Positions 1-64,000 of a DNA stretch of 64,000 nt are shown here, one piece after another. The notes under the pieces were generated by a model, which worked only from the letters and a program-made list of their open reading frames with translations, did not search any database and was not told where the DNA came from. Numbering within the stretch: position 1 is the first letter of the stretch; every line of letters begins with the position of its first letter. The stretch is from positions 294,606 through 358,605 of the forward strand of contig CAWHSF010000003.1 in NCBI GenBank assembly GCA_963832025.1, given 5' to 3'. The position numbers were made by a program, and so were the translations under genes. The stretch comes from Candidatus Nomurabacteria bacterium (GTDB taxonomy: Bacteria; Patescibacteriota; Minisyncoccia; Phycocordibacterales; UBA9973).

Positions 1-1
1 T

Positions 2-946
2 GGACACGCTGACTACATCAAGAACATGATTACCGGTGCCGCTCAAATGGACGGTGCTATCTTGGTGGTAGCTGCTACAGATGGAGCTATGCCACAGACC
101 CGTGAACACGTTTTGCTTGCAAAACAAGTGGGTGTTCCAAAGATTATTGTTTTCTTAAACAAGTGCGACATGGTTGATGACAAAGATATGATTGACCTCG
201 TCGAAGAAGAAATTCGCGAGCTTCTTACCAAGCAAGGTTTTGATGGCGCAGGCGCTCCGGTTATCCGTGGTTCTGCCCTTAAAGCTCTCGAAGCAAAATC
301 AGTTGATGACCCTTGGGCAGTAAAAGTTCTTGAACTCGTAAATGCTCTTGATACTTACATTCCTATTCCAGAACGAGATGTGAAGAAGCCTTTCCTCATG
401 CCAGTCGAAGACATCTTCTCAATTGAAGGACGAGGTACAGTTGTGACCGGTAAAATCGAAAGAGGAATGGTGAAAGTTGGCGAAGAAGTAGAAATTGTTG
501 GAATTAAGCCAACCCAAAAGACTACTGTTACTGGTATTGAAATGTTCAACAAAAATCTTCAAGAAGGTATGGCTGGCGACAATGCCGGTGTTCTCCTTCG
601 AGGTTTGAAAAAGGAAGACATTACTCGTGGACAAGTCTTGGCAAAGCCAGGAACCGTTACTCCGCACGACAACTTTACATGCGAAATTTACGTTTTGAAA
701 AAAGAGGAAGGCGGACGCCATACTCCATTCTTCAAAGGTTACAAGCCTCAGTTTTATATCCGCACTACGGATGTGACTGGCGATGTTACTTTGGCTGAAG
801 GAACCGAAATGGTTATGCCCGGAGATACAGTAAAGATTACCGTTAAGTTAGTGACCCCGGTCGCGCTGGAAGAAGCTCAGAGATTTGCTATCCGCGAAGG
901 AGGTAAGACTGTCGGTGCCGGAGTTGTCACCAAGATATTGGGATAA
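2..946 (+). CDS. tuf: elongation factor Tu, C-terminal ~315 aa (5' end outside window)
   Basis: Frame open from window edge; [28 protein letters not shown]...[15 protein letters not shown] matches EF-Tu domains I(C-term)-III. Confidence 0.95.
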
Positions 947-1006
947 GCGAAACTGAATAGATGTCCGACGTTTCTAAATAAGTATATTGTTCATTAAAAT
1001 AAATCC

Positions 1007-1435
1007 ATGCCAACAACAGAAACAAAAATAAAAAAGCCAAAGGTGGCAAAAGCTGCCGCACCGAAAGTCGTTAAAGCGACAAAGCCGGCAAAAGTTTCTC
1101 CCAAAAAAGAGAAAAATACCGGTGAAAGCAAGGTGGTGCTTCGTATCCGAGTTCGTGCTTACGAGAGCAAGATCTTAGATGCTTCTGTTAAACAAATCAT
1201 GGATACCGCCACCCGTTACGACGCAAATATTGTCGGACCAGTACCTCTACCAACTGAAATAAAAAAATATACCGTCAATCGTTCCGCTTTTATTTACAAA
1301 AACACACGAGAACAATTTGAAATAAGAGTGCACAAGAGATTGATTGATATCATAAATCCAAACGCAAAGACCGTCGAGGCTCTGACTAATCTTTCGCTAC
1401 CTTCCGGGGTAGATATCGATGTTAAGATGATGTAA
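1007..1435 (+). CDS. rpsJ: 30S ribosomal protein S10 with ~40-aa Lys/Ala-rich N-terminal extension (alternative internal GTG start near 1133 possible)
   Basis: Core VLRIRVRAYESKILD...GPVPLPTEIKKYTVNRS...IRVHKRLIDI matches S10; operon position after tuf. Confidence 0.9.
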   Translation: MPTTETKIKKPKVAKAAAPKVVKATKPAKVSPKKEKNTGESKVVLRIRVRAYESKILDASVKQIMDTATRYDANIVGPVPLPTEIKKYTVNRSAFIYKNTREQFEIRVHKRLIDIINPNAKTVEALTNLSLPSGVDIDVKMM

Positions 1436-1452
1436 TTAATTAAATTTAGCTT

Positions 1453-2067
1453 ATGAAATTTTTACTGGGAACAAAAGAAAATATGGCAGAATATTTCCGA
1501 GAAGACGGAACGGTTGTTCCGGTGACGATTGTTTCTGTGCCTTCAGTTACCGTCACCAGAATTTTTGAAAAAGCCAAAGATGGTTATGATTCAGTGCAGG
1601 TTGGTTTTGGAACTCAAAAAAAAGAACGAGTGACCAAAGGTAGCGCTGGAGCCATGAAAGGTGCTTTTTATAAAACTTTAAAAGAATTTAGACTTAAACC
1701 GGCGGACAAGAATACAGCCAAAGAGGGGGATGTGATTGACGTTACTACATTTGCTTCCGGTGAAAAAATATCAGTTGCGAGTGTTTCTAAAGGAAAAGGT
1801 TTTCAAGGAGTAGTGAAGCGTCATGGTTTTCATGGCGGTCCACGCACACACGGACAAAAACATTCCGAACGAGAGCCCGGAAGTATCGGCGGAGGGTTGC
1901 GAACACACGTGCCAAAAGGCATGAGAATGGCCGGCCGAATGGGTTCAGATAGAATTTTTCAGAAAAATTTGGAAGTTGTTTTTGTCGATAAAGAAAACAG
2001 TTTGATGTTTATAAAAGGAGCAATTGCCGGCAAGCGCGGCACTTTGGTTGAAATAGTGCAGAGATAA
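1453..2067 (+). CDS. rplC: 50S ribosomal protein L3
   Basis: GTKENMAEYFREDGTVVPVTIV...GKGFQGVVKRHGFHGGPRTHGQ L3 signature; synteny. Confidence 0.95.
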   Translation: MKFLLGTKENMAEYFREDGTVVPVTIVSVPSVTVTRIFEKAKDGYDSVQVGFGTQKKERVTKGSAGAMKGAFYKTLKEFRLKPADKNTAKEGDVIDVTTFASGEKISVASVSKGKGFQGVVKRHGFHGGPRTHGQKHSEREPGSIGGGLRTHVPKGMRMAGRMGSDRIFQKNLEVVFVDKENSLMFIKGAIAGKRGTLVEIVQR

Positions 2068-2098
2068 TACTTCGATAAACTCAGTATAAATAAATTAT

Positions 2099-2758
2099 AT
2101 GGATGCAAAGATATACAATCAAAAAGGAACGGAAGCAGGAAGCATAGCTCTCCCAGAAAAAGTTTTTAGCGCAAAATGGCGCGCAGACTTGGTGCACCAA
2201 GTGGTGGAAGGGATGAAGAGCAATAAACGTGCTGGCACAGCGGATACCAAAGACCGTGGAGAAGTTCGTGGCGGTGGTAAAAAACCTTGGAAACAAAAAG
2301 GAACCGGACGCGCTCGTCATGGCTCTACTCGCAGTCCCATTTGGGTCGGCGGAGGAGTCACTCATGGTCCACTTTCCGACAAAAATTATAAGAGAAAAGT
2401 TTCAAAGAAAATGCGTGCGCAAGCTCTCTTTTCTGTTCTTTCTAAAAAACTGAAAGATAAAGAGATAATTTTCGTTGATAGTTTGACTATGTCCGACATC
2501 AAAACAAAACGAGCAGTGGATGTGATGAAAAATTTGGCTAAAGCTTCCGGAATGAAAACTTTGGCATCCTCAAAAAAGCCGAGAGTTCTGACGGCTTTAT
2601 TTGAGAGAGATGCAAAAACCGAAAAAAGTTTCAGAAATATTCCTGCGCTAGAGATGGTTTTCTTGAAAAATTTAAATCCGATGGATGTACTTAATTATAA
2701 ATATCTTTTGATAGAAAATCCGGTCGAAAGTGTAAAATTTTTAGAATCACGCGGATAG
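2099..2758 (+). CDS. rplD: 50S ribosomal protein L4
   Basis: RAGTADTKDRGEVRGGGKKPWKQKGTGRARHGSTRSPIWVGGGVTHGP L4 motif. Confidence 0.95.
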   Translation: MDAKIYNQKGTEAGSIALPEKVFSAKWRADLVHQVVEGMKSNKRAGTADTKDRGEVRGGGKKPWKQKGTGRARHGSTRSPIWVGGGVTHGPLSDKNYKRKVSKKMRAQALFSVLSKKLKDKEIIFVDSLTMSDIKTKRAVDVMKNLAKASGMKTLASSKKPRVLTALFERDAKTEKSFRNIPALEMVFLKNLNPMDVLNYKYLLIENPVESVKFLESRG

Positions 2759-2796
2759 ACGTTGTACGCCCGTAGCAACGGATGTCCAACGTCTGG
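2757..2796. repeat. palindromic repeat family A, degenerate copy A1
   Basis: AGACGTTGtacgcccgtagcaacGGATGTCCAACGTCTGG. Confidence 0.5.
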
Positions 2797-2805
2797 AATA
2801 AAACC

Positions 2806-3075
2806 ATGAGCTCAATCATCAAAAACCCAAGAGTTACCGAAAAGGCTTCATTTGCCGCCGAACAAAATGTTTACACTTTTGATATTTCGCAATCTGCAAA
2901 CAAAAGAGAAATCAAAAAAGCTGTCTTTACTCTTTATAAAGTGCATCCAGTAAAAGTAAATGTTATGACTATTCCAAGAAAGAAAACAATGTCCCAGGGA
3001 AAGAAGGGCATGCGTGGTGGAGGAAGAAAAGCTTTTGTATATTTAAAAAAGGGAGATAAAATAGAATTTATATAA
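2806..3075 (+). CDS. rplW: 50S ribosomal protein L23 (upstream ATG at 2782 lies inside palindromic repeat, so 2806 preferred)
   Basis: SSIIKNPRVTEKASFAAEQNVYTFDISQSANKREIKKAVFTLYKV L23 signature. Confidence 0.88.
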   Translation: MSSIIKNPRVTEKASFAAEQNVYTFDISQSANKREIKKAVFTLYKVHPVKVNVMTIPRKKTMSQGKKGMRGGGRKAFVYLKKGDKIEFI

Positions 3076-3914
3076 TGAAAACATACAAACCGACAAGCAA
3101 ATCAAGAAGGCAAATGACCAATGTGAGCTACAGGGGAGTTTTGAGCAATACCACACCCACCAAATCCCTGACCCATGGTTTTAAAAGAAACGTCGGTCGC
3201 AACAGCCAAGGACGTATCACCATGCGCCACAAGGGAGCCGGACACAAGCGCTTGTATCGAGACGTCGATTTTATTTACAATAAAAAAAACATTCCTGCAA
3301 AAATAGTTTCTGTAGAATACGACCCAAATCGTTCCGCATTTATCGGTCTGGCAGTTTACAAAGACGGAGAAAAAAGATACGTCGTATTGCCGAAATCAGT
3401 CAAACCAGGCGATTCTTTTGTCGTTTCCGAAAAAGCCGAACTAAAACCGGGCAACAGACTCCCTTTGCAATTTATTCCGGTCGGAACTTTTGTTTACAAT
3501 GTTGAAATCAAACCGATGGGTGGCGCAAAGATCGGACGCTCTGCAGGAATTTTCGCCCAAGTTGTCGCAAACGCCGACGGATATACAAATATTAAAATGC
3601 CTTCTACGGAAATTCGCAAAATAAACGAAAAGTGCTGGGCTTGCGTCGGAACTGTTTCCAACGAGGAACATCACTTGGAGAATTATGGCAAGGCAGGACG
3701 CAGTCGCTGGAAAGGAATTCGTCCGACAGTTCGCGGAACAGCTATGAACCCAGTAGACCATCCATACGGCGGAGGTGAAGGACGCCAAGGGCGCGGAACC
3801 AAAAGACCAAAGACTATGTGGGGTAAAGTTACCGGCGGACGTAAAACCCGCGGACCAAAGAAATACTCGAACGTCTTTATTGTTTCTCGCCGAAAAACAG
3901 GAAAGAATAAATAG
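3075..3914 (+). CDS. rplB: 50S ribosomal protein L2
   Basis: GRNSQGRITMRHKGAGHKRLYR...GTAMNPVDHPYGGGEGRQ L2 signature. Confidence 0.95.
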   Translation: MKTYKPTSKSRRQMTNVSYRGVLSNTTPTKSLTHGFKRNVGRNSQGRITMRHKGAGHKRLYRDVDFIYNKKNIPAKIVSVEYDPNRSAFIGLAVYKDGEKRYVVLPKSVKPGDSFVVSEKAELKPGNRLPLQFIPVGTFVYNVEIKPMGGAKIGRSAGIFAQVVANADGYTNIKMPSTEIRKINEKCWACVGTVSNEEHHLENYGKAGRSRWKGIRPTVRGTAMNPVDHPYGGGEGRQGRGTKRPKTMWGKVTGGRKTRGPKKYSNVFIVSRRKTGKNK

Positions 3915-3955
3915 TTCGACGAACTCACTACAAGTAAAAAATAATAATACTTAAA

Positions 3956-4012
3956 ATTGGGACGTCGGACACCTGCTTTAGCAGATGTCCGACGTCTGGA
4001 GGTTTATGCACT
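3956..4012. repeat. palindromic repeat family A, copy A2 (island left border)
   Basis: GACGTCGGACACCTGCTTTAGCAGATGTCCGACGTCTGGAGGTTTATGCAC. Confidence 0.8.
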
Positions 4013-4098
4013 TGTGTAATTTTGCATAAATGTTATAAATGCATTCATATAGTTCTATTCATTCTGGCTTCATAATCCACTCAGAGGAGTGTTACACC

Positions 4099-4290
4099 TT
4101 GAAAGAAAGTGCCACAGTACTTCGCAACAACAACCAAAAGGCGGCCGTTGCGGCCAAGGTGTTTAAGGGGGGCGTTCAAAAACCCCAAAGACAAGATGTT
4201 GCTGCTGACATTCGTCGGCAGTGGGGCAAACCGAGTCACAGCAAAAGTCGCAACTGGCGTTGGGGAGTGGCGCTGGCTGGCATTGCATAA
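4099..4290 (+). CDS. hypothetical small basic protein (~63 aa, TTG start after GAGGAG RBS); first cassette of S10-operon island
   Basis: RBS gaggag 8 nt upstream of TTG; preceded by TTGCAT-17-nt-TATAAA promoter-like unit; followed by hairpins 4296-4360. Confidence 0.25.
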   Translation: MKESATVLRNNNQKAAVAAKVFKGGVQKPQRQDVAADIRRQWGKPSHSKSRNWRWGVALAGIA

Positions 4291-4451
4291 ATAAAGACAG
4301 CCGGAGCTGTCTAAAGAAAGGAGGGAAGGGCGTCGGGATTAACTCGGCGCCCTCTTTACATTTACTTGCATTGTCATAAATAAATGTTATAAATAAAAAC
4401 GAATTCGTAATTAGTGAGCTACGGATAGTAGCTCGCTTTGGGAGAGAAGAA

Positions 4452-4649
4452 ATGGCCAACAGAGGTTCAGCAGTTTTACCGCATCGTAAGCAAGTGAAAA
4501 CCACCATGACAACCTTGCCCCGGCAAACACAGGAACCAGATGTTGTGGAAGAGATCATCGGTCGAGTTTTTCACGGCGGACACAAGCCACAACTTTATCC
4601 ACCCAATCCACGACAACAGCAAGCAGCCGAAGAATCTGCAGAAGAGTAG
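4452..4649 (+). CDS. hypothetical 65-aa protein (second island cassette)
   Basis: ATG preceded by GGGAGAG RBS, own promoter-like TTGCAT..TATAAAT at ~4368-4398, strong terminator 4663-4715. Confidence 0.35.
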   Translation: MANRGSAVLPHRKQVKTTMTTLPRQTQEPDVVEEIIGRVFHGGHKPQLYPPNPRQQQAAEESAEE

Positions 4650-4662
4650 ATCGAATTTCAAC

Positions 4663-4715
4663 GGGCGGGGAGTCGATGTTTCGACACCCCGCCCGCATTT
4701 GCGTTTACTCGATTT
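4663..4715 (+). terminator. intrinsic terminator after 65-aa ORF
   Basis: GGGCGGGGagtcgatgtttcgacaCCCCGCCC + T-rich tail. Confidence 0.6.
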
Positions 4716-4728
4716 TAATATTTTATTT

Positions 4729-4780
4729 CCAGACGTTGGACATCTGCTAAAGCAGGTGTCCAACGTCAGTCCAACGTCTC
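4729..4780. repeat. palindromic repeat family A, copy A3
   Basis: CCAGACGTTGGACATCTGCTAAAGCAGGTGTCCAACGTCagtCCAACGTCTC. Confidence 0.8.
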
Positions 4781-4929
4781 TTCACTTTTGTATTCTTGTG
4801 TTATATTTTTTGTATGGTATAAATATAAGTAGAACTAGTTCCTGCCGCCTAGCAGGGAGGCGGTACAACCTCAAAGCAAAAAAAACAAAGTGGATGCGTA
4901 AGCACACGTAAGCCATTGAGGGTCAGGTA

Positions 4930-5109
4930 ATGCAGAAAGAAGTAAACAAAAAAGCTGATTTGTCTACGACGCCTGTCGTCAAGGTTTCCAGTAGCATCGA
5001 ACCGGTTGGAGCAGCAGAAGCAGCAGGGACATACTGCATCGTGTTCGCTCCGCCGGAAAACCGGAAACCGCGGAACTTGATCGTGTACGACAATCGAGGC
5101 CACTACTAA
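4930..5109 (+). CDS. hypothetical 59-aa peptide MQKEVNKKADLSTTPVVKVSSSIEPVGAAEAAGTYCIVFAPPENRKPRNLIVYDNRGHY (below ORF-track cutoff)
   Basis: GAGGG RBS 8 nt upstream of ATG; upstream promoter-like TGgTATAAAT ~4803-4815 and 5'UTR hairpin; intrinsic terminator 5120-5176 immediately downstream. Confidence 0.45.
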   Translation: MQKEVNKKADLSTTPVVKVSSSIEPVGAAEAAGTYCIVFAPPENRKPRNLIVYDNRGHY

Positions 5110-5119
5110 AGTGGCCACA

Positions 5120-5176
5120 GGGGTTCATCGGCAAGCCAGCTGATGAACCCCACCGTTATTTTTACCCGATTTTTTA
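5120..5176 (+). terminator. intrinsic terminator after 59-aa peptide gene
   Basis: GGGGTTCATCggcaagccagctGATGAACCCC + TTATTTTTaccCGATTTTTT. Confidence 0.65.
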
Positions 5177-5195
5177 TAATTTTAAATTGCGAAAC

Positions 5196-5223
5196 TTGCT
5201 TTTATTTTAAAGTATGTTATACT
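5196..5223 (+). promoter_or_regulatory. sigma70-like promoter TTGCTT-16-TATACT driving candidate sRNA
   Basis: -35 5196-5201, -10 5218-5223. Confidence 0.4.
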
Positions 5224-5229
5224 TTATGG

Positions 5230-5420
5230 TAGATAGCTCCTCCGTGCTTTTTGTGGAGGCCTGTCTCCTGGCAATTCGTGAGTGGCTCCTCCACTCCTCA
5301 GGAGTTGAGCGCTTTGGCAACACTCTGCGGATGCTAGGTTGTAACATTGCTCCATTTTTCTATTCTCCTTGGGTCTGAATTCGGGTTTTGCCTCCCGTAA
5401 TATCAGACCCTATTTTTTTT
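5230..5420 (+). ncRNA. candidate ~190-nt structured sRNA of unknown family inside S10-operon island
   Basis: No ORF; own promoter; multiple nested hairpins (CCTCC/GGAGG, GAGTGG-ctcct-CCACTC, CCTG..CAGG); ends in GGGTCTGA...TCAGACCC stem plus T8 terminator 5371-5420. Confidence 0.4.
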
Positions 5421-5433
5421 ACCTAATTTTTAC

Positions 5434-5511
5434 TTGACCCGGTAGTAGAACTTTGCGATATGTAAAATTTGCATCAAAGATGCGTCGCAAAGTCTCACTA
5501 CTGGGTTGACT
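5434..5511. repeat. repeat family C copy C1 (long hairpin TTGACCCGGTAGTAG...CTACTGGGTTGAC; 3' end = -35 box)
   Basis: ttgacccggtagtagaactttgcgatatgtaaaatttgcatcaaagatgcgtcgcaaagtctcactactgggttgact. Confidence 0.8.
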
Positions 5512-5533
5512 TTTCAATACTTTGTGCTATGAT
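5506..5533 (+). promoter_or_regulatory. promoter TTGACT-16-TATGAT; -35 box contributed by 3' end of repeat C1
   Basis: -35 5506-5511, -10 5528-5533, followed by GGAG RBS and ATG 5556. Confidence 0.5.
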
Positions 5534-5555
5534 ATTAGAGAAGGAGATTTGCACC

Positions 5556-5792
5556 ATGTCGACCCAAGCAACAAAGGAGCGGGTTGGCCCGTTCCTCTTA
5601 ATCGGTTCCCTGTTTGCGGTGCCGATAGGTCTAGCGTTCTTTTACGAGGGTTTCAAAATCCAGGGAGACACATTACTGTCCCCGTCAAAGCTGACATGCT
5701 TTGTAGCTGGCGGGCTAATGGCTCTCTTCGGCATCATCTTTTGCTGGAGACACAACAACGACGGGAGGTTGGACAATGAAAGGTGGCGCTAG
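5556..5792 (+). CDS. small 2-TM membrane protein (78 aa), paralog of following ORFs
   Basis: GGAG RBS; two hydrophobic helices; internal similarity CFVAGGLMALFGIIFCW ~ FWVPGSLLALVGGIYLLY in next ORF. Confidence 0.5.
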   Translation: MSTQATKERVGPFLLIGSLFAVPIGLAFFYEGFKIQGDTLLSPSKLTCFVAGGLMALFGIIFCWRHNNDGRLDNERWR

Positions 5793-5976
5793 GAGGGGTA
5801 CTAGTTTCAACGTGGGTGCTGCAGTTGCGGCGGTGGCGCTCGCGATGGTAGTTTTCATCCACGACGATGCCGCCAAAAGCGCCCCTGACTTTATCGTCAG
5901 ATTTTGGGTGCCTGGTAGCCTCCTAGCTCTTGTGGGAGGAATCTACCTGCTCTACCGCCTCATCGTTCACAAGTGA
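5776..5976 (+). CDS. small 2-TM membrane protein (66 aa), overlaps previous ORF, paralogous
   Basis: RBS-like aggagg; hydrophobic; terminator 5990-6036 downstream. Confidence 0.45.
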   Translation: MKGGARRGTSFNVGAAVAAVALAMVVFIHDDAAKSAPDFIVRFWVPGSLLALVGGIYLLYRLIVHK

Positions 5977-5989
5977 TCGTTTTCACAGA

Positions 5990-6036
5990 CCGGTACCTGC
6001 GCAAAGACGCGGGGCCGGTTTTCGCTTTTTATTTAA
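5990..6036 (+). terminator. intrinsic terminator (repeat D copy 1)
   Basis: accggtacctgcgcaaagacgcggggccggttttcgctttttattt. Confidence 0.55.
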
Positions 6037-6039
6037 TTT

Positions 6040-6067
6040 GACTTTCTTGGATTTTATGCTATGATCT
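6040..6067 (+). promoter_or_regulatory. promoter TTGACT-16-TATGAT (near-copy of 5506 promoter incl. gaggagat RBS)
   Basis: -35 6040-6045, -10 6062-6067. Confidence 0.5.
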
Positions 6068-6083
6068 TCTTGAGGAGATCTTT

Positions 6084-6551
6084 ATGACAACAACAAGGTT
6101 CGGAGGTTCTCTCTGCATCGGTAGAGAGGAACTTGTAATAGCTGCGGTGTTTGTTACCATGGGCTTGGCCTGCCGTGTATCGACAAAAAGCAGTCGTGAA
6201 GCTGCCACAATGGTAATTGTGGTGGGGGTAGTCGCATTGTTAGCCTTACTATGGCAGGGGGTGAGAAAGGCCATTTCCTCCATTCTTCTCCCAACGTGGC
6301 GTGTGGTACCCAGGTTCGCAATCGCTTCGTGGAAGTTTGCGAGGAAGGGTCCGCGATACTGGATTCAGATTGCGGCGGTTGGGCTAATCTTCATCGGGGC
6401 TTTTGTCCTTGTGAGGTTGGATTTCAGCAAAGGAACGTCACTGGCGACGCTCCTTTCTCAAGTGTTAGCGAGCTTCTCTATACTTATTGGAGCGGGTTCG
6501 TACGTTTATTGTATAGGAGTGTTCAAGTTTCCAAACAGGTCCCAAGAGTAA
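6084..6551 (+). CDS. 4-TM membrane protein (155 aa), looks like tandem fusion of the 2-TM unit
   Basis: gaggagatctttATG RBS; 4 hydrophobic helices; terminator 6570-6617 is a copy of the 5990-6036 terminator. Confidence 0.55.
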   Translation: MTTTRFGGSLCIGREELVIAAVFVTMGLACRVSTKSSREAATMVIVVGVVALLALLWQGVRKAISSILLPTWRVVPRFAIASWKFARKGPRYWIQIAAVGLIFIGAFVLVRLDFSKGTSLATLLSQVLASFSILIGAGSYVYCIGVFKFPNRSQE

Positions 6552-6569
6552 ATCGTTTCGTTTCAATTC

Positions 6570-6617
6570 GACCGGCACCCGCGCAAAGACGTGGGGCCGG
6601 TCTTCGCTTTTTATTTT
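6570..6617 (+). terminator. intrinsic terminator (repeat D copy 2)
   Basis: accggcacccgcgcaaagacgtggggccggtcttcgctttttatttt, ~90% identical to 5990-6036. Confidence 0.55.
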
Positions 6618-6736
6618 GAATATGCTATGTTTCTCAGTAGGATAGTTCTTTTGGAGAGCGGTCTCCTGACAGGAACTATCTCGTGTGATAACGGGCTCTA
6701 AGCGTTTAAGCGCGTCCGTTACCACACATTCCGCAA

Positions 6737-6780
6737 CCGGGAGCCAGCTGCTTTTGGCAGGCTCCCGGTCTTTTTATTTT
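6737..6780 (+). terminator. intrinsic terminator closing the island
   Basis: ccgggagccagctgcttttggcaggctcccgg + T-run. Confidence 0.6.
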
Positions 6781-6839
6781 ACGTGAAAAAATGGTTTTTT
6801 TATTTCAGCTTTTCGGAATAAGGGCAATATAAAATCTAG

Positions 6840-6868
6840 TTGACAATTTTTCCTTATTTGCTACTATG
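6840..6868 (+). promoter_or_regulatory. internal promoter TTGACA-17-TACTAT re-initiating the r-protein operon at rpsS
   Basis: -35 6840-6845, -10 6863-6868, 28 nt upstream of rpsS ATG. Confidence 0.5.
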
Positions 6869-6896
6869 AAACCAAGCTCGTAGCGAGCTTTTTATT

Positions 6897-7247
6897 ATGA
6901 CTCGAAGTATCAAAAAAGGATTAAATGTCGACGAAAAACTTCTCTCAAAGATTGTGGGCAAAAACCCGCTCGAGACACCAATGGTAAAAACTTGGAAAAG
7001 AGCCTGCGTCATTTCTCCGGAGATGCTGGGTTTTACTTTTGGTGTGCATAATGGCAAAACCCATGTGGAAGTTTTGGTGACCGAAGATATGGTCGGGCAC
7101 AGACTCGGAGAATTTTCCCCAACCAAGAAATTTATTAAACACGGAGGAAAGATGCAGAAAGAGCTTGAACAGAAGAAAAAAGAAGCGGAGATTACTGCTG
7201 CCAAAGGTGCGACAGCGGCTGCCGAAGATGCTAAGGGTAAAAAGTAG
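6897..7247 (+). CDS. rpsS: 30S ribosomal protein S19 with ~25-aa Lys/Glu/Ala-rich C-terminal extension
   Basis: RSIKKGLNVDEKLL...HNGKTHVEVLVTEDMVGHRLGEFSPTKKF S19 signature. Confidence 0.93.
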   Translation: MTRSIKKGLNVDEKLLSKIVGKNPLETPMVKTWKRACVISPEMLGFTFGVHNGKTHVEVLVTEDMVGHRLGEFSPTKKFIKHGGKMQKELEQKKKEAEITAAKGATAAAEDAKGKK

Positions 7248-7369
7248 AAATGAATCCCGTACGAAATCGCGGACGCATAAAATAAACAAAAATATGAAAA
7301 AGATAAAATATATTATAAATAACAAAAAGGACAACGAAGCGTAAGCGTACGCGTCCTATTTCGTACGGG
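7246..7369. repeat. repeat family B copy B1 (~120 bp: GC-rich palindromic ends around A/T-rich core), ends exactly at rplV ATG
   Basis: CCCGTACGAAATCGCGGACGCATAAAATAAA...AAAAGGACAACGAaGCGTAAGCGTACGCGTCCTATTTCGTACGGG. Confidence 0.85.
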
Positions 7370-7762
7370 ATGAAAGCATTTTTAAAAAATTACAGACAAT
7401 CACCCAGAAAAGTTCGCTTAGTGGCGAGTTTGGTTAAAGGAAAAAGTGTGGCACAAGCGATTGCCGAGCTTGATTTTTTAGCAAAACGTTCAGGATTACC
7501 GATTAAGAAACTTTTACTTTCTGCAGTGGCCAATGCAAAACAAATGGGCATTGAAAGTGAAAATTTATTTATCAAAGAATTACGAGTAGACAAAGGAATT
7601 GTGATGAAGAGGATGATGCCTGCAGCCATGGGTACCGGACACCGCATCAATAAACGCACCAGCCACATCAATATTCTTTTGGCTGAAAAAGTTGTTGCTG
7701 TTCCAAAAACCAAGGTTGCCAAAGTTAAAAACACAAAAACTAAAAAAGTAGCAAAAAAATAA
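7370..7762 (+). CDS. rplV: 50S ribosomal protein L22 (C-terminal K-rich tail)
   Basis: SPRKVRLVASLVKGKSVAQAIAELDF L22 signature; ATG directly abuts repeat B1. Confidence 0.93.
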   Translation: MKAFLKNYRQSPRKVRLVASLVKGKSVAQAIAELDFLAKRSGLPIKKLLLSAVANAKQMGIESENLFIKELRVDKGIVMKRMMPAAMGTGHRINKRTSHINILLAEKVVAVPKTKVAKVKNTKTKKVAKK

Positions 7763-7777
7763 TTTTACAAAAACAAC

Positions 7778-8500
7778 ATGAGTAAAATAGTTCACCCATA
7801 TGCGCATAGATTGATAATATTAAGAGACTGGAAATCTCGCTGGTTTGCCGACCCTAAAAAATACGTGGCTTACTTGAAGGGTGATGTTTTGATTCGTGAA
7901 TATTTGACCAAGAAATTACGTGGAATGTATATTTCCACAATTGAAATCGAGAGAAGTAGAAAAGCTACTCGTTTCATTATCAAGACTTCTCGTCCGGGTA
8001 TGATTATTGGCCGAAACGGTGAAGGGGTAACAAAACTCAAGGAAGATATCTTGAAAAAGATGGACAAGTTGGGTATTCCAAAACCGGAAGACTTCAAACT
8101 GGAAATTGTGGAAATTACCAATCCCGAAGCCGATGCCGCAATCGTTGCTTACATGATTGCCGAAGGTTTGGAGAAGAGAATGCCTTATCGTCGCGTTATC
8201 AAACAAATTATTGAGAAAGTTATGCAAGCGCACGGAGTGGAAGGTGCGAGAATCGTGCTTTCGGGCCGTTTGGGTGGAGCGGAAATTGCCCGCACGGAAG
8301 AATTGAAGCGCGGAAGTGTTCCACTTCAAAGTTTCCGCGCGGATATCGATTTCAAACGTGAACGTGCAACGCTTTCTTATGGAGTTGTCGGTATCAAGGT
8401 TTGGATTTATCGCGGTAAAATTTTTGCTGACAAAAAACCTGCTCGTGGCATGGATGGCGGAGACGGAAGCTCATTAGAAAATAAAAATAAGACGGATTAA
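7778..8500 (+). CDS. rpsC: 30S ribosomal protein S3
   Basis: KIVHPYAHRLIILRDWKSRWFA...KH domain GMIIGRNGEGV. Confidence 0.95.
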   Translation: MSKIVHPYAHRLIILRDWKSRWFADPKKYVAYLKGDVLIREYLTKKLRGMYISTIEIERSRKATRFIIKTSRPGMIIGRNGEGVTKLKEDILKKMDKLGIPKPEDFKLEIVEITNPEADAAIVAYMIAEGLEKRMPYRRVIKQIIEKVMQAHGVEGARIVLSGRLGGAEIARTEELKRGSVPLQSFRADIDFKRERATLSYGVVGIKVWIYRGKIFADKKPARGMDGGDGSSLENKNKTD

Positions 8501-8503
8501 TAT

Positions 8504-8935
8504 ATGGCATTAGTACCGAAAAAAGTAAAATTTAGAAAATGGCAAACTGGGCGGAACAATCCGAAGTCCAGAAATCCAGAAACTCGTGGCACCAAGCTTG
8601 CTTTCGGTTCTTTCGGTTTAAAATCTGAAACTCAAGCGCGAGTAAAATCAAATCAACTTGAATCCGCTCGAAAAGTAATTTCGCGCACTTTAACTAAGAC
8701 CGGTAAATATTGGATTCGTGTGTTTCCGGACCGTCCTTATACCGCTAAGGCCGCAGAAGTAGGCATGGGAAAGGGAAAAGGAGACCCGCAAGGATATTGC
8801 TTTGATGTTCTTCCGGGTAGAATTATTTTTGAAGTGGATGGAGCGGAAGAAAAAGTTGCTCGCGAAGCGCTCCGAAAAGCAGGAACAAAACTTCCTGTTA
8901 AAACCAGAATTATTTCACGAGCTCACAAGCAATAA
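8504..8935 (+). CDS. rplP: 50S ribosomal protein L16
   Basis: MALVPKKVKFRKWQTGRN...GMGKGKGDPQGYCFDVLPGRIIFEV. Confidence 0.95.
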   Translation: MALVPKKVKFRKWQTGRNNPKSRNPETRGTKLAFGSFGLKSETQARVKSNQLESARKVISRTLTKTGKYWIRVFPDRPYTAKAAEVGMGKGKGDPQGYCFDVLPGRIIFEVDGAEEKVAREALRKAGTKLPVKTRIISRAHKQ

Positions 8936-8944
8936 ATTATACCT

Positions 8945-8972
8945 GTCCCGTACTAAATTTTTGATTACGGGG
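8945..8972. repeat. mini family-B-like hairpin (rplP-rpmC spacer)
   Basis: TCCCGTACtaaatttttgatTACGGGG. Confidence 0.45.
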
Positions 8973-9012
8973 CATAAAGATAAAGATTATTAATTAAAAT
9001 TTTAGTACTGGG

Positions 9013-9225
9013 ATGGTCAAAACAAGCAAAAACACAAAAAAAAGTTTTAAAGAAATGCCCGACACAGAGCTTAAAAAAGAGTTGGTTGTTTTGAAGGAAA
9101 ATTTACGAGTAATACATTTTAAATCTGAAGGTTCAAGACCAAAAAATGTTAAAGAAGCCACAACCTTAAAAAAACAAATTGCCCGCATCATGACGGAATT
9201 AAACAATAAAAAAGTAATAAAGTAA
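9013..9225 (+). CDS. rpmC: 50S ribosomal protein L29
   Basis: [21 protein letters not shown]29-like; synteny. Confidence 0.88.
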
Positions 9226-9229
9226 TTAT

Positions 9230-9541
9230 ATGAAAACAGACAAAGAACAAGAAAAAAAACCTGCCCGCAATACTTTCAGCATAGCTGATGCAGGCGGGGA
9301 AGATGAAGCCAAAGGCAAATTCCTAAAAGGAGTGGTTACTTCCGACAAGATGGATAAAACTGTCGTGGTTTCTGTTTCTCGTTTTGTGAAGCATCCTCTT
9401 TATGGAAAATTTTACAAAGTCAGCAAGAAATACAAAGCGCACGATGAAGGCAATATATATAAAACAGGCGATAAGGTAGAAATCATGGAAACCAAGCCGA
9501 TTTCTAAAGACAAAAGATTTAAAGTAATTTCCAAAGAATAA
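9230..9541 (+). CDS. rpsQ: 30S ribosomal protein S17
   Basis: [28 protein letters not shown]17 signature. Confidence 0.93.
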
Positions 9542-9546
9542 TTTTT

Positions 9547-9918
9547 ATGATTCAAAATGAAACTTTAGTAAAAATAACAGATAATGCCGGAGGCACCGTG
9601 GGAAAGGTGTTCAAAATTTTAGGCTCTTCAAAAAAGAGATATGCTACCCTTGGGGAAGTGGTAATCATCTCCGTTAAAGTGGCGAGCCCTCGAAAGGCGG
9701 TAAAAAAGAAAGATGTTCATCAAGCTGTTGTAGTACGCACTCGTGGAGCTTATCGCCGAAAAGACGGTTCATATATTCGTTTTGATGATAACGCTGTTGT
9801 GATTTTGGAAAAAGGTAAAAAAGATCCAAAGGCAGGTCGTGTTTTCGGACCGATTCCGAGAGAGTTGGCAGAAAAAGGTTTTCAAAAAATAATTTCGTTG
9901 GCGCAGGAAGTAATATAA
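9547..9918 (+). CDS. rplN: 50S ribosomal protein L14
   Basis: MIQNETLVKITDNAGG...VVVRTRGAYRRKDGSYIRFDDNA. Confidence 0.95.
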   Translation: MIQNETLVKITDNAGGTVGKVFKILGSSKKRYATLGEVVIISVKVASPRKAVKKKDVHQAVVVRTRGAYRRKDGSYIRFDDNAVVILEKGKKDPKAGRVFGPIPRELAEKGFQKIISLAQEVI

Positions 9919-9924
9919 TAAGAA

Positions 9925-9965
9925 CAGACGTTGGATATCTGCTAAAGCAGGTGTCCAACGTCTCC
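9925..9965. repeat. palindromic repeat family A, copy A4 (rplN-rplX spacer)
   Basis: CAGACGTTGGATATCTGCTAAAGCAGGTGTCCAACGTCTCC. Confidence 0.8.
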
Positions 9966-9978
9966 AAAAATAAATTTT

Positions 9979-10197
9979 ATGAAGATGAAAAAAAATGACA
10001 ATGTGAAGATAATTACGGGCAAGGACAAAGGTAAGTCCGGTAAAATTGTGCGTGTTTTGGTGAAAGAGAATAAAGTTGTGATTGAAGGTATCAATATGAT
10101 GAAAAAACACCAACGCCCACGAAAAACAGGGGAGAAGGGGTCTATGATGAATGTGGCCATGCCGATTCACGCTTCCAACGTTAAAAAGACAGAATAG
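9979..10197 (+). CDS. rplX: 50S ribosomal protein L24 (short form)
   Basis: KKNDNVKIITGKDKGKSGKIVRV KOW motif. Confidence 0.9.
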   Translation: MKMKKNDNVKIITGKDKGKSGKIVRVLVKENKVVIEGINMMKKHQRPRKTGEKGSMMNVAMPIHASNVKKTE

Positions 10198-10233
10198 TTC
10201 GACTTCGCTCACTATAAATAAATTTAAAAACAT

Positions 10234-10806
10234 ATGGCAACAAAACATTTAACCGTAAAAAACAAAGAACAAGAGGCATTTGAAAAAATGAAAAGTATGT
10301 TTCATTATAAAAATGCTATGGCTGCGCCAAAACTAAAAAAGGTTGTTGTAAATACTGGCACTGGCACACCGATGAAAAAAGATAAAAACAAAAATACTTC
10401 TATCGCGGAACGTTTAGCAAAAATTACCGGACAAAAAGGAGCACTCCGAGGCGCAAAACAATCCATTTCATCTTTCAAGGTTCGCCAAGGTGACCCAATC
10501 GGTATCGTGGTTACTATCCGTGGAAAGAGAATGTATGCATTCTTGGAAAAACTTATAAATGTGGCTATCCCTCGCACAAAAGATTTCAGAGGAATCAATC
10601 GCACCGCTGTGGACAATATCGGCAACCTGACTATCGGCATCAAAGAACACACCATCTTCCCGGAAACAGCCGATGAAGATATTCGCGATGTATTTGGCAT
10701 GTCTATCACTTTGGTTTCCACCGCAAAAAATAAAAAAGAAGGTACCGCATTTTTTGAAATTCTAGGTATTCCTTTCAAGAAGGAAGAAGTGATTAAGAAA
10801 AAATAG
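10234..10806 (+). CDS. rplE: 50S ribosomal protein L5
   Basis: RQGDPIGIVVTIRGKRMYAFLEKLINVAIPRTKDFRG L5 signature. Confidence 0.95.
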   Translation: MATKHLTVKNKEQEAFEKMKSMFHYKNAMAAPKLKKVVVNTGTGTPMKKDKNKNTSIAERLAKITGQKGALRGAKQSISSFKVRQGDPIGIVVTIRGKRMYAFLEKLINVAIPRTKDFRGINRTAVDNIGNLTIGIKEHTIFPETADEDIRDVFGMSITLVSTAKNKKEGTAFFEILGIPFKKEEVIKKK

Positions 10807-10887
10807 GGTTTGACCCGGGTAGTGAATTTTGGCGAAGCGCAAAGCGCAATAATAAATTATCGCCAAAATCTACTACCGGGTTTGACT
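10806..10887. repeat. repeat family C copy C2 (rplE-rpsN spacer)
   Basis: gggtttgacccgggtagtgaattttggcgaagcgcaaagcgcaat...atcgccaaaatctactaccgggtttgact. Confidence 0.8.
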
Positions 10888-10910
10888 AATTTCTATAAAC
10901 CTGCTAGTAT
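10882..10910 (+). promoter_or_regulatory. promoter TTGACT-17-TAGTAT; -35 box is 3' end of repeat C2
   Basis: -35 10882-10887, -10 10905-10910 upstream of rpsN. Confidence 0.4.
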
Positions 10911-11025
10911 CACAGCAAGGGAATAGGGCTTTGCTTAATCCATTTTTCTCCTCCGACGCTCTAAAGGGTTAGAGGTTCGGAGAAAAAAAATGAGATATTG
11001 GTAGAGTAACCCCGATAAATTATTT

Positions 11026-11211
11026 ATGGCAAAAACATCAGTCAAAGCAAGAGCGAGAAAGGTACCGAAATTTTCTACTCGACAAAAAAATCGATGTTTT
11101 CGTTGCGGACGAGGCAATGCTTTTATGCGTGACTTTGGCATTTGTCGTATCTGTTTCAGAGAATTAGCAAACGAAGGAATGATGCCTGGCGTTCGAAAGT
11201 CTTCTTGGTAG
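11026..11211 (+). CDS. rpsN: 30S ribosomal protein S14 type Z (zinc-binding)
   Basis: 61 aa, [23 protein letters not shown] Cys4 motif. Confidence 0.93.
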
Positions 11212-11212
11212 T

Positions 11213-11330
11213 CCCGAACGAAATCGCGGACGCATAAAATAAATAAAAACATGACAATGACAAAATATATTAAAAATAACAAAAAGGACAACGAGGTAAG
11301 CGTAAGCGTACGCGTCCTATTTCGTACGGG
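11213..11330. repeat. repeat family B copy B2, ends exactly at rpsH ATG
   Basis: ~85% identical to 7246-7369 including both ends. Confidence 0.85.
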
Positions 11331-11717
11331 ATGGATCCAATTTCAAATATGATAATCGTGATGAAGAATGGAAGCTTGGCAGGCCTAGAGTCTGTAACTT
11401 TTCCTTATTCCAAAATGAAAAATGCTATCGGCGAATGTCTAAAAAAAGAAGGCTATGTTTCCGAAGTTTCCAAAAAAGTAAAAAAAGGCATTCCGGTGTT
11501 GGAAATAAAATTAGTGTATACAGACAAAAAACCAAAAATTACCGAAGTGGAGAGAATTTCCAAACAATCCCGCCGTGTTTATTTTGGGATGAAAGACATT
11601 CATTCTGTCCGTAATGGCTCGGGTTTACTTGTGCTTTCAACACCGAAAGGAATTTTATCCGGTAAAGAAGCAAGGAAAGAACAGGTCGGAGGAGAAGCAT
11701 TGTTTAGGTTGTGGTAA
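11331..11717 (+). CDS. rpsH: 30S ribosomal protein S8
   Basis: MDPISNMIIVMKNG...LLVLSTPKGILSGKEA; ATG directly abuts repeat B2. Confidence 0.93.
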   Translation: MDPISNMIIVMKNGSLAGLESVTFPYSKMKNAIGECLKKEGYVSEVSKKVKKGIPVLEIKLVYTDKKPKITEVERISKQSRRVYFGMKDIHSVRNGSGLLVLSTPKGILSGKEARKEQVGGEALFRLW

Positions 11718-11721
11718 TTAT

Positions 11722-12255
11722 ATGTCAAGAATAGGAAAACAAGAAATTTTAATACCAGCGGGAGTGAAAGTCGTTCAAAACGGCAACTCTTTGTCAGTGA
11801 CTGGCCCAAAAGGTACCCTAACCAGGGTTTTCCGAGATGATATAATCATTACTGTTGCTGACAAGAACGTAACTTTAAATATAAAAAGGAATGACAAGTT
11901 TTCCAAATCTTTATGGGGAGCTTATGCTTCGCATATCAAAAATATGATAAAGGGAGTTGAAACGCCTTATCAAAAGAAATTAATCTTGGAAGGTGTCGGA
12001 TTTAAATCCGAGGTCAAAGGGAAGGAATTTAATTTTGCTCTTGGATTTTCTCACCCGGTCATTGTAAAAATTCCGGAAGGGATTTCGGCTACCGCAGAGA
12101 AAAATGTCATCACTATTTCCGGTATTGATAAAGAACTTGTCGGAAGTTTTACGGCAGCCATTCGCGCATTAAAAAAGCCGGAACCATATAAAGGTAAAGG
12201 TATGCGTTACGAGGATGAAGTTATAAGACGAAAACAAGGCAAGAAAACAGTATAA
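11722..12255 (+). CDS. rplF: 50S ribosomal protein L6 (ORF-track start 11614 overlaps rpsH; 11722 preferred)
   Basis: MSRIGKQEILIPAGVKV...two L6 repeats. Confidence 0.92.
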   Translation: MSRIGKQEILIPAGVKVVQNGNSLSVTGPKGTLTRVFRDDIIITVADKNVTLNIKRNDKFSKSLWGAYASHIKNMIKGVETPYQKKLILEGVGFKSEVKGKEFNFALGFSHPVIVKIPEGISATAEKNVITISGIDKELVGSFTAAIRALKKPEPYKGKGMRYEDEVIRRKQGKKTV

Positions 12256-12263
12256 AGATAAGT

Positions 12264-12304
12264 CCAGATGTTGGACATCCGCAGAGCGGGTGCACAACAT
12301 CTGA
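12264..12304. repeat. palindromic repeat family A, variant copy A5 (rplF-rplR spacer)
   Basis: CCAGATGTTGGACATCCGCagagCGGGTGCACAACATCTG. Confidence 0.6.
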
Positions 12305-12315
12305 GCAAAAAAGAT

Positions 12316-12657
12316 ATGCAAAACAAAACAGACAAAAGAATAAGATTAAAGAAAAAGATAAGAGCCAAAATAGTGGGCACGGCAACACGTCCTAGGCTCA
12401 CGATTTTTCGCTCCAATAAATTTATCTATGCGCAGATTATTAACGACGCTACAGGCAAAACTCTAACGGAAGCCAGCGATGTTAAAATCACCAAAGGAAC
12501 AAAAACCGAACGAGCAAAAATAGTCGGGAACACTATCGCTACAAATGCGATAAAAACAAAAATCAAAAAAGTAGTTTTTGATCGCAATGGATTTAAATAT
12601 ACCGGACGAGTCAAAATAGTGGCGGACGAAGCGAGAGCTGGGGGATTAGAATTTTAA
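12316..12657 (+). CDS. rplR: 50S ribosomal protein L18 (start 12316; upstream ATG 12268 lies in repeat A5)
   Basis: RIRLKKKIRAKIVGTATRPRLTIFRSNKFIYAQIINDATGKTL. Confidence 0.92.
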   Translation: MQNKTDKRIRLKKKIRAKIVGTATRPRLTIFRSNKFIYAQIINDATGKTLTEASDVKITKGTKTERAKIVGNTIATNAIKTKIKKVVFDRNGFKYTGRVKIVADEARAGGLEF

Positions 12658-12672
12658 ATTATTTTTAATCAT

Positions 12673-13269
12673 ATGGAAAAAGGCAAAGAAAATACAAGAG
12701 AAAATACAAGTGGAGGAAAGAAACGCAATGACCGAAGAGGTTCTTCTTTTGGCAGAGTAAAACCGGAATTTGATCAAAAGATTTTAAATATTCGTCGTGT
12801 GACCAGAGTGGTCGCCGGAGGACGCAGATTTTCTTTTAGTGTGGCTCTCGTTGCAGGAGATAAAAAAGGTTCTATTGGTTTAGGTTTGGGAAAAGCCGGA
12901 GATACGGCCTTGGCCATCAACAAAGCTCTTCGCAATGCCAAGAAAAATATGATTAGATTAAAACTCACCAAGGCGATGTCCATTCCCCACGAACTTTCCG
13001 CCAAGTTTTCCAGTTCATATATTGTCTTGCGCCCAAACAAAGGACGTGGGCTTGTGGCTGGGTCAGTCATTCGCGACATAGTCAAACTCTCTGGTATGAA
13101 AGATATTACCGGGAAAATATTTTCCAACAGTAAAAATAAATTAAATAATGCCAAGGCAGTAATGTCCGCTTTGTCTCAGATTTCTTCAAAATACGCAAAG
13201 ATAGTCCCAGAAACCATTGTTGTTGCCAACAAAGAGGTTGTTGTCCCGGAAATTGAAACTGAAAAATAA
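12673..13269 (+). CDS. rpsE: 30S ribosomal protein S5 (N- and C-terminal extensions)
   Basis: RVTRVVAGGRRFSFSVALVAGDKKGSIGLGLGKAGDTALAINKALRNAKKNMIRL S5 dsRBD. Confidence 0.95.
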   Translation: MEKGKENTRENTSGGKKRNDRRGSSFGRVKPEFDQKILNIRRVTRVVAGGRRFSFSVALVAGDKKGSIGLGLGKAGDTALAINKALRNAKKNMIRLKLTKAMSIPHELSAKFSSSYIVLRPNKGRGLVAGSVIRDIVKLSGMKDITGKIFSNSKNKLNNAKAVMSALSQISSKYAKIVPETIVVANKEVVVPEIETEK

Positions 13270-13293
13270 ATTTATTCTTAATTTAAGAACATC

Positions 13294-13596
13294 ATGCAAA
13301 CACATAATCTAAAAAGAACTCACAAGAATAAAAAAGACAGAATCGTTGGCCGTGGAGGGAAACATGCGAAAACTTCTGGCCGTGGAGGCAAGGGGCAGAC
13401 AGCGCGCGCGGGGAACAAGCGTCGTCCAGAGCTTCGTGATATCATTAAGAAATTGCCAAAGAATCGTGGCTATCAATTCAAATCCAAAAAGAAGCCATTT
13501 GTCTTGAAAAAAGAAAAATTAGCTTCTCCCACGGAAAAATTTTCTGAAATCAGAAAACGCCTGGGAATAAAAGGAAAAAAGATAGTTATAAAATAG
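13294..13596 (+). CDS. rplO: 50S ribosomal protein L15 (short, 100 aa); rpmD/L30 absent between rpsE and rplO
   Basis: GRGGKHAKTSGRGGKGQTARAGNKRRPEL Gly/Arg-rich L15 N-domain; synteny before secY. Confidence 0.8.
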   Translation: MQTHNLKRTHKNKKDRIVGRGGKHAKTSGRGGKGQTARAGNKRRPELRDIIKKLPKNRGYQFKSKKKPFVLKKEKLASPTEKFSEIRKRLGIKGKKIVIK

Positions 13597-13606
13597 AAAA
13601 AAGCCA

Positions 13607-14878
13607 ATGCAAAATTTCTGGAATAAAATAAAGTTGATTTGGACAGACAAAATTCTTCGCAAAAGAGTTCTCTTTGTTTTTTTTGCTTTGATAATTTTCA
13701 GACTGCTTGCCGCTATTCCCATTCCCGGAGTGGACACCGTGCAATTAAATCAATTTTTGAATAATAACCAGTTTTTCGGGATTTTAAACATTTTCTCCGG
13801 TGGAGGACTTTCCAATCTTTCCATCATCATGCTCGGCGTCGGTCCCTATATTACCGGCTCCATCATCATGCAACTTCTCACCATCATGGTTCCTGCTTTG
13901 AAGAAAATTTATCACGAAGAAGGAGAGGCTGGTCGTAAGAAATTTGCTCAATACGGCAGATTACTCACGGTTCCTCTCGCTGCTATTCAGGGTTTCAGTC
14001 TTTTGTATATCTTGGAGAAAGAAAATATTTTAGTTAATCTGACAACTTTTGATCGCATCACCAATATCTTTATTGTCATTGCCGGAAGTGTACTTTTGAT
14101 GTGGATCGGCGAACTTGTTTCTGAATTTGGTATTGGCAACGGGGTATCACTTATAATTTTTGCCGGTATTGTCGCTCGTTTGCCTGCCTGGGTGAGTCAA
14201 CACATTTTCACTTTTGATATTTCTCAACTTCCTTTATATCTCGTGTTTCTGGTCGTGGGTGTGCTTATTTTGGCCGGCATCGTTTTGGTGACGGAAGCTG
14301 AAAGACCGATTCCTGTGACTTACGCGAAACGAGTTCGGGGTGCCAAAATGTATGGAGGCGGTTCTACCTATCTGCCATTGCGTGTAAATCAAGCAGGAGT
14401 TATTCCAATAATTTTTGCTCTTTCTATCTTGCTTTTTCCGCAAATGATTGGCGCCTTTTTATCTAGATATTCAAATGCTATTATCTCAAAAATTTCTCAT
14501 GTTTTGATTGGTTTCACGCAGACCAGTGTGCTTTACGCGGTGCTTTATTTCATCTTCGTCTTCCTGTTTACTTATTTTTACACTGCGGTAACTTTTGACC
14601 CCGAAGCTCTTTCTGAAAATCTGCAAAAAAATGGCGCATTTATCCCAGGTATTCGTCCAGGCGCTTCAACTTCTAGTTATATTTCCAACGTCTTAAATCG
14701 CATTACTCTTTTAGGTGCGGTCTTTCTGGGAATAGTGGCTATCTTGCCTCTCATTATGCAATTCGTCACCGGCAACACTTCTTTTGCGCTTGGTGGTACG
14801 TCCATCCTCATCGTCGTCTCCGTCGTTCTCGACCTGATGAAAAAAGTCGATGCGCAAATTTCAATGCGGGAATACTAG
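13607..14878 (+). CDS. secY: preprotein translocase subunit SecY
   Basis: 423 aa, 10 TM, GVDTVQLNQF...GGGLSNLSIIMLGVGPYITGSIIMQLL. Confidence 0.95.
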   Translation: MQNFWNKIKLIWTDKILRKRVLFVFFALIIFRLLAAIPIPGVDTVQLNQFLNNNQFFGILNIFSGGGLSNLSIIMLGVGPYITGSIIMQLLTIMVPALKKIYHEEGEAGRKKFAQYGRLLTVPLAAIQGFSLLYILEKENILVNLTTFDRITNIFIVIAGSVLLMWIGELVSEFGIGNGVSLIIFAGIVARLPAWVSQHIFTFDISQLPLYLVFLVVGVLILAGIVLVTEAERPIPVTYAKRVRGAKMYGGGSTYLPLRVNQAGVIPIIFALSILLFPQMIGAFLSRYSNAIISKISHVLIGFTQTSVLYAVLYFIFVFLFTYFYTAVTFDPEALSENLQKNGAFIPGIRPGASTSSYISNVLNRITLLGAVFLGIVAILPLIMQFVTGNTSFALGGTSILIVVSVVLDLMKKVDAQISMREY

Positions 14879-14919
14879 ATTTGTAGTTTTAGAAATTTTA
14901 TATATATAAAATAAAGCAC

Positions 14920-15177
14920 ATGGAAGAACTTAGTTTTAAAAGGGAAGGGAGAGAGTATAGTAAAGAATTATACCATGAGCTCGAATCTTTCATAGCTCAG
15001 GATTGTGTGTTAGTTTTACAAGACGGTAAAAAAGTAAAAGGACATTTAAATTCTCTCAGTCTCAGTGCCGATGGAATTCCACAGATTGGTTTTAAAGTAA
15101 AGGATGGAAAAATTTTTTCTCAATACAATTACAATTTAGAATTTGATAATATCAAGGACGTTGAAAGAGTGGAATAA
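14920..15177 (+). CDS. hypothetical 85-aa protein
   Basis: ORF with plausible composition in secY-adk gap; no recognisable motif. Confidence 0.4.
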   Translation: MEELSFKREGREYSKELYHELESFIAQDCVLVLQDGKKVKGHLNSLSLSADGIPQIGFKVKDGKIFSQYNYNLEFDNIKDVERVE

Positions 15178-15215
15178 TTTTTAAGCATTTTCCTCTCTCC
15201 ACTTTTTTATTCTTA

Positions 15216-16100
15216 TTAGGCAGATTCCTCTTTAGGCCTGTTCGGATTTCCTAGTCCTTTTTCGTCTACTCCAACATCAAGTAGAATAAAAGTTCCCGTG
15301 TTGAAATTGCAGAATAAATTTGCATACAAATCACCAGTATTAACACCAGCCCTTCTCAATGTGTTCTCAATTCTTTGAGCTTTTATTTTTAACTCCGCAA
15401 ACCTCATCTGGCTTGCTTCTGAACGAAAGTCATTTCTTGAAAATCCGTCTATCGAGTTTCCGTAATCATCTATGCCACCTAAGGACAAGGTGTCAAAGGG
15501 AACAAATCCTGCTTGCTCTATTTCTTGCCATTCTGAAACGTACCAGCTTTCATTTTTATCTTGATATCCCAATTTTGCCTCTACCACTTTAATAAAATTT
15601 AGATCCTTTAATGCTTCTTTGGCTTTAATTGTGCTTTCAAATTCAGTAAAACCAGGATTTATTGTAACAAAGCTCCTTTTTACAAAAAAAGAATGACCCT
15701 TAAAATTTATTTTCAAATAATCACAATCGTCAACCCTAACACTTTTTTTATTTTCTGATTCCAATTCTCTCTTTGATTTGCCTAGCATTGCAACTTCTAG
15801 GTCAGAGTTTTCATCCGTGAAAGTTTTGCCTGGTGAAATAAAAGTACCTCTTCCTTCTGTTGCGGGTTCTCCGTCTGCTTGTAACCATTGTCCACTTTCT
15901 TTGTCATATGACACTTCTGTGTTTTTTATTGCAATAGGCTGTGGTTCGTATTCTTCAGAAGCGCGGGTCGCCAGAGCAATGGCTTCTTTTATTATCCCTG
16001 GACTTTCTCGCAACATTTTTCTGAACTCTAAATCATCATAGGCGATTTTTCTACTTTCGGTTTTGATTGATCTTGTTGTTGGAGTTTTTTCAGTAGGCAT
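15216..16100 (-). CDS. hypothetical 294-aa protein, co-operonic with adk-like kinase (3-nt gap)
   Basis: Long ORF; weak GRG..x..DLE stretch but no firm family assignment. Confidence 0.55.
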   Translation of the reverse strand: MPTEKTPTTRSIKTESRKIAYDDLEFRKMLRESPGIIKEAIALATRASEEYEPQPIAIKNTEVSYDKESGQWLQADGEPATEGRGTFISPGKTFTDENSDLEVAMLGKSKRELESENKKSVRVDDCDYLKINFKGHSFFVKRSFVTINPGFTEFESTIKAKEALKDLNFIKVVEAKLGYQDKNESWYVSEWQEIEQAGFVPFDTLSLGGIDDYGNSIDGFSRNDFRSEASQMRFAELKIKAQRIENTLRRAGVNTGDLYANLFCNFNTGTFILLDVGVDEKGLGNPNRPKEESA

Positions 16101-16103
16101 GAT

Positions 16104-16715
16104 TTATTTTCCTATCTTCTTCTTATATTCCTCTATTTTTTTCAAAATATCTTTGGTAACTTTCACGATAGGCTGATTGCCGTTGATTATATTCATTTTT
16201 CCTAAACTTTGATAATATTTTACGGTTTTACCGACTTGGTCTTTGTGCCACTTGATGCGCGCAGCGATGATTTTTTTATCATCCAAAACTTTGTAAATTT
16301 CTTTCATGTTTCCTTTTTTTCTCGCGAGCGAACGTCTGTAGACTTCTTTATCCGGCAGGGTAATGTAAAAAGCTAAAAAATCTTCTTTGCGTTCAGTCAT
16401 CAATTTCTTCATTAGCTGCGCTTCGGGCTTTAACCTGCCTCCCAAAAAAAGCAAGCTTTTATTTTTTGGTTTGTTATTTATTTCTTTCACCAAAAATCTT
16501 TGCATCAGAATTGTTGGCAGAGGCTTGCCCTTACCGACAGTTTTTCTCGCCCATTCTCCGTCCTTGCTTTTTGCTTTTAAAAGCTTACGGGAAAATACTC
16601 CGGTTTCCACAAATTTTAAGGCATACTTCTTTTTCAGGATATTTGCTTGTGTTTCCTTGCCGGAAGTAATCATGCCAAGCAGAACGATATTAAATCCAAG
16701 TTTTTTCATACACAT
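16104..16715 (-). CDS. adenylate kinase-like nucleoside monophosphate kinase (divergent second Adk paralog)
   Basis: P-loop LLGMITSGKETQ, C-terminal HKDQVGKTVKYYQSLGKMNIINGNQPI resembles Adk CORE end. Confidence 0.65.
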   Translation of the reverse strand: MCMKKLGFNIVLLGMITSGKETQANILKKKYALKFVETGVFSRKLLKAKSKDGEWARKTVGKGKPLPTILMQRFLVKEINNKPKNKSLLFLGGRLKPEAQLMKKLMTERKEDFLAFYITLPDKEVYRRSLARKKGNMKEIYKVLDDKKIIAARIKWHKDQVGKTVKYYQSLGKMNIINGNQPIVKVTKDILKKIEEYKKKIGK

Positions 16716-16741
16716 ATTAAAGCACTTTTACAAATAAAATT

Positions 16742-16798
16742 CACCTCACCCGTCTTTGGCACCCTCTCCTTGGCAAGGAGAGGGGCTGGGGTGGGGTG
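16742..16798. repeat. repeat family F copy F1 (between divergent adk genes)
   Basis: cacctcacccgtctttggcaCCCTCTCCTTGGCAAGGAGAGGGgctggggtggggtg. Confidence 0.75.
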
Positions 16799-16834
16799 TT
16801 TGATTTTTGTGCCAAATTTCTGTATTGTGTATAT

Positions 16835-17422
16835 ATGACTCCACAAACGTTCGTATTTTATGGTATTGCTGGTGCTGGGAAGGGAACCCAGATTAAACTC
16901 CTAACGGAACTTCTAAAAAATAAAGGCGGACTAGAGACTGTCTATGCATCTCCTGGCAATGAATATAGAAGGATAACACAATCTGACGATTACATAGGTT
17001 CTTTAGTGAAAGGCCCTCTTTCTAGAGGTGAGCTTCTTCCAGGATTTTTAACCGATTCAATCATAGCTAATATTTTTATTTCTTTTTTAACTCCGGAAAA
17101 AAATTTAATTGCGGATGGATATCCTCGTGCAGTGGATCAATCTGTTAGTTTTGAGAAAATGATGGGATTTTTTGAAAGAAAAAATGTGAAAATTATTTAT
17201 ATTGAAATATCCAAAGAAGAAGCAATAAAGAGATTAAAACTAAGAGGAAGACATGACGACACCGACGAAGGAATAGCTAAAAGATTTGACGAATATGTAA
17301 AAAGCGTAGTTCCATCAATGAATTATTTTAAAGAGAAAGAAGGATATAAAATATATACTATTAATGGAGAGCAGAGCGTGGAGGATGTGCACAAAGAGAT
17401 TGTATCTGCTGTCGAACTTTAA
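16835..17422 (+). CDS. adk: adenylate kinase
   Basis: FVFYGIAGAGKGTQ P-loop; RGRHDDTDE LID region; canonical position after secY. Confidence 0.9.
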   Translation: MTPQTFVFYGIAGAGKGTQIKLLTELLKNKGGLETVYASPGNEYRRITQSDDYIGSLVKGPLSRGELLPGFLTDSIIANIFISFLTPEKNLIADGYPRAVDQSVSFEKMMGFFERKNVKIIYIEISKEEAIKRLKLRGRHDDTDEGIAKRFDEYVKSVVPSMNYFKEKEGYKIYTINGEQSVEDVHKEIVSAVEL

Positions 17423-18193
17423 ATGATAATAATTAAAACACCGGAACAAATAGAAAAAATTCGCGAAGGCTGTAAAAACCTCGCAATTGTTTTGCATAAG
17501 GTAAAAGAAAAAGTTGCTCCAGGAATTTCCACCAAGGACTTGGATATTTACGCGGAAAAATTAATTCGTGAAATGGGTGATACCCCTGCTTTTTTGAATT
17601 ATCGTCCGGAAGGTGCTTCCACGCCATTCCCCGCGACACTTTGTGTTTCCGTGAATGATGAAGTGGTGCACGGTATTCCTAGCAAAAATAGAATTTTTAA
17701 AGAAGGTGATATAGTTTCGCTTGATTTGGGAACCAACCATCAAGGTTTTTTTACCGATATGGCTTTGACTGTGCCGGTCGGAAAAGTGAGTGACAAGAAT
17801 TTAAAGCTCTTGGAAGTTACCGAGAAATCTTTACAAGTTGGCATAAGTGTAGCTGTCGCAGGAAATACTGTTGGCGATATCGGTTATGCAATTGAAAGTT
17901 ATATCCACTCGGAAGGGCAATATGGAATCGTGGAAGTTCTGTCTGGGCATGGTGTGGGCGTAGCTATCCATGAGGACCCTTATATTCCAAACTTTGGGAA
18001 ACCAGGTAAAGGAGCCAAGCTTTTGCCAGGAATGATTATTGCCATTGAACCGATGGTAAATTTAGGGACTAAAAATGTCACCATAGATGAAGATGATTGG
18101 ACTTTTCGTACTGCTGATAAAAAACCCTCCGCGCATTTTGAACATACTATTTTGATTACCGAAGGCGAGCCAGAAATTCTGACACAAATATAA
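17423..18193 (+). CDS. map: type I methionine aminopeptidase
   Basis: SVNDEVVHGIP...SLDLG...GHGVG..HE pita-bread metal ligands. Confidence 0.93.
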   Translation: MIIIKTPEQIEKIREGCKNLAIVLHKVKEKVAPGISTKDLDIYAEKLIREMGDTPAFLNYRPEGASTPFPATLCVSVNDEVVHGIPSKNRIFKEGDIVSLDLGTNHQGFFTDMALTVPVGKVSDKNLKLLEVTEKSLQVGISVAVAGNTVGDIGYAIESYIHSEGQYGIVEVLSGHGVGVAIHEDPYIPNFGKPGKGAKLLPGMIIAIEPMVNLGTKNVTIDEDDWTFRTADKKPSAHFEHTILITEGEPEILTQI

Positions 18194-18339
18194 AAACTCT
18201 TTCTTGGCGTACTTTTTATAAAGCAATCTATCTCCGCAAGCTTGCGGAGCGAACTGCTCGGCTACCCGCCTGTGCAAGGCTTTCTAAAAAGTACGCCTTC
18301 GACGAGTTTTTAATTTGCTTCTTTTATTGTATAATTTAG

Positions 18340-20442
18340 TTGATGGAACCATCCTTTTTTAAGGAAATGCCGAAGTTTAAGACTCCCGAGGAGGAGCTCG
18401 ATTATTTGCGCGCGCATGTGAAAGCACGTGAAGAAGAATTAATCAGCATTGGGCACATAGAAAATGCAGGAGACAATGCCGCCTCCGAAGTTATCGGCGC
18501 ATATAAAAATATACCGGCAGAGAAACTAATTCATAAAGATAATATTATAAAAGAAAAAGAAGCCAAAGGTATCGTTTTGGCTCTGCGCCCGGAGACTCAC
18601 GACAGTGTGATGGAGGAACTTTTGGGGATTGTAGTTACTAAAGGAGTTCGCAATGCTCTTTCGGTGGCAGAAGAGATGGATAATCCCCATATTGATGATG
18701 ATTTTCACAGAATTCTCATTCAATATTTAAAAACCGGACAAACCATGTTGGATTTTAAAGAAGGCTCGCCGGTTTACAAAGCTCTCAATATGACTCTTTT
18801 TGAAATTACGCTTCCGCCTCCGGCTGAAGGAGGAGATGCAGCGAAAGGTTTTAAAGAATTTATCGGCGCGATGGAACAATTTTACGCCGGCATGCAATCT
18901 ATCGGCGAAGGTAAGTATAACGAAAAAGAAAACTATTTTGTTTTGGAGGTGGGGCTTGGGATGAATACCGACGAGGTAGTGGTTTATGCGGCAATTCCAA
19001 ACAAACATCTATCTCTTTTTGAAAAACAAATCTTGGCTTTTTATCACAATGCAAAGATTCGTGAAGCGACTGACGACTACAATGTTTTCAACGAAAATGG
19101 CAATTCTGTCGGTGCTTATGCTGTCCTTTCTGAGCGTGGAGTGATGCCGATAAAAACCTATGACAATATTGACCATGACCCGATGAATCCGATTTTAAAT
19201 GTTTTTTCTCAATTAAAAACGATCGGCGAAGGTGCCGCGATTCAATTGGTGGTTGTGCCAGCCGGTGAAAAGTTTATCAATGAGTTTCATATGATTCTGG
19301 ACGATGTGAAAGATGGTTATTCGGTCAAACATGCATCCGATAATTTTTATAAGTTCAACAAAGCCTTTTTGAAAGTGGGCAAAGATTTTGTTTTTGGACA
19401 TAAAGAGAAAGAAGAAGAGCCCAAAGAAAAATATATGAAAGGCAGACGCGCGGTAGATGAGGGCGCGGCGGAAAAAATCGGCAACAAAATAAAAAGCACA
19501 ATCATGAAAGCTAATATTCGCGTGGTTGCCTCCGGGCAAACGCTCGAACGTGCCGAAGCTATTTTGCGCGAGATAGAATCTTCCTTCAATCAATTTTCGG
19601 AAGCAGCTAGCAACTCTTTTGTTTTTGAACAAATGAGAGGCAGTGAACTGAAACAACTCTTTCACGATTTTTCTTTTCGTACATTTAAGCCTGATAAGAC
19701 GTTGCCGTTAAATTTAAAAGAATTATCTTCAGTCTTTCATTTCCCAGTAGGTATTGATAGTCAACCACAATTGAAAGAAGCGAAAGCCGGTATCGCTCCG
19801 GCTCCGATAGAGATGGGGCAAACGGGAATTATACTCGGAATAAACAGCTATCGGGGCAGAGATACGGAAATTCACTTGGCGAGAGAAGACCGCATGAGAC
19901 ATTTTTATGTTATCGGTCAGACAGGTACAGGTAAAACGAATATCATGCTCAACATGATTACGCAAGATATAAAAAATGGAGATGGTTGCTGTTATATTGA
20001 CCCGCACGGTACCGATATTCAAACAATTCTTTCTCGTATACCTAAAGAGCGTATTGACGATGTGATTTATTTTGACCCAGCCTATACTGCACGACCGATG
20101 GGGCTTAACATGTTGGAATATGACCCGAGATATCCCGAACAGAAAACATTCGTGGTAAACGAAATGATGGGAATTTTCAATAAACTTTTTGATATGAAAG
20201 TGGGCGGTGGAGCGATGTTTGAACAATATTTTAGAAACAGCGCCTTTCTTGGTGATGGAAGACCCGGAATCCGGCTCAACCTTGCTGGAAATTACCCGTG
20301 TCTTGGCCGACAAAGAATTTCGCGATATGAAACTTGCCCGATGCAAGAACCCAATCATCAAACAATTTTGGATTTCTGCCGAGCAAACAACCGGAGACCA
20401 GTCGCTCGCGAACTTCGTGCCTTATATTTCTTCCAAGTTTGA
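18340..20442 (+). pseudogene. P-loop ATPase of VirB4/TraD/HerA-FtsK (AAA_10/DUF87-like) class with ~450-aa N-terminal domain; N-terminal ORF fragment of a gene interrupted by two compensating 1-nt frameshifts (~20228 +1, ~20446-20479 -1)
   Basis: Walker A HFYVIGQTGTGKTN, YIDPHGT, FDP motifs; true continuation is in frame 2 (20207-20479) then frame 1 (20467-21111). Confidence 0.7.
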
Positions 20443-20466
20443 TAACTTTATTTCAGTAACGATATT

Positions 20467-21111
20467 ATGCGTCCGGTAGTGCTTCAACAAAACTCCGTTT
20501 TCAATTTTAGAAAAATCATGGACGAGAAAAAAATTCTTTTAGTTAATCTTTCCAAAGGAAGATTGGGAGATATTAACGCAAACCTTATCGGTTTGGTATT
20601 GGTCGGCAAGATTCAAATGGCGGCGCTTTCCCGCGTGGATATGTTTGGTAAACCAATGAATGATTTTTATCTATATATCGATGAGTTCCAAAATGTCACC
20701 ACTGATTCCATCGCTTCCATTTTGTCTGAAGCAAGAAAATACAGACTCTCGTTAAATATTGCGCATCAATATATCACTCAACTCGAAGATAATATCAAGA
20801 ATGCTGTCTTTGGGAATGTCGGCTCGATGGCTGTTTTCCGTGTCGGCACCGAAGATGCGACATTTTTGGAACCAAAATTTAAACCGCAATTTACTGCGCA
20901 AGATATAACCAAGCTTGATAATTACAATGCTTATGTAAATATGCTGGTAAATGGTCAGCCAACCAAACCTTTCAATTTAAAAACTCTCGCGCCAGAGGTA
21001 GGCAATGCGGAAATCGTGGATAGTCTAAAAGAACTTTCTTATGTAAAATTTGGTCGTGACCGCGCCGAAGTCGAAGCCGAAATCATGGCGCGATATAGTA
21101 CGATGGAATAA
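20467..21111 (+). pseudogene. C-terminal fragment of the same ATPase (Walker B YIDEFQN region)
   Basis: LYIDEFQNVTTDSIASIL...LNIAHQYITQLED; contiguous with 18340-20442 after frame correction. Confidence 0.7.
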
Positions 21112-21113
21112 GA

Positions 21114-21155
21114 CCTCACCCCCGACCCCTCTCCTTGTGAAGGAGAGGGGAGAGA
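21114..21155. repeat. repeat family F copy F2 (after ATPase gene)
   Basis: acctcacccccgaCCCCTCTCCTTGTGAAGGAGAGGGGagag. Confidence 0.75.
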
Positions 21156-21198
21156 AATTAATTTTGCAAAAAGAATTTTTTCTGCTAGAATACTTGTT

Positions 21199-21783
21199 AT
21201 GAAACATCCAAAAGAAGAAAGAACATATGTCATGGTCAAGCCAGACGGAGTTCGTAAGGGTCTGACAGGGGAGATTATTAGTCGCTTTGAACAGCGAGAT
21301 TTGAAAATTGTGGCGTTGGAAATGTTTAAACCTTCGCACGACCAATTAGACAATCATTATCCAAAAGACGAGGCTTGGATTACTCGACTCGGCAAAAAAA
21401 CTCTTTCTACCTATGAAAAATATGGCTATGACGCGATGACGGATTTTGGCACAATTGACCCGGTTGTTATCGGTCCAGATATCCGCAAATGGCTGATTGA
21501 TTATATGGAATCTTCTCCATTAGTAAAGATGATTGTGCAAGGAGTTCATGCCGTAGACGTAGTCAGAAAAATTGCTGGTCCAACGATGCCTTATTTGGCA
21601 GAAGTCGGAACAATTCGCGGAGATTTTTCCATTGATAGTCCGGCTCTTGCGAATAAAGAAAAACGCGCGGTGATGAATATTGTACACTGTTCCGAAACTC
21701 CGGAAGAAGCGGAACATGAAATCAAGCACTGGTTTGGCGATATGAAAACTTTTGAATATAAACGCTTTGGAGTAGATGAGTAA
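21199..21783 (+). CDS. ndk: nucleoside diphosphate kinase with ~50-aa internal insertion (194 aa)
   Basis: RTYVMVKPDGVRKGLTGEIISRFEQRDLKIVALEM...NIVHCSE (active-site His). Confidence 0.88.
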   Translation: MKHPKEERTYVMVKPDGVRKGLTGEIISRFEQRDLKIVALEMFKPSHDQLDNHYPKDEAWITRLGKKTLSTYEKYGYDAMTDFGTIDPVVIGPDIRKWLIDYMESSPLVKMIVQGVHAVDVVRKIAGPTMPYLAEVGTIRGDFSIDSPALANKEKRAVMNIVHCSETPEEAEHEIKHWFGDMKTFEYKRFGVDE

Positions 21784-21786
21784 AAC

Positions 21787-22335
21787 ATGTACGAAGTTGA
21801 AGTAAAAGCAAGGTTAAAAAATAGGCAAGAAATTGTAAAAAAACTTGAATCTTTAGGCTGTAAATTTGGAGAAGAACTTCACCAAATTGACCATATTTAT
21901 TTTCCTGAAGGGCTTACTTTTCCTCCACCAATTGGCACTGGTATTTTGAGAGTTCGCAATCAAGGTGATAAATATTTTTTCACCTTAAAAATTTCTCAGT
22001 CTGGCAGACAGGATTCAATTGAAAGAGAATTGGAAGTAAAAGATGGAGAAATGATGATGGAAATTATAAAACTTTTAAAATATCAAGAAGCTCCAACCGT
22101 AAATAAGAAAAGAACTAAAACAAAGTACAAAGATATGGTAATTGAACTTGATACTGTGAAAGATTTGGGAGAATTCATTGAAGTGGAAAAAATTGTCACA
22201 GAAGAAAATCCTGAAGAAAGAAAAAAAATTCAGCAAGACTTAGCTGACTTTATTATTGCTCTAGGTGTTTCCAAAGAAGACCTGATGGTAAACAGCAAAT
22301 ACGATATTATGCTTTTTGAGAAAAATAAAAAATAA
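21787..22335 (+). CDS. CYTH-domain protein (triphosphate tunnel metalloenzyme / class IV adenylyl cyclase-like)
   Basis: N-terminal YEVEVKARL (ExExK), LRVRNQGDKYFFTLK, IEVEKIV motifs. Confidence 0.7.
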   Translation: MYEVEVKARLKNRQEIVKKLESLGCKFGEELHQIDHIYFPEGLTFPPPIGTGILRVRNQGDKYFFTLKISQSGRQDSIERELEVKDGEMMMEIIKLLKYQEAPTVNKKRTKTKYKDMVIELDTVKDLGEFIEVEKIVTEENPEERKKIQQDLADFIIALGVSKEDLMVNSKYDIMLFEKNKK

Positions 22336-22339
22336 ATTT

Positions 22340-22885
22340 ATGGCTGTTAAAATAACTTATTTTGTGCACGGAACAACCACGGACAACGAGAAAGACTTGT
22401 CCACGGGTTGGCTGGGAGGAGAATTATCGGCAAAAGGAATTGGACAAGCCAAAGAACTCGGAACTCTTGTGGCAGATAAACATTTTGATGTTGTGTTTTG
22501 TTCTGACTTAAAAAGAGCGGTTGATTCTGCCGAGCTTGGTTTCGGAGATAAATATGAAATTATTCCAGATGCTCGACTTCGTGAATGTAATTATGGAGAT
22601 AATAATGGGAAATCTATGTTCCTGTGGATAAATTCAAAGACTAAATTTATAGACACCCCGTTTCCTAAGGGAGAAAGTTATTTAGATGTTGAAAAGAGAA
22701 TAAAAGATTTTTTGGATTTTTTAAAAAATAATTATGATGGGAAAAGTGTTGCCATTGTTGCGCATCAAGCTCCGCAACTCGCCTTGGATGTTTTATTAAA
22801 AGGAAAAACTTGGGAACAAGCTTTTGTCGAAGATTGGCGAAACACCCACAGTTGGCAACCAGGATGGGGATATCAATTAGACTAA
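22340..22885 (+). CDS. histidine phosphatase family protein (phosphoglycerate-mutase-like)
   Basis: ITYFVHGTTTDNE (RHG-like catalytic His), RECNYG; start 22340 preferred over 22316. Confidence 0.75.
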   Translation: MAVKITYFVHGTTTDNEKDLSTGWLGGELSAKGIGQAKELGTLVADKHFDVVFCSDLKRAVDSAELGFGDKYEIIPDARLRECNYGDNNGKSMFLWINSKTKFIDTPFPKGESYLDVEKRIKDFLDFLKNNYDGKSVAIVAHQAPQLALDVLLKGKTWEQAFVEDWRNTHSWQPGWGYQLD

Positions 22886-22911
22886 ATTATAATTTCAACT
22901 ATAATCTTTTT

Positions 22912-23355
22912 ATGGATAAAAAAATTTGTGTATATTGTACTAATCCAAGCGTGAAGGAGAGAGAAATAATAAGCAACGAACTTGCGTGGGCTTTTCCGAC
23001 AAATATCCCGATTGTTCCTGGACATATTTTAATATGTCCGATAAGGTGTGTAGCCGATTTTAATGATATGACAAAAGAAGAGGTGACAGCCATCTTTGCT
23101 TTACAAAAAAAGTTAAAAAAAGCCTTGCAAGAAGCATTTAATGCCGAAGGTTTTAATTACGCTTGGAATGAAAACAAAGTGGCTGGGCAAGCAGTCCCTC
23201 ACTTTCATTTGCATATGTTGCCGAGAAAAGAAGGAGACACCGGAATTACTGAATATGATCCAAGAAAATTTCTTTACAGACCAGGGAGTCGAGAAACATC
23301 TCCCGACGAGGAATTAATTGCCGTAGTAGAAGGAATAAAAAAACATTTAGAATAA
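22912..23355 (+). CDS. HIT-family nucleotide hydrolase/transferase
   Basis: HFHLHMLPR histidine triad; start 22912 preferred (22810 start overlaps upstream gene). Confidence 0.85.
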   Translation: MDKKICVYCTNPSVKEREIISNELAWAFPTNIPIVPGHILICPIRCVADFNDMTKEEVTAIFALQKKLKKALQEAFNAEGFNYAWNENKVAGQAVPHFHLHMLPRKEGDTGITEYDPRKFLYRPGSRETSPDEELIAVVEGIKKHLE

Positions 23356-23363
23356 TTATTCTT

Positions 23364-23906
23364 ATGCAAGAAATTGAAACAAAAATTTTGGATGTTAATA
23401 CTGAAGAGATAAAAAAGAAACTAAATTCACTCGGCGCTGAGGAAATTTTAAACACTCGTCTAACGGTAGACTGGTACGGTCCCAAGGGTTTGACGCACGA
23501 CGGAGATGATCCATGGTTTTTAAGAATCAGGACAGATAGAGAGGGGAACAGCGAAGCAACTTGGAAGGGAAATCGTAATTTTAGCGGAGCTTCAAGTTCG
23601 CACAAAGAAATAAATTTGAAAGTTTTAGACAAAAATGCTCTTGGAAATATGTTTTTGGAATTCGGAATGGAGCTTTATGCGCACCAAGAGAAAGATAGAA
23701 TTTCTTTTTCATTAAAAAATTGGCGTTTTGATTTAGACCAGTATCCAGGGATGCCAGCATATCTAGAAATTGAAGGAACGAGTGAAGAAAGTGTGCAAGA
23801 AGCAATAAAATTACTTGGATTGGAAAATAAAATGGCTACACCAAAAGGCGAAAGAGCTGTGATAAAAGATGATTATAATTTGAATTGGTTTGATATGCGT
23901 TTTTAA
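23364..23906 (+). CDS. second CYTH-domain protein
   Basis: EIETKILDV (ExExK), LRIRTD, YLEIEGTSEE motifs. Confidence 0.7.
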   Translation: MQEIETKILDVNTEEIKKKLNSLGAEEILNTRLTVDWYGPKGLTHDGDDPWFLRIRTDREGNSEATWKGNRNFSGASSSHKEINLKVLDKNALGNMFLEFGMELYAHQEKDRISFSLKNWRFDLDQYPGMPAYLEIEGTSEESVQEAIKLLGLENKMATPKGERAVIKDDYNLNWFDMRF

Positions 23907-23949
23907 TTTAATTTTTTCTCAATTTCATTCCAAAACAAAAAAAATCTTT

Positions 23950-24152
23950 CGTCTAGGTTGCGGAAAAATATTAGGGGAGTATAGTTTAGGTAGGGTTATT
24001 TCTGATTATTACCTAGAACACTAATTTATGGGAGTTTCGATCGAGTTTAGCCTTGGCTCTACACGTCTAACACCCACTTAGCTATTAAGCTATGGTAATA
24101 CATCCGAGATAGTCCTAAGAAGAATTCTCCGCTTCGGTGGAGATTTTTTCTT
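23950..24152 (+). ncRNA. candidate structured RNA / 5' leader of unknown class ending in intrinsic terminator
   Basis: 250-nt gap without ORF; hairpins TAGGTA..TACCTA, TAGCT-ATTA-AGCTA; CTCCGC-TTCG-GTGGAG + T-run at 24124-24152. Confidence 0.25.
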
Positions 24153-24156
24153 TTCA

Positions 24157-25551
24157 ATGAGATATAATACAAGAATGGAAAAAGATATCGGAGGAACAGT
24201 TAAATTGACATTTTATGGAGGTACTGGCTCGGTAACGGGTGCAAATTTTCTTTTAGAAATTGATGGTAAGAGAATTTTAGTTGATTGCGGACTTACTCAA
24301 GGAGCAAAAGTGGCTGATGATATAAACTGGGACCCCTTTACGTACAATCCAAAGGAAATAGACATTCTTTTCGTAACTCACGCTCATGTGGACCATTTAG
24401 GTAGAGTGCCAAAACTGATACAAGAAGGATTTCGTGGAAAAATTTATTCCACTGAACCGACCAAAGGTCTTGCCACGCCAATGCTCGAAGACACTGCCGA
24501 GATTTTGAGCAAAAATACAGATTTGGGTTTGGATAAAATTTATTCAGCCGAAAATATAAAACTGGCATTGTCGCTCTGGCAAGGTTTTAAGTATCACGAA
24601 AATATAAATATCACTCCGAAAGTCACGGTGAACTTTTTAAATGCCGGACATATTTTAGGTTCGGCCATGGTTGAATTTATTTATAACGGAAAGAAAATTG
24701 TTTTTACCGGAGACTTGGGTAATAGTCCTTCGCCTATATTACCAGACACAGATAAGGTGACCGATGCGGATTATTTAGTTATGGAAAGTGTGTATGGCGA
24801 TAGAAATCATGAATCCAGAAATGAACGTCAAAAGTTTTTAGCAGAAACGATTCAGGATAATTATAAGAGAAAAGGAACGCTTATCATCCCGACTTTTTCC
24901 CTGGAACGTTCACAAGAACTTCTCTTTGAGCTTGATGGGCTTGTGACCAATGACCGTATTCCAGTCATGCCGATTTTTTTTGATTCTCCTTTAGCTATCC
25001 GTCTGACCGATGTTTTTAAACAATACAAAAGTTACTTCAACGAAGCGGCGCAAAACGCCATTTCTTCTAAAGAATATTTATTTAATTTCCCGGGTCTGCA
25101 TAGCACTTTGCGCTCGGAGGAATCCAAAATGATTGATACCGTACCAAATCCCAAAATAGTTATCGCCGGTTCCGGTATGTCGACCGGTGGACGTGTGGTG
25201 CATCATGAAAAACATTATTTACCGGACCCAAACAACACCTTATTGTTGACTGGCTATCAATCTGTCGGAACCCCCGGACGTTTGATTGAAGAAGGAATGA
25301 AGACTGTACGTATTTCCGGAGAAGAAGTGGTGGTTCGTTCACACGTTGTTGTAATATCTGGATATTCTGGCCATAAAGACTCTGACCACCTACTCCAATT
25401 TGTGGAAGACATGCAGGATAAAGTGAAACAAATTTTTGTGGTGATGGGAGAACCAAAATCCGAAATGTTTTTGGTACAAAAAATTCGTGACAACTTGGGT
25501 CTCAATGCTTCTGCGCCAGAGCAGGGAAGCAGTGTAATATTAAATTTCTAA
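24157..25551 (+). CDS. MBL-fold beta-CASP ribonuclease (RNase J / CPSF-like)
   Basis: FVTHAHVDHLGRVP motif 2, GDLGNSPSP, beta-CASP length ~460 aa. Confidence 0.8.
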   Translation: MRYNTRMEKDIGGTVKLTFYGGTGSVTGANFLLEIDGKRILVDCGLTQGAKVADDINWDPFTYNPKEIDILFVTHAHVDHLGRVPKLIQEGFRGKIYSTEPTKGLATPMLEDTAEILSKNTDLGLDKIYSAENIKLALSLWQGFKYHENINITPKVTVNFLNAGHILGSAMVEFIYNGKKIVFTGDLGNSPSPILPDTDKVTDADYLVMESVYGDRNHESRNERQKFLAETIQDNYKRKGTLIIPTFSLERSQELLFELDGLVTNDRIPVMPIFFDSPLAIRLTDVFKQYKSYFNEAAQNAISSKEYLFNFPGLHSTLRSEESKMIDTVPNPKIVIAGSGMSTGGRVVHHEKHYLPDPNNTLLLTGYQSVGTPGRLIEEGMKTVRISGEEVVVRSHVVVISGYSGHKDSDHLLQFVEDMQDKVKQIFVVMGEPKSEMFLVQKIRDNLGLNASAPEQGSSVILNF

Positions 25552-25648
25552 TTACAAAAAGGATAGAACATTTTAGGGCACAGATATTTTTTTGCTAAAA
25601 AATTCTTCCTGCTCGCGCCGTTGCACTGCGCAAGTCCCTAAAATGTTC
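25546..25648. repeat. 23-bp perfect inverted repeat AAAAAGGATAGAACATTTTAGGG / CCCTAAAATGTTCTATCCTTTTT around 56-nt spacer
   Basis: Read directly; overlaps stop of RNase J-like gene; no T-run. Confidence 0.6.
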
Positions 25649-25705
25649 TATCCTTTTTGCTGCAATTTTGTTGTCCGACAAGGATGTTTATGCTACACTA
25701 ACGAA

Positions 25706-26324
25706 ATGAATTTAAGTGAATTGAATAATAAACACGGACACAACCAAATCAAAATCTGTGTCTCCGGTGCAGCGGAGACGGGTCATTGCGGAATCGGAGC
25801 GTTAGACTTAGCTAAAGAACTAGGACGGGAAATTGCTCGCCAAGGCGCGGTGTTGGTGACGGGAGCAACGACAGGATTTCCTTTCTGGGCTGCGATGGGC
25901 GCCAAAGAAGAAGGCGGAATTTCCATCGGTATCTCTCCGGCAGCTTCGGAGCGTGAACACGTGGAAGTTTACAAACTCCCGATAGATTACATGGATTTGA
26001 TTATTTATACCGGCTTTGGTTACCCCGGTCGCGATCTTTTACTGACTCGTAGTTCTGATGCTGTCGTACTGCGGTTGTGGGCGAATCGGCACGATTCATG
26101 AGTTTACGGTTGCCTTTGAAGACCAAAAACCAATCGGTATATTTGAAGGTCCTTGGGAGATGAGCGCGGAACTCGAAGAAATAATAGCGAAAGGACATCG
26201 CCCGGATCCGAAAATTGTTCACAGCCCCGACCCCAAAAAACTTCTTGAAGAAGTGATTGCTTTGGTGAAGAAAGACAAAATTGAATACAAAGCTTCCAAA
26301 CCCTCTAGTTCTCCTGTGCAATAA
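25706..26324 (+). CDS. TIGR00725/LOG-like (SLOG Rossmann) protein, interrupted by 1-nt frameshift near 26068
   Basis: ICVSGAAETG...VLVTGATTGFPFWAAMGA; second frame continues CGCGRIGTIHEFTVAFEDQKPIGIFEG. Confidence 0.65.
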
Positions 26325-26384
26325 AAATCAAATAAACAACATAAAGAAAAATCCCCTAGATGGGGATTTTTCTTTATGTTGTTT

Positions 26385-26726
26385 ATTTAGCTGCTGCTAC
26401 GACTTTTGCAAATGTTTTTGGATGATGTTCGGCAAAGTCGGAAAGAATTTTTCTGTCCAGCATTATGTTTTTCTTATGTAAACCATCGATTAACTTGGAG
26501 TATGATATTCCGAGTTCTCTGGCACCAGCATTTATTTTAATATTCCAAAGTTTGCGATTATGTGATTTCTTGTCTCTGCGATGCGCGAAAGAATAACTCC
26601 GGCATGCAAGAGCGCGTCTTTTGCCTGACGTTCCTTGGTACTGCGTCCATGGCGCATTCCCTTAGTTTGCTTCAAAACACTTCTCCTTCTTTTTAATGCA
26701 TGTACTCCTTTTTTTACTCTGGTCAT
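26385..26726 (-). CDS. rplT: 50S ribosomal protein L20, reading frame broken by -1 frameshift near 26597 (GGAAG->GGAG)
   Basis: MTRVKKGVHALKRRRSVLKQTKG then frame 3 SYSFAHRRDKKSHNRKLWNIKINAGARELGISYSKLIDGL matches L20 throughout. Confidence 0.85.
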
Positions 26727-26735
26727 AAAATTCGA

Positions 26736-26791
26736 TTCACCTCACCCCTTCGCCCCTCTCCTTGGCAAGGAGAGGGGTTTGGGGAGAGGTT
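26736..26791. repeat. repeat family F copy F3 (inside infC-rpmI-rplT operon, rpmI/rplT spacer)
   Basis: ttcacctcaccccttcgCCCCTCTCCTTGGCAAGGAGAGGGGtttggggagaggtt. Confidence 0.75.
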
Positions 26792-26985
26792 TAGCTAAAT
26801 GGTAATAAATGTGATTTTGGTTTGTTCTTAATAATAAAAGTCTGGCGTTTCTTACCGGCGAGCTCAGTGGTGCGGGATTGTTTTGCGTTGAAATGATTAA
26901 AGCCTGGTTTGCGAGAAAGAACTTTACCATTTTTGGTAAGTTTCAATCTTTTACTGTATGACTTGTTTGTTTTCATTCCTTTCAT
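26791..26985 (-). CDS. rpmI: 50S ribosomal protein L35 (alt start 26976)
   Basis: MKTNKSYSKRLKLTKNGKVLSRKPGFNHF L35 signature. Confidence 0.88.
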   Translation of the reverse strand: MKGMKTNKSYSKRLKLTKNGKVLSRKPGFNHFNAKQSRTTELAGKKRQTFIIKNKPKSHLLPFS

Positions 26986-27020
26986 AAATTTATTTATTAT
27001 TTATAGTGAGCTTTGTCGAA

Positions 27021-27527
27021 CTATTTTGATTTTTCTATTGTTATGGTTAATCCCTTCGGACCTTTTTTATATGTGTCGGATACTTTATATTCTTCGGTAA
27101 TTAAATGCAAGACTCTGTCTAAGCGTTCTCTTAAAAATTTCTCATCCATGTATTTTGCGCGTCCAGCCAAGAAGAGTTCAACTTTAATTCGGTGCCCTTC
27201 CTTGAGCCACTTGGAAGCAGTTTTTGCTTTCAATTCTAAATCATGGTCTCCGGTGCCTATTTTTATTTGGATTGATTTTGTTTCGGTCTTATTGGCGCCA
27301 GCTTTTGCTTTTTTAAGCTTTTTGTTGGCCTCATATTGATACTTGCCGAAATCCATTATCTTGGCTATGGGCGGATTGCCATTTGGAGATATCTCGATTA
27401 AATCCAAACCTCTACTCTCTGCCATCTCTAGAGCATCTTTAATGCTTAAAACCCCAAGATTTTTGTTTTCGCTGTCTAAGACTCGAACTTCTCGCGCCCG
27501 TATTTGGTTGTTTATTCTTTCTCGCAA
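27021..27527 (-). CDS. infC: translation initiation factor IF-3
   Basis: INNQIRAREVRVLDSENKNLGVLSIKDALEMAESRGLDLIEISPN... Confidence 0.93.
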   Translation of the reverse strand: MRERINNQIRAREVRVLDSENKNLGVLSIKDALEMAESRGLDLIEISPNGNPPIAKIMDFGKYQYEANKKLKKAKAGANKTETKSIQIKIGTGDHDLELKAKTASKWLKEGHRIKVELFLAGRAKYMDEKFLRERLDRVLHLITEEYKVSDTYKKGPKGLTITIEKSK

Positions 27528-27638
27528 TTGATATTTTGTCTAAGTAGAAAACCCTTTGACTACAAGATAATAGCGTATTTATGGCATAAAGTCAACTTAA
27601 AATCAATATATAGACAATTAATATGATAATATGTAGAC

Positions 27639-28085
27639 ATGGCTAGTTATGCAGAAAATAGAAAAGCGAGGTTCAATTACGAAATCTTGGAGAAATACGA
27701 AACCGGTATTGAGCTTTTGGGTACGGAAGTAAAGTCGGTCCGGGCGGGGCAAATGTCGCTTGAGGGTGCTTTTGTCATCGTGCGTGGAGGTGAAGCATTT
27801 ATAATCAATGCGAATATTCCTCCATATCAGCCCAAAAATTCTCCAAAAGATTATGACCCGCTTAGAAATCGCAAACTTTTGTTAACTAAAAAAGAAATAG
27901 GGGAACTTGCAGGAAGCGAGAAAAACAAGAGTTTGACAATAGTGCCAATTTCAGTGTATAATAAAAATAGAAAAATCAAGGTAGAAATTGCGCTGGTCAA
28001 AGGCAAGAAAAAATTTGATAAACGCGAAACTATAAAAAAACGCGACACTGATCGCGAGATTAGAAGGGAATTCAAAGAGAGATAG
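27639..28085 (+). CDS. smpB: SsrA-binding protein SmpB
   Basis: NRKARFNYEILEKYETGIELLGTEVKSVR...KKRDTDREIRREF. Confidence 0.93.
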   Translation: MASYAENRKARFNYEILEKYETGIELLGTEVKSVRAGQMSLEGAFVIVRGGEAFIINANIPPYQPKNSPKDYDPLRNRKLLLTKKEIGELAGSEKNKSLTIVPISVYNKNRKIKVEIALVKGKKKFDKRETIKKRDTDREIRREFKER

Positions 28086-28100
28086 AACTTTGAAATTTGC

Positions 28101-28156
28101 GACCTCACCCGCCCTAAAGGGCACCCTCTCCTTGTGAAGGAGAGGGAAAGGAGAAG
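28101..28156. repeat. repeat family F copy F4 (smpB-ssrA spacer)
   Basis: gacctcacccgccctaaagggcaCCCTCTCCTTGTGAAGGAGAGGGaaaggagaag. Confidence 0.75.
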
Positions 28157-28173
28157 CTCCGCTACAATATTTG

Positions 28174-28563
28174 GGGATGCAAGGCATAGACAGTTGGCCT
28201 ATTTGCATTGATGCATACCGAGTATGAACATAATCTCGTAAAAATTTGTTCAACAGCTAATTGCAAAATCAGCTTTTACAGCAATGCTTTCGCCTTACTT
28301 CGGTAATTCGTTAGCTCTTGCTCCAGCTTTCGCGTAAGCCAAGGTTGGTGTCTCTCGTATAGACTTCCGATATATACGTAGAGGCATAATATTATCGGGA
28401 TAGGGAAGAAGACCGCTCTGACTTTTTTCCAAAACAAAAGAGCTCGATTAAAAAATATTTGGCTCGTTTAAGAATTTTTTAATTTAAAACAAAAAGCGAG
28501 CTACGTATGTAGACTTCTCTGCTATAACCTTCTGCACTGGGATTCAATTTCCCACATCTCCAC
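28174..28563 (+). ncRNA. ssrA: tmRNA (transfer-messenger RNA), one-piece
   Basis: Adjacent to smpB; 5' GGGGAUG pairs with 3' CAUCUCC+A (G3:U wobble = Ala identity); T-arm UGGGA-UUCAAUU-UCCCA; PK1 region GAUGCAUACCGAG...CUCGUAAAAA resembles E. coli GGUGCAUGCCGAG...CUCGUAAAAA; candidate tag ORF GCA(28263)...SLALAPAFA-UAA(28337); -10 TACAAT at 28164. Confidence 0.75.
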
Positions 28564-28609
28564 AATTTTTTTATTTTACTACCATTGTTTTTGATGGTAT
28601 TATTTTAAT

Positions 28610-29185
28610 ATGAAAAACGAGGAATGGTTAATTAGAAAGGTAGATAAAGCTCGGGCTCACTTAGTGTTAGACAATAAACCCCAGCAAGATACTACAAATC
28701 AAACTGAAATACAAAAACAGTTAGCTTCTGCTAGAGGTTTGTTAAACCATTTTTTGTACAATAGAACCGCTAACATAAAAAAAGAAAATAGCGGGTTCAC
28801 TATGACTTTTGACAATATGTTGGTCACACTTGGTTTATCACGTCTTCCTTCGGGGGTAGCACAAAACAAAATGGATGAAATAGTTTTATCTTTGCCTGGT
28901 ATCTCTAAAACAGAAACAGGATATACAGTTTCGAACGTAGATTTATTTTATGAAAATTTTGGACCTGGCGGTATAATAAAAAAAGTTACAGAACTTTTAT
29001 CAAAAAATCCAGAGAACCCCTTATCGATTAAAGAAATAGCAAATGAATTATCGGTAACTGTACAGTCTGCGGGTACTGCTACTAATGGCCTAGTCTCGAG
29101 TGGAAAGGTTGTTGTAGCTTCGGGGCAAGAAAATATCTGGAGTAGAGGAAGAAATAAGCGATATAAAATTATAGACAATAAATAA
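28610..29185 (+). CDS. hypothetical 191-aa protein
   Basis: ORF with normal composition; no motif recognised. Confidence 0.5.
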   Translation: MKNEEWLIRKVDKARAHLVLDNKPQQDTTNQTEIQKQLASARGLLNHFLYNRTANIKKENSGFTMTFDNMLVTLGLSRLPSGVAQNKMDEIVLSLPGISKTETGYTVSNVDLFYENFGPGGIIKKVTELLSKNPENPLSIKEIANELSVTVQSAGTATNGLVSSGKVVVASGQENIWSRGRNKRYKIIDNK

Positions 29186-29232
29186 ATCATTTTCCATTTC
29201 ACTTTTCTCATTTTTTGTGCTAAAGTAGCCAG

Positions 29233-31164
29233 ATGGATTTTAATTTCCTAAATCAAAAAGATCCGCAAGATAAAAGCAAAAAGAAGAAAAAACCGACGAA
29301 GTGGGGAGGCAGTTTGGCTGGAGCAATCCTTTTCTTTTTGGCTATTACCGGACTATATTTAATTGTTTCCGGAAGCGGAAAAACAGTTCCACAAGTTTCT
29401 ATTTCTGACCTCGCCAACAGCGTCATCGCTGGAAATGTGAAAACGATTGTGGTGCAGGGAGATGATTTGACTATCACTTATCAAAACGGTGATGTGAAAG
29501 ATTCTAAAAAAGAAGTTGGTTCACCACTTTCGGAAACTCTTTTTGATTACGGTGTACCTGCGACCGCTATCGCCAAGACTGATATTGAGATACAAGATCA
29601 GACAGGATTTATGTACTGGTTGTTAAATTTCTCTCCTTTGATTTTGTCCCTGCTATTTATTTTACTTTTCTTCTGGTATATCTCCAGGCAAGTCAAAGGC
29701 GCCGGCATGCAGGCATTTTCTTTCGGACAATCCAAGGCGCGAATCACCGATCCGAATGATAAAAATAATCGAGTAACATTCAAAGACGTTGCCGGATGCA
29801 AAGAAGCGAAGGAAGAATTGAAAGAGATTGTTGATTTTCTGAAAAGTCCGAAAAAGTTTTTGGACATCGGAGCGAGAATTCCGAAAGGAGTCATTCTAAC
29901 TGGTGCTCCCGGCACAGGAAAAACTTTACTGGCTCGCGCGGTGGCTGGAGAAGCAGGCGTACCATTTTTTCATCTCTCCGGAAGTGAATTTGTGGAAATG
30001 TTTGTCGGCGTCGGAGCTTCACGCGTACGTGATCTTTTCAAGATGGCTAAGCGCGCGGCGCCAGCAATTATCTTCGTGGATGAGATAGATGCGATCGGAC
30101 GCACTCGCGGAGGGGGATTTGGCGGAGGCAATGACGAACGCGAACAAACCTTAAACCAGATTTTAGTGGAAATGGACGGCTTTGAACCAAACGATAAGGT
30201 CATCGTCATGGCGGCGACAAACAGGCCGGATGTTTTGGACCCAGCCCTTGTTCGACCAGGCCGTTTTGACCGAAAAGTGATTCTAGATTTGCCAGACCGC
30301 GCAGACCGCGAAGAAATATTGAAAATTCATGCTCTAAAGAAACCTTTGGCTGAAGATATAAACTTAAAACTCATCGCCGAACGAACTCCCGGTTTCTCCG
30401 GAGCTGACTTATACTCACTCATGAATGAGGGTGCAATTTTGGCAGCCAGAGAAAATCGAAAAAAAGTTTTCCAGTTTGACTTAATTCGCGCGATTGAAAA
30501 AGTGATGCTTGGCCCTGAACGTAAAAGTCATTTGCTTTCTAAAAAAGAAAAAGAAATCACTGCGTATCATGAAGCCGGACATGCCATCGTGGCTTCTGTG
30601 CTTCCGCATGCCGACCCGGTGCACAAAGTTTCTATCATCGCGCGTGGTAATGCCGGAGGATACACTCTCAAACTTCCGCTCGAAGAAAGACGTTTGCAAT
30701 CCAAAAAAGAATTTATTGATGACATCGCCATGTCCCTCGGCGGTTATGTGGCAGAGCAAATGATTTTCGGAGATGTGACGACTGGTCCATCAAGTGACCT
30801 GCAAGTTTCTACGGGCTTGGCACGCGCGATGGTGACGAGATGGGGCATGTCTGATTTGATTGGACCAATTGCATTGGTTGATGGTGGTGGCAGACCGCAG
30901 TTTGGCGAGGTTGTGGAAAAAGAATTTTCGGAAACTGTTTCTACAAAAATTGATGCAGAAGTTTCCAGAATTATCAACGACGGACTCAAGACCGCTGAAA
31001 AAGTTTTGACCGAACACAAAAAAGCATTTACCGCCATCGCTCACAAGTTGATTGAAGTGGAAACTCTCGAACAAGAAGATTATGAAAAAATTCTTGTCGC
31101 GCACGGAATACTTTTAAAGAAAAAAGAAATTGTTGCACCGATAGAAGAAAATATTAGTTCTTAA
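29233..31164 (+). CDS. ftsH: ATP-dependent zinc metalloprotease FtsH
   Basis: [23 protein letters not shown] Walker [33 protein letters not shown] zinc motif. Confidence 0.95.
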
Positions 31165-31178
31165 TAGATAGCACACAT

Positions 31179-31252
31179 CCGTCCTTAGCTCAGCTGGTTA
31201 GAGCACAGAGCTTATACCTCTGGGGTCCTTGGTTCGAATCCAAGAGGACGGA
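31179..31252 (+). tRNA. tRNA with anticodon UAU (Ile2-type AUA decoder), C1:G72 acceptor end
   Basis: Cloverleaf: acceptor CCGUCCU/AGGACGG, D GCUC/GAGC, anticodon stem CAGAG/CUCUG loop CUUAUAC, T CUUGG-UUCGAAU-CCAAG. Confidence 0.75.
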
Positions 31253-31267
31253 CAAGCAAATAAATTT

Positions 31268-31648
31268 ATGGAAAAAGGAAGTATACAAAAAGGATTAAGT
31301 AAAAATGCGATCGAAGCCCTTCGAAACAAGAAGCTTTTATTGAATGCTGTTCCCGCAATGCAGTTTGAAGACAGGACGCAGTATTTTATGCAATTAAACC
31401 CAAACTTTCAAGCGAAAATTATTTCTTACGCTAATACAAACAAAGAAAATCCGGAAATCATAAAACTTTTATGTGAACTAATTGATAAAAGCTTTGATTT
31501 AGATAAATATATGAACGTAGCTTCGGATTTAAAACACTATCCAGAAGAAAGAAATACTTTAGAAAATTTTGATGCAGATACCTACGCATCTGGCGCTGCT
31601 ACTGCAATACTTGAATCACTCGGAGAAAAAGATCCCGACAAAAAATAG
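31268..31648 (+). CDS. hypothetical 126-aa protein (start after tRNA)
   Basis: ORF 31229 start overlaps tRNA; internal ATG 31268 used. Confidence 0.45.
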   Translation: MEKGSIQKGLSKNAIEALRNKKLLLNAVPAMQFEDRTQYFMQLNPNFQAKIISYANTNKENPEIIKLLCELIDKSFDLDKYMNVASDLKHYPEERNTLENFDADTYASGAATAILESLGEKDPDKK

Positions 31649-31901
31649 AGTATTTTTACTGAAAATTCACAAAGAAACAATAAAATTATTTTGTCAATAG
31701 ATAATTTTTTTAAAAAATCTGGAAAGTGGGAAAAATTTTTCTAAAAAAAGACTTATTTTCAAACTCAAAAATGAACAAGGGTTAAAAGTGTCTTGTTTTT
31801 ATTTTTTTCTATTGCTTAAAAACTTTTTTCAGTGGAATTTCGTAAAAAAGCAAGTTATCCACTTTACACAAATGGCCTGTTTTCGTGTATAATGACTGTC
31901 C

Positions 31902-32468
31902 ATGCAAACGACCCCCAAAAATTATCTTAAATTTTTTCTAACACTTCTTTTGTGTTTACTCGTTAGACTTATTCCGTTTCGCGCACCGAATGTGGAGCCG
32001 ATAATGGCCACGACGATGCCGATTGGTCGTGCTTACGGAGCGTTTATGGGTTTCTCTTTTGCTGTTCTTTCTATTTTACTTTTTGATGTTGTTACTCATA
32101 CTCTCGGAGTGCAAACATTTTTTACCGCGGGAGCTTATGGAGTGGTTGGTCTATGTTCTTTTTATTATTTTTCCGCCAAAGACAGCATTACTTCCGAAAA
32201 AAAGAACAGCATGTGGGGTTATGTGCGCTTTGCATTCGTCGGAACTTTGTTTTATGACGCAGTCACCGGGCTCACGGTCGGCCCACTTTTCTTTCACCAA
32301 TCTTTTTTGGCATCTTTGATTGGACAAATTCCATTCACCGCACTGCATCTCTTAGGAAATGTCACTCTCGCTTTTATTTTATCTCCCGCCATATACAAGT
32401 ATTTGATTAAGAAAAAAGAAAAACCAAAAGAAAGCAGCGTAAACATTTTTAATCCTAAAACAATTTAA
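31902..32468 (+). CDS. 6-TM membrane protein, ECF-transporter S-component-like; candidate corrinoid uptake protein by context
   Basis: 188 aa, six hydrophobic helices, immediately upstream of AdoCbl-dependent RNR; TTTACA-17-TGTATAAT promoter at ~31866-31895. Confidence 0.4.
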   Translation: MQTTPKNYLKFFLTLLLCLLVRLIPFRAPNVEPIMATTMPIGRAYGAFMGFSFAVLSILLFDVVTHTLGVQTFFTAGAYGVVGLCSFYYFSAKDSITSEKKNSMWGYVRFAFVGTLFYDAVTGLTVGPLFFHQSFLASLIGQIPFTALHLLGNVTLAFILSPAIYKYLIKKKEKPKESSVNIFNPKTI

Positions 32469-32473
32469 ATCAA

Positions 32474-34780
32474 ATGCAAACAAAAATAAAAAAAGAAAAG
32501 AAAATTTTAAAAAGTGAGTTGAAAAAAATAAAAGCAATCCGACGACGCACCGGCGAAGTTGTGCCTTTTGATTTGGATAGAATTGCGCGAGCAACTTTTA
32601 AAGCATTTGAAGTTACCGGTGAAGGTGGAGAGCTGGAGTCAAGCATGATTTCTTACAGTGTCTTCAAAAACCTTCTCGATCTTCAATCCAAATTAGAGAG
32701 CACAACCAAAGGAGCAAAATTTTTACCGACAGTGGAATTGGTGCAAGACCTCGTAGAAAAAGAATTGATGACCAAGAGTTTTACCGAGACTGCAAAAAAA
32801 TATATTCTCTACAGAAATAAACGTTCAGAATTGAGAAAAGCTTTTGGTCCGGTTTCAGAAGTTGTAAGGAAGGCAGTGGAAGAATCAAGTAAATATTTTT
32901 CTAGTCCCTACTCGGAATATATTTTCTATCAGTTTTATTCTCGCTGGGTTCCAGAGTTGGGTCGCCGTGAAACTTGGGTAGAAACAGTTGACCGCTACAT
33001 GGCTTACATGAAAGAAAACTTGGGAGAAAAATTATCTGCCAAAGAATATTCCGATGTGCGCGAAGCAATTTTGAGTCAAGATATTTGTCCTTCCATGCGC
33101 TTATTGTGGTCTTCGGGAAAAGCTTGCCGTCAGTCTAATGTCTGGGCATACAACTGTTCTTATATCGCTCCAACCTGTACGCAAGACTTGGGAGAGATTA
33201 TGTATATCTCCATGTGCGGAGCAGGGCTCGGTTTTGCCGTCGAATGGGAAAATGTGCAACAATTTCCACAAATTAAGAAACAAAACAAAGAAAAGTTGGG
33301 TACTCATGTAGTGGTAGACAGCAAAGAAGGCTGGGCGGATGCTTTTGTTCTCGGTTTGGACGCTTGGTTTGGAGGCAAAGATGTAAAATTTGATTATTCT
33401 ATGATTAGGCCAGCTGGGGCGAGATTGGAAACGGCTGGTGGAAAAGCATCCGGCCCTCAACCACTTATTGATTTGATGGATTTTGCCAGAAGAAAAATTT
33501 TATCAAAACAAGGACGCCGTTTATCAAATATAGACATGCACGACATCATTTGCCAGATAGGTTTGATCGTTGTAGCTGGAGGCGTCAGGCGTAGCGCCCT
33601 CATTTCTCTTTCCGAATTGGAAGACACAGATATGCGAGATGCTAAGAAAGGTCAATTCTATCTGACAGAAGGGCAGAGAAGCATGGCAAATAATTCAGCT
33701 GTGTATAATTATAAACCGACCGCAGAGGAATTTTTAAATGAATGGACTTCTTTAGTTAAATCTAAATCAGGAGAACGCGGAATTTTTAATCGAGGAGGCT
33801 TGGAAAAACAGTTGCCGGCTCGTAGATGGGCAGCAATCAAAGATGAAAAGCAAATCGGCTTAAATCCTTGTGGAGAAATTTATCTACGCTCAAAACAATT
33901 TTGTAATTTGACCAGCATCGTCATTCGCCCAAAGGACACTCTCGTAACACTCAAAAGAAAAATGGAGTTGGCTACACTCGTGGGCACCTATCAATCTACT
34001 TTGACCAACTTTGGTTATCTCTCCAAGAAATGGAAAGAAAATTGTGAGGCCGAAAGATTGCTTGGCGTATCCTTGACTGGTTATTATGACAACCCTCTCG
34101 TCAGAGATGACAAAGTTTTAGATACTCTTCGATTGGATTCTATTGAGACAAACAAAAAATATGCAAAACGTTTCGGAATTAATCAATCAACTGCCATCAC
34201 TTGCGTGAAGCCTCATGGAAATTCCGGTCAGCTTCTCGGCGTGGGTTCGGGTATGCATCCTTGGTTTGCTCAGTATTTTATTCGTCGTGTAAGAATTTCT
34301 CATACCGATACATTATTACAGATGGCTCGCGATCAAGGAGTTCCTTGTTTGCCGGAAATTGGTCAATCTGCCAACTCAGCTACCACTTATGTGTTGGAAT
34401 TTCCAGTGAAAGCGCCAGAAGGAGCAATTTTCAAAGACGAAGTGTCTGCCTTGGATTTGCTGAAAGAATGGAAGAGACTTAAAGAACATTTTGTAGAACA
34501 CAATCCATCGGCTACTATTTATGTCGGTCCGGAAGAGTGGTTGGCTGTCGGAAACTTTGTTTATGAAAACTGGGATTGGATTGGCGGACTTTCTTTTTTG
34601 CCTCGTTCTGACCATGTTTATCAATTGGCCCCATATGAAGCTATTACCAAAGAAGAATACGAGAGACGCTCCAAGGCTATTGGTAAGATTGATTTTTCCA
34701 AGCTTTCTCAATACGAAGCCACCGACAACACCGTCGGCGCCAAAGAACTCGCTTGTGTTTCCGGTGTCTGCGAAATATAG
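32474..34780 (+). CDS. nrdJ: class II (adenosylcobalamin-dependent) ribonucleotide reductase
   Basis: 768 aa; ATP-cone-like N-term; active-site NPCGEIYL, CNLTSIV motifs. Confidence 0.88.
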   Translation: MQTKIKKEKKILKSELKKIKAIRRRTGEVVPFDLDRIARATFKAFEVTGEGGELESSMISYSVFKNLLDLQSKLESTTKGAKFLPTVELVQDLVEKELMTKSFTETAKKYILYRNKRSELRKAFGPVSEVVRKAVEESSKYFSSPYSEYIFYQFYSRWVPELGRRETWVETVDRYMAYMKENLGEKLSAKEYSDVREAILSQDICPSMRLLWSSGKACRQSNVWAYNCSYIAPTCTQDLGEIMYISMCGAGLGFAVEWENVQQFPQIKKQNKEKLGTHVVVDSKEGWADAFVLGLDAWFGGKDVKFDYSMIRPAGARLETAGGKASGPQPLIDLMDFARRKILSKQGRRLSNIDMHDIICQIGLIVVAGGVRRSALISLSELEDTDMRDAKKGQFYLTEGQRSMANNSAVYNYKPTAEEFLNEWTSLVKSKSGERGIFNRGGLEKQLPARRWAAIKDEKQIGLNPCGEIYLRSKQFCNLTSIVIRPKDTLVTLKRKMELATLVGTYQSTLTNFGYLSKKWKENCEAERLLGVSLTGYYDNPLVRDDKVLDTLRLDSIETNKKYAKRFGINQSTAITCVKPHGNSGQLLGVGSGMHPWFAQYFIRRVRISHTDTLLQMARDQGVPCLPEIGQSANSATTYVLEFPVKAPEGAIFKDEVSALDLLKEWKRLKEHFVEHNPSATIYVGPEEWLAVGNFVYENWDWIGGLSFLPRSDHVYQLAPYEAITKEEYERRSKAIGKIDFSKLSQYEATDNTVGAKELACVSGVCEI

Positions 34781-34951
34781 ATTAAAATTCGTTGAAAATT
34801 CGTCGAAGGTGTAGTTTTTATGAAACTTTGCGCAGGTCATTCGACTCTGAGAGTCTCAGACTCGATGAGCGGGTAGCCGAGCAAAGCAAAAATTCAGCAG
34901 AATTTTATGTGTGTTGAGTAAAAACTATACCGAGAAAGAATTTTAAAACTT

Positions 34952-35509
34952 ATGCTTTACACGAGAAAAGGAGATGGTGGTACGACAAAGACATTTGGAT
35001 GCGATCAGCGTATCTCCAAGAGCTCTTCAGTTGCCGAAGCATTGGGCTCACTTGATGAAACAAATTCTTTTCTTGGCTTAGTTCGCGCCAAAACTAAAGG
35101 CATGATTTTTAAAACCGCCATAGGTGAAAATAATTTTTCCGAGATTATCTTAGAAATCCAGCAAAATTTATTTATTGTTCAAGCCGAAGTCGCTGGCTCT
35201 GCTTTAAATATTACCCCTGATAAAATAACTAGAGCCGAAAGTATTGTGGATGAGATAGAAAAAGTTTTACCACCAATAAAAAGTTTCTTCATCAGCGGGG
35301 CGACAGAAGTCGGTGCATTGTTTGATGTCGCGCGTACACTTTCACGCCGGGCGGAGAGGCGAGTGGTAGCGGTAAAAGAAGAAGGCAGAGTGAATATGAA
35401 CGAACACACGATGAAATACTTAAATCGTCTTTCCAGTTTGCTTTACGCACTTGCCAGAGTTTCTAGTCATATTGAAGGTGCAGAAGAAATAAAACCCAAT
35501 TATAAATAA
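34952..35509 (+). CDS. ATP:cob(I)alamin adenosyltransferase, PduO type
   Basis: MLYTRKGDGGTT...DETNSFLGLVRA PduO/MMAB N-terminal signature. Confidence 0.82.
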   Translation: MLYTRKGDGGTTKTFGCDQRISKSSSVAEALGSLDETNSFLGLVRAKTKGMIFKTAIGENNFSEIILEIQQNLFIVQAEVAGSALNITPDKITRAESIVDEIEKVLPPIKSFFISGATEVGALFDVARTLSRRAERRVVAVKEEGRVNMNEHTMKYLNRLSSLLYALARVSSHIEGAEEIKPNYK

Positions 35510-35522
35510 AGAATAAATAGTT

Positions 35523-37799
35523 TTATTCAAAATGAAACTCAGAAGTTTTCTCGTGAACTTTCTGCTTTAAAAGCGGACAGCTTGCAAGCTCGGGATCTTT
35601 TTCTATCAGGGCGACGGCTTCCGCACGGGCAGCTTCTACCATCTTTATATTTTTTATTGCTTCCATACCGAGGTCGGTGATACCCCATTGTTTCGTGCCT
35701 CCAAGTTCTCCTGCGCCTCGCAGGGTCAAGTCCAATTCCGCCAATTCAAAACCATTCTTAGCAGTTTTTAATGCTTTCAATCTGGCGATTGTCTTTTCGC
35801 TTTTCGCATCAGCAAAAATATAACAATAAGCTTGGTATGTGCTGCGGATGACTCGTCCGCGGAGCTGGTGCAGTTGGGCGAGTCCAAAACGCTCTGCGCC
35901 TTCAATGATGATGATGGTTGCATTTGGAACATTCACGCCGACTTCTACCACAGATGTGGCGCATAAAATATTTATTTTCCCGGCGTTAAAATCTTCCATC
36001 ACTTGTTCTTTTTTTTCTTTACTCATTTTGCTGTGCAAGATTCCTATTTCGTATTCTGGAAAGATTTCTTTTTTCAAACGTTTAGCTTCGGCGGTGACAG
36101 ATTTAATCGCTTCATCCTGAATATTTCTGTCGGCACGCATATTTTTCTGCTGAAAAATTGCTTTTCTCGCGCCGTCGCGCTGCGAAGAGCGTCCAGAAAC
36201 ATTCAGGATTTCACTCCCAGCTTCTTCCTCTGCTTCAAAGATTCTTGGGCAAATCACATAAAGCTGCCTGCCATTTTTTAGTTCTTCTTTTATTTTTTCG
36301 TATGTTTCGCTTCGCTTGTTTGGCGTAATTATTTCCGTAATGATTTCTTTGCGTCCGGCTGGCATTTCGCTTAAAAGTGATAAATCCAAATCCCCATATA
36401 TGGTGAGCGCCAGAGTGCGGGGGATGGGTGTGGCAGTCATTGAAAGTAAATGCGGGGCTATGTTGTCTTTGCGTACCAGTTTTCTTCTTTGGGCTGTGCC
36501 GAAACGGTGTTGTTCATCAATCACGACCAAGGCCAGATTTTTGAATTTTACAGTTTTCTGAATGAGCGCATGAGTTCCGATTAAAATCGGTATTTCTCCG
36601 TTCGCCACCCATTTTAAAAGTTGCGCGCGAGATATGGTGGTCCATCCGCTTGGATTTACTTTTGATGGAAATTTTCTACAGCCGCTGCCGGTTATTAGTC
36701 CCACATTGATTGGCAAATGTCTAAAATATTGTATAAAAGATTCAAAATGTTGAGCCGCCAATATTTCCGTGGGTGCCATATATGCCACTTGTAGATTTCC
36801 AAAATCTTGGCCATTCGGTCTCTGTCTTACTGTCACGTAAGAAGCTGTCGCTGCCACAGCTGTTTTCCCGGAGCCGACATCTCCTTCTAACAACCTAGAC
36901 ATCGGGAAGTTTTTTCCCATATCTTCCAAAATTGTTTTTATGGAGTTTTTTTGTGAATTAGTCGGTTCAAAAGGAAAACGTTTCAAAAAATCTTGCACAT
37001 CTCTTGCCCCTCCATTTATTTGGAAAGATTTATTTTTTCTATATTCAAACTTGTCATGCTGGCGTTCCAGTTGAATGCAAAACACTTCTTCAAAAGCAAA
37101 TCTTTTTCTGGCAGATTCGGCATCATCTTTATTTTTTGGTTTATGAATCCAAATTAATGCTGTTTTTAAACTCGGTAAATGGTATTTTTTCAAAATTTCC
37201 ACTGGAATATAATCTTCTATTTTGCTCAATGTTTTTTCTTTGAATATTTTATCTAGCGCATGGTAAAACCACTTGGAAGTGATACCACGAGTTTCCGCAT
37301 AAATTGGATACGAGAATCCTGTGTTAGAAATATTATTTCCGTCTGCCCCGACAGGTTTGGCAAAAAGTGTCTCGTGTGAATCTATCGGCATGTAAGGTAA
37401 TTTTTCAAATTCTGGGTTTGCTAAATAAACACTATTTTTACCTTGCGTAACTTTGCCGGTTAGTTTCACACTCTCGCCATCATGTAACATCTTGGCAAGA
37501 TAAGCTTGATTGAACCAAGTAATTTTAATTTTTCCGGACAAATCTTCAATTTCTCCTTCGCCCATGGAAAGTTTGGAGCGAAAAGCCTTTTTAGTTTTTA
37601 ATTTGGAAACTTTCCCATAAACCGTGGCACTAGTGCCTACGGTTAGCTCACTGATTTTCATTACCGTGCTGACATCGCTATATCGAACAGGGAAGTGGAA
37701 AAGCAAGTCTGCCACAGAAAAAATATTGAGCTTCCGTAAAGCTCTTTTTTGATTTATATCCAGGCGGAATTTATCTTCCAATTTATCATGCAATTCCAT
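35523..37799 (-). CDS. recG: ATP-dependent DNA helicase RecG
   Basis: wedge domain + GDVGSGKTAVA Walker A, DEQHRFG, helicase C motifs. Confidence 0.93.
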   Translation of the reverse strand: MELHDKLEDKFRLDINQKRALRKLNIFSVADLLFHFPVRYSDVSTVMKISELTVGTSATVYGKVSKLKTKKAFRSKLSMGEGEIEDLSGKIKITWFNQAYLAKMLHDGESVKLTGKVTQGKNSVYLANPEFEKLPYMPIDSHETLFAKPVGADGNNISNTGFSYPIYAETRGITSKWFYHALDKIFKEKTLSKIEDYIPVEILKKYHLPSLKTALIWIHKPKNKDDAESARKRFAFEEVFCIQLERQHDKFEYRKNKSFQINGGARDVQDFLKRFPFEPTNSQKNSIKTILEDMGKNFPMSRLLEGDVGSGKTAVAATASYVTVRQRPNGQDFGNLQVAYMAPTEILAAQHFESFIQYFRHLPINVGLITGSGCRKFPSKVNPSGWTTISRAQLLKWVANGEIPILIGTHALIQKTVKFKNLALVVIDEQHRFGTAQRRKLVRKDNIAPHLLSMTATPIPRTLALTIYGDLDLSLLSEMPAGRKEIITEIITPNKRSETYEKIKEELKNGRQLYVICPRIFEAEEEAGSEILNVSGRSSQRDGARKAIFQQKNMRADRNIQDEAIKSVTAEAKRLKKEIFPEYEIGILHSKMSKEKKEQVMEDFNAGKINILCATSVVEVGVNVPNATIIIIEGAERFGLAQLHQLRGRVIRSTYQAYCYIFADAKSEKTIARLKALKTAKNGFELAELDLTLRGAGELGGTKQWGITDLGMEAIKNIKMVEAARAEAVALIEKDPELASCPLLKQKVHEKTSEFHFE

Positions 37800-37836
37800 A
37801 TTTGAATTATATAACTAAAAAGAGTACAATGCAGTT

Positions 37837-38085
37837 ATGGACACATCTTCACAATCAGAGCTTTTCTTCTTTATTTCTTCAGTGGGTTTTGTTTTTCTGT
37901 GGATTTTAGTAGCTATCTTTTTGTACTACCTTATTCGCGCTGCTAGTGCGTTATCCAGAATTACCGAAAAATTTGAAAAAAATATCAACAATATCGGAGA
38001 TACGACTAGAGAACTGCTTGATGATATGAAAGACAATATAATTTTTAAATTTCTTTTTGGAAAGAAAAGAAAATCCAAAAAATAA
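37837..38085 (+). CDS. hypothetical small membrane protein
   Basis: one TM helix, 82 aa. Confidence 0.4.
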   Translation: MDTSSQSELFFFISSVGFVFLWILVAIFLYYLIRAASALSRITEKFEKNINNIGDTTRELLDDMKDNIIFKFLFGKKRKSKK

Positions 38086-38154
38086 TTTGTAATAATTCTT
38101 GTTTTAAAACGGCTAGTATTAAGAACTGAGAATAAATAATTAATAACAATAGAT

Positions 38155-38544
38155 ATGAAAAAAGTTATGAAAAAGAAAAACGGAATGACAGGGGGAAAAA
38201 TGTTGGCGACGGGAGTGGGGATGGCGCTTGGCGCCGGAGCTTATTATTTGCTCGGCCCGGAAGGGAAGAAGCACCAAAAGAAAGTTTCGGATTTAATCGG
38301 TAAGATGAAAACAGAAGTAGAAAAGGAAGTAAAAAAATCAAAAGAAATCACTGTTCCTCTTTACCATAAAGTAGTAGACAGTATTTCCGCGGAATATGCC
38401 AAGCAATACGAGATGCACGAACCAGAAATTAAAGCTTTTACGAAAAAACTAAAAAGAGAATGGAAAGGTGCCGTAAAAAAAGCAAAAACAAAGCCAGTCA
38501 AGAAACTTGCCAAAACATCCAAGAAGAAAAAAGCCGTAAAGTAA
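38155..38544 (+). CDS. hypothetical Lys-rich protein (YtxH-like?)
   Basis: N-terminal TM, K/E-rich; terminator-like palindrome 38561-38625. Confidence 0.45.
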   Translation: MKKVMKKKNGMTGGKMLATGVGMALGAGAYYLLGPEGKKHQKKVSDLIGKMKTEVEKEVKKSKEITVPLYHKVVDSISAEYAKQYEMHEPEIKAFTKKLKREWKGAVKKAKTKPVKKLAKTSKKKKAVK

Positions 38545-38650
38545 AAATAAAGCCTCATTCTTGTTACAAGAAATACATTAAAATACTATTAAGAGTATTT
38601 CTTTGTAATATTTACAATACACGTTCGTCAAGGTTACAATAGTTTATGTT

Positions 38651-39190
38651 ATGAAAATACAGAAATTAATTATTGTAAATGGGTTGCCGGCGAGTGGCAA
38701 AACCAGTTTGGCAGAAGAGCTTTCACGTGAGTTGCATATTCCGATGTTCAACAAAGATGGAGTGAAAGAAGTTTTGTCCGACAGTATGAGGGTGGTCAGC
38801 GTGCAAGGGTCTCGCAGATTTAATGATCCCAGCTGGGCGCTGCTTTTTTATATTTCTAAAACACTTTTGACACACAAGTTTTCTGTTATCATAGAAGGGA
38901 ACTTTAAACCTAGTCCCGACATGGAAGAATTCGGACTGCAATTAAAAAATTCTGGTGTGACTATCATAGAGATTTTTTGTAAAGTACCCGGAGAGATTTT
39001 AGTGGACAGATTTACAAAAAGATTGGATGGGCGGCATCCTATCCACCCTCGGGTTATACCCTTGTCTTTTGTGCGAGAACTTCGAGCTAGTAAACTCACT
39101 CCGCTTAATATTGGTAAAACTTTAGAAATAGACACTTCCGATTTCTCAAAAATTCCATATAGAAAAATAATAAAATTCATCAGGAAATAA
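38651..39190 (+). CDS. P-loop kinase/ATPase (AAA_33-like)
   Basis: IVNGLPASGKTSLAEEL Walker A. Confidence 0.65.
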   Translation: MKIQKLIIVNGLPASGKTSLAEELSRELHIPMFNKDGVKEVLSDSMRVVSVQGSRRFNDPSWALLFYISKTLLTHKFSVIIEGNFKPSPDMEEFGLQLKNSGVTIIEIFCKVPGEILVDRFTKRLDGRHPIHPRVIPLSFVRELRASKLTPLNIGKTLEIDTSDFSKIPYRKIIKFIRK

Positions 39191-39192
39191 TT

Positions 39193-39263
39193 CCTCCAGA
39201 CGTTGGATTGACGTTGGACACCCGCCAAAGGCGGATGTCCAACGTCTGGAGGTTTATCCACAA
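39193..39263. repeat. palindromic repeat family A, extended copy A6
   Basis: CCTCCAGACGTTGGAttgacgTTGGACACCCGCCaaaGGCGGATGTCCAACGTCTGGAGGTTTATCCAC. Confidence 0.8.
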
Positions 39264-39277
39264 GTAAATTTAAAGTG

Positions 39278-39364
39278 CGGAGAGAGAGGGATTCGAACCC
39301 TCGGTCCTTTTAAGGGGACGACAGTTTAGTAAACTGTTGGTTTAAACCACTCACCCATCTCTCC
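39278..39364 (-). tRNA. type-II (long variable arm) tRNA, Ser-like, anticodon loop UUACUAA (apparent ACU anticodon, atypical)
   Basis: rc: GGAGAGA-UG-GGU..ACC-A-ACAGU-UUACUAA-ACUGU-long arm-CGAGGGUUCGAAUCCCUC-UCUCUCC-G. Confidence 0.6.
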
Positions 39365-39454
39365 ATAGCCCACCAACATAAAATGAGTATAGCATATAAA
39401 AAATGGAAAAATAGCTGAAATATGCTAGAGTAATTAAGTTATAAAAAAATAAAA

Positions 39455-39543
39455 GGAGCCGTGTCAGAGCGGTCTAACGTACCTCTTTGCTAAAGAGGCA
39501 GGGGCTTCAAAACCCCTCGGCGGTTCGAATCCGCCCGGCTCCG
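39455..39543 (+). tRNA. tRNA-Ser (anticodon GCU), type II
   Basis: acceptor GGAGCCG/CGGCUCC, anticodon stem CCUCU/AGAGG loop UUGCUAA, long variable arm, T GGCGG-UUCGAAU-CCGCC; D-arm non-canonical. Confidence 0.7.
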
Positions 39544-39576
39544 CAGCTAATATTTCTTCTGTGTTATACTCAAAAG

Positions 39577-41187
39577 ATGGGATTTTTGAGACGAAATAAA
39601 TATAAATTCGTGGTTTTAGGATTTTTTATCACATTTCCCTTTTTTTCTTTTGCGGGCGGAATTAATTATGGAGATATTCTTTCTCAGGGAACTGATTCTT
39701 TTGTTTTGAAATATGGCAACACGGACAATCCGGATTATTATACATGCACGGTTAGCAGCTTGTCTTGTGTTGATGCCGGCAAAAATATTCCAACCTTGCC
39801 GGCAAGTGGCACGACCAGTGCTTCGCCGCGTTTTTCTTATTCCACCAGTTCATATTTTAAAAACAATATTCATACCAGATATCTTTATTTGACGGACAAT
39901 GTTACCGGCAAAACTTACACCCGAAGCTATCGCCTGAGTTCTTGGGATACACTGGGAGATGAAGGGACGATTGTCGCATTTTCTCCGGATTATACGCGCA
40001 TGGTTTATCAGGATGATTCCAGCGGTTATCCGGTTCTTTATTCGCTCAACCTTACGACCTTAAAGGGAAAAACTTTTAAAGGCACAAAAATTTTTACCAA
40101 ATCTATTACTGTCAACGGTTTTAATTTAACCAGCGCCAATGATTTATATTTTATTTCCAACGAGTCCGGTCCTTATGCCTGGGATTTATATAAATATGAT
40201 TTTTCGACCAAAACCACTTCTGTTATAGCTAAAAACGCTTCTTATGCTTTTAAAATAAGAAGATGGGCGGACGGAATTACTTTTTTTGTGATACAAGGTG
40301 CTTCATCTTTTCCAGAATTTTATAATGAAACGACCAATCAAATCCAAAGATTTTCCGGTTTAACGACAGACACTTCCGCTCCGGTTGCAAACAGTCAAGA
40401 CGTATCTTTTAGTGGCGGGATGCACGGAGTTTTAATGACGCCACAAAATTTTGATAAAAATTTACCACACCAACTGGTGATTTGGCTTCATGGCGGTCCA
40501 TATAGACAAACACATTTAGGCTATGATGTTTATGCGAGTTATGCTGTTTATGATTTGACATTAAATCAATTGGCGGCAAACAACGTGATTGTTTTGAAAC
40601 TAGATTATCGAGGAAGTTATGGATACGGTGGAACTTTTGCAAAAGAAATTCTAAAAAATGTCGGTAGAGGAGATGTGACCGATGTGGTAAACGCAGAAGC
40701 ATTAATCAAAAAAGATTTTTCCATTTCAGACACTTATTTGATGGGTAATAGCTATGGCGGTTACCTGGCACTCCGCAGTCTCGTAGCTTATCCGGCAAGA
40801 TTTAGCGGAGCAATTTCCATCAACGGAGTCACCGACTGGGCGACGATGCTCAAACTTTTAAAAACTTCCATATTTAATGTGGACTTCGGTGGCTTGCCAA
40901 ATAAAAGCAACGCAACCCTCTATGCCAAAGCTTCAATTCTTTCTCGTATTAGTGACTTAACCAACCAAAAAATAATTTTGATGCAATCCCAGGCTGATAG
41001 AACGGTTCCTCCTTCGCAAGCCACTTTGCTTTATAACGCCCTGCAGGCTAAAGGAAAAAATGTTCAGTTTATTCCGTATTCCGGAGAAGATCACACTTTC
41101 ACCAAAACGGCTGACATTGAGAATATCTGCCAAAATGTGTTCAACACACTTTCTATACCACTCAATGATAATTGCAGTTTTCAATAG
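39577..41187 (+). CDS. secreted S9-family (prolyl oligopeptidase/dienelactone hydrolase-type) alpha/beta hydrolase
   Basis: signal peptide; LHGGPYRQT, GNSYGGYLA (GxSxG), C-terminal D..H triad region. Confidence 0.75.
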   Translation: MGFLRRNKYKFVVLGFFITFPFFSFAGGINYGDILSQGTDSFVLKYGNTDNPDYYTCTVSSLSCVDAGKNIPTLPASGTTSASPRFSYSTSSYFKNNIHTRYLYLTDNVTGKTYTRSYRLSSWDTLGDEGTIVAFSPDYTRMVYQDDSSGYPVLYSLNLTTLKGKTFKGTKIFTKSITVNGFNLTSANDLYFISNESGPYAWDLYKYDFSTKTTSVIAKNASYAFKIRRWADGITFFVIQGASSFPEFYNETTNQIQRFSGLTTDTSAPVANSQDVSFSGGMHGVLMTPQNFDKNLPHQLVIWLHGGPYRQTHLGYDVYASYAVYDLTLNQLAANNVIVLKLDYRGSYGYGGTFAKEILKNVGRGDVTDVVNAEALIKKDFSISDTYLMGNSYGGYLALRSLVAYPARFSGAISINGVTDWATMLKLLKTSIFNVDFGGLPNKSNATLYAKASILSRISDLTNQKIILMQSQADRTVPPSQATLLYNALQAKGKNVQFIPYSGEDHTFTKTADIENICQNVFNTLSIPLNDNCSFQ

Positions 41188-42348
41188 TTAGTGCGTGTGA
41201 TGAAAATGACTTAAATCTTTTTCTTCTTTTTGCAGTTGTTCTTTTTCTAAAACTTGCTTACCTTTCGGTATGAGTATAATCACTGAAAGGATGGTAGTAA
41301 TCGGCACCGCGAGCACGAGGCCGATGCTGCCGATTAAAATTCGGATAATTTCTGTGGCAAAAACTTCGCGATTGATGATGATTGCAAAGCTGGCGTCCGC
41401 TCCGGAATAAAAAAGAAGTAAAAGCGGAAGCGATGCGCCGACGTAAGCGATGGCGAGAGTGTTTACCAAGGCGCCGATGTGTTCTCGGCCGATACGAATT
41501 GCTCTTTTATATATTGTCCATCTGCTTAAATGTTTCGCAACGTTATGCAATTCTTCTACGGCGATTGATTGTCCTATAGACACATCATAAAGCACCCCCA
41601 AAAGTCCAATCATAATTCCGCCCATCAAAAGACCAACCAAATCAATTCCACCGGTAGTATCAAAATTAAGATAAATCGATTCGTCGCCAGTGATGCCGGT
41701 AAGCTGGCTTTGGTGCACAGCATAAAATGCCATGATGCCGGTGATTATCACGGTGACAATCATTCCAATAACCGCCGACGAAGTTGTTTTATTGAATCCG
41801 TGCGTGATATAAGAACCCAAAATAATAATAATTGAAGAAACTACGATACTTACCAAAAGAGGGGAGAATCCGTGCAGAATTGCCGGAAGCAGGACAAAGG
41901 TTATGACCAGTAAACTTCCGCACAGACTGAGGAGTCCGCGCAATCCTTGTAAGCCTCCGAAAATTAACACTAGAGCAATAAATAAAATTGCGAAAAACAA
42001 AAGCACCGGAACGCGATCGGGCTCAAAGACACTATATATATAACTTCCATCCGGTTGTGCCGTGGAATTGAGATAAAAAATATCACCACTTTTTAGCATT
42101 ACGTAATCATTGTCAAAAATTACAGTTTTTCCGCTGTCTGTTCCGGAAGTTATCTGCGCTTCCAGACTTTGCGTGGGGATGGGCGTGGAGCTTCCCGGCA
42201 AAAGTTCGGTAGATGTCGTCAGCACATCCAACACCTTCGCTTTAACAATGGTCGCTTGATTTTGCGTTTGGGCATGAGCCTCGAAAGAGAAGAGAGCAAA
42301 CGCGCCGAATATGATTACAAAGAAAAATAAATATTTAAAATATCGCAT
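41188..42348 (-). CDS. polytopic membrane protein, YibE/F-like
   Basis: signal/TM + ~100-aa extracytoplasmic domain + ~8 TM helices; family call tentative. Confidence 0.45.
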   Translation of the reverse strand: MRYFKYLFFFVIIFGAFALFSFEAHAQTQNQATIVKAKVLDVLTTSTELLPGSSTPIPTQSLEAQITSGTDSGKTVIFDNDYVMLKSGDIFYLNSTAQPDGSYIYSVFEPDRVPVLLFFAILFIALVLIFGGLQGLRGLLSLCGSLLVITFVLLPAILHGFSPLLVSIVVSSIIIILGSYITHGFNKTTSSAVIGMIVTVIITGIMAFYAVHQSQLTGITGDESIYLNFDTTGGIDLVGLLMGGIMIGLLGVLYDVSIGQSIAVEELHNVAKHLSRWTIYKRAIRIGREHIGALVNTLAIAYVGASLPLLLLFYSGADASFAIIINREVFATEIIRILIGSIGLVLAVPITTILSVIILIPKGKQVLEKEQLQKEEKDLSHFHHTH

Positions 42349-42394
42349 GAACGTATATTTTACTATAACTTTCTTTGATTATCCACTTTCCTAC

Positions 42395-42423
42395 TTGCAA
42401 ATGATTTGCGTTTAGGTTATAGT
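42395..42423 (+). promoter_or_regulatory. znu promoter TTGCAA-17-TATAGT overlapped by palindromic Zur/Fur-type operator GCAAATGATTTGC
   Basis: 13-bp near-perfect palindrome 42397-42409 inside spacer; Fur-family regulator encoded at operon end. Confidence 0.5.
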
Positions 42424-42454
42424 CACATTGCGGAATTATCAATAAAAAAATAAC

Positions 42455-43378
42455 ATGAATAAAAAAATAATTATTTGGATTGTAGTCCTTTTGGTGGTGG
42501 TTGTAGGAGCGGGAATAATTTTTAGCAAAAAAGCTGCTGCTCCTTTGGCAAACAACTCCAAGGTGGTGCAGATTGTCGCGGCGGAAAATTTTTGGGGAAG
42601 TTTAATCTCGCAATTGGGTGGTATTCACGTAAACGTTGTCAGTATCGTTTCTGACCCGAATGCCGATCCGCACGAATATGAGAGCGACACCACTAACGCA
42701 CGGGAAGTGGCAAATGCTGATTACGTAATAGAAAATGGAGCTGGATATGACAGCTGGATGGATAAACTTCTTTCTGCCGGCGGGAACCCAAACCGCAAAG
42801 TTTTGAACGCAGCTCTTTTGCTTGGTAAAAAAGACGGAGACAATCCACATTTTTGGTATAACCCACAATATGTAAATCAAGTTATTTTTCAGATGAAACA
42901 AGATTTGATTGCGATTGACCCTACCAATTCTGATTATTATAATTCTCAATATACTTTATTACAGACAGCGCTAAAACCTTATCAAAATAGAGTTTTGTCC
43001 ATCAAGCAGCAATTTGGCGGCACAAACATTGCTGCCACCGAAAGCATCTTTGTTTATCCGGCTCAAGCTCTAGGACTCAATCTTGTATCACCAACTCAAT
43101 TTATGAATGCCATCGATGAAGGCAATGATCCTTCTGCGCAGAGCGTCATTCAGTTTGAAGATTTGCTGAAAAATAATCAGGTGAAAGTGTTGGTTTACAA
43201 TGAACAGACCGTTACGCCGATTACTTTGACTATGAAAAAACTAGCGGGAGATGCTAATATACCTGTTGTGGGCATAACGGAAACCATCCAACCACCAGAC
43301 GCGTCTTTTCAAGATTGGATGAACTCTGAACTTATTAATTTGGAAAATGCTCTTAATGCAAATGCGCTTGGCAAATAA
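42455..43378 (+). CDS. znuA: metal (Zn/Mn) ABC transporter substrate-binding protein, TroA/ZnuA family
   Basis: VAAENFWGSLISQLGG...DPHEYE...NPHFWYNP metal-ligand motifs. Confidence 0.85.
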   Translation: MNKKIIIWIVVLLVVVVGAGIIFSKKAAAPLANNSKVVQIVAAENFWGSLISQLGGIHVNVVSIVSDPNADPHEYESDTTNAREVANADYVIENGAGYDSWMDKLLSAGGNPNRKVLNAALLLGKKDGDNPHFWYNPQYVNQVIFQMKQDLIAIDPTNSDYYNSQYTLLQTALKPYQNRVLSIKQQFGGTNIAATESIFVYPAQALGLNLVSPTQFMNAIDEGNDPSAQSVIQFEDLLKNNQVKVLVYNEQTVTPITLTMKKLAGDANIPVVGITETIQPPDASFQDWMNSELINLENALNANALGK

Positions 43379-43383
43379 TTTTT

Positions 43384-44187
43384 ATGTTAGAAAAAGAAAA
43401 AATAATAATAGCCAAGAATCTTTCTGTGGGATACGGAGAAAAAATTGTTTGGGAAAACACCAATTTTTCTGTTACCAGGGGAGAATTTGTGGCTATTATC
43501 GGACCTAATGGTTCCGGTAAGACGACTTTGTTGCGTGTATTGCTTGGACTTCTGGGTCCGCGCTCAGGCGAAATTCTATTATTTGGAAAAAAACCAGAGA
43601 AGGGAAATAAACGAATAGGATATATTCCACAAAGACATATTGTTGACACCGGAACAACAATCGAAGCTCTTGAAATCGTTCGTCTCGGGGCATGCAACTG
43701 TCGATGGGGATTTGATTTGCCGGCGAAAGCAAAAGCTGAAAGAGACGAAGCTTTGAAAGCACTCCGCGCGGTCGGCGCCGAAGAATTTGCACACCGACCA
43801 CTGGTTTCTCTTTCTGGTGGAGAATTGCAAAGAGTTTTTTTGGCGCAAGCTTTAGTCGGAAATCCAGAGTTGTTGCTTTTAGACGAACCGCTTGCAAATC
43901 TTGACATACGTCGTGAAAATGAAATGGTTCAGTTGGTAAAAGAGATTGCGCGCTCGAGGGGTGTCACAGTCTTGCTTATTGCTCACAATATAAATCCGCT
44001 GCTTGGAGCGCTAGACACTGCCATATATGTAGCTGGCGGAAAAGTTGTCGCTGGAAAACCGGAAGAAGTTCTGACATCGGAAGCCCTTTCAAAATTATAT
44101 GGATCAGAAGTGGAAGTGCTCCGAGATTCGCGTGGTCGCGTGGCTATTTTAGGAGTAGAAAATAACGATTTACATCATCATGAATAA
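43384..44187 (+). CDS. znuC: metal ABC transporter ATP-binding protein
   Basis: GPNGSGKTTLLRVLLG, LSGGELQRVFLAQAL, LLLDEP. Confidence 0.9.
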   Translation: MLEKEKIIIAKNLSVGYGEKIVWENTNFSVTRGEFVAIIGPNGSGKTTLLRVLLGLLGPRSGEILLFGKKPEKGNKRIGYIPQRHIVDTGTTIEALEIVRLGACNCRWGFDLPAKAKAERDEALKALRAVGAEEFAHRPLVSLSGGELQRVFLAQALVGNPELLLLDEPLANLDIRRENEMVQLVKEIARSRGVTVLLIAHNINPLLGALDTAIYVAGGKVVAGKPEEVLTSEALSKLYGSEVEVLRDSRGRVAILGVENNDLHHHE

Positions 44188-45013
44188 TCCTTATTTCAGT
44201 TTTAATATCATATCTGATTTACATACCATATTCGCGTATGCTTTTATGCGCAATGCATTCCTGGCTGGAACAATTGTCGCAATTATTGCTGGAGCGGTTG
44301 GGTATTTTGTCGTCTTACGCCGTTCGTCTTTTGCGGCGCATGGTTTATCTCATGCCGGTTTTACTGGTGCGGCCGGAGCGGTGCTTTTAGGTATTAATCC
44401 GATTCTTGGGTTGCTTGTGTTTACCGTAGGAGGCGCTCTGTTAATGGGTTCTCTGGGACGACGCACAAGCAATAGAGATGTAGAGATAGGAACAGTGCTG
44501 GCCTTCATGCTTGGTCTTGGGATCCTTTTTATTAGTTTATATTCCGGGTATGCGACTGAGGCGTATTCTCTTTTGTTCGGTGAAATTCTGGGTATTAGTT
44601 CCGCCAGTGTAATCATAACGCTGATTGCTGGATGTTTTATTTTGGCAATGCTTGCCACTCTTTACCGTCCCCTCGTATTTACTTCGCTTGATGAAGATGT
44701 GGCTGAAGCAAAAGGTGTCTCAATCTCTTTAATTTCCGTCGGTTTTATGGTTTTAGTTGGTGTAGCTACTTCCATTGCGGTGCAAGTGGTCGGTGTTCTT
44801 TTGATTTTTGCTTTAATGGTTACTCCGGCCGCGATTGCGACTCGTTTTACCAAACGCCCGGCTAGCGGTATGATGTTGTCAATCACTATCGCACTTTTAG
44901 TAACATGGATTTCTTTGTTCGTCTCATTTTATTTGCCATATCCGGTAAGTTTCTTTATCACCAGCATTGTTTTTGCCACTTATCTTTTTTCACGTTTTAT
45001 TAAAACAGTTTAA
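44180..45013 (+). CDS. znuB: metal ABC transporter permease
   Basis: 277 aa, ~8 TM, ABC-3 family pattern. Confidence 0.85.
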   Translation: MNNPYFSFNIISDLHTIFAYAFMRNAFLAGTIVAIIAGAVGYFVVLRRSSFAAHGLSHAGFTGAAGAVLLGINPILGLLVFTVGGALLMGSLGRRTSNRDVEIGTVLAFMLGLGILFISLYSGYATEAYSLLFGEILGISSASVIITLIAGCFILAMLATLYRPLVFTSLDEDVAEAKGVSISLISVGFMVLVGVATSIAVQVVGVLLIFALMVTPAAIATRFTKRPASGMMLSITIALLVTWISLFVSFYLPYPVSFFITSIVFATYLFSRFIKTV

Positions 45014-45020
45014 AACTTTT

Positions 45021-45443
45021 ATGAAAACAAAACAGGACTTCAAAAAAATACTACAACAAGCTGGACTTAAAAATACAATTCCACGATTGATTATTTTGAA
45101 AACGCTTTTTGAAATTATGCATCCGGAAACGGCGCAAAAAATACACAAAAAATTAAAAAACAGTAAAATTGATTTAGTCACTTTATACCGTACCCTTGCT
45201 TCCTTTGAAAAGAACCAGTTGGTAAAAAGAATAGACTTGCACCAAGATGCAATTTACTATGAACTTGATTCAGATCATCATCACCATATCGTTTGTACAG
45301 AGTGTAATAAACTGGAACGTTTTGAAAATCCGGAAATTGAAAAAGTTCTGACTCAAATTGTCTCAAAATCCGCAAAATTCAAAAATATCAAAGAACACTC
45401 TTTGGAACTTTTTGGAGTCTGTAACGCATGTGTAAAAAATTAA
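45021..45443 (+). CDS. zur: Fur-family transcriptional regulator (likely Zur)
   Basis: winged helix + HHHHIVCTECNKLERF...GVCNAC metal sites. Confidence 0.82.
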   Translation: MKTKQDFKKILQQAGLKNTIPRLIILKTLFEIMHPETAQKIHKKLKNSKIDLVTLYRTLASFEKNQLVKRIDLHQDAIYYELDSDHHHHIVCTECNKLERFENPEIEKVLTQIVSKSAKFKNIKEHSLELFGVCNACVKN

Positions 45444-45447
45444 ATCA

Positions 45448-45960
45448 TTGTGTTATAGTAAGTGTATGGATTTTTCCGATAAGGTAAAACAAAAAACTTG
45501 GGATTTTATTTATACCTTCTTTTTGCCCACCAGACAATTTCTGCTTAAAAAAGGAATAATTTGGCATAAAAGGGGAAGACAAAAATACCATCTTGGCTGG
45601 CTGGCTCCGGGTAGAAACTTGGAAGAACTCAAACATCACCTGAATGAAAAGTGGGGATTCGGCAATCACTTCATCGCTTGGATTGACCAAGATCAAGTTT
45701 TAAGTTGGAGAAAATTAACCGATTTTCAAGACCAATATCATTTGCGCGTTTACAAGGATGGAGAAATTTGCGGACATTTTGAATATACGCCCGAAGCGCA
45801 TCCATTTGAACACATGGAAGAAAAAGGGGAGATTAATAAAACATCCGACTTCTTGAGATTCTTGGGTGATTTTGTCGTGGAGAAGAAACATATTTCTCAT
45901 CTCAAAATGGACCCAGATGCATTTAATCCAAAATCAGAACTTACCATAGAAAAAATATAA
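45448..45960 (+). CDS. hypothetical protein
   Basis: 170-aa ORF, His-rich, no family recognised. Confidence 0.45.
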   Translation: MCYSKCMDFSDKVKQKTWDFIYTFFLPTRQFLLKKGIIWHKRGRQKYHLGWLAPGRNLEELKHHLNEKWGFGNHFIAWIDQDQVLSWRKLTDFQDQYHLRVYKDGEICGHFEYTPEAHPFEHMEEKGEINKTSDFLRFLGDFVVEKKHISHLKMDPDAFNPKSELTIEKI

Positions 45961-45964
45961 ACTT

Positions 45965-46981
45965 ATGGACTTTTTTGACATTTTTGATCAAGATTTTGCC
46001 ACTGAAAAAAAATGGATAAGTATTCAATCTGAACTTGTCGGAGTGGATGGAAACAAGAAAGATATTAAATTAGAAATAATGGAAAATGGTGAACCTCGCG
46101 CAGTTGCCTTTTTTGATATTGATGGAACTCTGGCGCATCTTTCAGCCATTCACGGCAAAGCTATCACTAAACTTTTTTCGGACCAAGAGCCAAAAGAATT
46201 AGAGGAAACTTATTACAAAGGTTTTAAGTTAGGAAACTCTTTTAGAGAATTTGATAGAATGCGAGGGATTTATGTTGACGGACACACCGAATGGAAAGAC
46301 GAAGAGGTTTATTTTAAAGAACGTTTTATTCCAAATAAAAAAGAAATTGATGAACCGGGGCACTCTGCGCACAATGTAGCCGAAGCAATTCTTGAAGAAT
46401 ATGGAAAAATTGCGGCAAGAATCTGTGATGAATTATACGAAAAAAATCCTGAAGAATTTGAAAAAGCAGACATTGCTCCAATATTTAAATTAGCAGAGAT
46501 GTATTCACGTCTTGGAATTCCAATGGTTGGTTTTACTGCAAATGCAAAAGTATTTGTGGAAAAACTTGCAAAATATTTAAAGTTGTCAGATATCTTTTTA
46601 GATATTGCGACCGATGAAACTATGTCTGGAGGTGGAAAAGAAGTTGCCATACATTATTTGATAAATGAAATGGAAAAAAAGGGAATCAAAATTCCGGAAG
46701 GACGGATGATATTTGTCGGTGATTCACTGCGAGGAGACATTGGTATCAGCCTGATCGCCAGAGAAAAAAACGGAGGAATTTCCGGGCAAGGTATTTTAGT
46801 CTTGAAAGACAAAGATGCTTTAATTGAAATAGAGAAACAAATAAATGAGAATCCAGAATTGCGTAATATTGTTGATAATATAAATGTTCATGGTTTTATC
46901 GTTGATGACGTGCCACTAGATGAAAATGGCAATCAAATGATGCTTTCTAGATTCAGAGATAAATTTCTTAAAAAACTTTAA
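45965..46981 (+). CDS. HAD-superfamily hydrolase
   Basis: motif I FFDIDGTLA, motif IV FVGDSLRGD. Confidence 0.7.
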   Translation: MDFFDIFDQDFATEKKWISIQSELVGVDGNKKDIKLEIMENGEPRAVAFFDIDGTLAHLSAIHGKAITKLFSDQEPKELEETYYKGFKLGNSFREFDRMRGIYVDGHTEWKDEEVYFKERFIPNKKEIDEPGHSAHNVAEAILEEYGKIAARICDELYEKNPEEFEKADIAPIFKLAEMYSRLGIPMVGFTANAKVFVEKLAKYLKLSDIFLDIATDETMSGGGKEVAIHYLINEMEKKGIKIPEGRMIFVGDSLRGDIGISLIAREKNGGISGQGILVLKDKDALIEIEKQINENPELRNIVDNINVHGFIVDDVPLDENGNQMMLSRFRDKFLKKL

Positions 46982-46986
46982 TTTAT

Positions 46987-48210
46987 TTAAATTTTGCTTT
47001 TAGATTCGGGCAACACTAAATCCCATAGTTTGCCCGCAACATTGTTGGGCTTGCCGAACATCACATAATGGTGGAGGTCAATAAACGGCAGACTATTGCA
47101 TTCAATGATTCCACAGTGCTGTTCTTCTTTCCAAGATTTGGTAATGTCTTCAATTATAAAGTCTACGCCAATTAACGGGTCATCTAAAAACTTGGCCACA
47201 TGTTCCAACATTGCAATATTATCCGGGTGAACAATATCCGTGACTTCAGTAGTTGTTCCGCCACAGCCACGACTGGTTTTTTGGGAAAATGTTATCACTT
47301 GGCCTTTTTGGGGAATGTCTTCCAATTTTATATTTTGTCTTTCCAACTCCACTTCTGCTTCTTTGTCTATGATTATTTTGTGAAAGATGGGCCCATCGCG
47401 TTCCGGTCTTTTGTTTTCTTCATCCAACAATTCTTGCAAGGTATGCATTCCATCGCCAAGAACCTCTGGCTGGTCGCGTTTGACTACGCCAACTAATTTC
47501 TCTCCAATTAAAGTTCCACGGAAAAGATATCCACGTAGTTCTTCTTCAACCACCACAACTGGTGAAAGTTTCTTAGCTTTTTCAAAACCCACTATCAGCT
47601 TTGCGGGTGTATCTATGTGAATCATCGTGTGTCGGCTACGGGAACCCAAATTTGGTTTGGTGATAACAGATGTTTTTTGTGCTTTTTGCAAATCATTAAA
47701 AATTTTTAATGCTCCTCTTTTTGTCAAAGCGGTTCCGCCTCTTGCAACAGGCAGCCCTTCTTCCAAAAACTTTTTTTTCATGATGCCTTTATTGTCCATC
47801 CATTTAAGCGTCGGAGAATCCTTAAATCCCGGGCGAGGGAGCCCATCAAAAAAAATTGTTTTGTTTTTCCCGCCTTGGCGTGGGTCTTTATATCGAGCGA
47901 TAAAAGTATCTCTAATTGGACCAAAATGGAATTCCTGCATTTTTATGCCACGCGCAGCTGCTTCGTCCCAAAAACATCTTGCTCGCCAAGTGTCTTTTTT
48001 GTCAGGTTTATCGGTGTAATGTCCAAGTCTCAAAAAAACCATTAGTTTAAAAAACGGGATAGTCATCGCATCTGCCAGTTTTTCCGCAGAGTTACTGAAC
48101 ATCCTTTCCATCAAATCAAAGAATGGCTCATCAATATAACCCAAAACTACAGTGGTGTAAGCTACGAAGTGATTTTCTTGCGCTGGTTCACAATCCTTAC
48201 AAAATTTCAT
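46987..48210 (-). CDS. ATP-grasp domain protein (sugar-transfer-associated / RimK-like)
   Basis: ATP-grasp fold pattern; operon with GT4 and PAP2. Confidence 0.55.
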   Translation of the reverse strand: MKFCKDCEPAQENHFVAYTTVVLGYIDEPFFDLMERMFSNSAEKLADAMTIPFFKLMVFLRLGHYTDKPDKKDTWRARCFWDEAAARGIKMQEFHFGPIRDTFIARYKDPRQGGKNKTIFFDGLPRPGFKDSPTLKWMDNKGIMKKKFLEEGLPVARGGTALTKRGALKIFNDLQKAQKTSVITKPNLGSRSRHTMIHIDTPAKLIVGFEKAKKLSPVVVVEEELRGYLFRGTLIGEKLVGVVKRDQPEVLGDGMHTLQELLDEENKRPERDGPIFHKIIIDKEAEVELERQNIKLEDIPQKGQVITFSQKTSRGCGGTTTEVTDIVHPDNIAMLEHVAKFLDDPLIGVDFIIEDITKSWKEEQHCGIIECNSLPFIDLHHYVMFGKPNNVAGKLWDLVLPESKSKI

Positions 48211-48853
48211 TAATTTTTTTTGAGTTAAAAATTTTCCACTCTTTTTTATAGAAAACCTGGCAGATATGGAAAATACTATAGGTTATAAAGAAAGCCGACA
48301 AAACATCAATGGAGTAATGCAAATGTCCCAAGAGCACGACGACGGCGAACATAGCGGAAAATCCAAGAAAGGTCACTCGTAGAGTTTTGTTTTCCCAAAA
48401 AATTAAAGCGAGCAGAAACGGCAGACCGGTGTGTCCGGAAAAGAAAAGATCATTGCCGGAAAAAATTCCGTAAAAAGCTTCTTTGTTAAAAAATACCGAA
48501 TTAATGATGGCGTGAGTAGGGAATGGGCTGATGTGGGTCAAGCTGACAAAAACCGATCTGATTAAGGTAAAAGTTCCGACACTTTTCATTATAAATGGTG
48601 TACAGTTAATTTTTTTTATACAGACAAAAAGACCTACCAAAAATAGAGTCACGGATCCCCACACAAAAATTCCACCCACAGCATATACGCGAGTGTTGGA
48701 AAGTATGATATCGGTGACTGAAAAGCTTGAAGAACGGCTGACATAGCCGGTGATGAAAAATTGAGTGATTAGGCTTACTCCCAACAAAACCAAACCTTCC
48801 ATAAAAGAAACGAGAAACTTCGTATCTTTAAAATAATCTTTATAAGACCGCAT
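48197..48853 (-). CDS. PAP2-superfamily membrane phosphatase
   Basis: FFSGHTG (PSGH) and GHLHYSIDV (SRx5Hx3D) motifs; 6 TM. Confidence 0.7.
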   Translation of the reverse strand: MRSYKDYFKDTKFLVSFMEGLVLLGVSLITQFFITGYVSRSSSFSVTDIILSNTRVYAVGGIFVWGSVTLFLVGLFVCIKKINCTPFIMKSVGTFTLIRSVFVSLTHISPFPTHAIINSVFFNKEAFYGIFSGNDLFFSGHTGLPFLLALIFWENKTLRVTFLGFSAMFAVVVLLGHLHYSIDVLSAFFITYSIFHICQVFYKKEWKIFNSKKINEIL

Positions 48854-48870
48854 ACGATGATTATAGCAGA

Positions 48871-49701
48871 TTAATTACTATTCAGTAAAGATTCTTTGTT
48901 TTTTCCTAAAAATGATTCTATCGCTTCGGAGATTTCTTTGAAATTGTTGCGTGCGGAATCATGAGTGGCATTTGGAATGATGACTATTTCTGCACCTCCT
49001 ATTTTTTCTTTTAAGCGTAAGACATTCTTGACCGGCACCATTCCATCTTTTTCTCCGTGAATTATTAGGGTCGGTATGTGAACGTTTTGTAAATTATATT
49101 CTTGTTCCTTTTCGAAGGAATGTCGGAGGGTGTACATATGCGCTCGGAGTCCGGTATTGCTTATATCTGCCCAATTACGCCCTAAATCCCACTCGGACAC
49201 ATTTATGTATTTTGAATAATCTACATGTCCACGCGGTTTTGGATTCCAGGGTAGGATCGATACGATTTTTGTGATGAGCCAAAAAATCGGCCTAATTATT
49301 TTCGCCGTGGGTTCCTCGTTTAAAAATATTTCCGGTGAAGTCATTATATTTCCGAGCAGAACGTCTTGATGTTTCTCTATATATTTTAACGCTATGAGTT
49401 CTCCAAAAGAATTTGTGATTAAAATAAATTTTTTAATTTGCAGATATTTTACCAGCTCCTCCAAATCGTTCGAAAAATTTCCTATTTCGTAGTCGGAATA
49501 ATTTGGATATTTTTTTGACATTCCGTGTCCACGAATATCATATAATAAAATATTATATTTATTTTCAAATATTGGTTCGTAGTTTAGCCAAGCAGAACAA
49601 GACCCAGAAACTCCATGCACAAATACCAGAGTCAGTCTGCCTGGGACAAACTCATTGGTCCGGTAGTAGATTCTTTTGTTGTCTAAATAATATTCTTTCA
49701 T
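48871..49701 (-). CDS. alpha/beta-fold hydrolase
   Basis: FVHGVSGS, ITNSFG (GxSxG), HG..D..H triad. Confidence 0.75.
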   Translation of the reverse strand: MKEYYLDNKRIYYRTNEFVPGRLTLVFVHGVSGSCSAWLNYEPIFENKYNILLYDIRGHGMSKKYPNYSDYEIGNFSNDLEELVKYLQIKKFILITNSFGELIALKYIEKHQDVLLGNIMTSPEIFLNEEPTAKIIRPIFWLITKIVSILPWNPKPRGHVDYSKYINVSEWDLGRNWADISNTGLRAHMYTLRHSFEKEQEYNLQNVHIPTLIIHGEKDGMVPVKNVLRLKEKIGGAEIVIIPNATHDSARNNFKEISEAIESFLGKNKESLLNSN

Positions 49702-50954
49702 TTTCCTAATGCATTATGGTAAACTTCCTCTAGTTTTTTTACACTCTCGTGTATATCATATTTTTGAACCATCTTGAAGCTAACCTCACCCATCCTCTCT
49801 CTCAATTCTTTGTCTTGAATTAATTTCAAAGTTTGCTCGGCTAGGTCTTTAGGATCCAAGGTTTTAAACAAAAATCCGTTGCCATTCACAAAATAACGGG
49901 AAGCGCTCATTTTTGTATCGGAAATAATAATCGGTTTTCCACAAGCCATCGCTTCAAGCACCACCATACCTTCCAGTTCCGCGAGCGACGGCAAAATAAA
50001 AATATCGCAGGCATTAAAAGCCAAGATTTTATCTTCTTCACTGACCAATCCTAAAAAGGTGATATGTTTTCGCATTTTTAGATTGTCCACTAATTTTTCT
50101 AATTTATTTCGCAAGATTCCACCGCCCGCAATCATTAGATACACATTAGGATTTACTTTGAGTATCTCTGGTATTGCTTTGATGAGTGTATCCACGGATT
50201 TTTCCGGGAACAGACGCCCGACGAAAAGCAATTTTATTTTATCTTTCGGTATTTCAAATCTTTCGTAAAAATTTCCAATTGGAAATTTCTGAAAATGTTT
50301 CAAATTTATTCCATTGCTGATGACAATCGATGGCTGGTCACGCTTGTTTAATTTATGTAGCAGATTTTTTGCCATTTCGGAGGGATAGATTATTATTTCT
50401 GCTTTACTGTAAACCCACATCAGATATTTGTTCCATAAGCTAAATAAAATGGGCTGAATAATATGGGGGGTGTCGGCAAATAAATTTTCCGGTTGCGAGT
50501 GCGAATGCGCCACGATTTTTATATGAAGTGCTCGCGCTGCTTTGATGGCGACAACCGCTCCCGACATTGGCAGAATAATATGCACGATGTTTATTTTTTC
50601 TTCCAGAAAAACTTTTTTTAATTCATTCACTGTCGGAAAGGCTAAATGCCAGCCGTTTGATTTAGGAATAGGAATACTGCGATAATGATAAAGCCTGATG
50701 CCATCGTAATAATCGTTGTTCGCGTGTTCCTTAGAGGTTGCTCCGACAAAAATGACATGATGTCCTTGTTCTTTTAATAATTTGGAAAATCGCAAAATAG
50801 ACACAAGCACTCCGGCTTTGTCTCCGCCAATCGGGTCGCAAATCATCGCGATATTCAATTTCCCGGTAGTAGATTTTTGCAATGCAAGTTTACTTGCGCG
50901 CTCTGCGCTTTGCGAAAACTCACTACCGGGTTTTCCTCTTTTTTCTTCAGGCAT
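49698..50954 (-). CDS. GT4-family glycosyltransferase
   Basis: EGMVVLEAMACGKPIIISD (EX7E motif), two Rossmann halves. Confidence 0.85.
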   Translation of the reverse strand: MPEEKRGKPGSEFSQSAERASKLALQKSTTGKLNIAMICDPIGGDKAGVLVSILRFSKLLKEQGHHVIFVGATSKEHANNDYYDGIRLYHYRSIPIPKSNGWHLAFPTVNELKKVFLEEKINIVHIILPMSGAVVAIKAARALHIKIVAHSHSQPENLFADTPHIIQPILFSLWNKYLMWVYSKAEIIIYPSEMAKNLLHKLNKRDQPSIVISNGINLKHFQKFPIGNFYERFEIPKDKIKLLFVGRLFPEKSVDTLIKAIPEILKVNPNVYLMIAGGGILRNKLEKLVDNLKMRKHITFLGLVSEEDKILAFNACDIFILPSLAELEGMVVLEAMACGKPIIISDTKMSASRYFVNGNGFLFKTLDPKDLAEQTLKLIQDKELRERMGEVSFKMVQKYDIHESVKKLEEVYHNALGK

Positions 50955-50955
50955 T

Positions 50956-51537
50956 TTATTTTTGATCGTTGGGCGGAACTGTTCGCATATTAAATTTATA
51001 TTTTCGTAAAAAGATGACTACGAGAAAAATCAAAGCGAGAACACTGACAAATGCCGCGTAATAATTCAAATATTTGCCGATTACCACGTAAGCATGTCCG
51101 AATAAAATTCCCAACATCAACATGACAAATGATTGGATGACGGAAATCGTCGCGCATGTCTTGAAATATTTTTTATACGGCACACGGATGGCGCCGGCGG
51201 CGACTAGTCCGGTAAAGCCGATGCCGTGTACGAGTTTGCTCATGGCGATGGCTTTTTTGTGATTGTCTCGAAAATATAATTTTGCTTTTTCCAGCTTCTC
51301 GTCCGTGACCTTGAAATATTTTAAAAATCTTTTCCCCGAATAACCCATGTAATAAATCAATCCATCACCGACGATGTCACCCAAAACCATGACAACATAG
51401 ACTAAAAACGGATTGAAAAATTTCAATGTCACCAAAAATCCGCAAATGACCGTAACGATTGGTCCTTCAATAATAGACAAGGGGATTAGAATAATATATT
51501 TATAGGTCAACAACAGTTGAATCATATATGAGAACAT
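50956..51537 (-). CDS. DedA/SNARE-associated family membrane protein
   Basis: 193 aa, VLGDIVGDGLIYYMG, DedA topology. Confidence 0.8.
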   Translation of the reverse strand: MFSYMIQLLLTYKYIILIPLSIIEGPIVTVICGFLVTLKFFNPFLVYVVMVLGDIVGDGLIYYMGYSGKRFLKYFKVTDEKLEKAKLYFRDNHKKAIAMSKLVHGIGFTGLVAAGAIRVPYKKYFKTCATISVIQSFVMLMLGILFGHAYVVIGKYLNYYAAFVSVLALIFLVVIFLRKYKFNMRTVPPNDQK

Positions 51538-51565
51538 TATATGGTATTTTAATGTTTTACCTACT

Positions 51566-51593
51566 ATTGACTTTTGTCTATTTTCTGGTATAT
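51566..51593 (+). promoter_or_regulatory. promoter TTGACT-16-TATATTGTAAA (copy 1)
   Basis: -35 51566-51571, -10 51588-51593. Confidence 0.45.
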
Positions 51594-51689
51594 TGTAAAG
51601 GAATTTCAGGTTCTATCGCAAGTTTTTTGACGAGTTTCTTGACATCAACCGAGCAAATTTTGCTCTCAACCGCTTTTCAGGAGATACCC

Positions 51690-52262
51690 ATGACGCATAA
51701 CTTTTTGGAGGGAATCTTGTGGATTCTTTTCTTCCTGGGGCCGCTGGGAACTATGGCCGCTCTCTGGGTTTTGCTACTAGCCGTTCCGGTCGGTCGCCGA
51801 ATCCTCGAAGGGAAAAGCTACGATGTTTCCCTCGCCTCAAACTACGGGGATAAGGGTCTGACGCTTATTGCGCTAATTGGCGCGTACATTATTTCGTTTC
51901 ACCAACCCATCTTCGTCCCGGCTTGGTTGCGAGACGGAGATGTTCACAGCGCGATCTACTTCGTGGCATTGATGTTTTGCTTCATCATCAGCGCTTTCAC
52001 CTTCAAAAAAAGAGAAGCAAACTTTGTGGATGTGTTCCGCGACGTGGTGATTGCGCCGGTGTTCATTCTCATGATAATCGTCGTTGTGCCTGTCATTTAC
52101 CTGAACGGCACATGGTTAGAAAAATCGGTAACAGTTACCTGTCTTATGCTTTGGGGGGTGCTGGGGGTTGTTGACCTTGTGACCGGCAGATTTAACCAGC
52201 AGCAATGGATGAGACAGCAAGAACAAAAACGTCAAGATAGGAGGCACTTCATCTTTTCTTGA
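51690..52262 (+). CDS. polytopic membrane protein, paralog A (start 51690 after cAGGAGatacccATG)
   Basis: ~5 TM; shares VIAPVFILMIIVVVPVIYLNGTWLEKS block with paralog B. Confidence 0.6.
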   Translation: MTHNFLEGILWILFFLGPLGTMAALWVLLLAVPVGRRILEGKSYDVSLASNYGDKGLTLIALIGAYIISFHQPIFVPAWLRDGDVHSAIYFVALMFCFIISAFTFKKREANFVDVFRDVVIAPVFILMIIVVVPVIYLNGTWLEKSVTVTCLMLWGVLGVVDLVTGRFNQQQWMRQQEQKRQDRRHFIFS

Positions 52263-52263
52263 C

Positions 52264-52378
52264 TGGTCCAGCTAGAGAACCGAAATTTCCAGCAGCGCAT
52301 CGGGCGAGATGTAGTGAATGTCTTGCCCACGAGCCCTGAAGCAGAAATCAGCTTTCAGGGTTTTTGTTTTGCCATTTT
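52264..52378 (+). terminator. ~115-bp direct repeat E1 containing two hairpins and T-run
   Basis: CGGGCAAGA..TCTTGCCC and CCCTGAAGC..GCTTTCAGGG+TTTTTGTTTT; near-identical to 53053-53168. Confidence 0.6.
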
Positions 52379-52401
52379 TATAAATATTTTCCTGAATTAC
52401 C

Positions 52402-52430
52402 ATTGACAAATGACGTATTTTCTGCTATAT
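52402..52430 (+). promoter_or_regulatory. promoter TTGACA-17-TATATTGTAAA (copy 2)
   Basis: -35 52402-52407, -10 52425-52430. Confidence 0.45.
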
Positions 52431-52517
52431 TGTAAATGAGTGTTCTGTAACAAAAGCAGATTTTTTCTCAATCGGGAGGAAAAATTTTGCTCCACAACCT
52501 ACCTTGAAGGAGGTCCC

Positions 52518-53051
52518 ATGTTAATTTTTCGGTTGCTCACAGTGTCGCCCATCTGGATGACAGCATTTGTGTTGTATATCGGTACCATCGGCGTGCTGTT
52601 TGTCTTGCGAGATAAGTGCGAGGGACTGTATTATCAAACCTCGTACTCGGCCCAGCTCGGCGATGGCGGACTGATTGTCATCGTGCTTATGGTCGCCGAG
52701 ATTCTGAAGCAGGGCGCATCCATGCCGACATGGCTACAGAGTAATTGGTATCACGCAATGGCCATTGTCGTCGCAGTAGCACTTGGATTGGTCTGGGTGT
52801 TTCGGGGTCACCCCAAGGAGTGGGCCGACTATTACCACCATCTCGTGATAGCGCCGTTACTATGCTATTTCGGTGTTACCCTTGTGCCAGTAATTTACCT
52901 GAATGGCACAAGAGGAGAGAAAGAATCCACAATCCTTCTCGTGCTTTTCTGGGCATTGCTGTGCTGGTACGATGCGACCGCCCACCGCCTTGACCAGCGG
53001 AATTATCACTTACTGGGAGAACATCTCGATGAGATGATGCGGGAGGGCTAA
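52518..53051 (+). CDS. polytopic membrane protein, paralog B (start 52518 after GAAGGAGGtcccATG)
   Basis: shares HLVIAPLLCYFGVTLVPVIYLNGTRGEKES block with paralog A. Confidence 0.6.
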   Translation: MLIFRLLTVSPIWMTAFVLYIGTIGVLFVLRDKCEGLYYQTSYSAQLGDGGLIVIVLMVAEILKQGASMPTWLQSNWYHAMAIVVAVALGLVWVFRGHPKEWADYYHHLVIAPLLCYFGVTLVPVIYLNGTRGEKESTILLVLFWALLCWYDATAHRLDQRNYHLLGEHLDEMMREG

Positions 53052-53052
53052 A

Positions 53053-53168
53053 ACAAAGTCCAGCTGGAGACTTAGAAACATCTAGCACATCGGGCAAGAT
53101 GTAGTGAATGTCTTGCCCACGAGCCCTGAAGCAGAAATCAGCTTTCAGGGTTTTTGTTTTGCCATTTT
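53053..53168 (+). terminator. direct repeat E2 (copy of 52264-52378)
   Basis: same two hairpins + T-run. Confidence 0.6.
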
Positions 53169-53178
53169 GAAATAATTT

Positions 53179-53883
53179 CTAATGCGCCACGGTGAAAGCT
53201 ATTACTTTTCGCGCGCCGGACTTTTTCAAAGTCCGGCGCGCTTCGTTCAAGGTCGCGCCGGTGGTGGTTATATCGTCTATCAAAATTATATTTTTCTTTT
53301 TGATTAGCTCCTCATTTTTTACGGCAAACGAGCCAACGATATTTTTTAATCTTATACTTCGGTCCTTGATGCGCGCTTGATGTTCGGTGTCCTTGGGTTT
53401 AATTAAAATATTGTTTGCAAGAGTAAATGTCATATTTCGCCCCTCTCCAAAAAAGGTTTTTGGAGAGGGGTTGGGGGTGAGGTTTTGTCTTTTTGATATT
53501 CTTACCAACTCCCGACAAATCAATTCCGCTTGGTTGAACCCGCGTTCACGGTATCTCTTGGCCGAAAGGGGAATAGGAATTAAAATCGGATTATTAAAAT
53601 TCTCCATGAGAGAAAGTTCCGAAAGCTCTTGCAGAATATTTTCATAAATATTCTCCGCAAAAATATTCGCCAATCTTTTCTTACCACTATATTTTAGAAG
53701 CCACAAAGATTTTTTGATAACCGGATGGCGATAATCATACAAAGGAAAAATCCATGTCGCGCTTTCACGTTCAGCTGTTCCCACTTCGGCCAAGCAAGTG
53801 CTACATAAATTTATCCCACTTTTACCGCAAGAAATACATTTTGGCGGGAACACTATATCCAATATGGTGTTTAAAAACCGCAT
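53179..53883 (-). CDS. comF: ComF-family phosphoribosyltransferase (competence protein ComFC-like) carrying in-frame palindromic-repeat insertion
   Basis: N-terminal CxxC..CxxC double zinc ribbon, C-terminal PRTase ILIDDITTTGAT; repeat F5 at 53437-53484 encodes NLTPNPSPKTFFGEGRN. Confidence 0.8.
   Translation of the reverse strand: MRFLNTILDIVFPPKCISCGKSGINLCSTCLAEVGTAERESATWIFPLYDYRHPVIKKSLWLLKYSGKKRLANIFAENIYENILQELSELSLMENFNNPILIPIPLSAKRYRERGFNQAELICRELVRISKRQNLTPNPSPKTFFGEGRNMTFTLANNILIKPKDTEHQARIKDRSIRLKNIVGSFAVKNEELIKKKNIILIDDITTTGATLNEARRTLKKSGARKVIAFTVAH
53437..53484. repeat. repeat family F variant F5, located inside comF coding sequence (in frame)
   Basis: tcgCCCCTCTCCaaaaaaggtttttGGAGAGGGGttgggggtgaggtt. 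Confidence 0.7.
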
Positions 53884-53912
53884 TTATGGTATAATTTTAG
53901 CACAGATATTAT

Positions 53913-55052
53913 ATGAATAATAAAAATTTGCTGAAAAATCTTTTGGCGAGCTTTAATAAGGGGAAGGGCGGAGATAGTGCTGTCGGCGTTGATATAGGGT
54001 CTTCGGCAATCAAAGTAGTTGAGATAAAAAGAAAAGGAGGTAAGGCAGTGCTAGAGACTTACGGAGCGATAGAGCTCGGTCCTTATGGTGACATGGATGC
54101 TGGACGTGTTACAAATTTGCCGATTGATAAAATTGTTTTAGCTTTAAAAGAAGTTCTCAAGCAGTCCAGCGTAGAGAATACTTCTTTGGCCATGTCGATT
54201 CCCATTCAATCAAGTTTGATTTTTACTATTGAGCTTCCAGAAACCGTCGGCGATACTGAAATAGCTGCCATTGTCCCCACTGAAGCTCGCAAATATATTC
54301 CAGTTCCGATTACCGAAGTTTCAATTGATTATTTTGTGTTACCCAAAAAAGAAGCTTCTTTTTCGGAAATGAATGCTGAGCCAAGCAGTGCCGATAAAGC
54401 TAAAGCGCAGACAGAAAAAATAAATGTTTTGGTAATTGCTACGCAAAACGATGCCGTGGCAAAATATCGTTCAATTATTTCGCAGTGCAATTTTGATGCT
54501 TCCTTTTTTGAAATTGAGATTTTCTCTTCTATTCGCGCAAATTTTGAGCACGAATTATCGCCAGTCTTACTGGTGGACTTTGGCGCATCTCGCACCAAGC
54601 TTTCGATTGTTGAATTTGGTTTGGTGAAGACCTATCACACGATAGACAGAGGCGGAGCTGATATTTCCAATTCTATCGCGCAGTCTTTAAATATTTCTTT
54701 TACCGAAGCCGAAAAAATGAAAAAGGAGTTTGGGTTTTTTGAAAATCCGGCGGAAAAAAGTTTGAGTGACATCATTAAAATTCATATCAATGATATTTTT
54801 TCCGAGACCAATAATGTTTTGTTGGGATATGAAAAGAAATATAACCGCACTATCAGTAAAATCATATTCACCGGAGGAGGTTCGCTCTTAAAAGGGCTGA
54901 AAGAAGTTGCAGCCAATAATTTTCAAACAGAAATAGAAGTCGGTCGTCCATTTTCCAAAGTCGGTGCACCGGAGTTTTTGGAAAAGGTTTTAGATACCAT
55001 GGGGCCGGAATTTGCCGTTGCTCTCGGACTCGCACTACGAAAATTGCAATAA
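53913..55052 (+). CDS. pilM: type IV pilus assembly protein PilM (actin-like ATPase)
   Basis: VGVDIGSSAIKVVEI... actin fold; precedes pilN/pilO. Confidence 0.85.
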   Translation: MNNKNLLKNLLASFNKGKGGDSAVGVDIGSSAIKVVEIKRKGGKAVLETYGAIELGPYGDMDAGRVTNLPIDKIVLALKEVLKQSSVENTSLAMSIPIQSSLIFTIELPETVGDTEIAAIVPTEARKYIPVPITEVSIDYFVLPKKEASFSEMNAEPSSADKAKAQTEKINVLVIATQNDAVAKYRSIISQCNFDASFFEIEIFSSIRANFEHELSPVLLVDFGASRTKLSIVEFGLVKTYHTIDRGGADISNSIAQSLNISFTEAEKMKKEFGFFENPAEKSLSDIIKIHINDIFSETNNVLLGYEKKYNRTISKIIFTGGGSLLKGLKEVAANNFQTEIEVGRPFSKVGAPEFLEKVLDTMGPEFAVALGLALRKLQ

Positions 55053-55129
55053 GGAAGCCGGAATAACGTCGGAGTTATACACAATTTGCTTCTTTAAAAG
55101 TTGCTTTTGTTATATAATATTGGAGTAGA

Positions 55130-55732
55130 ATGGATCAAAACTTTCAAACATCATTTATACCCAAGAAGCCAATCTTAGAAGAGCGTGCTGTTTCATCTGC
55201 GCCTGTTAGTATTTTTTTTATTGCTTCTCTCTTTATTTTGTTTGTTGTCCTGTTGGGAACAGGAGGGCTTTATTTTTATAAAACAAGGGTGATAAATAAT
55301 CTCAATGTTTTACAATCGAGTCTTACTAGCGCCCAAAACAATTTTGAACCTTCCGAACTCACACAGTTGCAGACTTTAGACAAACGTTTAAAAGCAGCGT
55401 CAGAAATTTTATCCAACCACATAACGATTACTCCTGTTTTCAATGAGCTGGAGCAGATAACCATGCATACTGTTCGCTTTACTAAATTTAGTTACGATGT
55501 AAGTTCAGACTCAACTGCAGATGTAGACATTAAAATGTCTGGTGTTGCTATCGGTTACCGTTCTGTCGCACTTCAGTCGGACTTATTAGCGCAAGATAAA
55601 AATTTCATTAACCCGGTTTTTTCCAATCTAACGCTTGATAACAGTGGCAATGTCCTTTTTGACTTGGAGTTTTCGGTTCCGGCATCTTTTGTGAATTATA
55701 AACAGTCACTTTTAGCAACAACCACCAATTAA
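55130..55732 (+). CDS. pilN: PilN-like bitopic protein
   Basis: single N-terminal TM then periplasmic domain; synteny. Confidence 0.65.
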   Translation: MDQNFQTSFIPKKPILEERAVSSAPVSIFFIASLFILFVVLLGTGGLYFYKTRVINNLNVLQSSLTSAQNNFEPSELTQLQTLDKRLKAASEILSNHITITPVFNELEQITMHTVRFTKFSYDVSSDSTADVDIKMSGVAIGYRSVALQSDLLAQDKNFINPVFSNLTLDNSGNVLFDLEFSVPASFVNYKQSLLATTTN

Positions 55733-55736
55733 TTTT

Positions 55737-56375
55737 ATGATGAGATATATTATGCCAATCATTTTAATAGGAATTGCCATAACATTCTTTTTCATGGTGA
55801 CGAATCCGCTCTACAACAATGATTCGACGACCAATCCCGGTGTTGTTCAATTAGAATCGCAGGTTGCATCTTATAATAATGCGCTTAGTACTTCTAAAAC
55901 CTTGGAAAGTGAAAGAGATGCGTTAACTCAAAAATACAACAGTATTGACCCAAATAATTTAGCTGAATTACAAAAACTTTTACCGGACAATGTAAACAAC
56001 GTCCGTTTAATTCTAGAAATAGAACAGATAGCTGCGCCTTTTAATATGACTTTAACTAATATCAAATATGACAGCAATGCAGCTTCGTCAGCTACTGGCA
56101 CTACCGCTGCGCCGGTAGTGCAGGGAGGAAATGCTACAGTCAATTCGAATCAAGATTATGGCACTTTTAATTTAGAATTTTCCACATCTGGAACTTACGA
56201 TAATTTTATAAATTTCACCAAAGATTTAGAAAGTAATTTTAGAATTGTAGATATCTCTTCCATTTCATTTTCATCCGACACCTCTGCGGGCGGTGGAGGA
56301 GTCGCAGTTAAAGCTGGCGCTCCCGAAGTGTACACTTATGATTTTAAGATTCAAACTTATTGGTTAAAGAGTTAA
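55737..56375 (+). CDS. pilO: PilO-like protein
   Basis: N-terminal TM, coiled-coil; synteny. Confidence 0.65.
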   Translation: MMRYIMPIILIGIAITFFFMVTNPLYNNDSTTNPGVVQLESQVASYNNALSTSKTLESERDALTQKYNSIDPNNLAELQKLLPDNVNNVRLILEIEQIAAPFNMTLTNIKYDSNAASSATGTTAAPVVQGGNATVNSNQDYGTFNLEFSTSGTYDNFINFTKDLESNFRIVDISSISFSSDTSAGGGGVAVKAGAPEVYTYDFKIQTYWLKS

Positions 56376-56382
56376 CAAACAC

Positions 56383-56873
56383 ATGCCAAAAATTAGAAAC
56401 ATTTTAATATTTGTAGCAATCGCAGCGGTGCTTGTTTTTGCTTACATATTTTTTGCCAAACCACCATCTGCTGAACAAACTAACTTAGTGTCTTCTTCTG
56501 GGACTACAGCATCGGGTGGGCAAGCTCCAACGTAGGCACAAATACGGCAAACGGTAGTGATACTTCCGCTGTTGCCAGCAATTTTCTAACGTTGCTTTTA
56601 AGTGTAAAAACTATTCAATTAAATACGGATATTTTTTCTGATCCAGCCTTTACTAGTTTACACGATTCAAGCATTGTTCTTGTGCCAGATGCGACGACAG
56701 GCAGACCGGATCCATTTGCACAATTTGGAGTAGGAGACACGACACCCACGTCCTCCACAACGGGAACCGTCAATCCACCCACCACAGCGTCAACAGGTTC
56801 TACGGCTTCAAATACTTCTACGCCAATTCAAATGCCAGTTGTGCCACCTGCTCCGTCAGCCACTAAGTCATAA
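56383..56873 (+). pseudogene. bitopic Thr/Ser/Pro-rich protein (PilP-like?) split by 1-nt frameshift near 56530
   Basis: MPKIRNILIFVAIAAVLVF...GGQAPT* then frame 0 continues GTNTANGSDTSAVASNF... Confidence 0.45.
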
Positions 56874-56962
56874 TTAGATACGAGTCCCGTTAGAAATAAC
56901 GAAAACTTCTCAAGTAGGTTATAATAAATGAGTATTAATAATTAATATAAATTTCTAACGGG

Positions 56963-58706
56963 ATGAGTTTTTTAGAAGAATTAGCCAAAAAGGGTTTAAT
57001 AAATGGAAACCAAATAGGTGAAATTAAAAATCGCGCAAACGAAGATTTTGGTGGCGATATCGAGAAAACACTCATCGAATCCGGTGTTCCAGAAGAAAAA
57101 ATTCTTGAAACAAAAGGAGAATATTTGGGGTTGCCGGTCAAGCAAATAAATCTTCAAGGAATGTCTTTTGATGTATTGAAATATATTTCCGAAGATTCTG
57201 CTTCACATTATAATTTTGTGCCGATAGAGTTAAGAGATGGAGTGCTAGAAGTTGGAGTGATAGACCCGGAGAACATCCAAGCGATGGATGCTCTGCAATT
57301 TATTTCCAATAAAATAGGTATTCCTTTTAAAATTTTTCTTATTTCGAGGAGTGATTACGACAGTGTCATGCAGAGTTATAAAGGCTCGGCAGTCAAGTGG
57401 AGGAATCTTTAAAAGAAATAAAACAAGAAGAAAATGAAGACGTGAAAGGTGTGAACGAAGAGAGTCTTAGCAAGGAAATTAAAAATATAAAAACAAAAGA
57501 GGAGGCAAAAATTACTGAAGCTGCGCCAGTTATAAAAATTGTTGCGGTTATTTTGCGTAATGCTCTAGAAGGAGGTGCTTCGGATATACATATTGAATAT
57601 AATGGTGAAAAAGTAAAAGTGCGTTTTCGTGTGGATGGTATATTGCACACCTCTATCGTTTTACCATCAAATGTTTACAATGGAATCGTTGCTCGTATAA
57701 AAATTTTATCCAAACTTAGATTGGACGAAAAACGCAAACCGCAAGATGGTTCTTTCAGTGCCAACATTGATGATAGAAAAATTGATTTTCGTGTTTCCAC
57801 CATGCCGGCATATTATGGCGAGAAGATCGTGATGCGTATTTTGGATTCCGAAAAAGGTGTTAAACCACTGACCGAACTCGGTCTTTCCAAAGTAAATTTA
57901 GAAATTATAGAAGAGGCAATTAAAAAACCATACGGATTGATTTTGATTACTGGTCCGACCGGTTCCGGAAAATCCACTACACTTTATTCCATGATGAATG
58001 CGTTTAGATAAAGAAAAAAGTAATATCGTGTCGTTGGAAGACCCAATAGAATACCATATGTCGGACATCAACCAATCTCAAATGATGCCGGAAATTGGAT
58101 ATACTTTTGCTTCTGGACTTCGTTCAATTTTGCGTCAGGATCCGGATGTGATAATGGTGGGAGAGATCCGTGATAAAGAAACAGCTCAACTTGCCATTCA
58201 AGCAGCTTTGACCGGACACTTGGTGCTTTCCACTTTGCACACCAACTCTGCTGTCGGAGCTATTCCTCGCTTGGTGGATATGGGAGTTGACCCATACTTG
58301 ATTGCCCCAACGTTGATTGTTTCTATCGCGCAACGTCTCGCGAGACTTACTTGTCCATCGTCGAGAAAACTCATGCCGATGGATCCAACTATAAAAATTC
58401 AGATTGAAAAACAAATGGAAGATTTACCGGAACAATTTAAACCAGCAATCAGTAATGAAATGTATGACACGGTTCCATCCGGTGAATGTCCTTCCGGTAC
58501 GCGAGGTCGTATCGCAGTATTTGAAATGTTTAAAGTTGATAAAGAAATGCAAGGCAGTGATTTTAAAAAGTCCTGTGAACGGTGAAATTTACAAACTAGC
58601 TCGCAGTAAGGGAATGTTGATGATGAGAGAAGATGCAATGCTAAAATCATTACAGGGAATTATTCCTTTTACCGAAGTTTATAACTTTAACAACGAAAAT
58701 GAATAG
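56963..58706 (+). pseudogene. pilB: type IV pilus assembly ATPase PilB/GspE, fragmented into 4 ORFs by >=3 single-nt frameshifts (~57395, ~58000, ~58545)
   Basis: T2SSE_N domain, LILITGPTGSGKSTTLYSMM Walker [37 protein letters not shown] zinc motif; junctions in short homopolymers. Confidence 0.8.
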
Positions 58707-58721
58707 TGTATAATTAATTTC

Positions 58722-58762
58722 CCTATAGTAGAACTTTGTAAAAGTTTCACTACGGGGTATAA
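58722..58762. repeat. mini family-C hairpin upstream of response-regulator gene
   Basis: ccctatagtagaactttgtaaaagtttcactacgggg (same TAGTAGAACTTTG...CACTAC arms). Confidence 0.55.
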
Positions 58763-58771
58763 TATAAATAT

Positions 58772-59173
58772 ATGGAAGGAGAAAAAAGAAAAATTTTAAT
58801 AGTTGATGATGATAGCTTTCTTTTGGATATGTATGCGCTCAAGTTCAGCCAGAATAATTTTGAAGTTTATGCGGCCAGTGGCGCGCTGCAAGCTATTGAG
58901 AAACTCAAAGGGGGTTTATTGCCCGACGTTATGTTGATGGACATTATTATGCCGGAGATGAATGGTTTTGAAATGTTAGAGCAAATAAACAAAGAAAATC
59001 TTGTGTACAGATTGTCTGAAGATAGTTTTATCCAACAAGAGTCAACAGTCAGATATTGATGAAGGTAATCGCTTGGGAGTGGCGGGATATATCGTCAAAG
59101 CCAACTCTACTCCGACAGAAGTGATTGACCAGGTGGTAAATATTTTAGAAAAGAAAGCCGTGGTGCCAAAGTA
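58772..59173 (+). pseudogene. single-domain response regulator (CheY/PilH-like) with frameshift(s) near 58990-59040
   Basis: ILIVDDDSFLLDMYA...DVMLMDIIMPEMNGFEML then other frame SQQSDIDEGNRLGVAGYIVKANSTPTEVIDQV. Confidence 0.65.
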
Positions 59174-59205
59174 AAATAATTAAGAATTAATAATTAAACA
59201 AGAAA

Positions 59206-60240
59206 ATGGATTATAAAAAAGAATTTGAAAATCTTGTTTTGAATGTTATCCAAGAAAATGGTTCGGATTTGCATTTGGGCGCCGGGCGCGTGCCGGTTAT
59301 TCGAGTAACAGGAGAACTTGATTTTTCTTGTAAAACATCCGGTTTTAACCCAAGAAGACATGCTCGGATTTTTAGATGAAATTTTAGATAAAAAAAAAGT
59401 TGAAAAATTTAAAGAAGAACAAGAAGCCGATTTTTCTTATGATTTTCGTGGAGAAGCCAGATTGCGCGGCAATGCTTTTTTTCAAAAAGGTTTAATCAAT
59501 ATGGTTTTTAGATTAGTGCCAAAAGTTAAAACACTGGAAGAGTTGCATTTGCCTAAAATTTTAGCTGATTTAACTCGCAAAAAACAAGGATTTTTTCTGG
59601 TTGTCGGTCCTGTCGGACAAGGTAAATCAACTACTTTGTCCTCAATGGTTAATTTAATAAACAATGAACAGGCGCGCCATATTGTGACCATCGAAGATCC
59701 GATTGAGCATCTTTATGTTGCCAAATAAATCCATCATCAATCAACGTGAAGTCGGTATTGATACCAAAGATTTTCATATTGCTCTCAAAGAAGTTTTTCG
59801 TGAAGATGTGAATGTTATTTTAATTGGTGAAATGCGTGACGCAGAAACTATTTCTACAGCGGTGACGGCCGCGGAGACAGGACATCTCGTGCTTTCAACT
59901 TTACATACCAATACCGCTTCGCAAACAATCGATAGAATAATCAATTCTTTTCCGGGCGACTCAACAAGACCAAATTCGCAATCAGCTCGCCTCTTCACTT
60001 CTCGGTATTTTCTCTCAAAGACTTATTCCGAGAATTTCCGGCGGACTTATTCCAGCCTATGAACTTTTGTTAAACAATACCGCAGTGGCCAATTTGATTC
60101 GCGAAAAACGCACTCATGAGATAGATGTGGTCATAGAGACAGGGTCGGAACTTGGTATGGTGGACTTGAACCATTCTTTAATTGAGCTTGTGCGTGCCGG
60201 AGAGATTTCCATTGAAAATGCTTATCAGTATTCACTATAA
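59206..60240 (+). pseudogene. pilT: twitching-motility ATPase PilT, fragmented by >=3 frameshifts (first at T5 run ~59322)
   Basis: [94 protein letters not shown]. Confidence 0.8.
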
Positions 60241-60283
60241 TCCGAAAGGGTTTAGGAAACGATAAAGATTATCATAAAATATA

Positions 60284-61493
60284 ATGTTATTCAAATATAA
60301 AGCAATAGATGACAAAGGGGTAAGTAAAGAAGGGGAAATTGATGCGCCCACTCGCGATATAGCGATTGGCGGTCTTCAACGCCGAGGCTTGGTTGTTATT
60401 TCTATAAAAGAACAAGGAGAAAAAAAATCAATTTTTGACATTTCTTTTTTTGATAAAGTAAAACAAAAAGATGTCGTAGTTTTTTCGCGTCAAATCGCAA
60501 CTTTGTTTGAAGCGCAAGTTTCTGCTTTGAAAGCATTTACAATGCTGGCTGCCAATAGTGAAAATAAACTTCTCGGAGTTAAGCTCACTGAAATTGGAGA
60601 TGATTTACAAGCCGGAGTTTCCATCTCTGGTGCCTTGGCTAAACATCCAGACATATTTTCTGATTTTTATATAAATATGGTGAAAGTCGGGGAAGAGACA
60701 GGAAAACTCAATCAAACTTTCTTGCATTTGGCGGATTATTTAGATCGTCAATATGCTCTTAACCTCCAAAACTAAAAATGCACTTATTTATCCTGCTTTC
60801 GTTATTCTTACTTTTTTTGTAGTGATGACTTTGATGTTTACGATTGTTATTCCAAAATTAGCTGCAATTATTTTGGATTCTGGACAATCCGTTCCGTTTT
60901 TTACTCAAATAATTATTGATATTTCAAATCTGTTTATCAATTATGGTATTTTTATACTCATTATTTTGGTTTTTGTGGCTATTTTGGTTTGGCGTTTGGC
61001 TTCCACCGCTTCCGGAAAAGCATATCTTGATAGTTTGAAGCTTTCTACTCCGGTTGTCGGTAATTTATACAGAAAACTTTATCTCTCTAGGATAACGGAC
61101 AATTTAAACACCATGCTTTCTTCGGGTGTGCCAATCGTGCGAACACTGGATATTACTTCACAGGTTGTGGGGTCTGTGGTTTACAAAAATTTACTGGAAG
61201 AAGTGGCAGATGGTGTAAAATCCGGATTGTCTTTGTCTGTGGCTTTTGAAAAACATAAAGATTTTATTCCACCGATTTTAATTCAAATGGTAGCGGTTGG
61301 AGAGGAAACAGGTTCTCTGGGGGCGATTTTACATACCTTAACCCTGTTTTACGCGCGTGAAGTTGATGGTGCGGTCGATACGCTGGTTGGTCTTATCGAG
61401 CCGGTCATGATTGTGATTTTGGGTGTCGGTGTAGGGATATTGTGTGTTTCTGTGCTAGGGCCAATTTACAATATGTCGAGTAGTATTAGCTAA
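60284..61493 (+). pseudogene. pilC: type IV pilus platform protein PilC/GspF, split by frameshift near 60760
   Basis: two GspF repeats (INMVKVGEETGKL... / IQMVAVGEETGSL...). Confidence 0.75.
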
Positions 61494-61494
61494 T

Positions 61495-61587
61495 CACCAC
61501 CCCCTAGCCCCCTCCTCCAACAAGGAGGGGAGGAAATATTCTCCTCCTTTTGAAGGAGGAGTGCCCTAAGGGCGAGGTGGTTCCCCT
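61495..61587. repeat. repeat family F-like compound copy F6 (pilC-pilin spacer)
   Basis: caccaccccctagccCCCTCCTCCaacaaGGAGGGGAGG...CTCCTCCttttgaaGGAGGAG... Confidence 0.6.
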
Positions 61588-61718
61588 GTGGATAACTTTA
61601 TTGCTTATATATTATTGTTCCTATGATATAATGGGTATAGTAAAAAATAAGTCGAAATTATTATTATAATTTATTATTAACTTGTCCCGAGCTTGGCGAG
61701 GGATGAAAAAAGATTTTT

Positions 61719-62205
61719 ATGAAGAAAATGAATTTCAAGAAAGGTTTTACGTTAATCGAACTCTTGGTGGTCGTCGCAATCATCGGTATTTTGGCTTCTG
61801 TTGTGTTGGCATCACTCAACACTGCTCGTGCAAAAGGTGCTGATGCAGCTAGTTAAAGCAAACTTGGACAATATGAGAGCACAGGCAGCGTTAGACTATG
61901 CTGCTACCAGTTTGTATAACACAACGGTAGGTACGGCAATCACTTGTACTGTAACTAGTGCTGGTGTATTTACGCCTGCGCCTTGTACTGGCCCTTTGTT
62001 TGGTGATACGACAGTACAGTCTGCAATGTCACAAGCTGCATCAAACTCAGGTAGTACAACCTATGGAGCTACTGATACGACTGGTCAGTTGTATGCGATT
62101 GAGACACAATTAAAAAGCGTTCCAGGTGACTATTGGTGTGTAGATTCAAGTGGCAAATCTGAAGAAAAGACTGGTACCGCTGCTTCTGCTACAGCTTGTC
62201 CATAA
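61719..62205 (+). pseudogene. pilA: type IV pilin (major pilin candidate 1) with frameshift near 61850
   Basis: class III signal: KKGFTLIELLVVVAIIGILASVVLA; C-terminal Cys pair (CVDSSGKSEEKTGTAASATAC). Confidence 0.7.
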
Positions 62206-62229
62206 TTTTGGTTAAGCTTCTTATACAAA

Positions 62230-62268
62230 AACCACTCCGACCTAGGTCGGAGTGGTTTTTGTTTTATG
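62230..62268 (+). terminator. intrinsic terminator after first pilin gene
   Basis: AAAAACCACTCCGACCtaGGTCGGAGTGGTTTTTGTTTT. Confidence 0.7.
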
Positions 62269-62331
62269 CGGGGTATGATATAATTATCGGGTAAAAATGT
62301 TCCCTTATTATTAAATAAAATTATTTTTTAC

Positions 62332-62847
62332 ATGAAAAAGAACAAAGGTTTTACCCACAAGAATATTCTAAAAAAAATTTCAGGCGGATTTACATTGATT
62401 GAGCTTTTGGTTGTAGTAGCGATTATTGGCATCTTGGCTTCTGTTGTTTTGGCTGCTTTGTCTAAGGCCAATAAAAGCGGTAACGATGGGGGTATAAAGG
62501 AAAACCTTAGAAATGCAAATGCGCAAGGAGAAATTTTTTGGAATACAAATACTGCTGCTGTGAATAGTTATACCAATGTATGTAAAAATGTTGCTCAGAT
62601 AGGCGGAGCCAACACCCTTTATTTATTTATGACTACTGCTTCCAAGGACGCTGGTTTGGGTGGTACTTATACTTGGGACGGTACAGGTAGTTTGACGACG
62701 GCCACTTGTAATGATAGTTCTTCTGCTTGGGCAGGCGAAGTGCCTCTAAGTTCAGCTTCAGGTACAAATCAAATGTGGTGTGTTGATAGCACAGGAAAAT
62801 CAAAACAGGAATCAACTTCAATTGGTGCAGGAACAGCTTGTAATTAA
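62332..62847 (+). CDS. pilA: type IV pilin (intact)
   Basis: GGFTLIELLVVVAIIGILASVVLAAL; C-terminal disulfide loop CVDSTGKSKQESTSIGAGTAC; terminator 62230-62265 upstream. Confidence 0.85.
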   Translation: MKKNKGFTHKNILKKISGGFTLIELLVVVAIIGILASVVLAALSKANKSGNDGGIKENLRNANAQGEIFWNTNTAAVNSYTNVCKNVAQIGGANTLYLFMTTASKDAGLGGTYTWDGTGSLTTATCNDSSSAWAGEVPLSSASGTNQMWCVDSTGKSKQESTSIGAGTACN

Positions 62848-62851
62848 TTTT

Positions 62852-63643
62852 ATGATTATCACTTTTACTTTAATTTTCTTTGTCTTTGGTCTCATTATTG
62901 GAAGTTTCTTAAATGTGGTAATTATTCGGCTCAATACGCAAAAATCTTTCGGTGGCAGGAGTGGTTGCATGTCTTGCATGAACACGCTTTCTTGGTATGA
63001 ATTGATACCGGTCTTTAGTTTTTTGGGTTTAAGAGGAAGATGTAAAAATTGTAAAGCAAAAATCTCAATTCAATATCCAATCGTTGAGTTTCTGACAGGG
63101 TTGATTTTTGCTTTGCTTTTTCTCAAAGCTCAATATATATTTTTTTACAACACGACACCAATATTTAGCATAATTTATGCTTTTTATGCGGCTGTTTTTT
63201 CACTTCTACTCGTGATTGCTGTTTATGATTTCAAACATAAAATAATCCCTGATACGCTTTCTCTGGTTCTAGGCATTTTGACTTTTATCGGATTATTTTT
63301 ATTTAATAGTTCAGGTTTCTATCCCCATATACCTTCGGTATTAGAATTTCTTTCAGGATTAATTATTGCCGCGCCTTTTGCCTTTTTCTGGCTAGTGTCT
63401 TCTGGCAGATGGATGGGGTTGGGAGACGCCAAACTGGCTATTAGCATAGGGTGGTTCCTCGGATTATCGCGAGCGCTTTCTGCCTTAACTATTGCTGTTT
63501 GGGTTGGTGCTATTGTGGGCATACTGCTTGTGATTTTTTCCAAGAAACACGGCATGAAAAGCGAAATTCCTTTTGCGCCTTACCTGGTGCTAGCTACTGT
63601 TTTGGTATTTCTTTTTGGTATAACTTTGTTTCCGGTTTTTTAA
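62852..63643 (+). CDS. pilD: prepilin peptidase PilD (A24 family)
   Basis: N-terminal Cys4 (CMSC..CKNC), polytopic, DAKLAISIG. Confidence 0.82.
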   Translation: MIITFTLIFFVFGLIIGSFLNVVIIRLNTQKSFGGRSGCMSCMNTLSWYELIPVFSFLGLRGRCKNCKAKISIQYPIVEFLTGLIFALLFLKAQYIFFYNTTPIFSIIYAFYAAVFSLLLVIAVYDFKHKIIPDTLSLVLGILTFIGLFLFNSSGFYPHIPSVLEFLSGLIIAAPFAFFWLVSSGRWMGLGDAKLAISIGWFLGLSRALSALTIAVWVGAIVGILLVIFSKKHGMKSEIPFAPYLVLATVLVFLFGITLFPVF

Positions 63644-63649
63644 GATATT

Positions 63650-64000
63650 ATGAAAAAAAATCGCAGCTACAAATCGACAATTGGTAATTTACAAAACGGG
63701 ATGACATTGATAGAGCTCATCACCGTTCTGGCTATTTTTGCAGTCGTATCTACTGTGGTCATTTTTAACTACGGAGGTTTCCAATCTAAAGTTGATATCA
63801 CAAATTTATCCAACGATACTGCCCTACAAGTCGTTCAAGCGCAACATTCAGCCTTGGATGGTTTATTACCGACTCAAGTATACCCTCCCGCATGGAAGCC
63901 AGCTTATGGAGTTTATTTTAGTTCCACCGTTGCTCCAGCCACAGATGCCAAAGGTGCCAATAATCATAATTTTATTTATTTTGTTGATCTTAACGAACAA
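63650..64000 (+). CDS. minor pilin/pseudopilin (3' end outside window)
   Basis: GMTLIELITVLAIFAVVSTVVIF prepilin N-terminus. Confidence 0.7.
   Translation, partial: MKKNRSYKSTIGNLQNGMTLIELITVLAIFAVVSTVVIFNYGGFQSKVDITNLSNDTALQVVQAQHSALDGLLPTQVYPPAWKPAYGVYFSSTVAPATDAKGANNHNFIYFVDLNEQ

Follow-up and report, generated by a model that had tools for sequence, protein, structure and literature searches.

In the window analysed here, a 64,000-nt stretch from Candidatus Nomurabacteria bacterium (GCA_963832025.1, CAWHSF010000003.1, positions 294,606 to 358,605 of the forward strand), the ribosomal protein genes rplB and rpsS are 2,982 nt apart. We consider it probable (about 0.7) that the DNA between them is specific to this lineage and occupies an ancestral inter-operon spacer, as opposed to having been inserted into an intact operon. 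Judging from sequence comparisons, this slot holds a vertically inherited, fast-evolving array of micro-genes.

A large gap in a split S10 operon

The sequence-only reading had noted the large gap, which is real. It had also given the gap about 55% GC, 15 points above its flanks. Exact counting gives 0.467 for the whole gap; the window as a whole is at 0.397 and the flanks are at 0.39-0.42, so the excess is 5 to 8 points, and values of 0.50-0.55 are reached at 5501-6600 only. The features of the locus are as follows.

3075-3914, + strand: rplB (uL2), final gene of the upstream half-operon; 279-aa ORF, Pfam Ribosomal_L2_N/C on an identical product
3961-3996: family-A palindrome, copy 1, REP-like, 17-bp arms, 2-nt loop; hairpin -30.2 kcal/mol, z -6.95
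4011-4360, + strand: unit 1; extended -10 promoter TGtTATAAA (-10 at 4034-4039), SD GAGGAG, double hairpin terminator (4295-4312 and 4327-4353)
4366-4712, + strand: unit 2; promoter TTGCAT-16-TATAAA (4366-4393), terminator 4662-4695
4732-4767: family-A palindrome, copy 2
4796-5168, + strand: unit 3; promoter 4796-4823, terminator 5120-5151
5196-5420, + strand: unit 4; promoter TTGCTT-16-TATACT (5196-5223), structured sRNA of about 190 nt (about 5230-5420)
5439-5505: family-B inverted-repeat (MITE-like) element, 67 nt; hairpin -36.7 kcal/mol, z -7.81
5506-6034, + strand: unit 5; promoter 5506-5533, overlapping ORFs U5a and U5b, terminator D1 (5988-6034)
6038-6616, + strand: unit 6; promoter 6038-6065 (74% copy of the 5506 promoter), terminator D1' (6570-6616; 91% copy of D1)
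6621-6782, + strand: unit 7; truncated copy of the unit 6 promoter, TGcTATGTT (6623-6631; repeat D3), terminator 6736-6769
6840-6896, + strand: rpsS promoter and leader; TTGACA-16-TACTAT (6840-6867), 5' hairpin 6874-6890, then a U run
6897-7247, + strand: rpsS (uS19), opening the downstream half-operon; ORF, Pfam Ribosomal_S19

An assembly chimera, in which a GC-richer block foreign to this position was joined between rplB and rpsS, is highly improbable. The composition of the island is unlike that of its flanks, and independent Logan contigs do break at its repeats: L001 ends inside the first family-A palindrome and L002 at the family-B element. However, L001 joins rplB to that palindrome, and L002 is identical to window positions 5436-7276 (100% over 1,841 nt), joining units 5-7 to rpsS; this independent support covers the island outside 3980-5435. 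Moreover, in a sister species from another sample (L083), a single 8-kb contig shows the units in identical order from rplB to rpsS. The chimera reading is largely refuted.

The L2-S19 junction was compared in relatives whose L2 is at least 60% identical (47 loci) and in an outgroup (17 loci). In the relatives its median length is 994 nt and 36 of the 47 loci have 300 nt or more, against medians of at most 71 nt for all 12 other S10-L5 junctions. The outgroup median is 13 nt, and none of the 17 loci reaches 300 nt. These comparisons show, at the level of gene order, an S10 operon split after rplB in a Paceibacteria subclade of Nomura-, Kaiser-, Taylor-, Zambryski- and Vogelbacteria-like genomes; the split is, on this distribution, ancestral for the clade. 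They also show the space between the half-operons as an accessory-gene hotspot, specific to this junction and clade. Its cargo is unrelated from species to species: some have none, others proBAC, DAG kinase, restriction-modification genes or housekeeping genes. The list includes proC/proB, DAG kinase, DUF5674, DUF3298, ComEC, SHMT, ArgRS, FtsW, SecD, a DEAD helicase and DNA methylases. In the closest Nomurabacteria the junction holds GC-rich cassettes of promoter, SD, tiny ORF and terminator, unrelated in sequence to those described here.

The promoter and leader before rpsS are the only gap DNA conserved in other species. Of 39 relatives that have the promoter, 36 share it together with the hairpin and U run. 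The stems co-vary, and promoter and hairpin persist even where the gap is 75-140 nt long. This element marks the conserved right edge of a variable slot. The proposal that a dedicated promoter at 6840 restarts transcription from rpsS onward stands as a sequence prediction conserved across the clade. The accompanying picture of an inserted island that splits the S10 operon does not, since the operon is ancestrally split.

Eight predicted transcription units

The gap contains eight autonomous, co-oriented and mutually insulated mini transcription units, each with a predicted extended -10 promoter and strong intrinsic terminator. Six SD-preceded ORFs of 63, 65, 59, 78+66 and 155 aa are distributed over five units, and two further units are predicted structured sRNAs (z -4.7 and -7.1). 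Both kinds of signal are in excess: the gap has 7 promoter-like sites, where shuffles have 3.9 +/- 2.1, and 11 terminator-like sites, where shuffles have 4.2 +/- 2.3. The promoter scanner gave a score of 10/12 only to the sites at 5506, 6038 and 6840; for units 1-4 and 7 the promoters were assigned visually. Folding energies of the terminator hairpins all lie between -21 and -33 kcal/mol (z -4.1 to -5.6). Every ORF of the gap has a GGAG/GAGG-type SD within 16 nt 5' of its start and extends to within about 7 codons of its terminator. Self-contained units of promoter, RBS, ORF and terminator accompanied by an sRNA were thus correctly read from the letters. The count of at least six rises to eight, including an extra sRNA-like unit at 6638-6780.

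Units 1-3 would encode the two small soluble proteins and the short peptide described earlier. The unit 1 ORF (4099-4290, TTG start) specifies a basic 63-aa product, that of unit 2 (4452-4649) an acidic, proline-rich product of 65 aa, and that of unit 3 (4930-5109) 59 aa. The 5'UTR of unit 3, about 100 nt long, contains a conserved CCUC predicted to pair with the SD, and the pairing is preserved in both species.

Unit 5 carries U5a (78 aa, 5556-5792) and U5b (66 aa, 5776-5976), which overlap and are also called as genes on the independent contig L002. Unit 6 carries a 155-aa ORF (6084-6551), with a probability of 0.0004 of being open by chance. By hydropathy these three proteins have 2, 2 and 4 TM segments, as had been noted. 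The AlphaFold model of the 155-aa protein is helical and of low confidence (pLDDT 56), and we could not find any homolog of it among 1.84 billion representatives. The idea that it is a tandem fusion of the 2-TM unit was rejected: BLASTP against the 78+66-aa pair gives E=21, and coding-DNA identity is 41-42% versus a null of 48%. The near-copies of regulatory elements hold up. The D1 terminators (5988-6034 and 6570-6616) are 91% identical and the D2 promoters (5506 and 6038) 74%, which supports a local duplication of some regulatory modules.

Unit 4 is predicted to fold into a 5' hairpin, a long stem with CUCCU in its apical loop, a linker and the terminator (-68 kcal/mol, z -4.72). Its homolog in the sister species has the same architecture (z -4.91), bearing out the sRNA of about 190 nt already proposed; Rfam contains no match to it. 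Unit 7 would give a three-hairpin, sRNA-like transcript of about 145 nt (6638-6780; -67.1 kcal/mol, z -7.07). A search of 6621-6782 for an SD-preceded ORF found none.

The palindromes, placed at 3956 and 4729 by the sequence-only reading, had been taken to bound the island. The two copies enclose units 1-2 only, the first 770 nt. Family A was rejected as a boundary: its members are dispersed REP-like repeats, with additional copies in the window at 9927-9962 and about 39198-39261. Copy 1 may act as a stand-in rplB terminator. The family-B element sits in the -35 box of the unit 5 promoter, where TTGAC is duplicated (5434-5438 and 5506-5510); the orthologous site in the sister species is without it. 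Partial copies lie at 10860-10879 (- strand) and 50863-50882 (+ strand).

Shared ancestry with a sister species

The sister species is about 80% identical to the window species in its ribosomal protein genes. Its island is syntenic with that of the window species, with units 1-5 but without units 6 and 7. Between the two, promoters are 67-82% identical, terminators 63-67% and the 5' half of the unit 4 sRNA 81%, nearly as similar as the ribosomal protein genes. Both-side changes are seen in six sRNA pairs, and a 4-nt indel is incompatible with conserved coding in this unit. CDS interiors other than that of U5a are at 38-45%, versus a null of 48%: unit 1 has 67% for the promoter, 67% for the terminator and 39% for the CDS, unit 2 has 82%, 63% and 42%, and unit 3 has 76% for the promoter and 45% for the CDS. 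With a dS of 0.81-0.87 in the flanking genes, neutral sites should have diverged beyond alignment. U5a stands apart, with 58% identity at the nucleotide level and 44% at the protein level to its ortholog (alignment z 15, dN 0.64, dS 1.44). The array is known from two species plus a fragment (L103), and the covariation and selection arguments correspond to one pairwise comparison.

Synteny and similarity of this order show that the common ancestor of the two species already had the array. Any acquisition would be older than the species split, and a recent one is not supported by the comparison.

The open frames of units 1-3 might be by-products of GC-richer sequence, the units being structured sRNAs or transcriptional noise. 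Their interiors are at null identity, indels between the species are not multiples of three, the "coding" parts are less conserved than the promoters and terminators, and the products are without homologs. Two forward frames are open in unit 1, and a spurious 131-aa minus-strand ORF (4163-4558) spans units 1-2; such ORFs in GC-richer DNA make open frames weaker evidence than usual. We nevertheless regard a mostly non-coding array as unlikely. In both species, every unit has a GGAG/GAGG SD 5-10 nt ahead of the start codon, and the start context of unit 2, ATGGCCAA, is conserved. In 7 of 7 hydrophilic units of the two species, no stop interrupts the frame until shortly before the terminator (chance 0.03-0.10 each). 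Over all ORFs of both species, 12 of 12 are SD-preceded and open to at most 12 codons from the terminator, with individual chance probabilities of 0.0004-0.10.

Origin and possible roles of the array

As had been noted, the products belong to no recognisable family: island products and DNA have no match in Pfam, PHROGs, NCBIfam, PADLOC, Rfam, PDB, phage or plasmid DNA or multi-billion-protein collections. This bears on the suggestion of a mobile moron, that is, of a moron- or integron-like cassette island acquired from a phage, a plasmid or a higher-GC donor. The self-contained units, the raised GC and the location in an accessory-gene hotspot would fit such an origin. Units 6-7, missing in the sister species, are flanked by the 91%-identical D1 copies, as after a recombinational insertion. 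GC3 is 0.41-0.66 in island ORFs versus 0.29-0.44 in host genes; vertical descent alone does not account for this excess, and a foreign origin at an earlier date would be compatible with it. Against this, no integrase, transposase, attC-like boundary, att site or tRNA is found in or beside the gap. The island DNA matches none of 50,697 phage and 72,556 plasmid records, IMG/VR holds no relative of it, and units 1-5 predate the species split. Horizontal arrival as a mobile cassette is therefore improbable.

A type I toxin-antitoxin-like or holin-like system had also been put forward, with the 2-TM and 4-TM proteins as putative membrane-damaging toxins and the adjacent sRNA(s) as antitoxins blocking translation. 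A conserved structured sRNA does adjoin small hydrophobic proteins, and no other part of the island is as well conserved as this sRNA and U5a. Local unit duplication recalls ldr/ibs-type loci, which are tandem. The conserved apical CUCCU of the sRNA is complementary to GGAG, and the unit 3 SD is predicted to be sequestered by its upstream CCUC. However, no ORF is overlapped by the sRNA or lies antisense to it, and in neither species do the duplexes predicted between it and the full set of translation-initiation regions improve on shuffles (z -2.4 to +1.5). The proteins (64-155 aa, 2-4 TM) are larger than typical single-TM type I toxins, and PADLOC, Pfam and NCBIfam give no toxin-family match. 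The complementarity test speaks against this system, which we hold to be quite improbable.

We thus return to the array as content of an ancestral inter-operon slot. Since the common ancestor, selection would have kept the promoters, terminators, SD and start contexts, open frames, the unit 4 sRNA and U5a, while the interiors of the remaining ORFs would have drifted at a nearly neutral rate. The array may have grown by copying of terminator-promoter junction modules (units 6-7) and appears to have been invaded by two palindromic repeat families. It is conceivable that the CUCCU loop of unit 4, complementary to the GGAG SD of island mRNAs, damps their translation, even though its predicted duplexes do not exceed shuffles. 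The working core is likely a small membrane-protein module made of U5a and U5b, probably co-translated and forming a hetero-oligomer, later joined by the unit 6 protein. The hydrophilic micro-ORFs would resemble weakly constrained proto-genes.

The segmented gap between rplB and rpsS

The window contains the S10-spc ribosomal-protein cluster of a member of Candidatus Nomurabacteria (Paceibacteria, CPR), whose L2 has its top matches in Nomurabacteria MAGs (84-93% identity). Between the end of rplB at 3914 and the start of rpsS at 6897 lies a gap of 2,982 nt. Direct reading of the sequence and folding of each candidate divide this gap into eight units, all in the same orientation.

Units of the gap and associated repeats (window coordinates unless stated)
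4011-4360: unit 1 (U1), 63-aa ORF
4366-4712: U2, 65-aa ORF
4796-5168: U3, 59-aa ORF after a 5'UTR of about 100 nt
5196-5420: U4, sRNA of about 190 nt, z -4.7
5506-6034: U5, two overlapping genes of 78 aa (U5a) and 66 aa (U5b), 2-TM each
6038-6616: U6, 155-aa ORF, 4-TM
6621-6782: U7, sRNA-like transcript with three hairpins, z -7.1
6840-6896: rpsS start, promoter and leader hairpin
3961-3996, 4732-4767, 9927-9962 and ~39198-39261: family-A palindromes, 36 nt, near-perfect
121-165 and 1362-1400 of L083, the sister-species contig: family-A copies
5439-5505: family-B element, 67-nt MITE-like inverted repeat lying within the U5 promoter's -35 box
10860-10879 (-) and 50863-50882: partial family-B copies

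Each terminator pairs a strong hairpin, folding at -21 to -33 kcal/mol (z -4.1 to -5.6), with a downstream T run. Every ORF of the gap has a GGAG/GAGG Shine-Dalgarno (SD) sequence upstream and a frame that stays open nearly up to the terminator. The gap holds 7 promoter-like sites against 3.9 in shuffles and 11 terminator-like sites against 4.2. By these signals, the units appear to be transcriptionally insulated from one another. Exact counting gives a GC content of 0.467 for the gap, 0.39-0.42 for its flanks and 0.397 for the entire window. Thus, the sequence-only reading, which had described an island of about 55% GC, some 15 points above its surroundings, was right about the enrichment and overstated its size; values of 0.50-0.55 are reached within the gap only at 5501-6600. 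GC3 is 0.41-0.66 in the gap ORFs and 0.29-0.44 in host genes.

A chimeric mis-assembly, allowed for in the same reading, is not borne out. Two independent Logan contigs reproduce the junctions: L002 corresponds to 5436-7276 at 100% identity and joins U5-U7 to rpsS on the right, and L001 joins rplB to the first family-A palindrome on the left. The ends of both contigs coincide exactly with the two repeat families.

Family A (GACGTYGGACAYCTGCT..AGCAGRTGTCCRACGTC) had been taken to bound the island. It is a dispersed REP-like repeat, not an island border: the first two copies enclose U1-U2 only, the third lies in the rplN-rplX spacer and another adjoins a tRNA-Ser gene. In that region, ARAGORN further reports an odd tRNA-Ser whose anticodon is ACU (39277-39364, minus strand), adjoining a normal tRNA-Ser(GCU) and the palindrome. 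At the family-B element in the gap, 5 bp (TTGAC) are duplicated and the orthologous L083 site is empty; a further copy is found in the rplE-rpsN spacer. Like REP/BIME and MITE-like repeats, both families are scattered over intergenic spacers, some of them elsewhere in the r-protein cluster. Unlike them, across 103 loci examined they occur solely in the window genome and its sister species, and no transposase tied to either family was seen.

Elsewhere in the window, the GC-rich patch at 25.6-27.1 kb is ordinary coding DNA and not a cassette array. The terminator-tail motif 'TATTTTTACCCRA' was tried as a cassette boundary and rejected, being weakly enriched (16 mostly inexact matches in the window, 9 expected). 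At 31179-31253, ARAGORN calls a tRNA-Ile with anticodon UAU, unusual in bacteria, which may allow TilS-independent decoding of AUA. Two r-proteins of the cluster are extended: uS10 (1007-1435, 142 aa) by a Lys/Ala-rich N-terminal stretch of about 40 aa and uS19 (6897-7247, 116 aa) by a Lys/Ala/Glu-rich C-terminal tail.

The rplB-rpsS junction in related genomes

Eighty genomes were fetched by L2 similarity and every junction from S10 to L5 was measured. Where L2 identity is at least 60%, the L2-S19 junction has a median length of 994 nt (maximum 7,346) and reaches at least 300 nt in 36 of 47 cases; each of the other 12 junctions has a median of at most 71 nt and rarely attains 300 nt. In the outgroup (L2 identity below 60%), the L2-S19 median is 13 nt and none of 17 junctions reaches 300 nt. 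Eight further loci at or above the 60% threshold run for a full 8 kb after rplB without S19. The cluster is physically broken at this point in several relatives, with no rpsS within 8 kb; rplB is then followed by housekeeping or RM genes, for ComEC, SHMT and ArgRS (L016), FtsW and SecD (L018), a DEAD helicase (L053) or DNA methylases (L055). Separately, the rpsJ-rplC (S10-L3) junction is a second, weaker expansion point: 7 of 54 relatives and 4 of 14 outgroup genomes have 300 nt or more there, and it extends up to 2.5 kb.

The cargo of the slot differs among species and is unrelated between them (proC/proB, DUF5674 and DUF3298 are examples). The only recurrent cargo gene found encodes a diacylglycerol kinase (PF01219, about 130 aa), directly upstream of rpsS in six loci from six species (L011, L024, L026, L028, L031 and L032). 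In the closest Nomurabacteria (L003, L004, L006 and L010), the slot contains one to three GC-richer cassettes made of a promoter, an SD, a tiny ORF and a terminator, of the same kind as those of the window and unrelated to them in sequence. The cargo yielded no genes of mobile elements, either among 20 ORFs from eight other loci compared with Pfam or in the window.

The last 60-100 nt before rpsS are the only DNA of the gap that is conserved in other species. This right edge is composed of a TTGAC(A/T)-N16-18-TAnnAT promoter, followed after 3-9 nt by a GC hairpin of 4-9 bp and a U run. The arrangement was found upstream of rpsS in 36 of the 39 relatives that have the promoter (among loci L003-L083), those with a gap of just 75-140 nt included, in a hairpin search that favours such hits. 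The stems vary by subclade in a co-varying manner (AGCUC/GAGCU, CCCGC/GCGGG, CGCGC/GCGCG). The promoter at 6840, predicted in the sequence-only reading to restart transcription from rpsS onward, is therefore upheld as a predicted element by its conservation, together with that of the leader. Region 6840-6896 is a candidate leader of the r-protein kind, which might act as an attenuator or stabilise the 5' end. Its part 6868-6896 is a structured 5'UTR element with covariation, as in r-protein leaders, the hairpins coming from the search that favours them. Like the E. coli S10-operon leader with its L4 attenuator and other r-protein leaders, it places a conserved hairpin with a co-varying stem and a U run 5' of an r-protein operon. 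In contrast to the E. coli leader, it precedes rpsS rather than rpsJ, has just 4-9 bp, begins 3-9 nt past the -10 box and belongs to no Rfam family. No SD is obvious in front of rpsS itself.

Taken together, the junction lengths, the unrelated cargo and the conserved rpsS promoter and leader argue that the S10 operon was split ancestrally at rplB/rpsS in this clade, and that the interval behaves as a clade-wide hotspot for accessory genes. The feature noticed in the sequence-only reading is real and its description accurate in part, and the notion of an insertion inside the S10 operon does not hold for the clade. A full-text literature search brought up no account of S10 operon splitting or of a hotspot between rplB and rpsS in CPR.

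Conserved shells and variable interiors in a sister species

The L083 contig was retrieved by an exact look-up of the S19 protein. Its r-protein genes are about 80% identical to those of the window at the DNA level, with dN of 0.01-0.02 and dS of 0.81-0.87 for L2 and S19. Its gap, 2.5 kb long, is syntenic with that of the window. From left to right it contains the rplB terminator, an A-like palindrome, unit a (corresponding to U1), an extra unit b, a degenerate palindrome, unit c (U2), unit d (U3, whose 5'UTR is long here too), unit e (U4), unit f (U5, two 2-TM genes) and the rpsS promoter. Units 1-5 therefore appear to be vertically inherited; U6 and U7 are missing from L083.

Conservation is uneven along the units. 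Identity between the two species is 67-82% for promoters, 63-77% for the U1, U2 and U4 terminators, 81% for the 5' half of the sRNA, 58% for the U5a coding sequence and 38-45% for the coding interiors of U1, U2, U3 and U5b, against 48% for shuffled pairs aligned with MAFFT. Because neutral sites should be about 49% identical at a dS of about 0.85, these interiors seem to evolve nearly neutrally. The same units still keep their promoters, SD/start contexts, terminators and open frames. U5a is a clear orthologue of the L083 gene f1 (44% identity, alignment z 15, dN 0.64, dS 1.44). From this two-species comparison, we infer purifying selection on the shells, U4 and U5a.

U4 has a three-domain fold common to both species, with six pairs altered on both sides; a 4-nt indel between the species excludes a conserved ORF. 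In metagenome contigs, an 18-mer scan picked out 15 loci: 14 chance matches and one, L103, from the L083 species. No additional member turned up when 706 kb of related loci were searched with a covariance model built on the 5' domain. U4 is thus found in two species only. An apical loop carries a conserved CUCCU, complementary to GGAG, through which U4 could act on SD sequences. In the U3 5'UTR (4827-4929; 2472-2586 in L083), a conserved CCUC pairs with the unit's own SD (GAGG), and this pairing encloses an inner hairpin with compensatory changes. The 5'UTR may be a translational gate in which the CCUC-GAGG pairing would control U3 translation. Neither the two sRNAs nor the rpsS leader matched an Rfam family at its gathering threshold, the best sub-threshold hits (E at least 0.05) falling on terminators or palindromes. 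A single large known RNA (23S rRNA, an intron or an OLE/GOLLD-like RNA) was also considered for the gap and dismissed: Rfam returned nothing at gathering thresholds or at E up to 5, and promoters and terminators segment the region.

By hydropathy, U5a and U5b have two TM segments each and U6 four; an AlphaFold model of U6 made without alignment has five helices, consistent with the TM count, at a confidence (pLDDT 56) below what a fold search needs. U5a and U5b overlap by 17 nt with an SD inside U5a, and they could be co-translated and form a small membrane complex. The hydrophilic micro-ORFs would be weakly constrained proto-genes. As the sequence-only reading had anticipated, the gap products have no recognisable family: searches of Pfam, PHROGs, PADLOC, NCBIfam and PDB sequences gave sub-threshold noise only. 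Each product is a singleton at 90% identity in a collection of 15 billion proteins, and word-indexed searches with U5a, U5b and a U5a+f1 profile recovered only themselves. HMMER/phmmer comparison of U6 with 1.84 billion representatives returned U6 itself and one weak match, P0021 (858 aa, E 9.5e-7, listed without a matched stretch).

The right part of the array shows signs of local growth. The terminator-promoter junction at 5988-6068 recurs at 6570-6642. Within it, the two D1 copies share 91% identity over 47 nt, with changes that keep the pairing; the D2 and D3 repeats are 73-74% identical. The DNA between the copies is unalignable, and D1 is likewise absent from L083. The simplest reading is that the block from D1 to U7 arrived once the two species had separated, through recombination at terminator-promoter modules or through their copying, and that it does not represent a duplicate of the U5 genes. 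U6 had been proposed to be a tandem fusion of the 2-TM unit; at the sequence level, a fusion or duplicate of U5a and U5b finds no support and is rejected.

Relation to known systems and possible meaning

The closest known concepts are core-gene accessory hotspots and moron-like autonomous units, the island being a variant of these with orphan content. Hotspots of horizontally acquired accessory genes reportedly lie between core genes in bacterial pangenomes, as Oliveira, Touchon, Cury and Rocha are said to have described in 2017. The slot resembles them in that one interval gathers unrelated cargo in each lineage while neighbouring intervals stay tight. It differs in its position within a set of genes that elsewhere forms one r-protein operon, in the conserved dedicated promoter and leader that delimit it, in the lack of mobile-element genes in the sampled cargo (20 ORFs, eight other loci) and, on the Nomurabacteria branch, in a cargo of tiny GC-richer single-gene units. 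Phage morons are autonomous promoter-gene-terminator units that are inserted among the conserved genes of a phage and frequently deviate in composition. The island units share with them their own promoters and intrinsic terminators and a deviant GC and GC3, and are co-oriented with the flanking operon. Unlike morons, they are flanked by rplB and rpsS, neither phage nor prophage, and several are vertically inherited. The gap DNA had zero matches in phage and plasmid collections and in IMG/VR, and its products had no PHROG match; a phage or plasmid origin was set aside, with neither DNA nor protein match. Of the "mobile moron" suggested in the sequence-only reading, the autonomous units remain, without the phage context, and the island appears to have no link to any mobile element.

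The other systems considered fit less well. Type I toxin-antitoxin pairs (hok/sok, ldr/rdl, ibs/sib, tisB/istR) usually encode toxins below 60 aa with one TM helix. The island likewise combines small hydrophobic proteins, an adjoining structured RNA, tandem unit duplication and an SD sequestered in a 5'UTR. Unlike these pairs, it has no antisense overlap or significant complementarity, and its proteins are larger (64-155 aa, 2-4 TM segments). U4 is co-oriented and overlaps no ORF, and its duplex energies with all initiation regions are no better than those of shuffles in both species. The predictions thus give no support to specific sRNA-mRNA pairing, and the type I reading fails its defining test. 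A bacteriocin/immunity array fares no better: a class II locus would combine a precursor bearing a double-glycine leader with nearby C39-ABC exporter or modification genes, whereas the gap has none of these genes and matched no bacteriocin, immunity or transporter family of Pfam or NCBIfam. An integron would need an adjacent intI with attI/Pc and promoterless cassettes with attC. Here, gap ORFs are all at most 155 aa, the flanks are r-protein genes and the units carry individual promoters and distinct intrinsic terminators; the sole palindrome common to units is family A, present twice in the gap and elsewhere in the genome. A recently acquired island would agree with the atypical, if modestly so, composition. 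Against it, U1-U5 occur in the same order in L083 with conserved parts at 63-82%, there are no mobility genes at the gap, and the lineage-specific part is limited to units 6-7, flanked by D1 repeats.

More speculatively, the slot might be a micro-gene nursery, in which promoter-SD-terminator shells are selected and locally copied, the ORFs inside turn over neutrally, and a constrained product such as U5a or U4 occasionally emerges. We consider this unlikely, at roughly one chance in five. If true, it would be a bacterial (CPR) case of de novo small-gene birth in progress, beside the cell's most highly expressed operon. CPR/Patescibacteria genomes are small and contain many unannotated short genes.

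By itself, the locus answers no long-standing question. It offers a compact orphan set of micro-proteins and sRNAs in one lineage, in which regulatory shells are conserved and most coding interiors are not, and hence a tractable setting in which to ask if micro-ORFs are functional, toxic or regulatory, or are genes in the making. At the scale of the clade, a whole Paceibacteria subclade appears to break the near-universal S10 operon at one point, the distal half being placed on its own predicted promoter and a conserved 5' hairpin, and the rplB-rpsS spacer would be the clade's preferred landing and growth site for accessory genes. The split matters for the use of r-protein synteny in binning and phylogeny, and for studies of r-protein autoregulation. 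Most worth following are the clade-wide operon split with its conserved rpsS leader and the conserved shells around interiors that seem to evolve neutrally.

Follow-up and report, generated by a model that had tools for sequence, protein, structure and literature searches.

Family A, a palindromic hairpin repeat of the ribosomal-protein gene cluster in a Candidatus Nomurabacteria genome, is probably a REP-like mobile element

Results

Family A copies in the window

The window (the whole 64-kb stretch of DNA analysed here) contains a ribosomal-protein gene cluster of about 12 kb and, within it and beyond it, copies of a short hairpin repeat that we call family A. Pfam identified L4, L23, L2, S19, L22, L14, L24, L6, and L18 in the gene context of the copies. 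A covariance model built from 52 copies, the window's six among them, had exactly six matches in the window (E 8e-19 to 2e-14, 52-66 bits), and the seventh-ranked match had E = 0.17. All six sites claimed in an earlier note on this DNA were thereby recovered. The copies begin at 2757, 3958, 4729, 9925, 12264, and 39196; three are on the plus strand, three are on the minus strand, and all six are extragenic. Five of them lie in or next to the ribosomal-protein cluster, which is enriched about 20-fold. The half-site CCAGACGTTGGACA had 17 matches in the window with up to three mismatches (chance expectation 3.0 +/- 2.0), and every match with two or fewer was inside a family A site. The earlier note gave the family a 42-nt core. 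The family is real, but the string as typed is a consensus, and only the copy at 4729 comes within three mismatches of it (two).

Copy 1 (2757..2797, minus strand; model match 2751-2800, 52.4 bits) occupies the L4/L23 spacer with a foot that overlaps the stop codon of L4 (TAG, 2756-2758). This copy has diverged: its core contains a T.C mismatch (GTTGTAC), which the orthologous copy at locus L047 shares, and its inner stem is CCGT/ACGG. Copy 2 (3958..4011, minus strand; model match 3954-4003, 59.7 bits) is at the left edge of an island between rplB and rpsS, 44 nt past rplB. Its sequence is of the GACGTCGGACA type, with T>C balanced by A>G in the opposite arm, and its tail is GGAGGTTTATGCAC (3998-4011). 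Locus L016 carries an orthologous copy after rplB with the same compensated variant. Copy 3 (4729..4781, plus strand; model match 4725-4774, 66 bits) is inside the island, past a small ORF's terminator-like hairpin. Of the six copies, it is nearest to the family consensus, and it has an additional tandem half-site, GTCCAACGTCT, at 4768-4781.

Copy 4 (9925..9965, plus strand; model match 9920-9969, 61.2 bits) lies in the L14/L24 spacer: its foot is 7 nt past the rplN stop codon, its end is 13 nt upstream of the rplX ATG (9979), and its predicted RNA fold is -28.4 kcal/mol. Copy 5 (12264..12305, plus strand; model match 12260-12308, 54.9 bits) begins 9 nt past the rplF stop codon in the L6/L18 spacer. 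It is also diverged, with compensated C-G to T-A changes (GATGTTG/CAACATC), an internal mismatch, and an inner stem of CCGC/GCGG. Copy 6 (39196..39262, minus strand; model match 39203-39253, 54.6 bits) is downstream of a tRNA-Ser gene (39277-39364, minus strand), the tRNA neighbour reported earlier. The distance is 14 nt including the tail, and the hairpin proper is about 26 nt away. Copy 6 has an inner stem of CCGCC/GGCGG and an additional tandem half-site at 39196-39209; the additional half-sites of copies 3 and 6 are 11 nt. A tail had been described as common to two copies, and GGAGGTTTATSCAC indeed occurs exactly twice (3998-4011 and 39248-39261; 0.03 expected). The layout of tail plus hairpin seen in copy 6 recurs at loci L047 and L038. 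As a side observation, one subfamily has a DnaA-box-like tail; by sequence, the tail of copy 6, GGAGGTTTATCCACA, includes a perfect match to the DnaA-box consensus TTATCCACA (39254-39262).

The setting of the copies is less uniform than first proposed. The earlier note had placed all of them between co-transcribed essential genes, which holds only in part: copy 3 is in the rplB-rpsS island, the cluster is broken at copy 2, and promoter-like and terminator-like sites divide it at the island, before rpsS, and before rpsN. The ATG codons at 2782 and 12268, suspected to be artefacts of the repeat, both lie inside a hairpin; when sister genomes are aligned, the real starts fall at 2807 (rplW) and 12307 (rplR). 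Intrinsic terminators were considered and rejected, as no T-run follows the hairpins and the downstream sequence is A-rich. A terminator scan of positions 1-15000 listed the full stem-loop at none of the five sites there, and the only rows touching any copy were two short minus-strand sub-stems within copy 5. An Rfam search of the whole window at gathering thresholds returned only tmRNA and tRNAs, and a permissive search of 3900-7400 gave only weak, chance-level matches (for example the NrrF 3' hairpin, E = 0.078).

Hairpin structure and covariation

Each family A unit forms one hairpin, about 40-55 nt long, whose stem has three sections. The core stem is 13 bp and conserved in sequence, with CAGACGTTGGACA pairing with TGTCCAACGTCTG. 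It is bordered by a variable outer stem (3-7 bp) and a variable inner stem (4-6 bp), and the loop is 3-8 nt. The foot of the 52-copy alignment reads yCAGACGTTGG. Polarity can be assigned from recurrent asymmetries, namely a T.G (or C.A) beside the core and a mismatch at core position 8, and optionally from a third half-site and a tail. The third half-site, the position-8 mismatch, the inner-stem and outer-stem types, and the tail also serve as subfamily markers, and these recur at non-orthologous sites across genomes. Predicted RNA folds of the copies range from -19 to -42 kcal/mol on either strand.

Among the 52 distinct copies, 82.5% of cells in paired columns can pair. Cells changed on both sides number 104, compared with 53 +/- 5.7 in shuffled alignments, and 0 of 500 shuffles reached 104. 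When partner columns are slid, pairing falls to about 30%. The hairpin is under constraint, and pairing is kept through compensatory change. The invariance of the core columns is partly owed to the collection scans, which required the core.

Conserved short sequences in bacterial genomes can also be tags for DNA uptake, and Neisseria uptake tags are often arranged as inverted pairs. A conserved 12-13-mer acting as a DUS/USS-like competence tag would fit a non-palindromic 13-mer that is conserved across divergent species, and the window has a gene for a ComFC-like protein (53179-53883) as well as pilin-like N-termini (61743 and 62386). Such tags would be expected as strongly over-represented singles across the whole genome, coding DNA included. 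Here, 96 of 108 exact 9-mer half-sites are in pairs, most of the remainder pair with a mutated partner, and true single half-sites number at most four. The segments flanking the core are self-complementary and covary, which uptake does not need, and the window has only about one element per 10 kb. Because half-sites are nearly never single, we reject a DUS-like reading and give it very little probability.

The same low probability applies to an operator for a dimeric DNA-binding protein or an attC-/Xer-like recombination site, possibly tied to acquisition of the rplB-rpsS island. The stem heptamers GTTGGAC and GTCCAAC fit the attC core consensus (GTTRRRY/RYYYAAC), copies are present at the left edge of the island and within it, and locus L016 also has a copy after rplB. 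However, the heptamer order (GTTGGAC ... GTCCAAC) is opposite to that of attC on both strands (an attC site has R'', RYYYAAC, 5' and R', GTTRRRY, 3'), and the attC-like reading is rejected because of this reversal. The island units come with promoter-like and terminator-like sites of their own and no hairpins separate them, unlike the promoterless cassettes that attC sites bound next to an intI gene. No hairpin of this kind follows rplB in the islands at loci L014, L015, and L047, and the scanned window ORFs yielded no integrase. That the inner and outer stems covary speaks for an extruded hairpin rather than a duplex operator. The island was also considered as hairpin-bounded cargo and this was rejected; sister islands match that of the window only at both ends, and most are without a hairpin.

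Distribution among genomes

The exact core was found in 36 further contigs of independent assemblies; contigs with the core number 10 among GTDB species representatives and 27 from metagenomes. Patescibacteria is the label of every GTDB contig except one, and those from metagenomes are without a taxon label. Confinement of the repeat to the window at assembly joins, which would have pointed to an adapter or a chimera, is not what was found. Because the core recurs in these independent assemblies, an assembly, adapter, or chimera artefact is excluded for practical purposes. NCBI MAGs of several projects contain the element, as do assemblies from JGI, ENA, and Logan, and its copies are embedded in conserved gene order, sometimes in frame within ORFs. 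A Logan contig assembled independently from a near-identical strain (99.7% identical) also carries copy 4. In this one strain comparison the copy was the same, and no strain-level insertion polymorphism was seen.

Over all loci there are 56 distinct copies, mostly in short spacers and in a minority of cases inside genes. They are dispersed at non-orthologous sites in many genomes, and some lie between convergent genes and some between divergent genes. Loci L047, L016, and L012 share about 84% amino-acid identity with the window, and their identity to it at fourfold-degenerate sites is 0.47, 0.43, and 0.49, respectively. The core is identical between genomes whose fourfold-degenerate sites are just 43-49% identical. 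At the L4/L23 spacer, the window and L047 copies agree at 25 of 25 arm bases, and their inner stems differ by two compensated pairs.

Orthologous spacers of sister genomes are occupied in some and vacant in others. The L4/L23 spacer is vacant in L016. The S8/L6 spacer is vacant in the window and L047 and occupied in L016, L012, L015, and L007. The L6/L18 spacer is vacant in L014 and has a copy in L016, and the L047 copy there is inverted relative to that of the window. Only the L14/L24 spacer was occupied in every sister locus covering it (six of six, from five distinct genomes), with copies of other subfamilies or orientations than the window's; every other spacer compared is vacant in at least one sister genome. 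Copies within a genome are more alike than orthologous copies of different genomes.

Copies inside genes

In other genomes, related copies are found in frame within PurD, MnmA, UvrC, and an uncharacterised ORF of 293 aa. The 12-23 residues that they add are found neither in solved homologues nor in most relatives. Copies in a PurD linker occur at L008, L050, and L049, and most PurD relatives (427-433 aa) are without an inserted copy. The three PurD insertions appear to be of different subfamilies and to have arisen independently. The 293-aa ORF, at locus L009, was considered as a candidate partner protein of the element since it is ringed by four to five hairpins. It was set aside; it has no match in Pfam, NCBIfam, or PDB and itself contains an in-frame copy.

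Discussion

REP sequences and REPINs are palindromic repeats of Proteobacteria (bioRxiv 10.1101/2021.07.10.451892; PMC3116915; PMC3337134). Family A resembles them as a short imperfect palindrome that is mostly extragenic, lies near gene 3' ends, and has a polarity defined by mismatches. Genome-specific families, persistence over long divergence, and stem-loops in mRNA are further likenesses. The earlier label "REP/MITE-like" is upheld and strengthened by the presence of the exact core in many independent assemblies. There are also clear differences. A REPIN is a doublet of about 100 bp with two 14-bp palindromes, whereas a family A unit consists of one hairpin of about 45 nt; its 13-nt core arm, unlike a REP, is not itself palindromic, and its foot lacks the GTAG/GTGG (GT[AG]G) of REPs. 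Copies in frame within genes also set family A apart, and by extrapolation it has tens of copies per genome compared with hundreds for REP. REPINs are mobilised by RAYT, an IS200-like Y1/HUH transposase encoded by a single-copy gene flanked by REPs. No RAYT was found here; a tblastn search with E. coli RayT against 408 kb (the window and the other loci) gave nothing better than E = 2.3.

Rickettsia palindromic elements (RPEs) are palindromic repeats of a reduced genome that occur both between genes and in frame in housekeeping genes (PMC10969869). Family A shares this distribution and the addition of short peptides, and for both no transposase is known. An RPE measures about 100-150 bp and codes for a conserved peptide, whereas family A is about 40-55 nt and comes from an unrelated phylum; the six window copies are all outside genes, and the comparison with RPEs is by description. 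MITEs such as Correia, ERIC, and Chunjie are likewise small, non-autonomous hairpin repeats tolerated between co-transcribed genes, and known MITEs can affect mRNA processing or stability (reviewed in PMC10969869). MITEs derived from DDE transposons carry terminal inverted repeats and a target-site duplication and have a related autonomous IS; in family A no terminal inverted repeats apart from the hairpin itself were identified, and no parent IS was seen. In the literature searched, no REP, MITE, or palindromic repeats were found for Patescibacteria, CPR, or Parcubacteria, and within that literature the best reading is that the element has not been described in Patescibacteria before.

Taken together, we consider family A to be probably one subfamily of a palindromic repeat superfamily across Paceibacteria/Nomurabacteria, REP- and RPE-like in behaviour and apparently mobile. 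It may spread as a single-stranded DNA hairpin, either through an enzyme specific for the hairpin or through template switching or gene conversion. Copies would persist where they are tolerated, in short spacers right past stop codons and in protein linkers. Pfam detected no transposase or integrase domain in 10 selected window ORFs (minus-strand or adjacent), and a scan of IMG/VR for a phage link had no match. Occupied and vacant sites could be compared only between genomes that differ at about half of their fourfold sites, and across this distance neither a target-site duplication nor an insertion motif could be called. A TA target-site duplication was considered and rejected: TA flanks several copies, but the pattern is inconsistent, and the A at -1 is part of the conserved stem.

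Short hairpins between genes can also be selected for their effects on mRNA. The copies might be a dedicated cis-acting RNA element that punctuates ribosomal-protein mRNAs, as RNase III sites, 3'-exonuclease barriers, or points of ribosome stalling at stop codons; a clade-specific factor with drifting specificity would then produce genome-specific hairpins at orthologous spacers. Several observations are consistent with this. Hairpins of the same architecture are present in orthologous spacers of five to six sisters (all at L14/L24, most at S8/L6, L6/L18, and L4/L23), the greater resemblance of copies within a genome would be expected, and the enrichment in the ribosomal-protein cluster (five of six window copies) also fits a selected function. 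The feet of three copies are 0-9 nt past stop codons with the downstream start region unpaired, all copies have a strong RNA fold, and the window includes a tmRNA gene. In E. coli, REP hairpins no more than about 15 nt from a stop codon reportedly reduce expression of the upstream gene via ribosome stalling and tmRNA (Liang, Rudd, and Deutscher 2015). Against a dedicated RNA element, the strand capable of the G.U wobble is the sense strand in just 7 of 19 informative copies, and copy polarity is unrelated to transcription direction. Orthologous copies flip orientation, some copies separate convergent or divergent genes, some are in frame within ORFs, and spacers other than L14/L24 are vacant in one or more sisters. 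We regard a dedicated RNA element as unlikely.

The earlier note suggested that the hairpins could be RNA stability or processing signals. Under the mobile-element reading that we prefer, an effect of the hairpin on RNA stability or translation is nevertheless plausible, given the predicted folds. In ribosomal-protein mRNAs, a copy would unavoidably fold as a stem-loop of about 20 bp, which probably hinders 3' exonucleases or slows any ribosome whose termination site is within about 15 nt. We take this to be a side effect, perhaps co-opted, rather than the family's reason for existing. A bolder proposal is a hairpin-propagating system of Paceibacteria without RAYT, in which a novel enzyme or replication-linked mechanism would recognise the 13-bp core in a single-stranded hairpin. 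The elements, kept for a very long time, would have taken on roles in punctuating the cistrons of ribosomal-protein operons and in supplying peptide insertions to enzymes. We think this unlikely, at about the same level as a dedicated RNA element.

Genomes of Patescibacteria (CPR) are usually called minimal and repeat-poor, a picture that family A contradicts. Here a small palindromic element has settled in the cell's most conserved operon, and its hairpin is maintained though neutral sites between genomes are near substitution saturation. In several lineages the element has added peptides to core enzymes. There are consequences for annotation, including false start codons (2782 and 12268), broken gene calls, and odd insertions in CPR protein alignments. 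Public metagenomes and metatranscriptomes cover related genomes among which orthologous spacers are occupied in some and vacant in others, and with family A the question of whether REP-like elements are kept as passengers or as regulators is a tractable one.

Copies in the Window

Family A, a single-hairpin repeat of about 40-55 nt, occupies six sites in the window: 2757-2797 (-), 3958-4000 (-), 4729-4781 (+), 9925-9965 (+), 12264-12305 (+), and 39196-39250 (-). Its half-site, CCAGACGTTGGACA, matched the window 17 times with up to three mismatches, compared to 3.0 ± 2.0 in shuffles, and matches with two mismatches or fewer were confined to these six sites. A covariance model trained on 52 distinct copies, the six window copies among them, recovered exactly those six (52-66 bits, E 8e-19 to 2e-14), and the next candidate had E = 0.17; the six-site repeat proposed in the earlier note is therefore real. 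Under this model the two strands of each copy differ by 14-27 bits, and the copies split evenly, three per strand. Family A also makes up 5 of the 11 long hairpins returned by a generic scan of the 64 kb. The 42-nt core typed in the note stands as a consensus but not as a literal sequence (only copy 4729 is within three mismatches of it), and the tail it assigned to two copies, GGAGGTTTATSCAC, is present exactly twice in the window.

Pfam assignments place copy 2757 between L4 (2099-2758) and L23 (real start 2807), copy 9925 between L14 (9547-9918) and L24 (9979-10197), and copy 12264 between L6 (end at 12255) and L18 (real start 12307). The description of all copies as lying between co-transcribed essential genes does not extend to copy 4729, which is inside the insert (island) separating L2 (3075-3914) from S19 (6897-7247), nor to copy 3958, which is at this interruption of the cluster. 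Copy 39196 neighbors a tRNA-Ser gene (39277-39364, (-)) for which ARAGORN gives the unusual anticodon ACT; a second, divergent tRNA-Ser (GCT) at 39455-39544 (+) is an ARAGORN call and is not in the Rfam gathering list. The r-protein cluster (approximately 12 of 64 kb) holds five of the six copies, an apparent enrichment for which we estimate a binomial P of ~0.001 by length and ~0.02 by spacer count. Possible causes are an abundance of short spacers, exposure of single strands under heavy transcription, and a function of the hairpins.

Structure and Covariation

With copies oriented by their own asymmetries, the element consists of a variable outer stem (3-7 nt), CAGACGTTGGACA, T, an inner stem (4-6 nt), a loop (3-8 nt), the inner stem again, G, TGTCCAACGTCTG, and the outer stem. 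In the 52-copy alignment, standard pairs fill 82.5% of pair cells, 104 cells have both sides changed (53 ± 5.7 in shuffles, with 0 of 500 reaching 104), and sliding partner columns by 1-3 positions reduces pairing to ~30%; these figures include 11 core pairs whose invariance is due in part to the scans used for collection, which required them. The inner stem (e.g., CG 29, GC 12, UA 3) and the outer stem supply the informative covariation.

Recurring asymmetries give the element a polarity. The core-adjacent pair varies (T-A, 22 copies; C.A, 17; T.G, 8), and core position 8 is mismatched in about nine copies (GTTGTAC facing GTCCAAC). Some copies have an additional 11-nt half-site in tandem, whose side relative to the wobble never changes; in the window it is at 4768 and 39196, and it is also present in contigs L006, L044, and L021 from other genomes. 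The tail GGAGGTTTATCCACA occurs in both tail-bearing window copies and in L047 (a sister r-protein operon) and L038.

The DnaA-box consensus TTATCCACA falls within the tail of two window copies, exactly at 39254-39262 and with 8 of 9 bases at 4004-4012. The arrangement TGTGGATAA-ACCTCC-hairpin recurs in L047 (14330-14338) and L038 (2371-2379). Of 51 copies, 5 have a relaxed DnaA box no more than 40 nt away, compared to an expectation of ~0.7. The box is instead 5' of a TTGCAT promoter-like site in L040 and L025.

Distribution in Other Genomes

The window's genome belongs to Nomurabacteria/Paceibacterota; the closest L5 matches are 87-92% identical, and the named ones bear these taxon labels. 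The exact pattern GACGTTGGACA-N(8-20)-TGTCCAACGTC was found in 10 contigs among GTDB species representatives (nine labeled Patescibacteria, five of those from MAG GCA_031291825.1) and in 27 JGI metagenome contigs, and in none of the IMG/VR viral contigs. This wider search places the repeat beyond the window and thus excludes the adapter or chimera artefact named in the earlier note. One exact core is in a Saprospiraceae-labeled (Bacteroidota) contig (L002, 154-235), at the contig end amid messy overlapping GTCCAAC/GTCCAAT half-sites; it could result from misbinning or horizontal transfer.

The covariance model also detected, at 22-28 bits, a sister subfamily in the r-protein operons of L012, L014, L015, and L016 (CCAGAyGTCGGTATCCTGC...GCAGGAGCCCGACrTCTGG; its asymmetric 2x2 internal loop is conserved), making family A one branch of a wider superfamily. 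In L036, a Patescibacteria contig, a ~120-nt composite repeat has copies at 2719-2841, 6105-6227, 9330-9425, and 12238-12333; in two of these, a family A hairpin stands where the remaining two have the unrelated hairpin TTGCGAGCGACGGCGAGCAA, which hints that hairpins are swapped or targeted.

Orthologous Spacers

Window spacers were compared with the r-protein operons of L012, L014, L015, L016, and L047; L014 and L015 have an identical L5 protein and are probably one organism. L046, a contig from the window's own strain (99.7% identical), has the same copy 4 (that at 9925). On whether copies are missing from sister spacers, a check raised in the note, the answer is mixed. The L4/L23 spacer holds family A in the window and L047, another family in L014 and L015, and only ATTTT in L016. 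After L2, family A is present in the window and L016 and absent in L047, L014, and L015. The S8/L6 spacer is empty in the window and L047 and filled in L016, L012, L014, L015, and L007. The L6/L18 spacer is filled in the window, L016, and L012, empty in L014, and filled in L047 by a copy inverted relative to that of the window. The L14/L24 spacer is filled in all six loci (window, L047, L016, L012, L014, and L015), yet with two subfamilies and both orientations.

Some copies share variants by position: the GTTGTAC mismatch in the L4/L23 copies of the window and L047, and the compensated GTCGGAC variant in the after-L2 copies of the window and L016. Fourfold-degenerate sites are only 43-49% identical between the window and its sisters, but the window and L047 agree at 25 of 25 arm bases of their L4/L23 copies, whose inner stems differ by two compensated pairs. 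The hairpins are thus not neutral relics but either under selection or continually homogenized or replaced.

In-Frame Copies

In other genomes, conserved genes carry the element as in-frame insertions. PurD of MAG_BO118 (L008) has 51 residues between its GARS_A and GARS_C domains, ~19 more than the same stretch of PDB 2yw2, and its extra DNA comprises a subfamily-2 hairpin and, after it, a family A hairpin. At this position PurD of L050 has the subfamily-2 hairpin alone, and PurD of L049 has a different family A subtype in the equivalent linker, encoding DVGRLYKNYRRPTS. Most Paceibacteria PurDs (427-433 aa) are without insertions of these types. That one tolerant linker holds different subfamilies in different lineages points to separate insertion events, with selection then acting against those that were disruptive. 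Other in-frame copies are in MnmA of L006 (PDVGLTLDTRQGRMSNVDPDVQRL, between the PRC-barrel and C-terminal domains), UvrC of L005, and a 293-aa ORF of L009. In the PurD alignment A2, other Paceibacteria proteins (P0124, P0153, P0185, P0184, P0222) have additional lineage-specific in-frame insertions at different positions, such as SPLEEYPKGGVDKIHPPRLSATPQ, and such insertions may be common in the Paceibacteria clade.

RNA or DNA Role

Each of the six window copies forms a strong fold on either strand (-19 to -42 kcal/mol). None of the six has a T-run, and a terminator scan of positions 1-15000 listed the full family A stem-loop at none of the five copies there. If the hairpin were selected in mRNA, the strand capable of the G.U pair beside the core would be expected as the sense strand; by our tally, window copies included, it is sense in 7 cases and antisense in 12. 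Some copies are between convergent genes, and some are between divergent genes. Against this tally, and leaning towards an RNA role, copies lie close behind the preceding stop codon (typically 0-20 nt), with the following start codon farther away, and three window copies are 0, 7, and 9 nt past the stop codons of L4, L14, and L6. Escherichia coli REP hairpins stabilize upstream mRNA, and those no more than ~15 nt from a stop codon can stall terminating ribosomes; we infer only by analogy that family A might act similarly.

Other Features of the Window

The island (3915-6896) is 2.9 kb with a higher GC content (47%) and splits the cluster between rplB and rpsS. Its small ORFs, three of them membrane-like, each have promoter-like and terminator-like sites, and for its 155-aa ORF (6084-6551) a set of 1.84 billion representative proteins offers no credible relative. 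All sister genomes have a 2.2-2.9 kb gap in the island's place, of which only the two ends are conserved. A second repeat of ~118 nt (7255-7372 and 11212-11333, 90-92% identical) carries terminal inverted repeats of 13+6 bp (TCCCGTACGAAAT...ATTTCGTACGGGA) that flank an A-rich centre, and its copies end exactly at the ATG of rplV (L22, 7370-7762) and of rpsH. Sister genomes lack it in the equivalent spacers, so it looks like a recent MITE-like insertion. The long spacer upstream of rpsN (10807-11025) is strongly structured (-79.5 kcal/mol for its 219 nt) and includes an extended -10 promoter-like site (10882). With structured counterparts in sister L5/S14 spacers, it may serve the S14/S8 unit as a leader or autoregulatory element.

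Among other repeated hairpins is a terminator-looking family (CCCCTCTCC...GGAGAGGGG; 16762, 21127, 26754, 28124, and 53440). There is also a perfect 27-bp palindrome (26330-26388), and two pairs of near-identical terminator-containing segments (52294-52378/53084-53168, 98%; 5988-6034/6570-6616, 91%). ARAGORN places a tRNA-Ile (anticodon TAT) at 31179-31253.

Nature of the Element

The label REP/MITE-like is upheld for family A. General properties of REP/REPIN-RAYT systems are shared, but the GTAG head and doublet architecture are missing, and no RAYT was found in the 408 kb searched. No target-site duplication, as for a MITE, could be called. In-frame insertion is shared with RPE, although family A is three times shorter and in an unrelated phylum. 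Tests against the definitions of an attC site, DUS/USS, and an intrinsic terminator gave no fit. From these comparisons, family A is filed in the broad class of small palindromic repeats and in no named family; no description of such elements in Patescibacteria was found in the searchable literature. Of the possible readings, a small palindromic mobile element of the REP/RPE kind has the best support. Tolerance would decide where such an element persists, and the RNA hairpin would be its unavoidable consequence, which may have been co-opted.

Follow-up and report, generated by a model that had tools for sequence, protein, structure and literature searches.

A candidate small regulatory RNA gene in the fast-evolving rplB-rpsS islet of a Candidatus Nomurabacteria-type genome

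The DNA analysed here, a stretch of 64,000 nucleotides that we call the window, is from a genome of the Candidatus Nomurabacteria type (Patescibacteria). At its rplB-rpsS junction lies an islet of tiny transcription units, which evolves very fast and differs in gene content between strains. An earlier note on this DNA had described a promoter, a hairpin-rich stretch and an intrinsic terminator within the islet, between positions 5196 and 5420, and all of these elements were found there. On the + strand this segment looks like a real, separately transcribed non-coding RNA gene of ~190 nt (Table 1). All terminators of the islet function on the + strand only. The tmRNA of this genome was located by the Rfam scan at 28173-28565, away from the RNA locus.

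Table 1. Predicted features of the RNA locus and of the adjacent downstream region (positions in the window; L002 is a related strain)
Feature	Positions	Strand	Remarks
-35 element TTGCTT	5196..5201	+	Read from sequence; TTGTTT aligned in L002
Extended -10 TGtTATACT (hexamer TATACT, 5218-5223)	5215..5223	+	16-nt spacer from -35
Predicted transcript, ~190 nt	5230..5420	+	Predicted start 5229-5231, 6-8 nt past -10; 3' end in T run
P1, 5' hairpin (base AGAUAG/CUGUCU, top CCUC/GAGG)	5231..5266	+	10 consensus pairs, all kept in L002
P2, central hairpin domain (closing helix 5267-5272/5333-5338, inner helix 5277-5280/5326-5329, apical hairpin 5285-5310)	5267..5338	+	
Apical loop ACUCCUCA with anti-SD-like CUCCU	5293..5300	+	L002 loop UCUCCUUU; CUCCU conserved
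Single-stranded C/U-rich linker with conserved block ACAUUGYUCCAUUU; candidate seed region	5339..5370	+	
Terminator hairpin, outer stem GGGUCUGA/UCAGACCC plus inner AUU/AAU and CGGG/CCCG	5371..5410	+	-18.1 kcal/mol
T8 tract	5413..5420	+	Read from sequence; L002 counterpart TTTCTTTTT
MITE-like palindromic insertion, 70 nt, with TTGAC duplication	5437..5506		Context, not part of the RNA; absent from L002
Downstream unit: promoter TTGACT-16-TATGAT (5506-5533), SD AAGGAGA, 78-aa 2-TM protein M1 (5556-5792)	5506..5792	+	

The RNA appears to be transcribed from a sigma-70-type promoter with an extended -10 element. The predicted promoter TTGCTT-16-TATACT, which had been proposed before, is present at 5196-5223 and is kept as TTGTTT-16-TGtTATATT in L002, a related strain (rplB DNA 87% identical) that carries the same RNA unit at the same place. 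Because its -35 element matches TTGACA at just three of six positions, the promoter was not listed by the consensus scan. The promoter regions of the two strains are 80% identical and contain an invariant AAAGTATGTTATA block, and the spacer upstream is unalignable (58%). The -10 element is made an extended one by the TG at 5215-5216, which the earlier note did not mention. Three other island units have the same promoter architecture, with the ACTTGC[AT]T motif common to them.

Folding of the + strand from 5229 to 5420, a check that the earlier note had suggested, gave a minimum free energy (MFE) of -68 kcal/mol against -48.7 +/- 4.1 kcal/mol for shuffled sequences (z = -4.72), and none of 200 shuffles was as good. 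The L002 homolog had a z of -4.73. When the terminator was left out, the core gave a z of -3.27 on the + strand vs -1.73 on the - strand, with energies of -46.2 vs -35.0 kcal/mol in the window and -37.6 vs -30.3 kcal/mol in L002, so that the + strand is favored by 7-11 kcal/mol in both variants. The P2 helices recurred in the separate MFE folds of the two sequences. In both variants, neither the MFE structure nor the centroid pairs the linker (~30 nt), whose energy was 0 kcal/mol when it was folded alone. No tandem or direct repeats were found within 5196-5420.

At the 3' end, GGGTCTGA (5371-5378) pairs with TCAGACCC (5403-5410) to form the outer part of a terminator stem of 8+3+4 bp, and a conserved UUUGCCUCCC spans the apical loop and the CCC of the inner helix. 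The 8-bp stem and T8 tract reported before are thus present (5371-5420) and kept in L002, with further inner pairs. This hairpin was missed by a simple terminator scan because its apical loop is above the loop limit of the scan. There is no T run after the hairpin on the - strand, and therefore the terminator is predicted to work only on the + strand.

The homolog in L002 (L002:2966-3149) is 72.6% identical to the RNA of the window, and includes runs of up to 19 nt without any difference. By comparison, the identity between the two strains is 61% for the U3 unit, 57% for the M1 coding sequence, and 87-88% for rplB and rpsS. The consensus structure has 39 pairs; 100% of its cells are paired in the two sequences and none is broken, while registers slid by 1-3 columns are just 33-47% paired. 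Ten pairs vary between these two independent sequences, four of them with compensatory changes and six with one-sided changes of the G-U type, and all ten keep pairing. They include four of the six pairs of the P2 closing helix (two compensatory, two G-U-type), three of the four pairs of the P2 inner helix, each altered on one side, and two compensatory pairs in the terminator stem (G-C to A-U and A-U to G-C). In P1, one U-G pair is U-A in L002, and its equivalent on the - strand would be a C-A mismatch. In a shuffle control of covariation, 26 of 500 runs reached the observed value, which is the floor for four events, and two independent variants give this control almost no power (the copy in L031 is the same variant as that of L002). 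Judged from the alignment, the unit and its helices seem to have been kept in L002 while the flanking small genes diverged almost to randomness. An independent, structured transcription unit without a conserved ORF, as had been predicted, is supported by the predicted promoter and terminator, the fold, and the homolog.

The RNA appears, so far, to be restricted to one narrow lineage of uncultivated Nomurabacteria. The islets of relatives were walked via the L2 and S19 proteins, and several contigs break at the islet. This walk gave one full homolog (L002), and the RNA was absent from the islets of L023, L034-L037, L040, and L041. The pattern TGGCTCCTCCN{6,10}GGAGTTGAGC had six matches in GTDB genomes and none in IMG/VR. 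The six belong to unrelated taxa and were put down to chance, so that no genuine copy came from the GTDB representatives. Eight matches were found in JGI metagenome contigs, of which only L031 is real (a partial copy of the L002 variant). A blastn search against phages and plasmids returned nothing. At the same position in another relative (L032:2247-2401) lies a possible divergent homolog, which has a promoter like that of the RNA, a hairpin with GATAGCT, GTCATAAGTGAGGGG, and an apical loop containing CCUCC. It was left out of the count, since it was missed by both nhmmer and the covariance model R1 and is cut off by the end of the contig. A match of R1 in L015 (E 0.2) is antisense inside an EF-Tu coding region and was taken as chance. 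A literature search on sRNAs of the candidate phyla radiation (CPR) found nothing relevant.

Such a narrow distribution, in which the JGI metagenome scan added one partial copy and the GTDB representatives added none, could also be expected of a remnant with little or no function, that is, a decayed duplicate of a small gene that kept its promoter, structured leader, and terminator after loss of the ORF and would give transcription noise if anything. A similar promoter (ACTTGC[AT]T-N16/17-TG.TATA..) is found at units U1-U3 and at the L032 unit, together with a similar transcript start (GTAG(A)TAGCT), and this fits a recent duplication with possibly little function. Moreover, the islet evolves very fast with strain-variable gene content, and L040, L041, and more distant relatives lack the RNA. 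However, a decaying copy would hardly be better conserved than the small genes on its flanks (72.6% vs 57-61%), with invariant runs as long as 19 nt, nor would it keep pairing at all ten varying pairs, even in a closing helix altered at four of six positions. The promoter and terminator are intact in both strains, and an extreme enrichment of CUCC is retained. We therefore consider a remnant unlikely, although it deserves to be kept in mind.

This small RNA is the segment of the window that is richest in CUCC. The 191-nt RNA has nine copies of CTCC compared with a window mean of 0.66, and the next-best segment has 4-5. The segment had been described as nested hairpins built on CCTCC/GGAGG motifs; it is indeed rich in hairpins, but the motif basis holds only in part, as CTCC exceeds GGAG by 9:2 (5:1 in L002). 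Because of this surplus, most copies cannot be sequestered internally. The GGCTCCTCCNCTCCT block around the apical loop has three CTCC in both variants. The copies at 5265, 5350, and 5366 are not conserved in L002, the CUCC motif of P1 is base-paired, and UCUCCUU at 5364-5370 of the linker is found only in the window.

These motifs suggest that the RNA might act by base-pairing, and we infer that the most likely mechanism is pairing with Shine-Dalgarno (SD) regions. Through the CUCC/CUCCU motifs of its apical loop, linker, and terminator loop, the RNA would pair with ribosome-binding sites of the GGAG type and so block the initiation of translation of target mRNAs, as is thought to happen with Gram-positive C-rich-loop sRNAs and with the CCUCCUCCC 'cuckoo' sRNAs. 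The neighboring small membrane-protein genes are plausible candidate targets because of their strong SDs (AAGGAGA, GGGAGG, GAGGAGA). CUCC-GGAG pairing is inherently unspecific. RNAduplex scans against the mRNAs of the islet gave uninformative, long-bulged duplexes, so targets were searched by exact complements instead, and this search, which covered L002 as well as the 64-kb window, returned only chance-level 10-12-mers. Binding of CsrA (a sponge) was also considered and was rejected, the GGA motifs not being conserved in L002 by inspection. Taken together, a stand-alone structured non-coding RNA gene on the + strand of 5196-5420 that would act by base-pairing at SDs has, in our estimate, about an even chance of being right.

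A more specific version would make the RNA a lineage-specific anti-SD riboregulator that was born inside the ribosomal-protein operon of a CPR bacterium and that, by offering several CUCC/CUCCU sites, selectively silences or sponges the minority of SD-led mRNAs, above all those of the adjacent hypervariable membrane-protein genes. Many genes in the window seem to have no SD in a crude scan. We regard this version as speculative and rather improbable. If it were true, expression of a fast-evolving islet that possibly serves host interaction would be tied to the synthesis of ribosomes.

The gene immediately downstream encodes M1. A homology search with its 78-aa protein among 5.8 billion proteins found only itself, and Pfam and PHROGs gave nothing above threshold for the proteins of the islet. 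The earlier note had offered the RNA as a cis-regulatory leader or as an antitoxin RNA for these membrane proteins, and neither idea fared well. As a leader or attenuator, the RNA would form the 5' portion of the M1 mRNA, with its terminator regulated by a riboswitch or a protein. The RNA and M1 are indeed adjacent and co-oriented in both strains, and the terminator is close to the -35 of M1 (19 nt upstream in L002, 85 nt in the window). But a strong promoter of M1 lies between the terminator and the SD, and this promoter with its 5'UTR is 86% identical in L002 and thus more conserved than the RNA. Furthermore, the MITE-like element (-33.7 kcal/mol when folded, with termini common to two other copies in the window) sits between the RNA terminator and the M1 promoter in the window, so that an insertion of 70 nt was tolerated there. 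The same unit of membrane gene and promoter also exists in two sister lineages, L040 and L041, that lack the RNA, and the RNA is therefore dispensable for the neighboring genes in those lineages. No conserved antiterminator alternative was seen by eye, and the sole cis-regulatory match in Rfam was PreQ1 on the - strand of the L002 promoter region, with 11.5 bits (E 7.9) against a gathering threshold of 39. A leader is thus improbable.

An antitoxin RNA of a type I-like or type III-like system would neutralise the small hydrophobic 2-TM proteins encoded next to it. These small membrane proteins measure 66-78 aa, are encoded immediately downstream behind strong SDs, and stay linked to the RNA in both strains. 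The M1 SD AAGGAGA has a complement in UCUCCUU, which the RNA of the window has in its linker and that of L002 in its apical loop. On the other hand, the RNA is not antisense to the mRNAs of M1, M2, or M3 and has no extended complementarity to them (18-20 nt or more). The longest perfect complement to the RNA in the window is 12 nt, at chance level, and is in none of these three mRNAs; matches to the downstream mRNAs or to the rest of the window are chance-level 10-12-mers. There are no tandem repeats in the style of type III, Pfam and PHROGs assign the neighbors to no toxin family, and the M1 proteins (2-TM, 65-78 aa) are unlike the typical single-helix type I toxins. M1-like genes also persist without the RNA in L040 and L041. 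We hold out little prospect for an antitoxin.

The product of the locus might instead be a protein. The earlier note had called the stretch free of ORFs, which is literally incorrect as there are ORFs of 54 aa on the + strand and 43-46 aa on the - strand; it is correct in that neither frame, start, nor length of any of them is conserved in L002 (two sequences compared). The + strand frame is shifted by a 4-nt indel between the strains. If the - strand protein MEQC... (5355..5224, 43 aa) were the product, the signals of the + strand would be incidental or would belong to an antisense regulator. Its ATG is preceded at 9 nt by AAGGAG in the window, and the MEQC N-terminus, an AQL.R.GGATHE segment, and the length of the variable middle (11 codons) are common to the two strains. 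However, all 11 middle codons differ, and in L002 the ORF stops after 27 codons and has no SD. The - strand also has no evident promoter or terminator, the T run following the hairpin on the + strand only, and it folds 7-11 kcal/mol worse, with A-C mismatches where the + strand has G-U pairs. The MEQC... peptide has no Pfam match. A product from this strand is very unlikely.

Rfam was searched at gathering thresholds with the whole window and at E<=10 with the islet and with the RNA alone, in both strains. The Rfam comparison, which the earlier note had proposed, assigned neither a family nor a known riboswitch to the RNA, and no weak match was common to both strains. The locus matched neither RNase P, SRP, or tmRNA nor any other family, and the RNA can keep its earlier designation as an orphan without these signatures. 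Weak similarities (13-18 bits vs gathering thresholds of 50-58.8) were to ar14, sX13, and Betaproteobacteria toxic sRNA, labelled by Rfam as alphaproteobacterial, Xanthomonadaceae, and betaproteobacterial 'toxic' sRNAs, respectively, which we take to be of anti-SD or C-rich types. A match to IS128 at 6724-6924 (-), with 31.9 bits vs a gathering threshold of 80, is outside the RNA locus. A 6S-like RNA sequestering RNA polymerase, another earlier suggestion, shares just its size (~190 nt) and independent transcription with this RNA and can hardly be right, since the predicted structure effectively refutes it: both folds and the consensus have a 5' hairpin, a central hairpin domain, a single-stranded linker, and a terminator hairpin as the 3' end, with no rod-like fold, 5'/3' closing stem, or central bubble, no RF00013-type match was found at E<=10, and the RNA is confined to one species-level lineage where a housekeeping RNA such as 6S would be expected clade-wide.

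We regard the ~190-nt RNA as a solid, though rather ordinary, candidate for a regulatory RNA with a putative function. For now, it adds another lineage-restricted orphan to the known sRNAs, which helps annotation and is unsurprising. Regulatory RNAs of the CPR (Patescibacteria) are essentially uncharacterised because the organisms are uncultivated, and a well-delimited candidate, with a promoter, a terminator, a conserved fold, and a clear strand, is a concrete object to search for in metatranscriptomes of peat and bog. If it does act on SDs, a mechanism known from Firmicutes and Proteobacteria would extend to CPR bacteria, and it could help explain how an unusual and hypervariable islet of tiny genes at the rplB-rpsS junction is controlled.

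Several known systems can be compared with this candidate RNA. It is like 6S RNA (RF00013) in being a stand-alone gene of ~190 nt. Type I antitoxin sRNAs include IstR-1 of tisB and SR4 of bsrG. Like them, the RNA has its small gene beside genes of small hydrophobic proteins, but unlike them it is co-oriented and non-overlapping with its neighbors and has no extended complementarity. Among the C-rich-loop sRNAs of Gram-positive bacteria, the RNAIII hairpins and RsaE of S. aureus and RoxS of B. subtilis pair with the G-rich SD of mRNAs. The RNA shares with these an exposed C/U-rich loop or linker, a 3' terminator hairpin, and the absence of extended complementarity, whereas its motif is CUCC(U) rather than UCCC/CCCC and it has no known sequence or Rfam similarity to them. 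Members of the cuckoo RNA family (ar14 / RSs0680 / SmelC397) have two to four adjacent hairpins, each with CCUCCUCCC in the loop (PMC4615179). Membership of this family was rejected, as the RNA has no CCUCCUCCC and its match to ar14 (RF02344) is 15.6 bits, in L002 only, vs a threshold of 58.8. It differs from the cuckoo RNAs in having no such nonamer in its loops, with CUCCU in one apical loop and the other copies in stem strands and the linker, and from the cuckoo and anti-SD families in belonging to a different phylum, the Patescibacteria. Nevertheless, the RNA is possibly a functional analogue of the cuckoo family, though not a member. Like the cuckoo and anti-SD sRNAs (Betaproteobacteria toxic sRNA, RF02278, and Xanthomonas sX13, RF02232), it is, by prediction, an independently transcribed RNA of 100-200 nt with adjacent hairpins and an intrinsic terminator, it is strongly enriched in anti-SD-like C/U motifs, and its stems appear, from the two variants, to change in a compensatory manner while the C/U motif stays.

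The genome is patescibacterial (CPR), of the Candidatus Nomurabacteria type: at 90% identity, its L2 protein clusters with proteins from MAGs that, where named, are called Nomurabacteria, Parcubacteria or 'Patescibacteria group'. S19 proteins identical to its own were found in peat and bog metagenomes. The candidate RNA lies in the S10 ribosomal-protein gene string, inside an islet of about 3 kb between rplB (3075-3914) and rpsS (6897-7247). Small units follow one another there in the same orientation, and each has a promoter and a + strand-specific terminator of its own.

Features of the rplB-rpsS islet and related elements (prefixes L denote contigs of relatives)
Feature	Position	Strand	Remark
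Short hydrophilic-ORF units U1-U3	~4019-4353, 4365-4700, 4795-5151	+	
Candidate RNA unit	5196-5420	+	promoter to terminator
Three small membrane-protein units	5556-5792, 5776-5976, 6084-6551	+	
Islet junction	window 3915-6896; L002:1324-3845; L040:2698-3532; L041:4798-5647; L023:6841-7208; L015:6850-7868		
REP-like palindromes	window 3961-3996, 4732-4767, 9927-9962, 39210-39246; L002:115-165		half-sites 956, 2777, 12267
rpsS promoter/hairpin region in relatives	L023:7130-7208; L036:7110-7198; L034:7218-7277; L040:3463-3532; L041:5579-5647		

The promoter that the earlier note had proposed for the RNA is present, with a -35 TTGCTT (5196-5201), a 16-nt spacer and a -10 TATACT (5218-5223), the latter extended by a TG at 5215-5216. 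The consensus promoter scan skipped it, as only 3 of the 6 positions of its -35 match. The proposed terminator was found as well: GGGTCTGA/TCAGACCC (5371-5378/5403-5410) and inner pairs (-18.1 kcal/mol) are followed by T8 at 5413-5420, and the simple terminator scan missed it because its loop is longer than the rule allows.

An exact S19 protein match led to L002, an ENA contig of 8 kb that represents a related strain. Its S19 is identical to that of the window, its L2 protein is 96% and its rplB DNA 87% identical, and an islet of 2.5 kb occupies the same junction. The RNA was located at L002:2932-3149 by blastn, by nhmmer and by a covariance model. The transcript is 72.6% and the promoter 80% identical, compared with 57-61% for the flanking islet genes, and the spacer that precedes the promoter cannot be aligned. 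The blocks AGATAGCTCCTC, ATTCGTGAGTGGCTCCTCC, GGAGTTGAGCG, ACATTG.TCCATTT and TTTGCCTCCC are invariant.

The folding energy of the 192 nt from 5229 is -68 kcal/mol, with dinucleotide shuffles at -48.7 +/- 4.1 (z -4.72). Separate MFE folds of the two variants gave the same architecture, and their RNAalifold consensus has 39 pairs, each formed in both sequences. Compensatory double changes occur in four pairs, two in the terminator and two in the closing helix of the central hairpin domain, whose 3' strand falls in the most variable segment of the RNA; six further pairs carry one-sided changes via G-U. When the 3' partners were slid by 1-3 columns as a control, pairing fell to 33-47%. A serious caveat is that no covariation statistic has power at two independent sequences: in the shuffle control 26 of 500 reached the observed value, the attainable minimum. 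The core folds better on the + than on the - strand (-46.2 vs -35.0 kcal/mol in the window, -37.6 vs -30.3 in L002); G-U pairs of the + strand become A-C mismatches on the - strand, and the islet hairpins have T runs 3' of them on the + strand only. The linker of about 30 nt between central domain and terminator is unstructured in both variants and holds the conserved ACAUUGYUCCAUUU.

The region had been described as without ORFs. This is not literally so, since ORFs of 43-54 aa exist on both strands, but none is conserved in L002. A 4-nt indel shifts the + strand frame between the variants. The - strand ORF (MEQC...) is 43 aa long in the window but 27 aa in L002, 11 of 11 middle codons differ, and its upstream AAGGAG occurs in the window only.

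Scanning metagenome contigs added only a truncated copy of the L002 variant (L031), and scans of GTDB genomes, IMG/VR, phages and plasmids gave no real match. Among relatives with L2 90-94% identical, L040 and L041 have about 60 nt at the place of the RNA and only small basic-protein and small membrane-protein units, and L023 and L034-L037 lack it in spacers of 370-490 nt. In L032 (L2 94% identical), positions 2247-2401, at the same place and after the small basic-protein unit, have a similar promoter (ACTTGCAT-17-TATACT), a 5' GAUAGC hairpin (GATAGCT) and a long central hairpin whose apical loop carries CCUCC (z -3.6). This stretch is cut by the contig end and was unrecognised by nhmmer and the covariance model; it is possibly a divergent relative, and we treat it as a hint only. 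The RNA is thus a young gene of narrow distribution.

We think it probable that the candidate is a real, transcribed, structured ncRNA gene. Its promoter (ACTTGC[AT]T-N16/17-TG.TATA..) and transcript start GTAG(A)TAGCT are similar to those of adjacent small-gene units, both in the window and in L002 and L032, which suggests an origin within the islet through duplication of the promoter and leader of such a unit. The same resemblance keeps alive the view that it is a decaying remnant of an islet unit, which is unlikely, since the helices are preserved, the signals are intact in both strains and conservation exceeds that of the neighbours. A leader of the 2-TM gene is disfavoured, as a separate promoter, TTGACT-16-TATGAT (5506-5533), serves that gene and is 86% conserved, thus above the RNA itself; in the window only, terminator and promoter are held apart by an inserted 70-nt palindrome and its TTGAC duplication, and L040 and L041 retain promoter and membrane gene without the RNA. 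An antitoxin RNA of type I or III is likewise disfavoured: internal repeats are lacking, and complementarity to the downstream mRNAs or the rest of the 64-kb window does not exceed chance-level 12-mers. The 6S-like option fails on layout (5' hairpin, central hairpin, linker, terminator), without closing stem or central bubble.

Neither at gathering thresholds nor at E<=10 did Rfam assign the RNA to a family, in agreement with the claim that the RNA is not RNase P, SRP or tmRNA; the tmRNA of this genome is at 28173-28565. The 'orphan sRNA' reading is supported up to what sequence can show, and the RNA would be a lineage-specific bacterial sRNA, a known kind. It is useful chiefly because it gives metatranscriptomics of an uncultivated phylum a well-defined locus to validate.

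The rplB-rpsS junction is usually only a few bases wide. In this Nomurabacteria lineage it is a hypervariable islet of 0.37 to 3 kb depending on the relative, with shifting sets of tiny promoter-to-terminator units for small basic ORFs and small 2-TM proteins, and it is a break point of many assemblies. L015 and L018 have a DUF559 endonuclease gene there. U1-U3 (4019-5160) have the promoter type of the candidate RNA, structured leaders of about 100 nt, hydrophilic ORFs of 59-65 aa and strong terminators. Since these ORFs show no recognisable conservation in L002, L040 and L041, non-coding RNAs could be among these units as well. The terminators of the second and third membrane-protein units lie in a 47-nt direct repeat (5988-6034 and 6570-6616, 91% identical; GACCGG.ACC.GCGCAAAGACG.GGGGCCGG), and L040 has a related terminator after its membrane gene; the repeated terminators suggest that these units multiplied via tandem duplication.

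The 70-nt palindrome (5437-5506, perfect stem, -33.7 kcal/mol) is flanked by the TTGAC duplication and absent in the L002 allele. Its termini CCCGGTAGTAGA...TCACTACCGGG recur in two more copies with different centres (~10810-10881 on the - strand and 50861-50931), and Logan contig L003 starts exactly at it. It looks like a MITE-like mobile element whose insertion regenerated the -35 of the downstream promoter. REP-like palindromes of about 36 nt (GACGTYGGACAYCTGCT..AGCAGRTGTCCRACGTC) occupy intergenic spots of the ribosomal-protein region (11 arm matches vs 0.16 expected), and Logan contig L001 breaks off midway through one. The stretch 6840-6896 contains a separate promoter for rpsS, TTGACA-16-TACTAT, and within about 10 nt after it a short hairpin and U run right before the start codon (AAGCTCGTAGCGAGCTT-TTTATT-ATG). 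Relatives keep this hairpin with different sequence (GGCTCAAAYGAGAGCC, AAGCTCGTTMRGAGCTT), and it may serve the S19-L22-S3 unit as an attenuator or an autoregulatory leader.

Base-pairing sRNAs classically combine a structured 5' body with a single-stranded C/U-rich region and a terminator, and this RNA has that layout; its CUCC(U) motif is complementary to the core of the Shine-Dalgarno sequence. No other 191-nt stretch on either strand of the window is as rich in CTCC as the RNA, which has nine copies (mean 0.66, next-best 4-5). The ratio of CTCC to GGAG is 9:2 in the window and 5:1 in L002, too high for most copies to be sequestered internally. Five are conserved, among them a CUCCU that the central hairpin presents in its 8-nt apical loop (ACUCCUCA in the window, UCUCCUUU in L002) and a copy in the apical region of the terminator (UUUGCCUCCC). 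The islet membrane-protein genes have strong Shine-Dalgarno sequences (AAGGAGA, GGGAGG, GAGGAGA); many other window genes apparently have none in a crude, unreliable scan. The most likely mechanism would be pairing with Shine-Dalgarno regions through the CUCC(U) motifs, which we propose tentatively and with some doubt. UCUCCUU, the exact complement of the AAGGAGA of the first membrane-protein gene, occurs once per variant, in the linker (window) or the apical loop (L002), which fits this model and carries little information.

In function, its nearest analogues would be sRNAs with anti-Shine-Dalgarno motifs: cuckoo/ar14 (PMC4615179), Betaproteobacteria toxic sRNA, sX13 and the Firmicutes C-rich-loop sRNAs. 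Weak similarity in Rfam was limited to the first three of these, with scores of 13-18 bits that lie far below threshold, and the RNA does not qualify as a member of these families.
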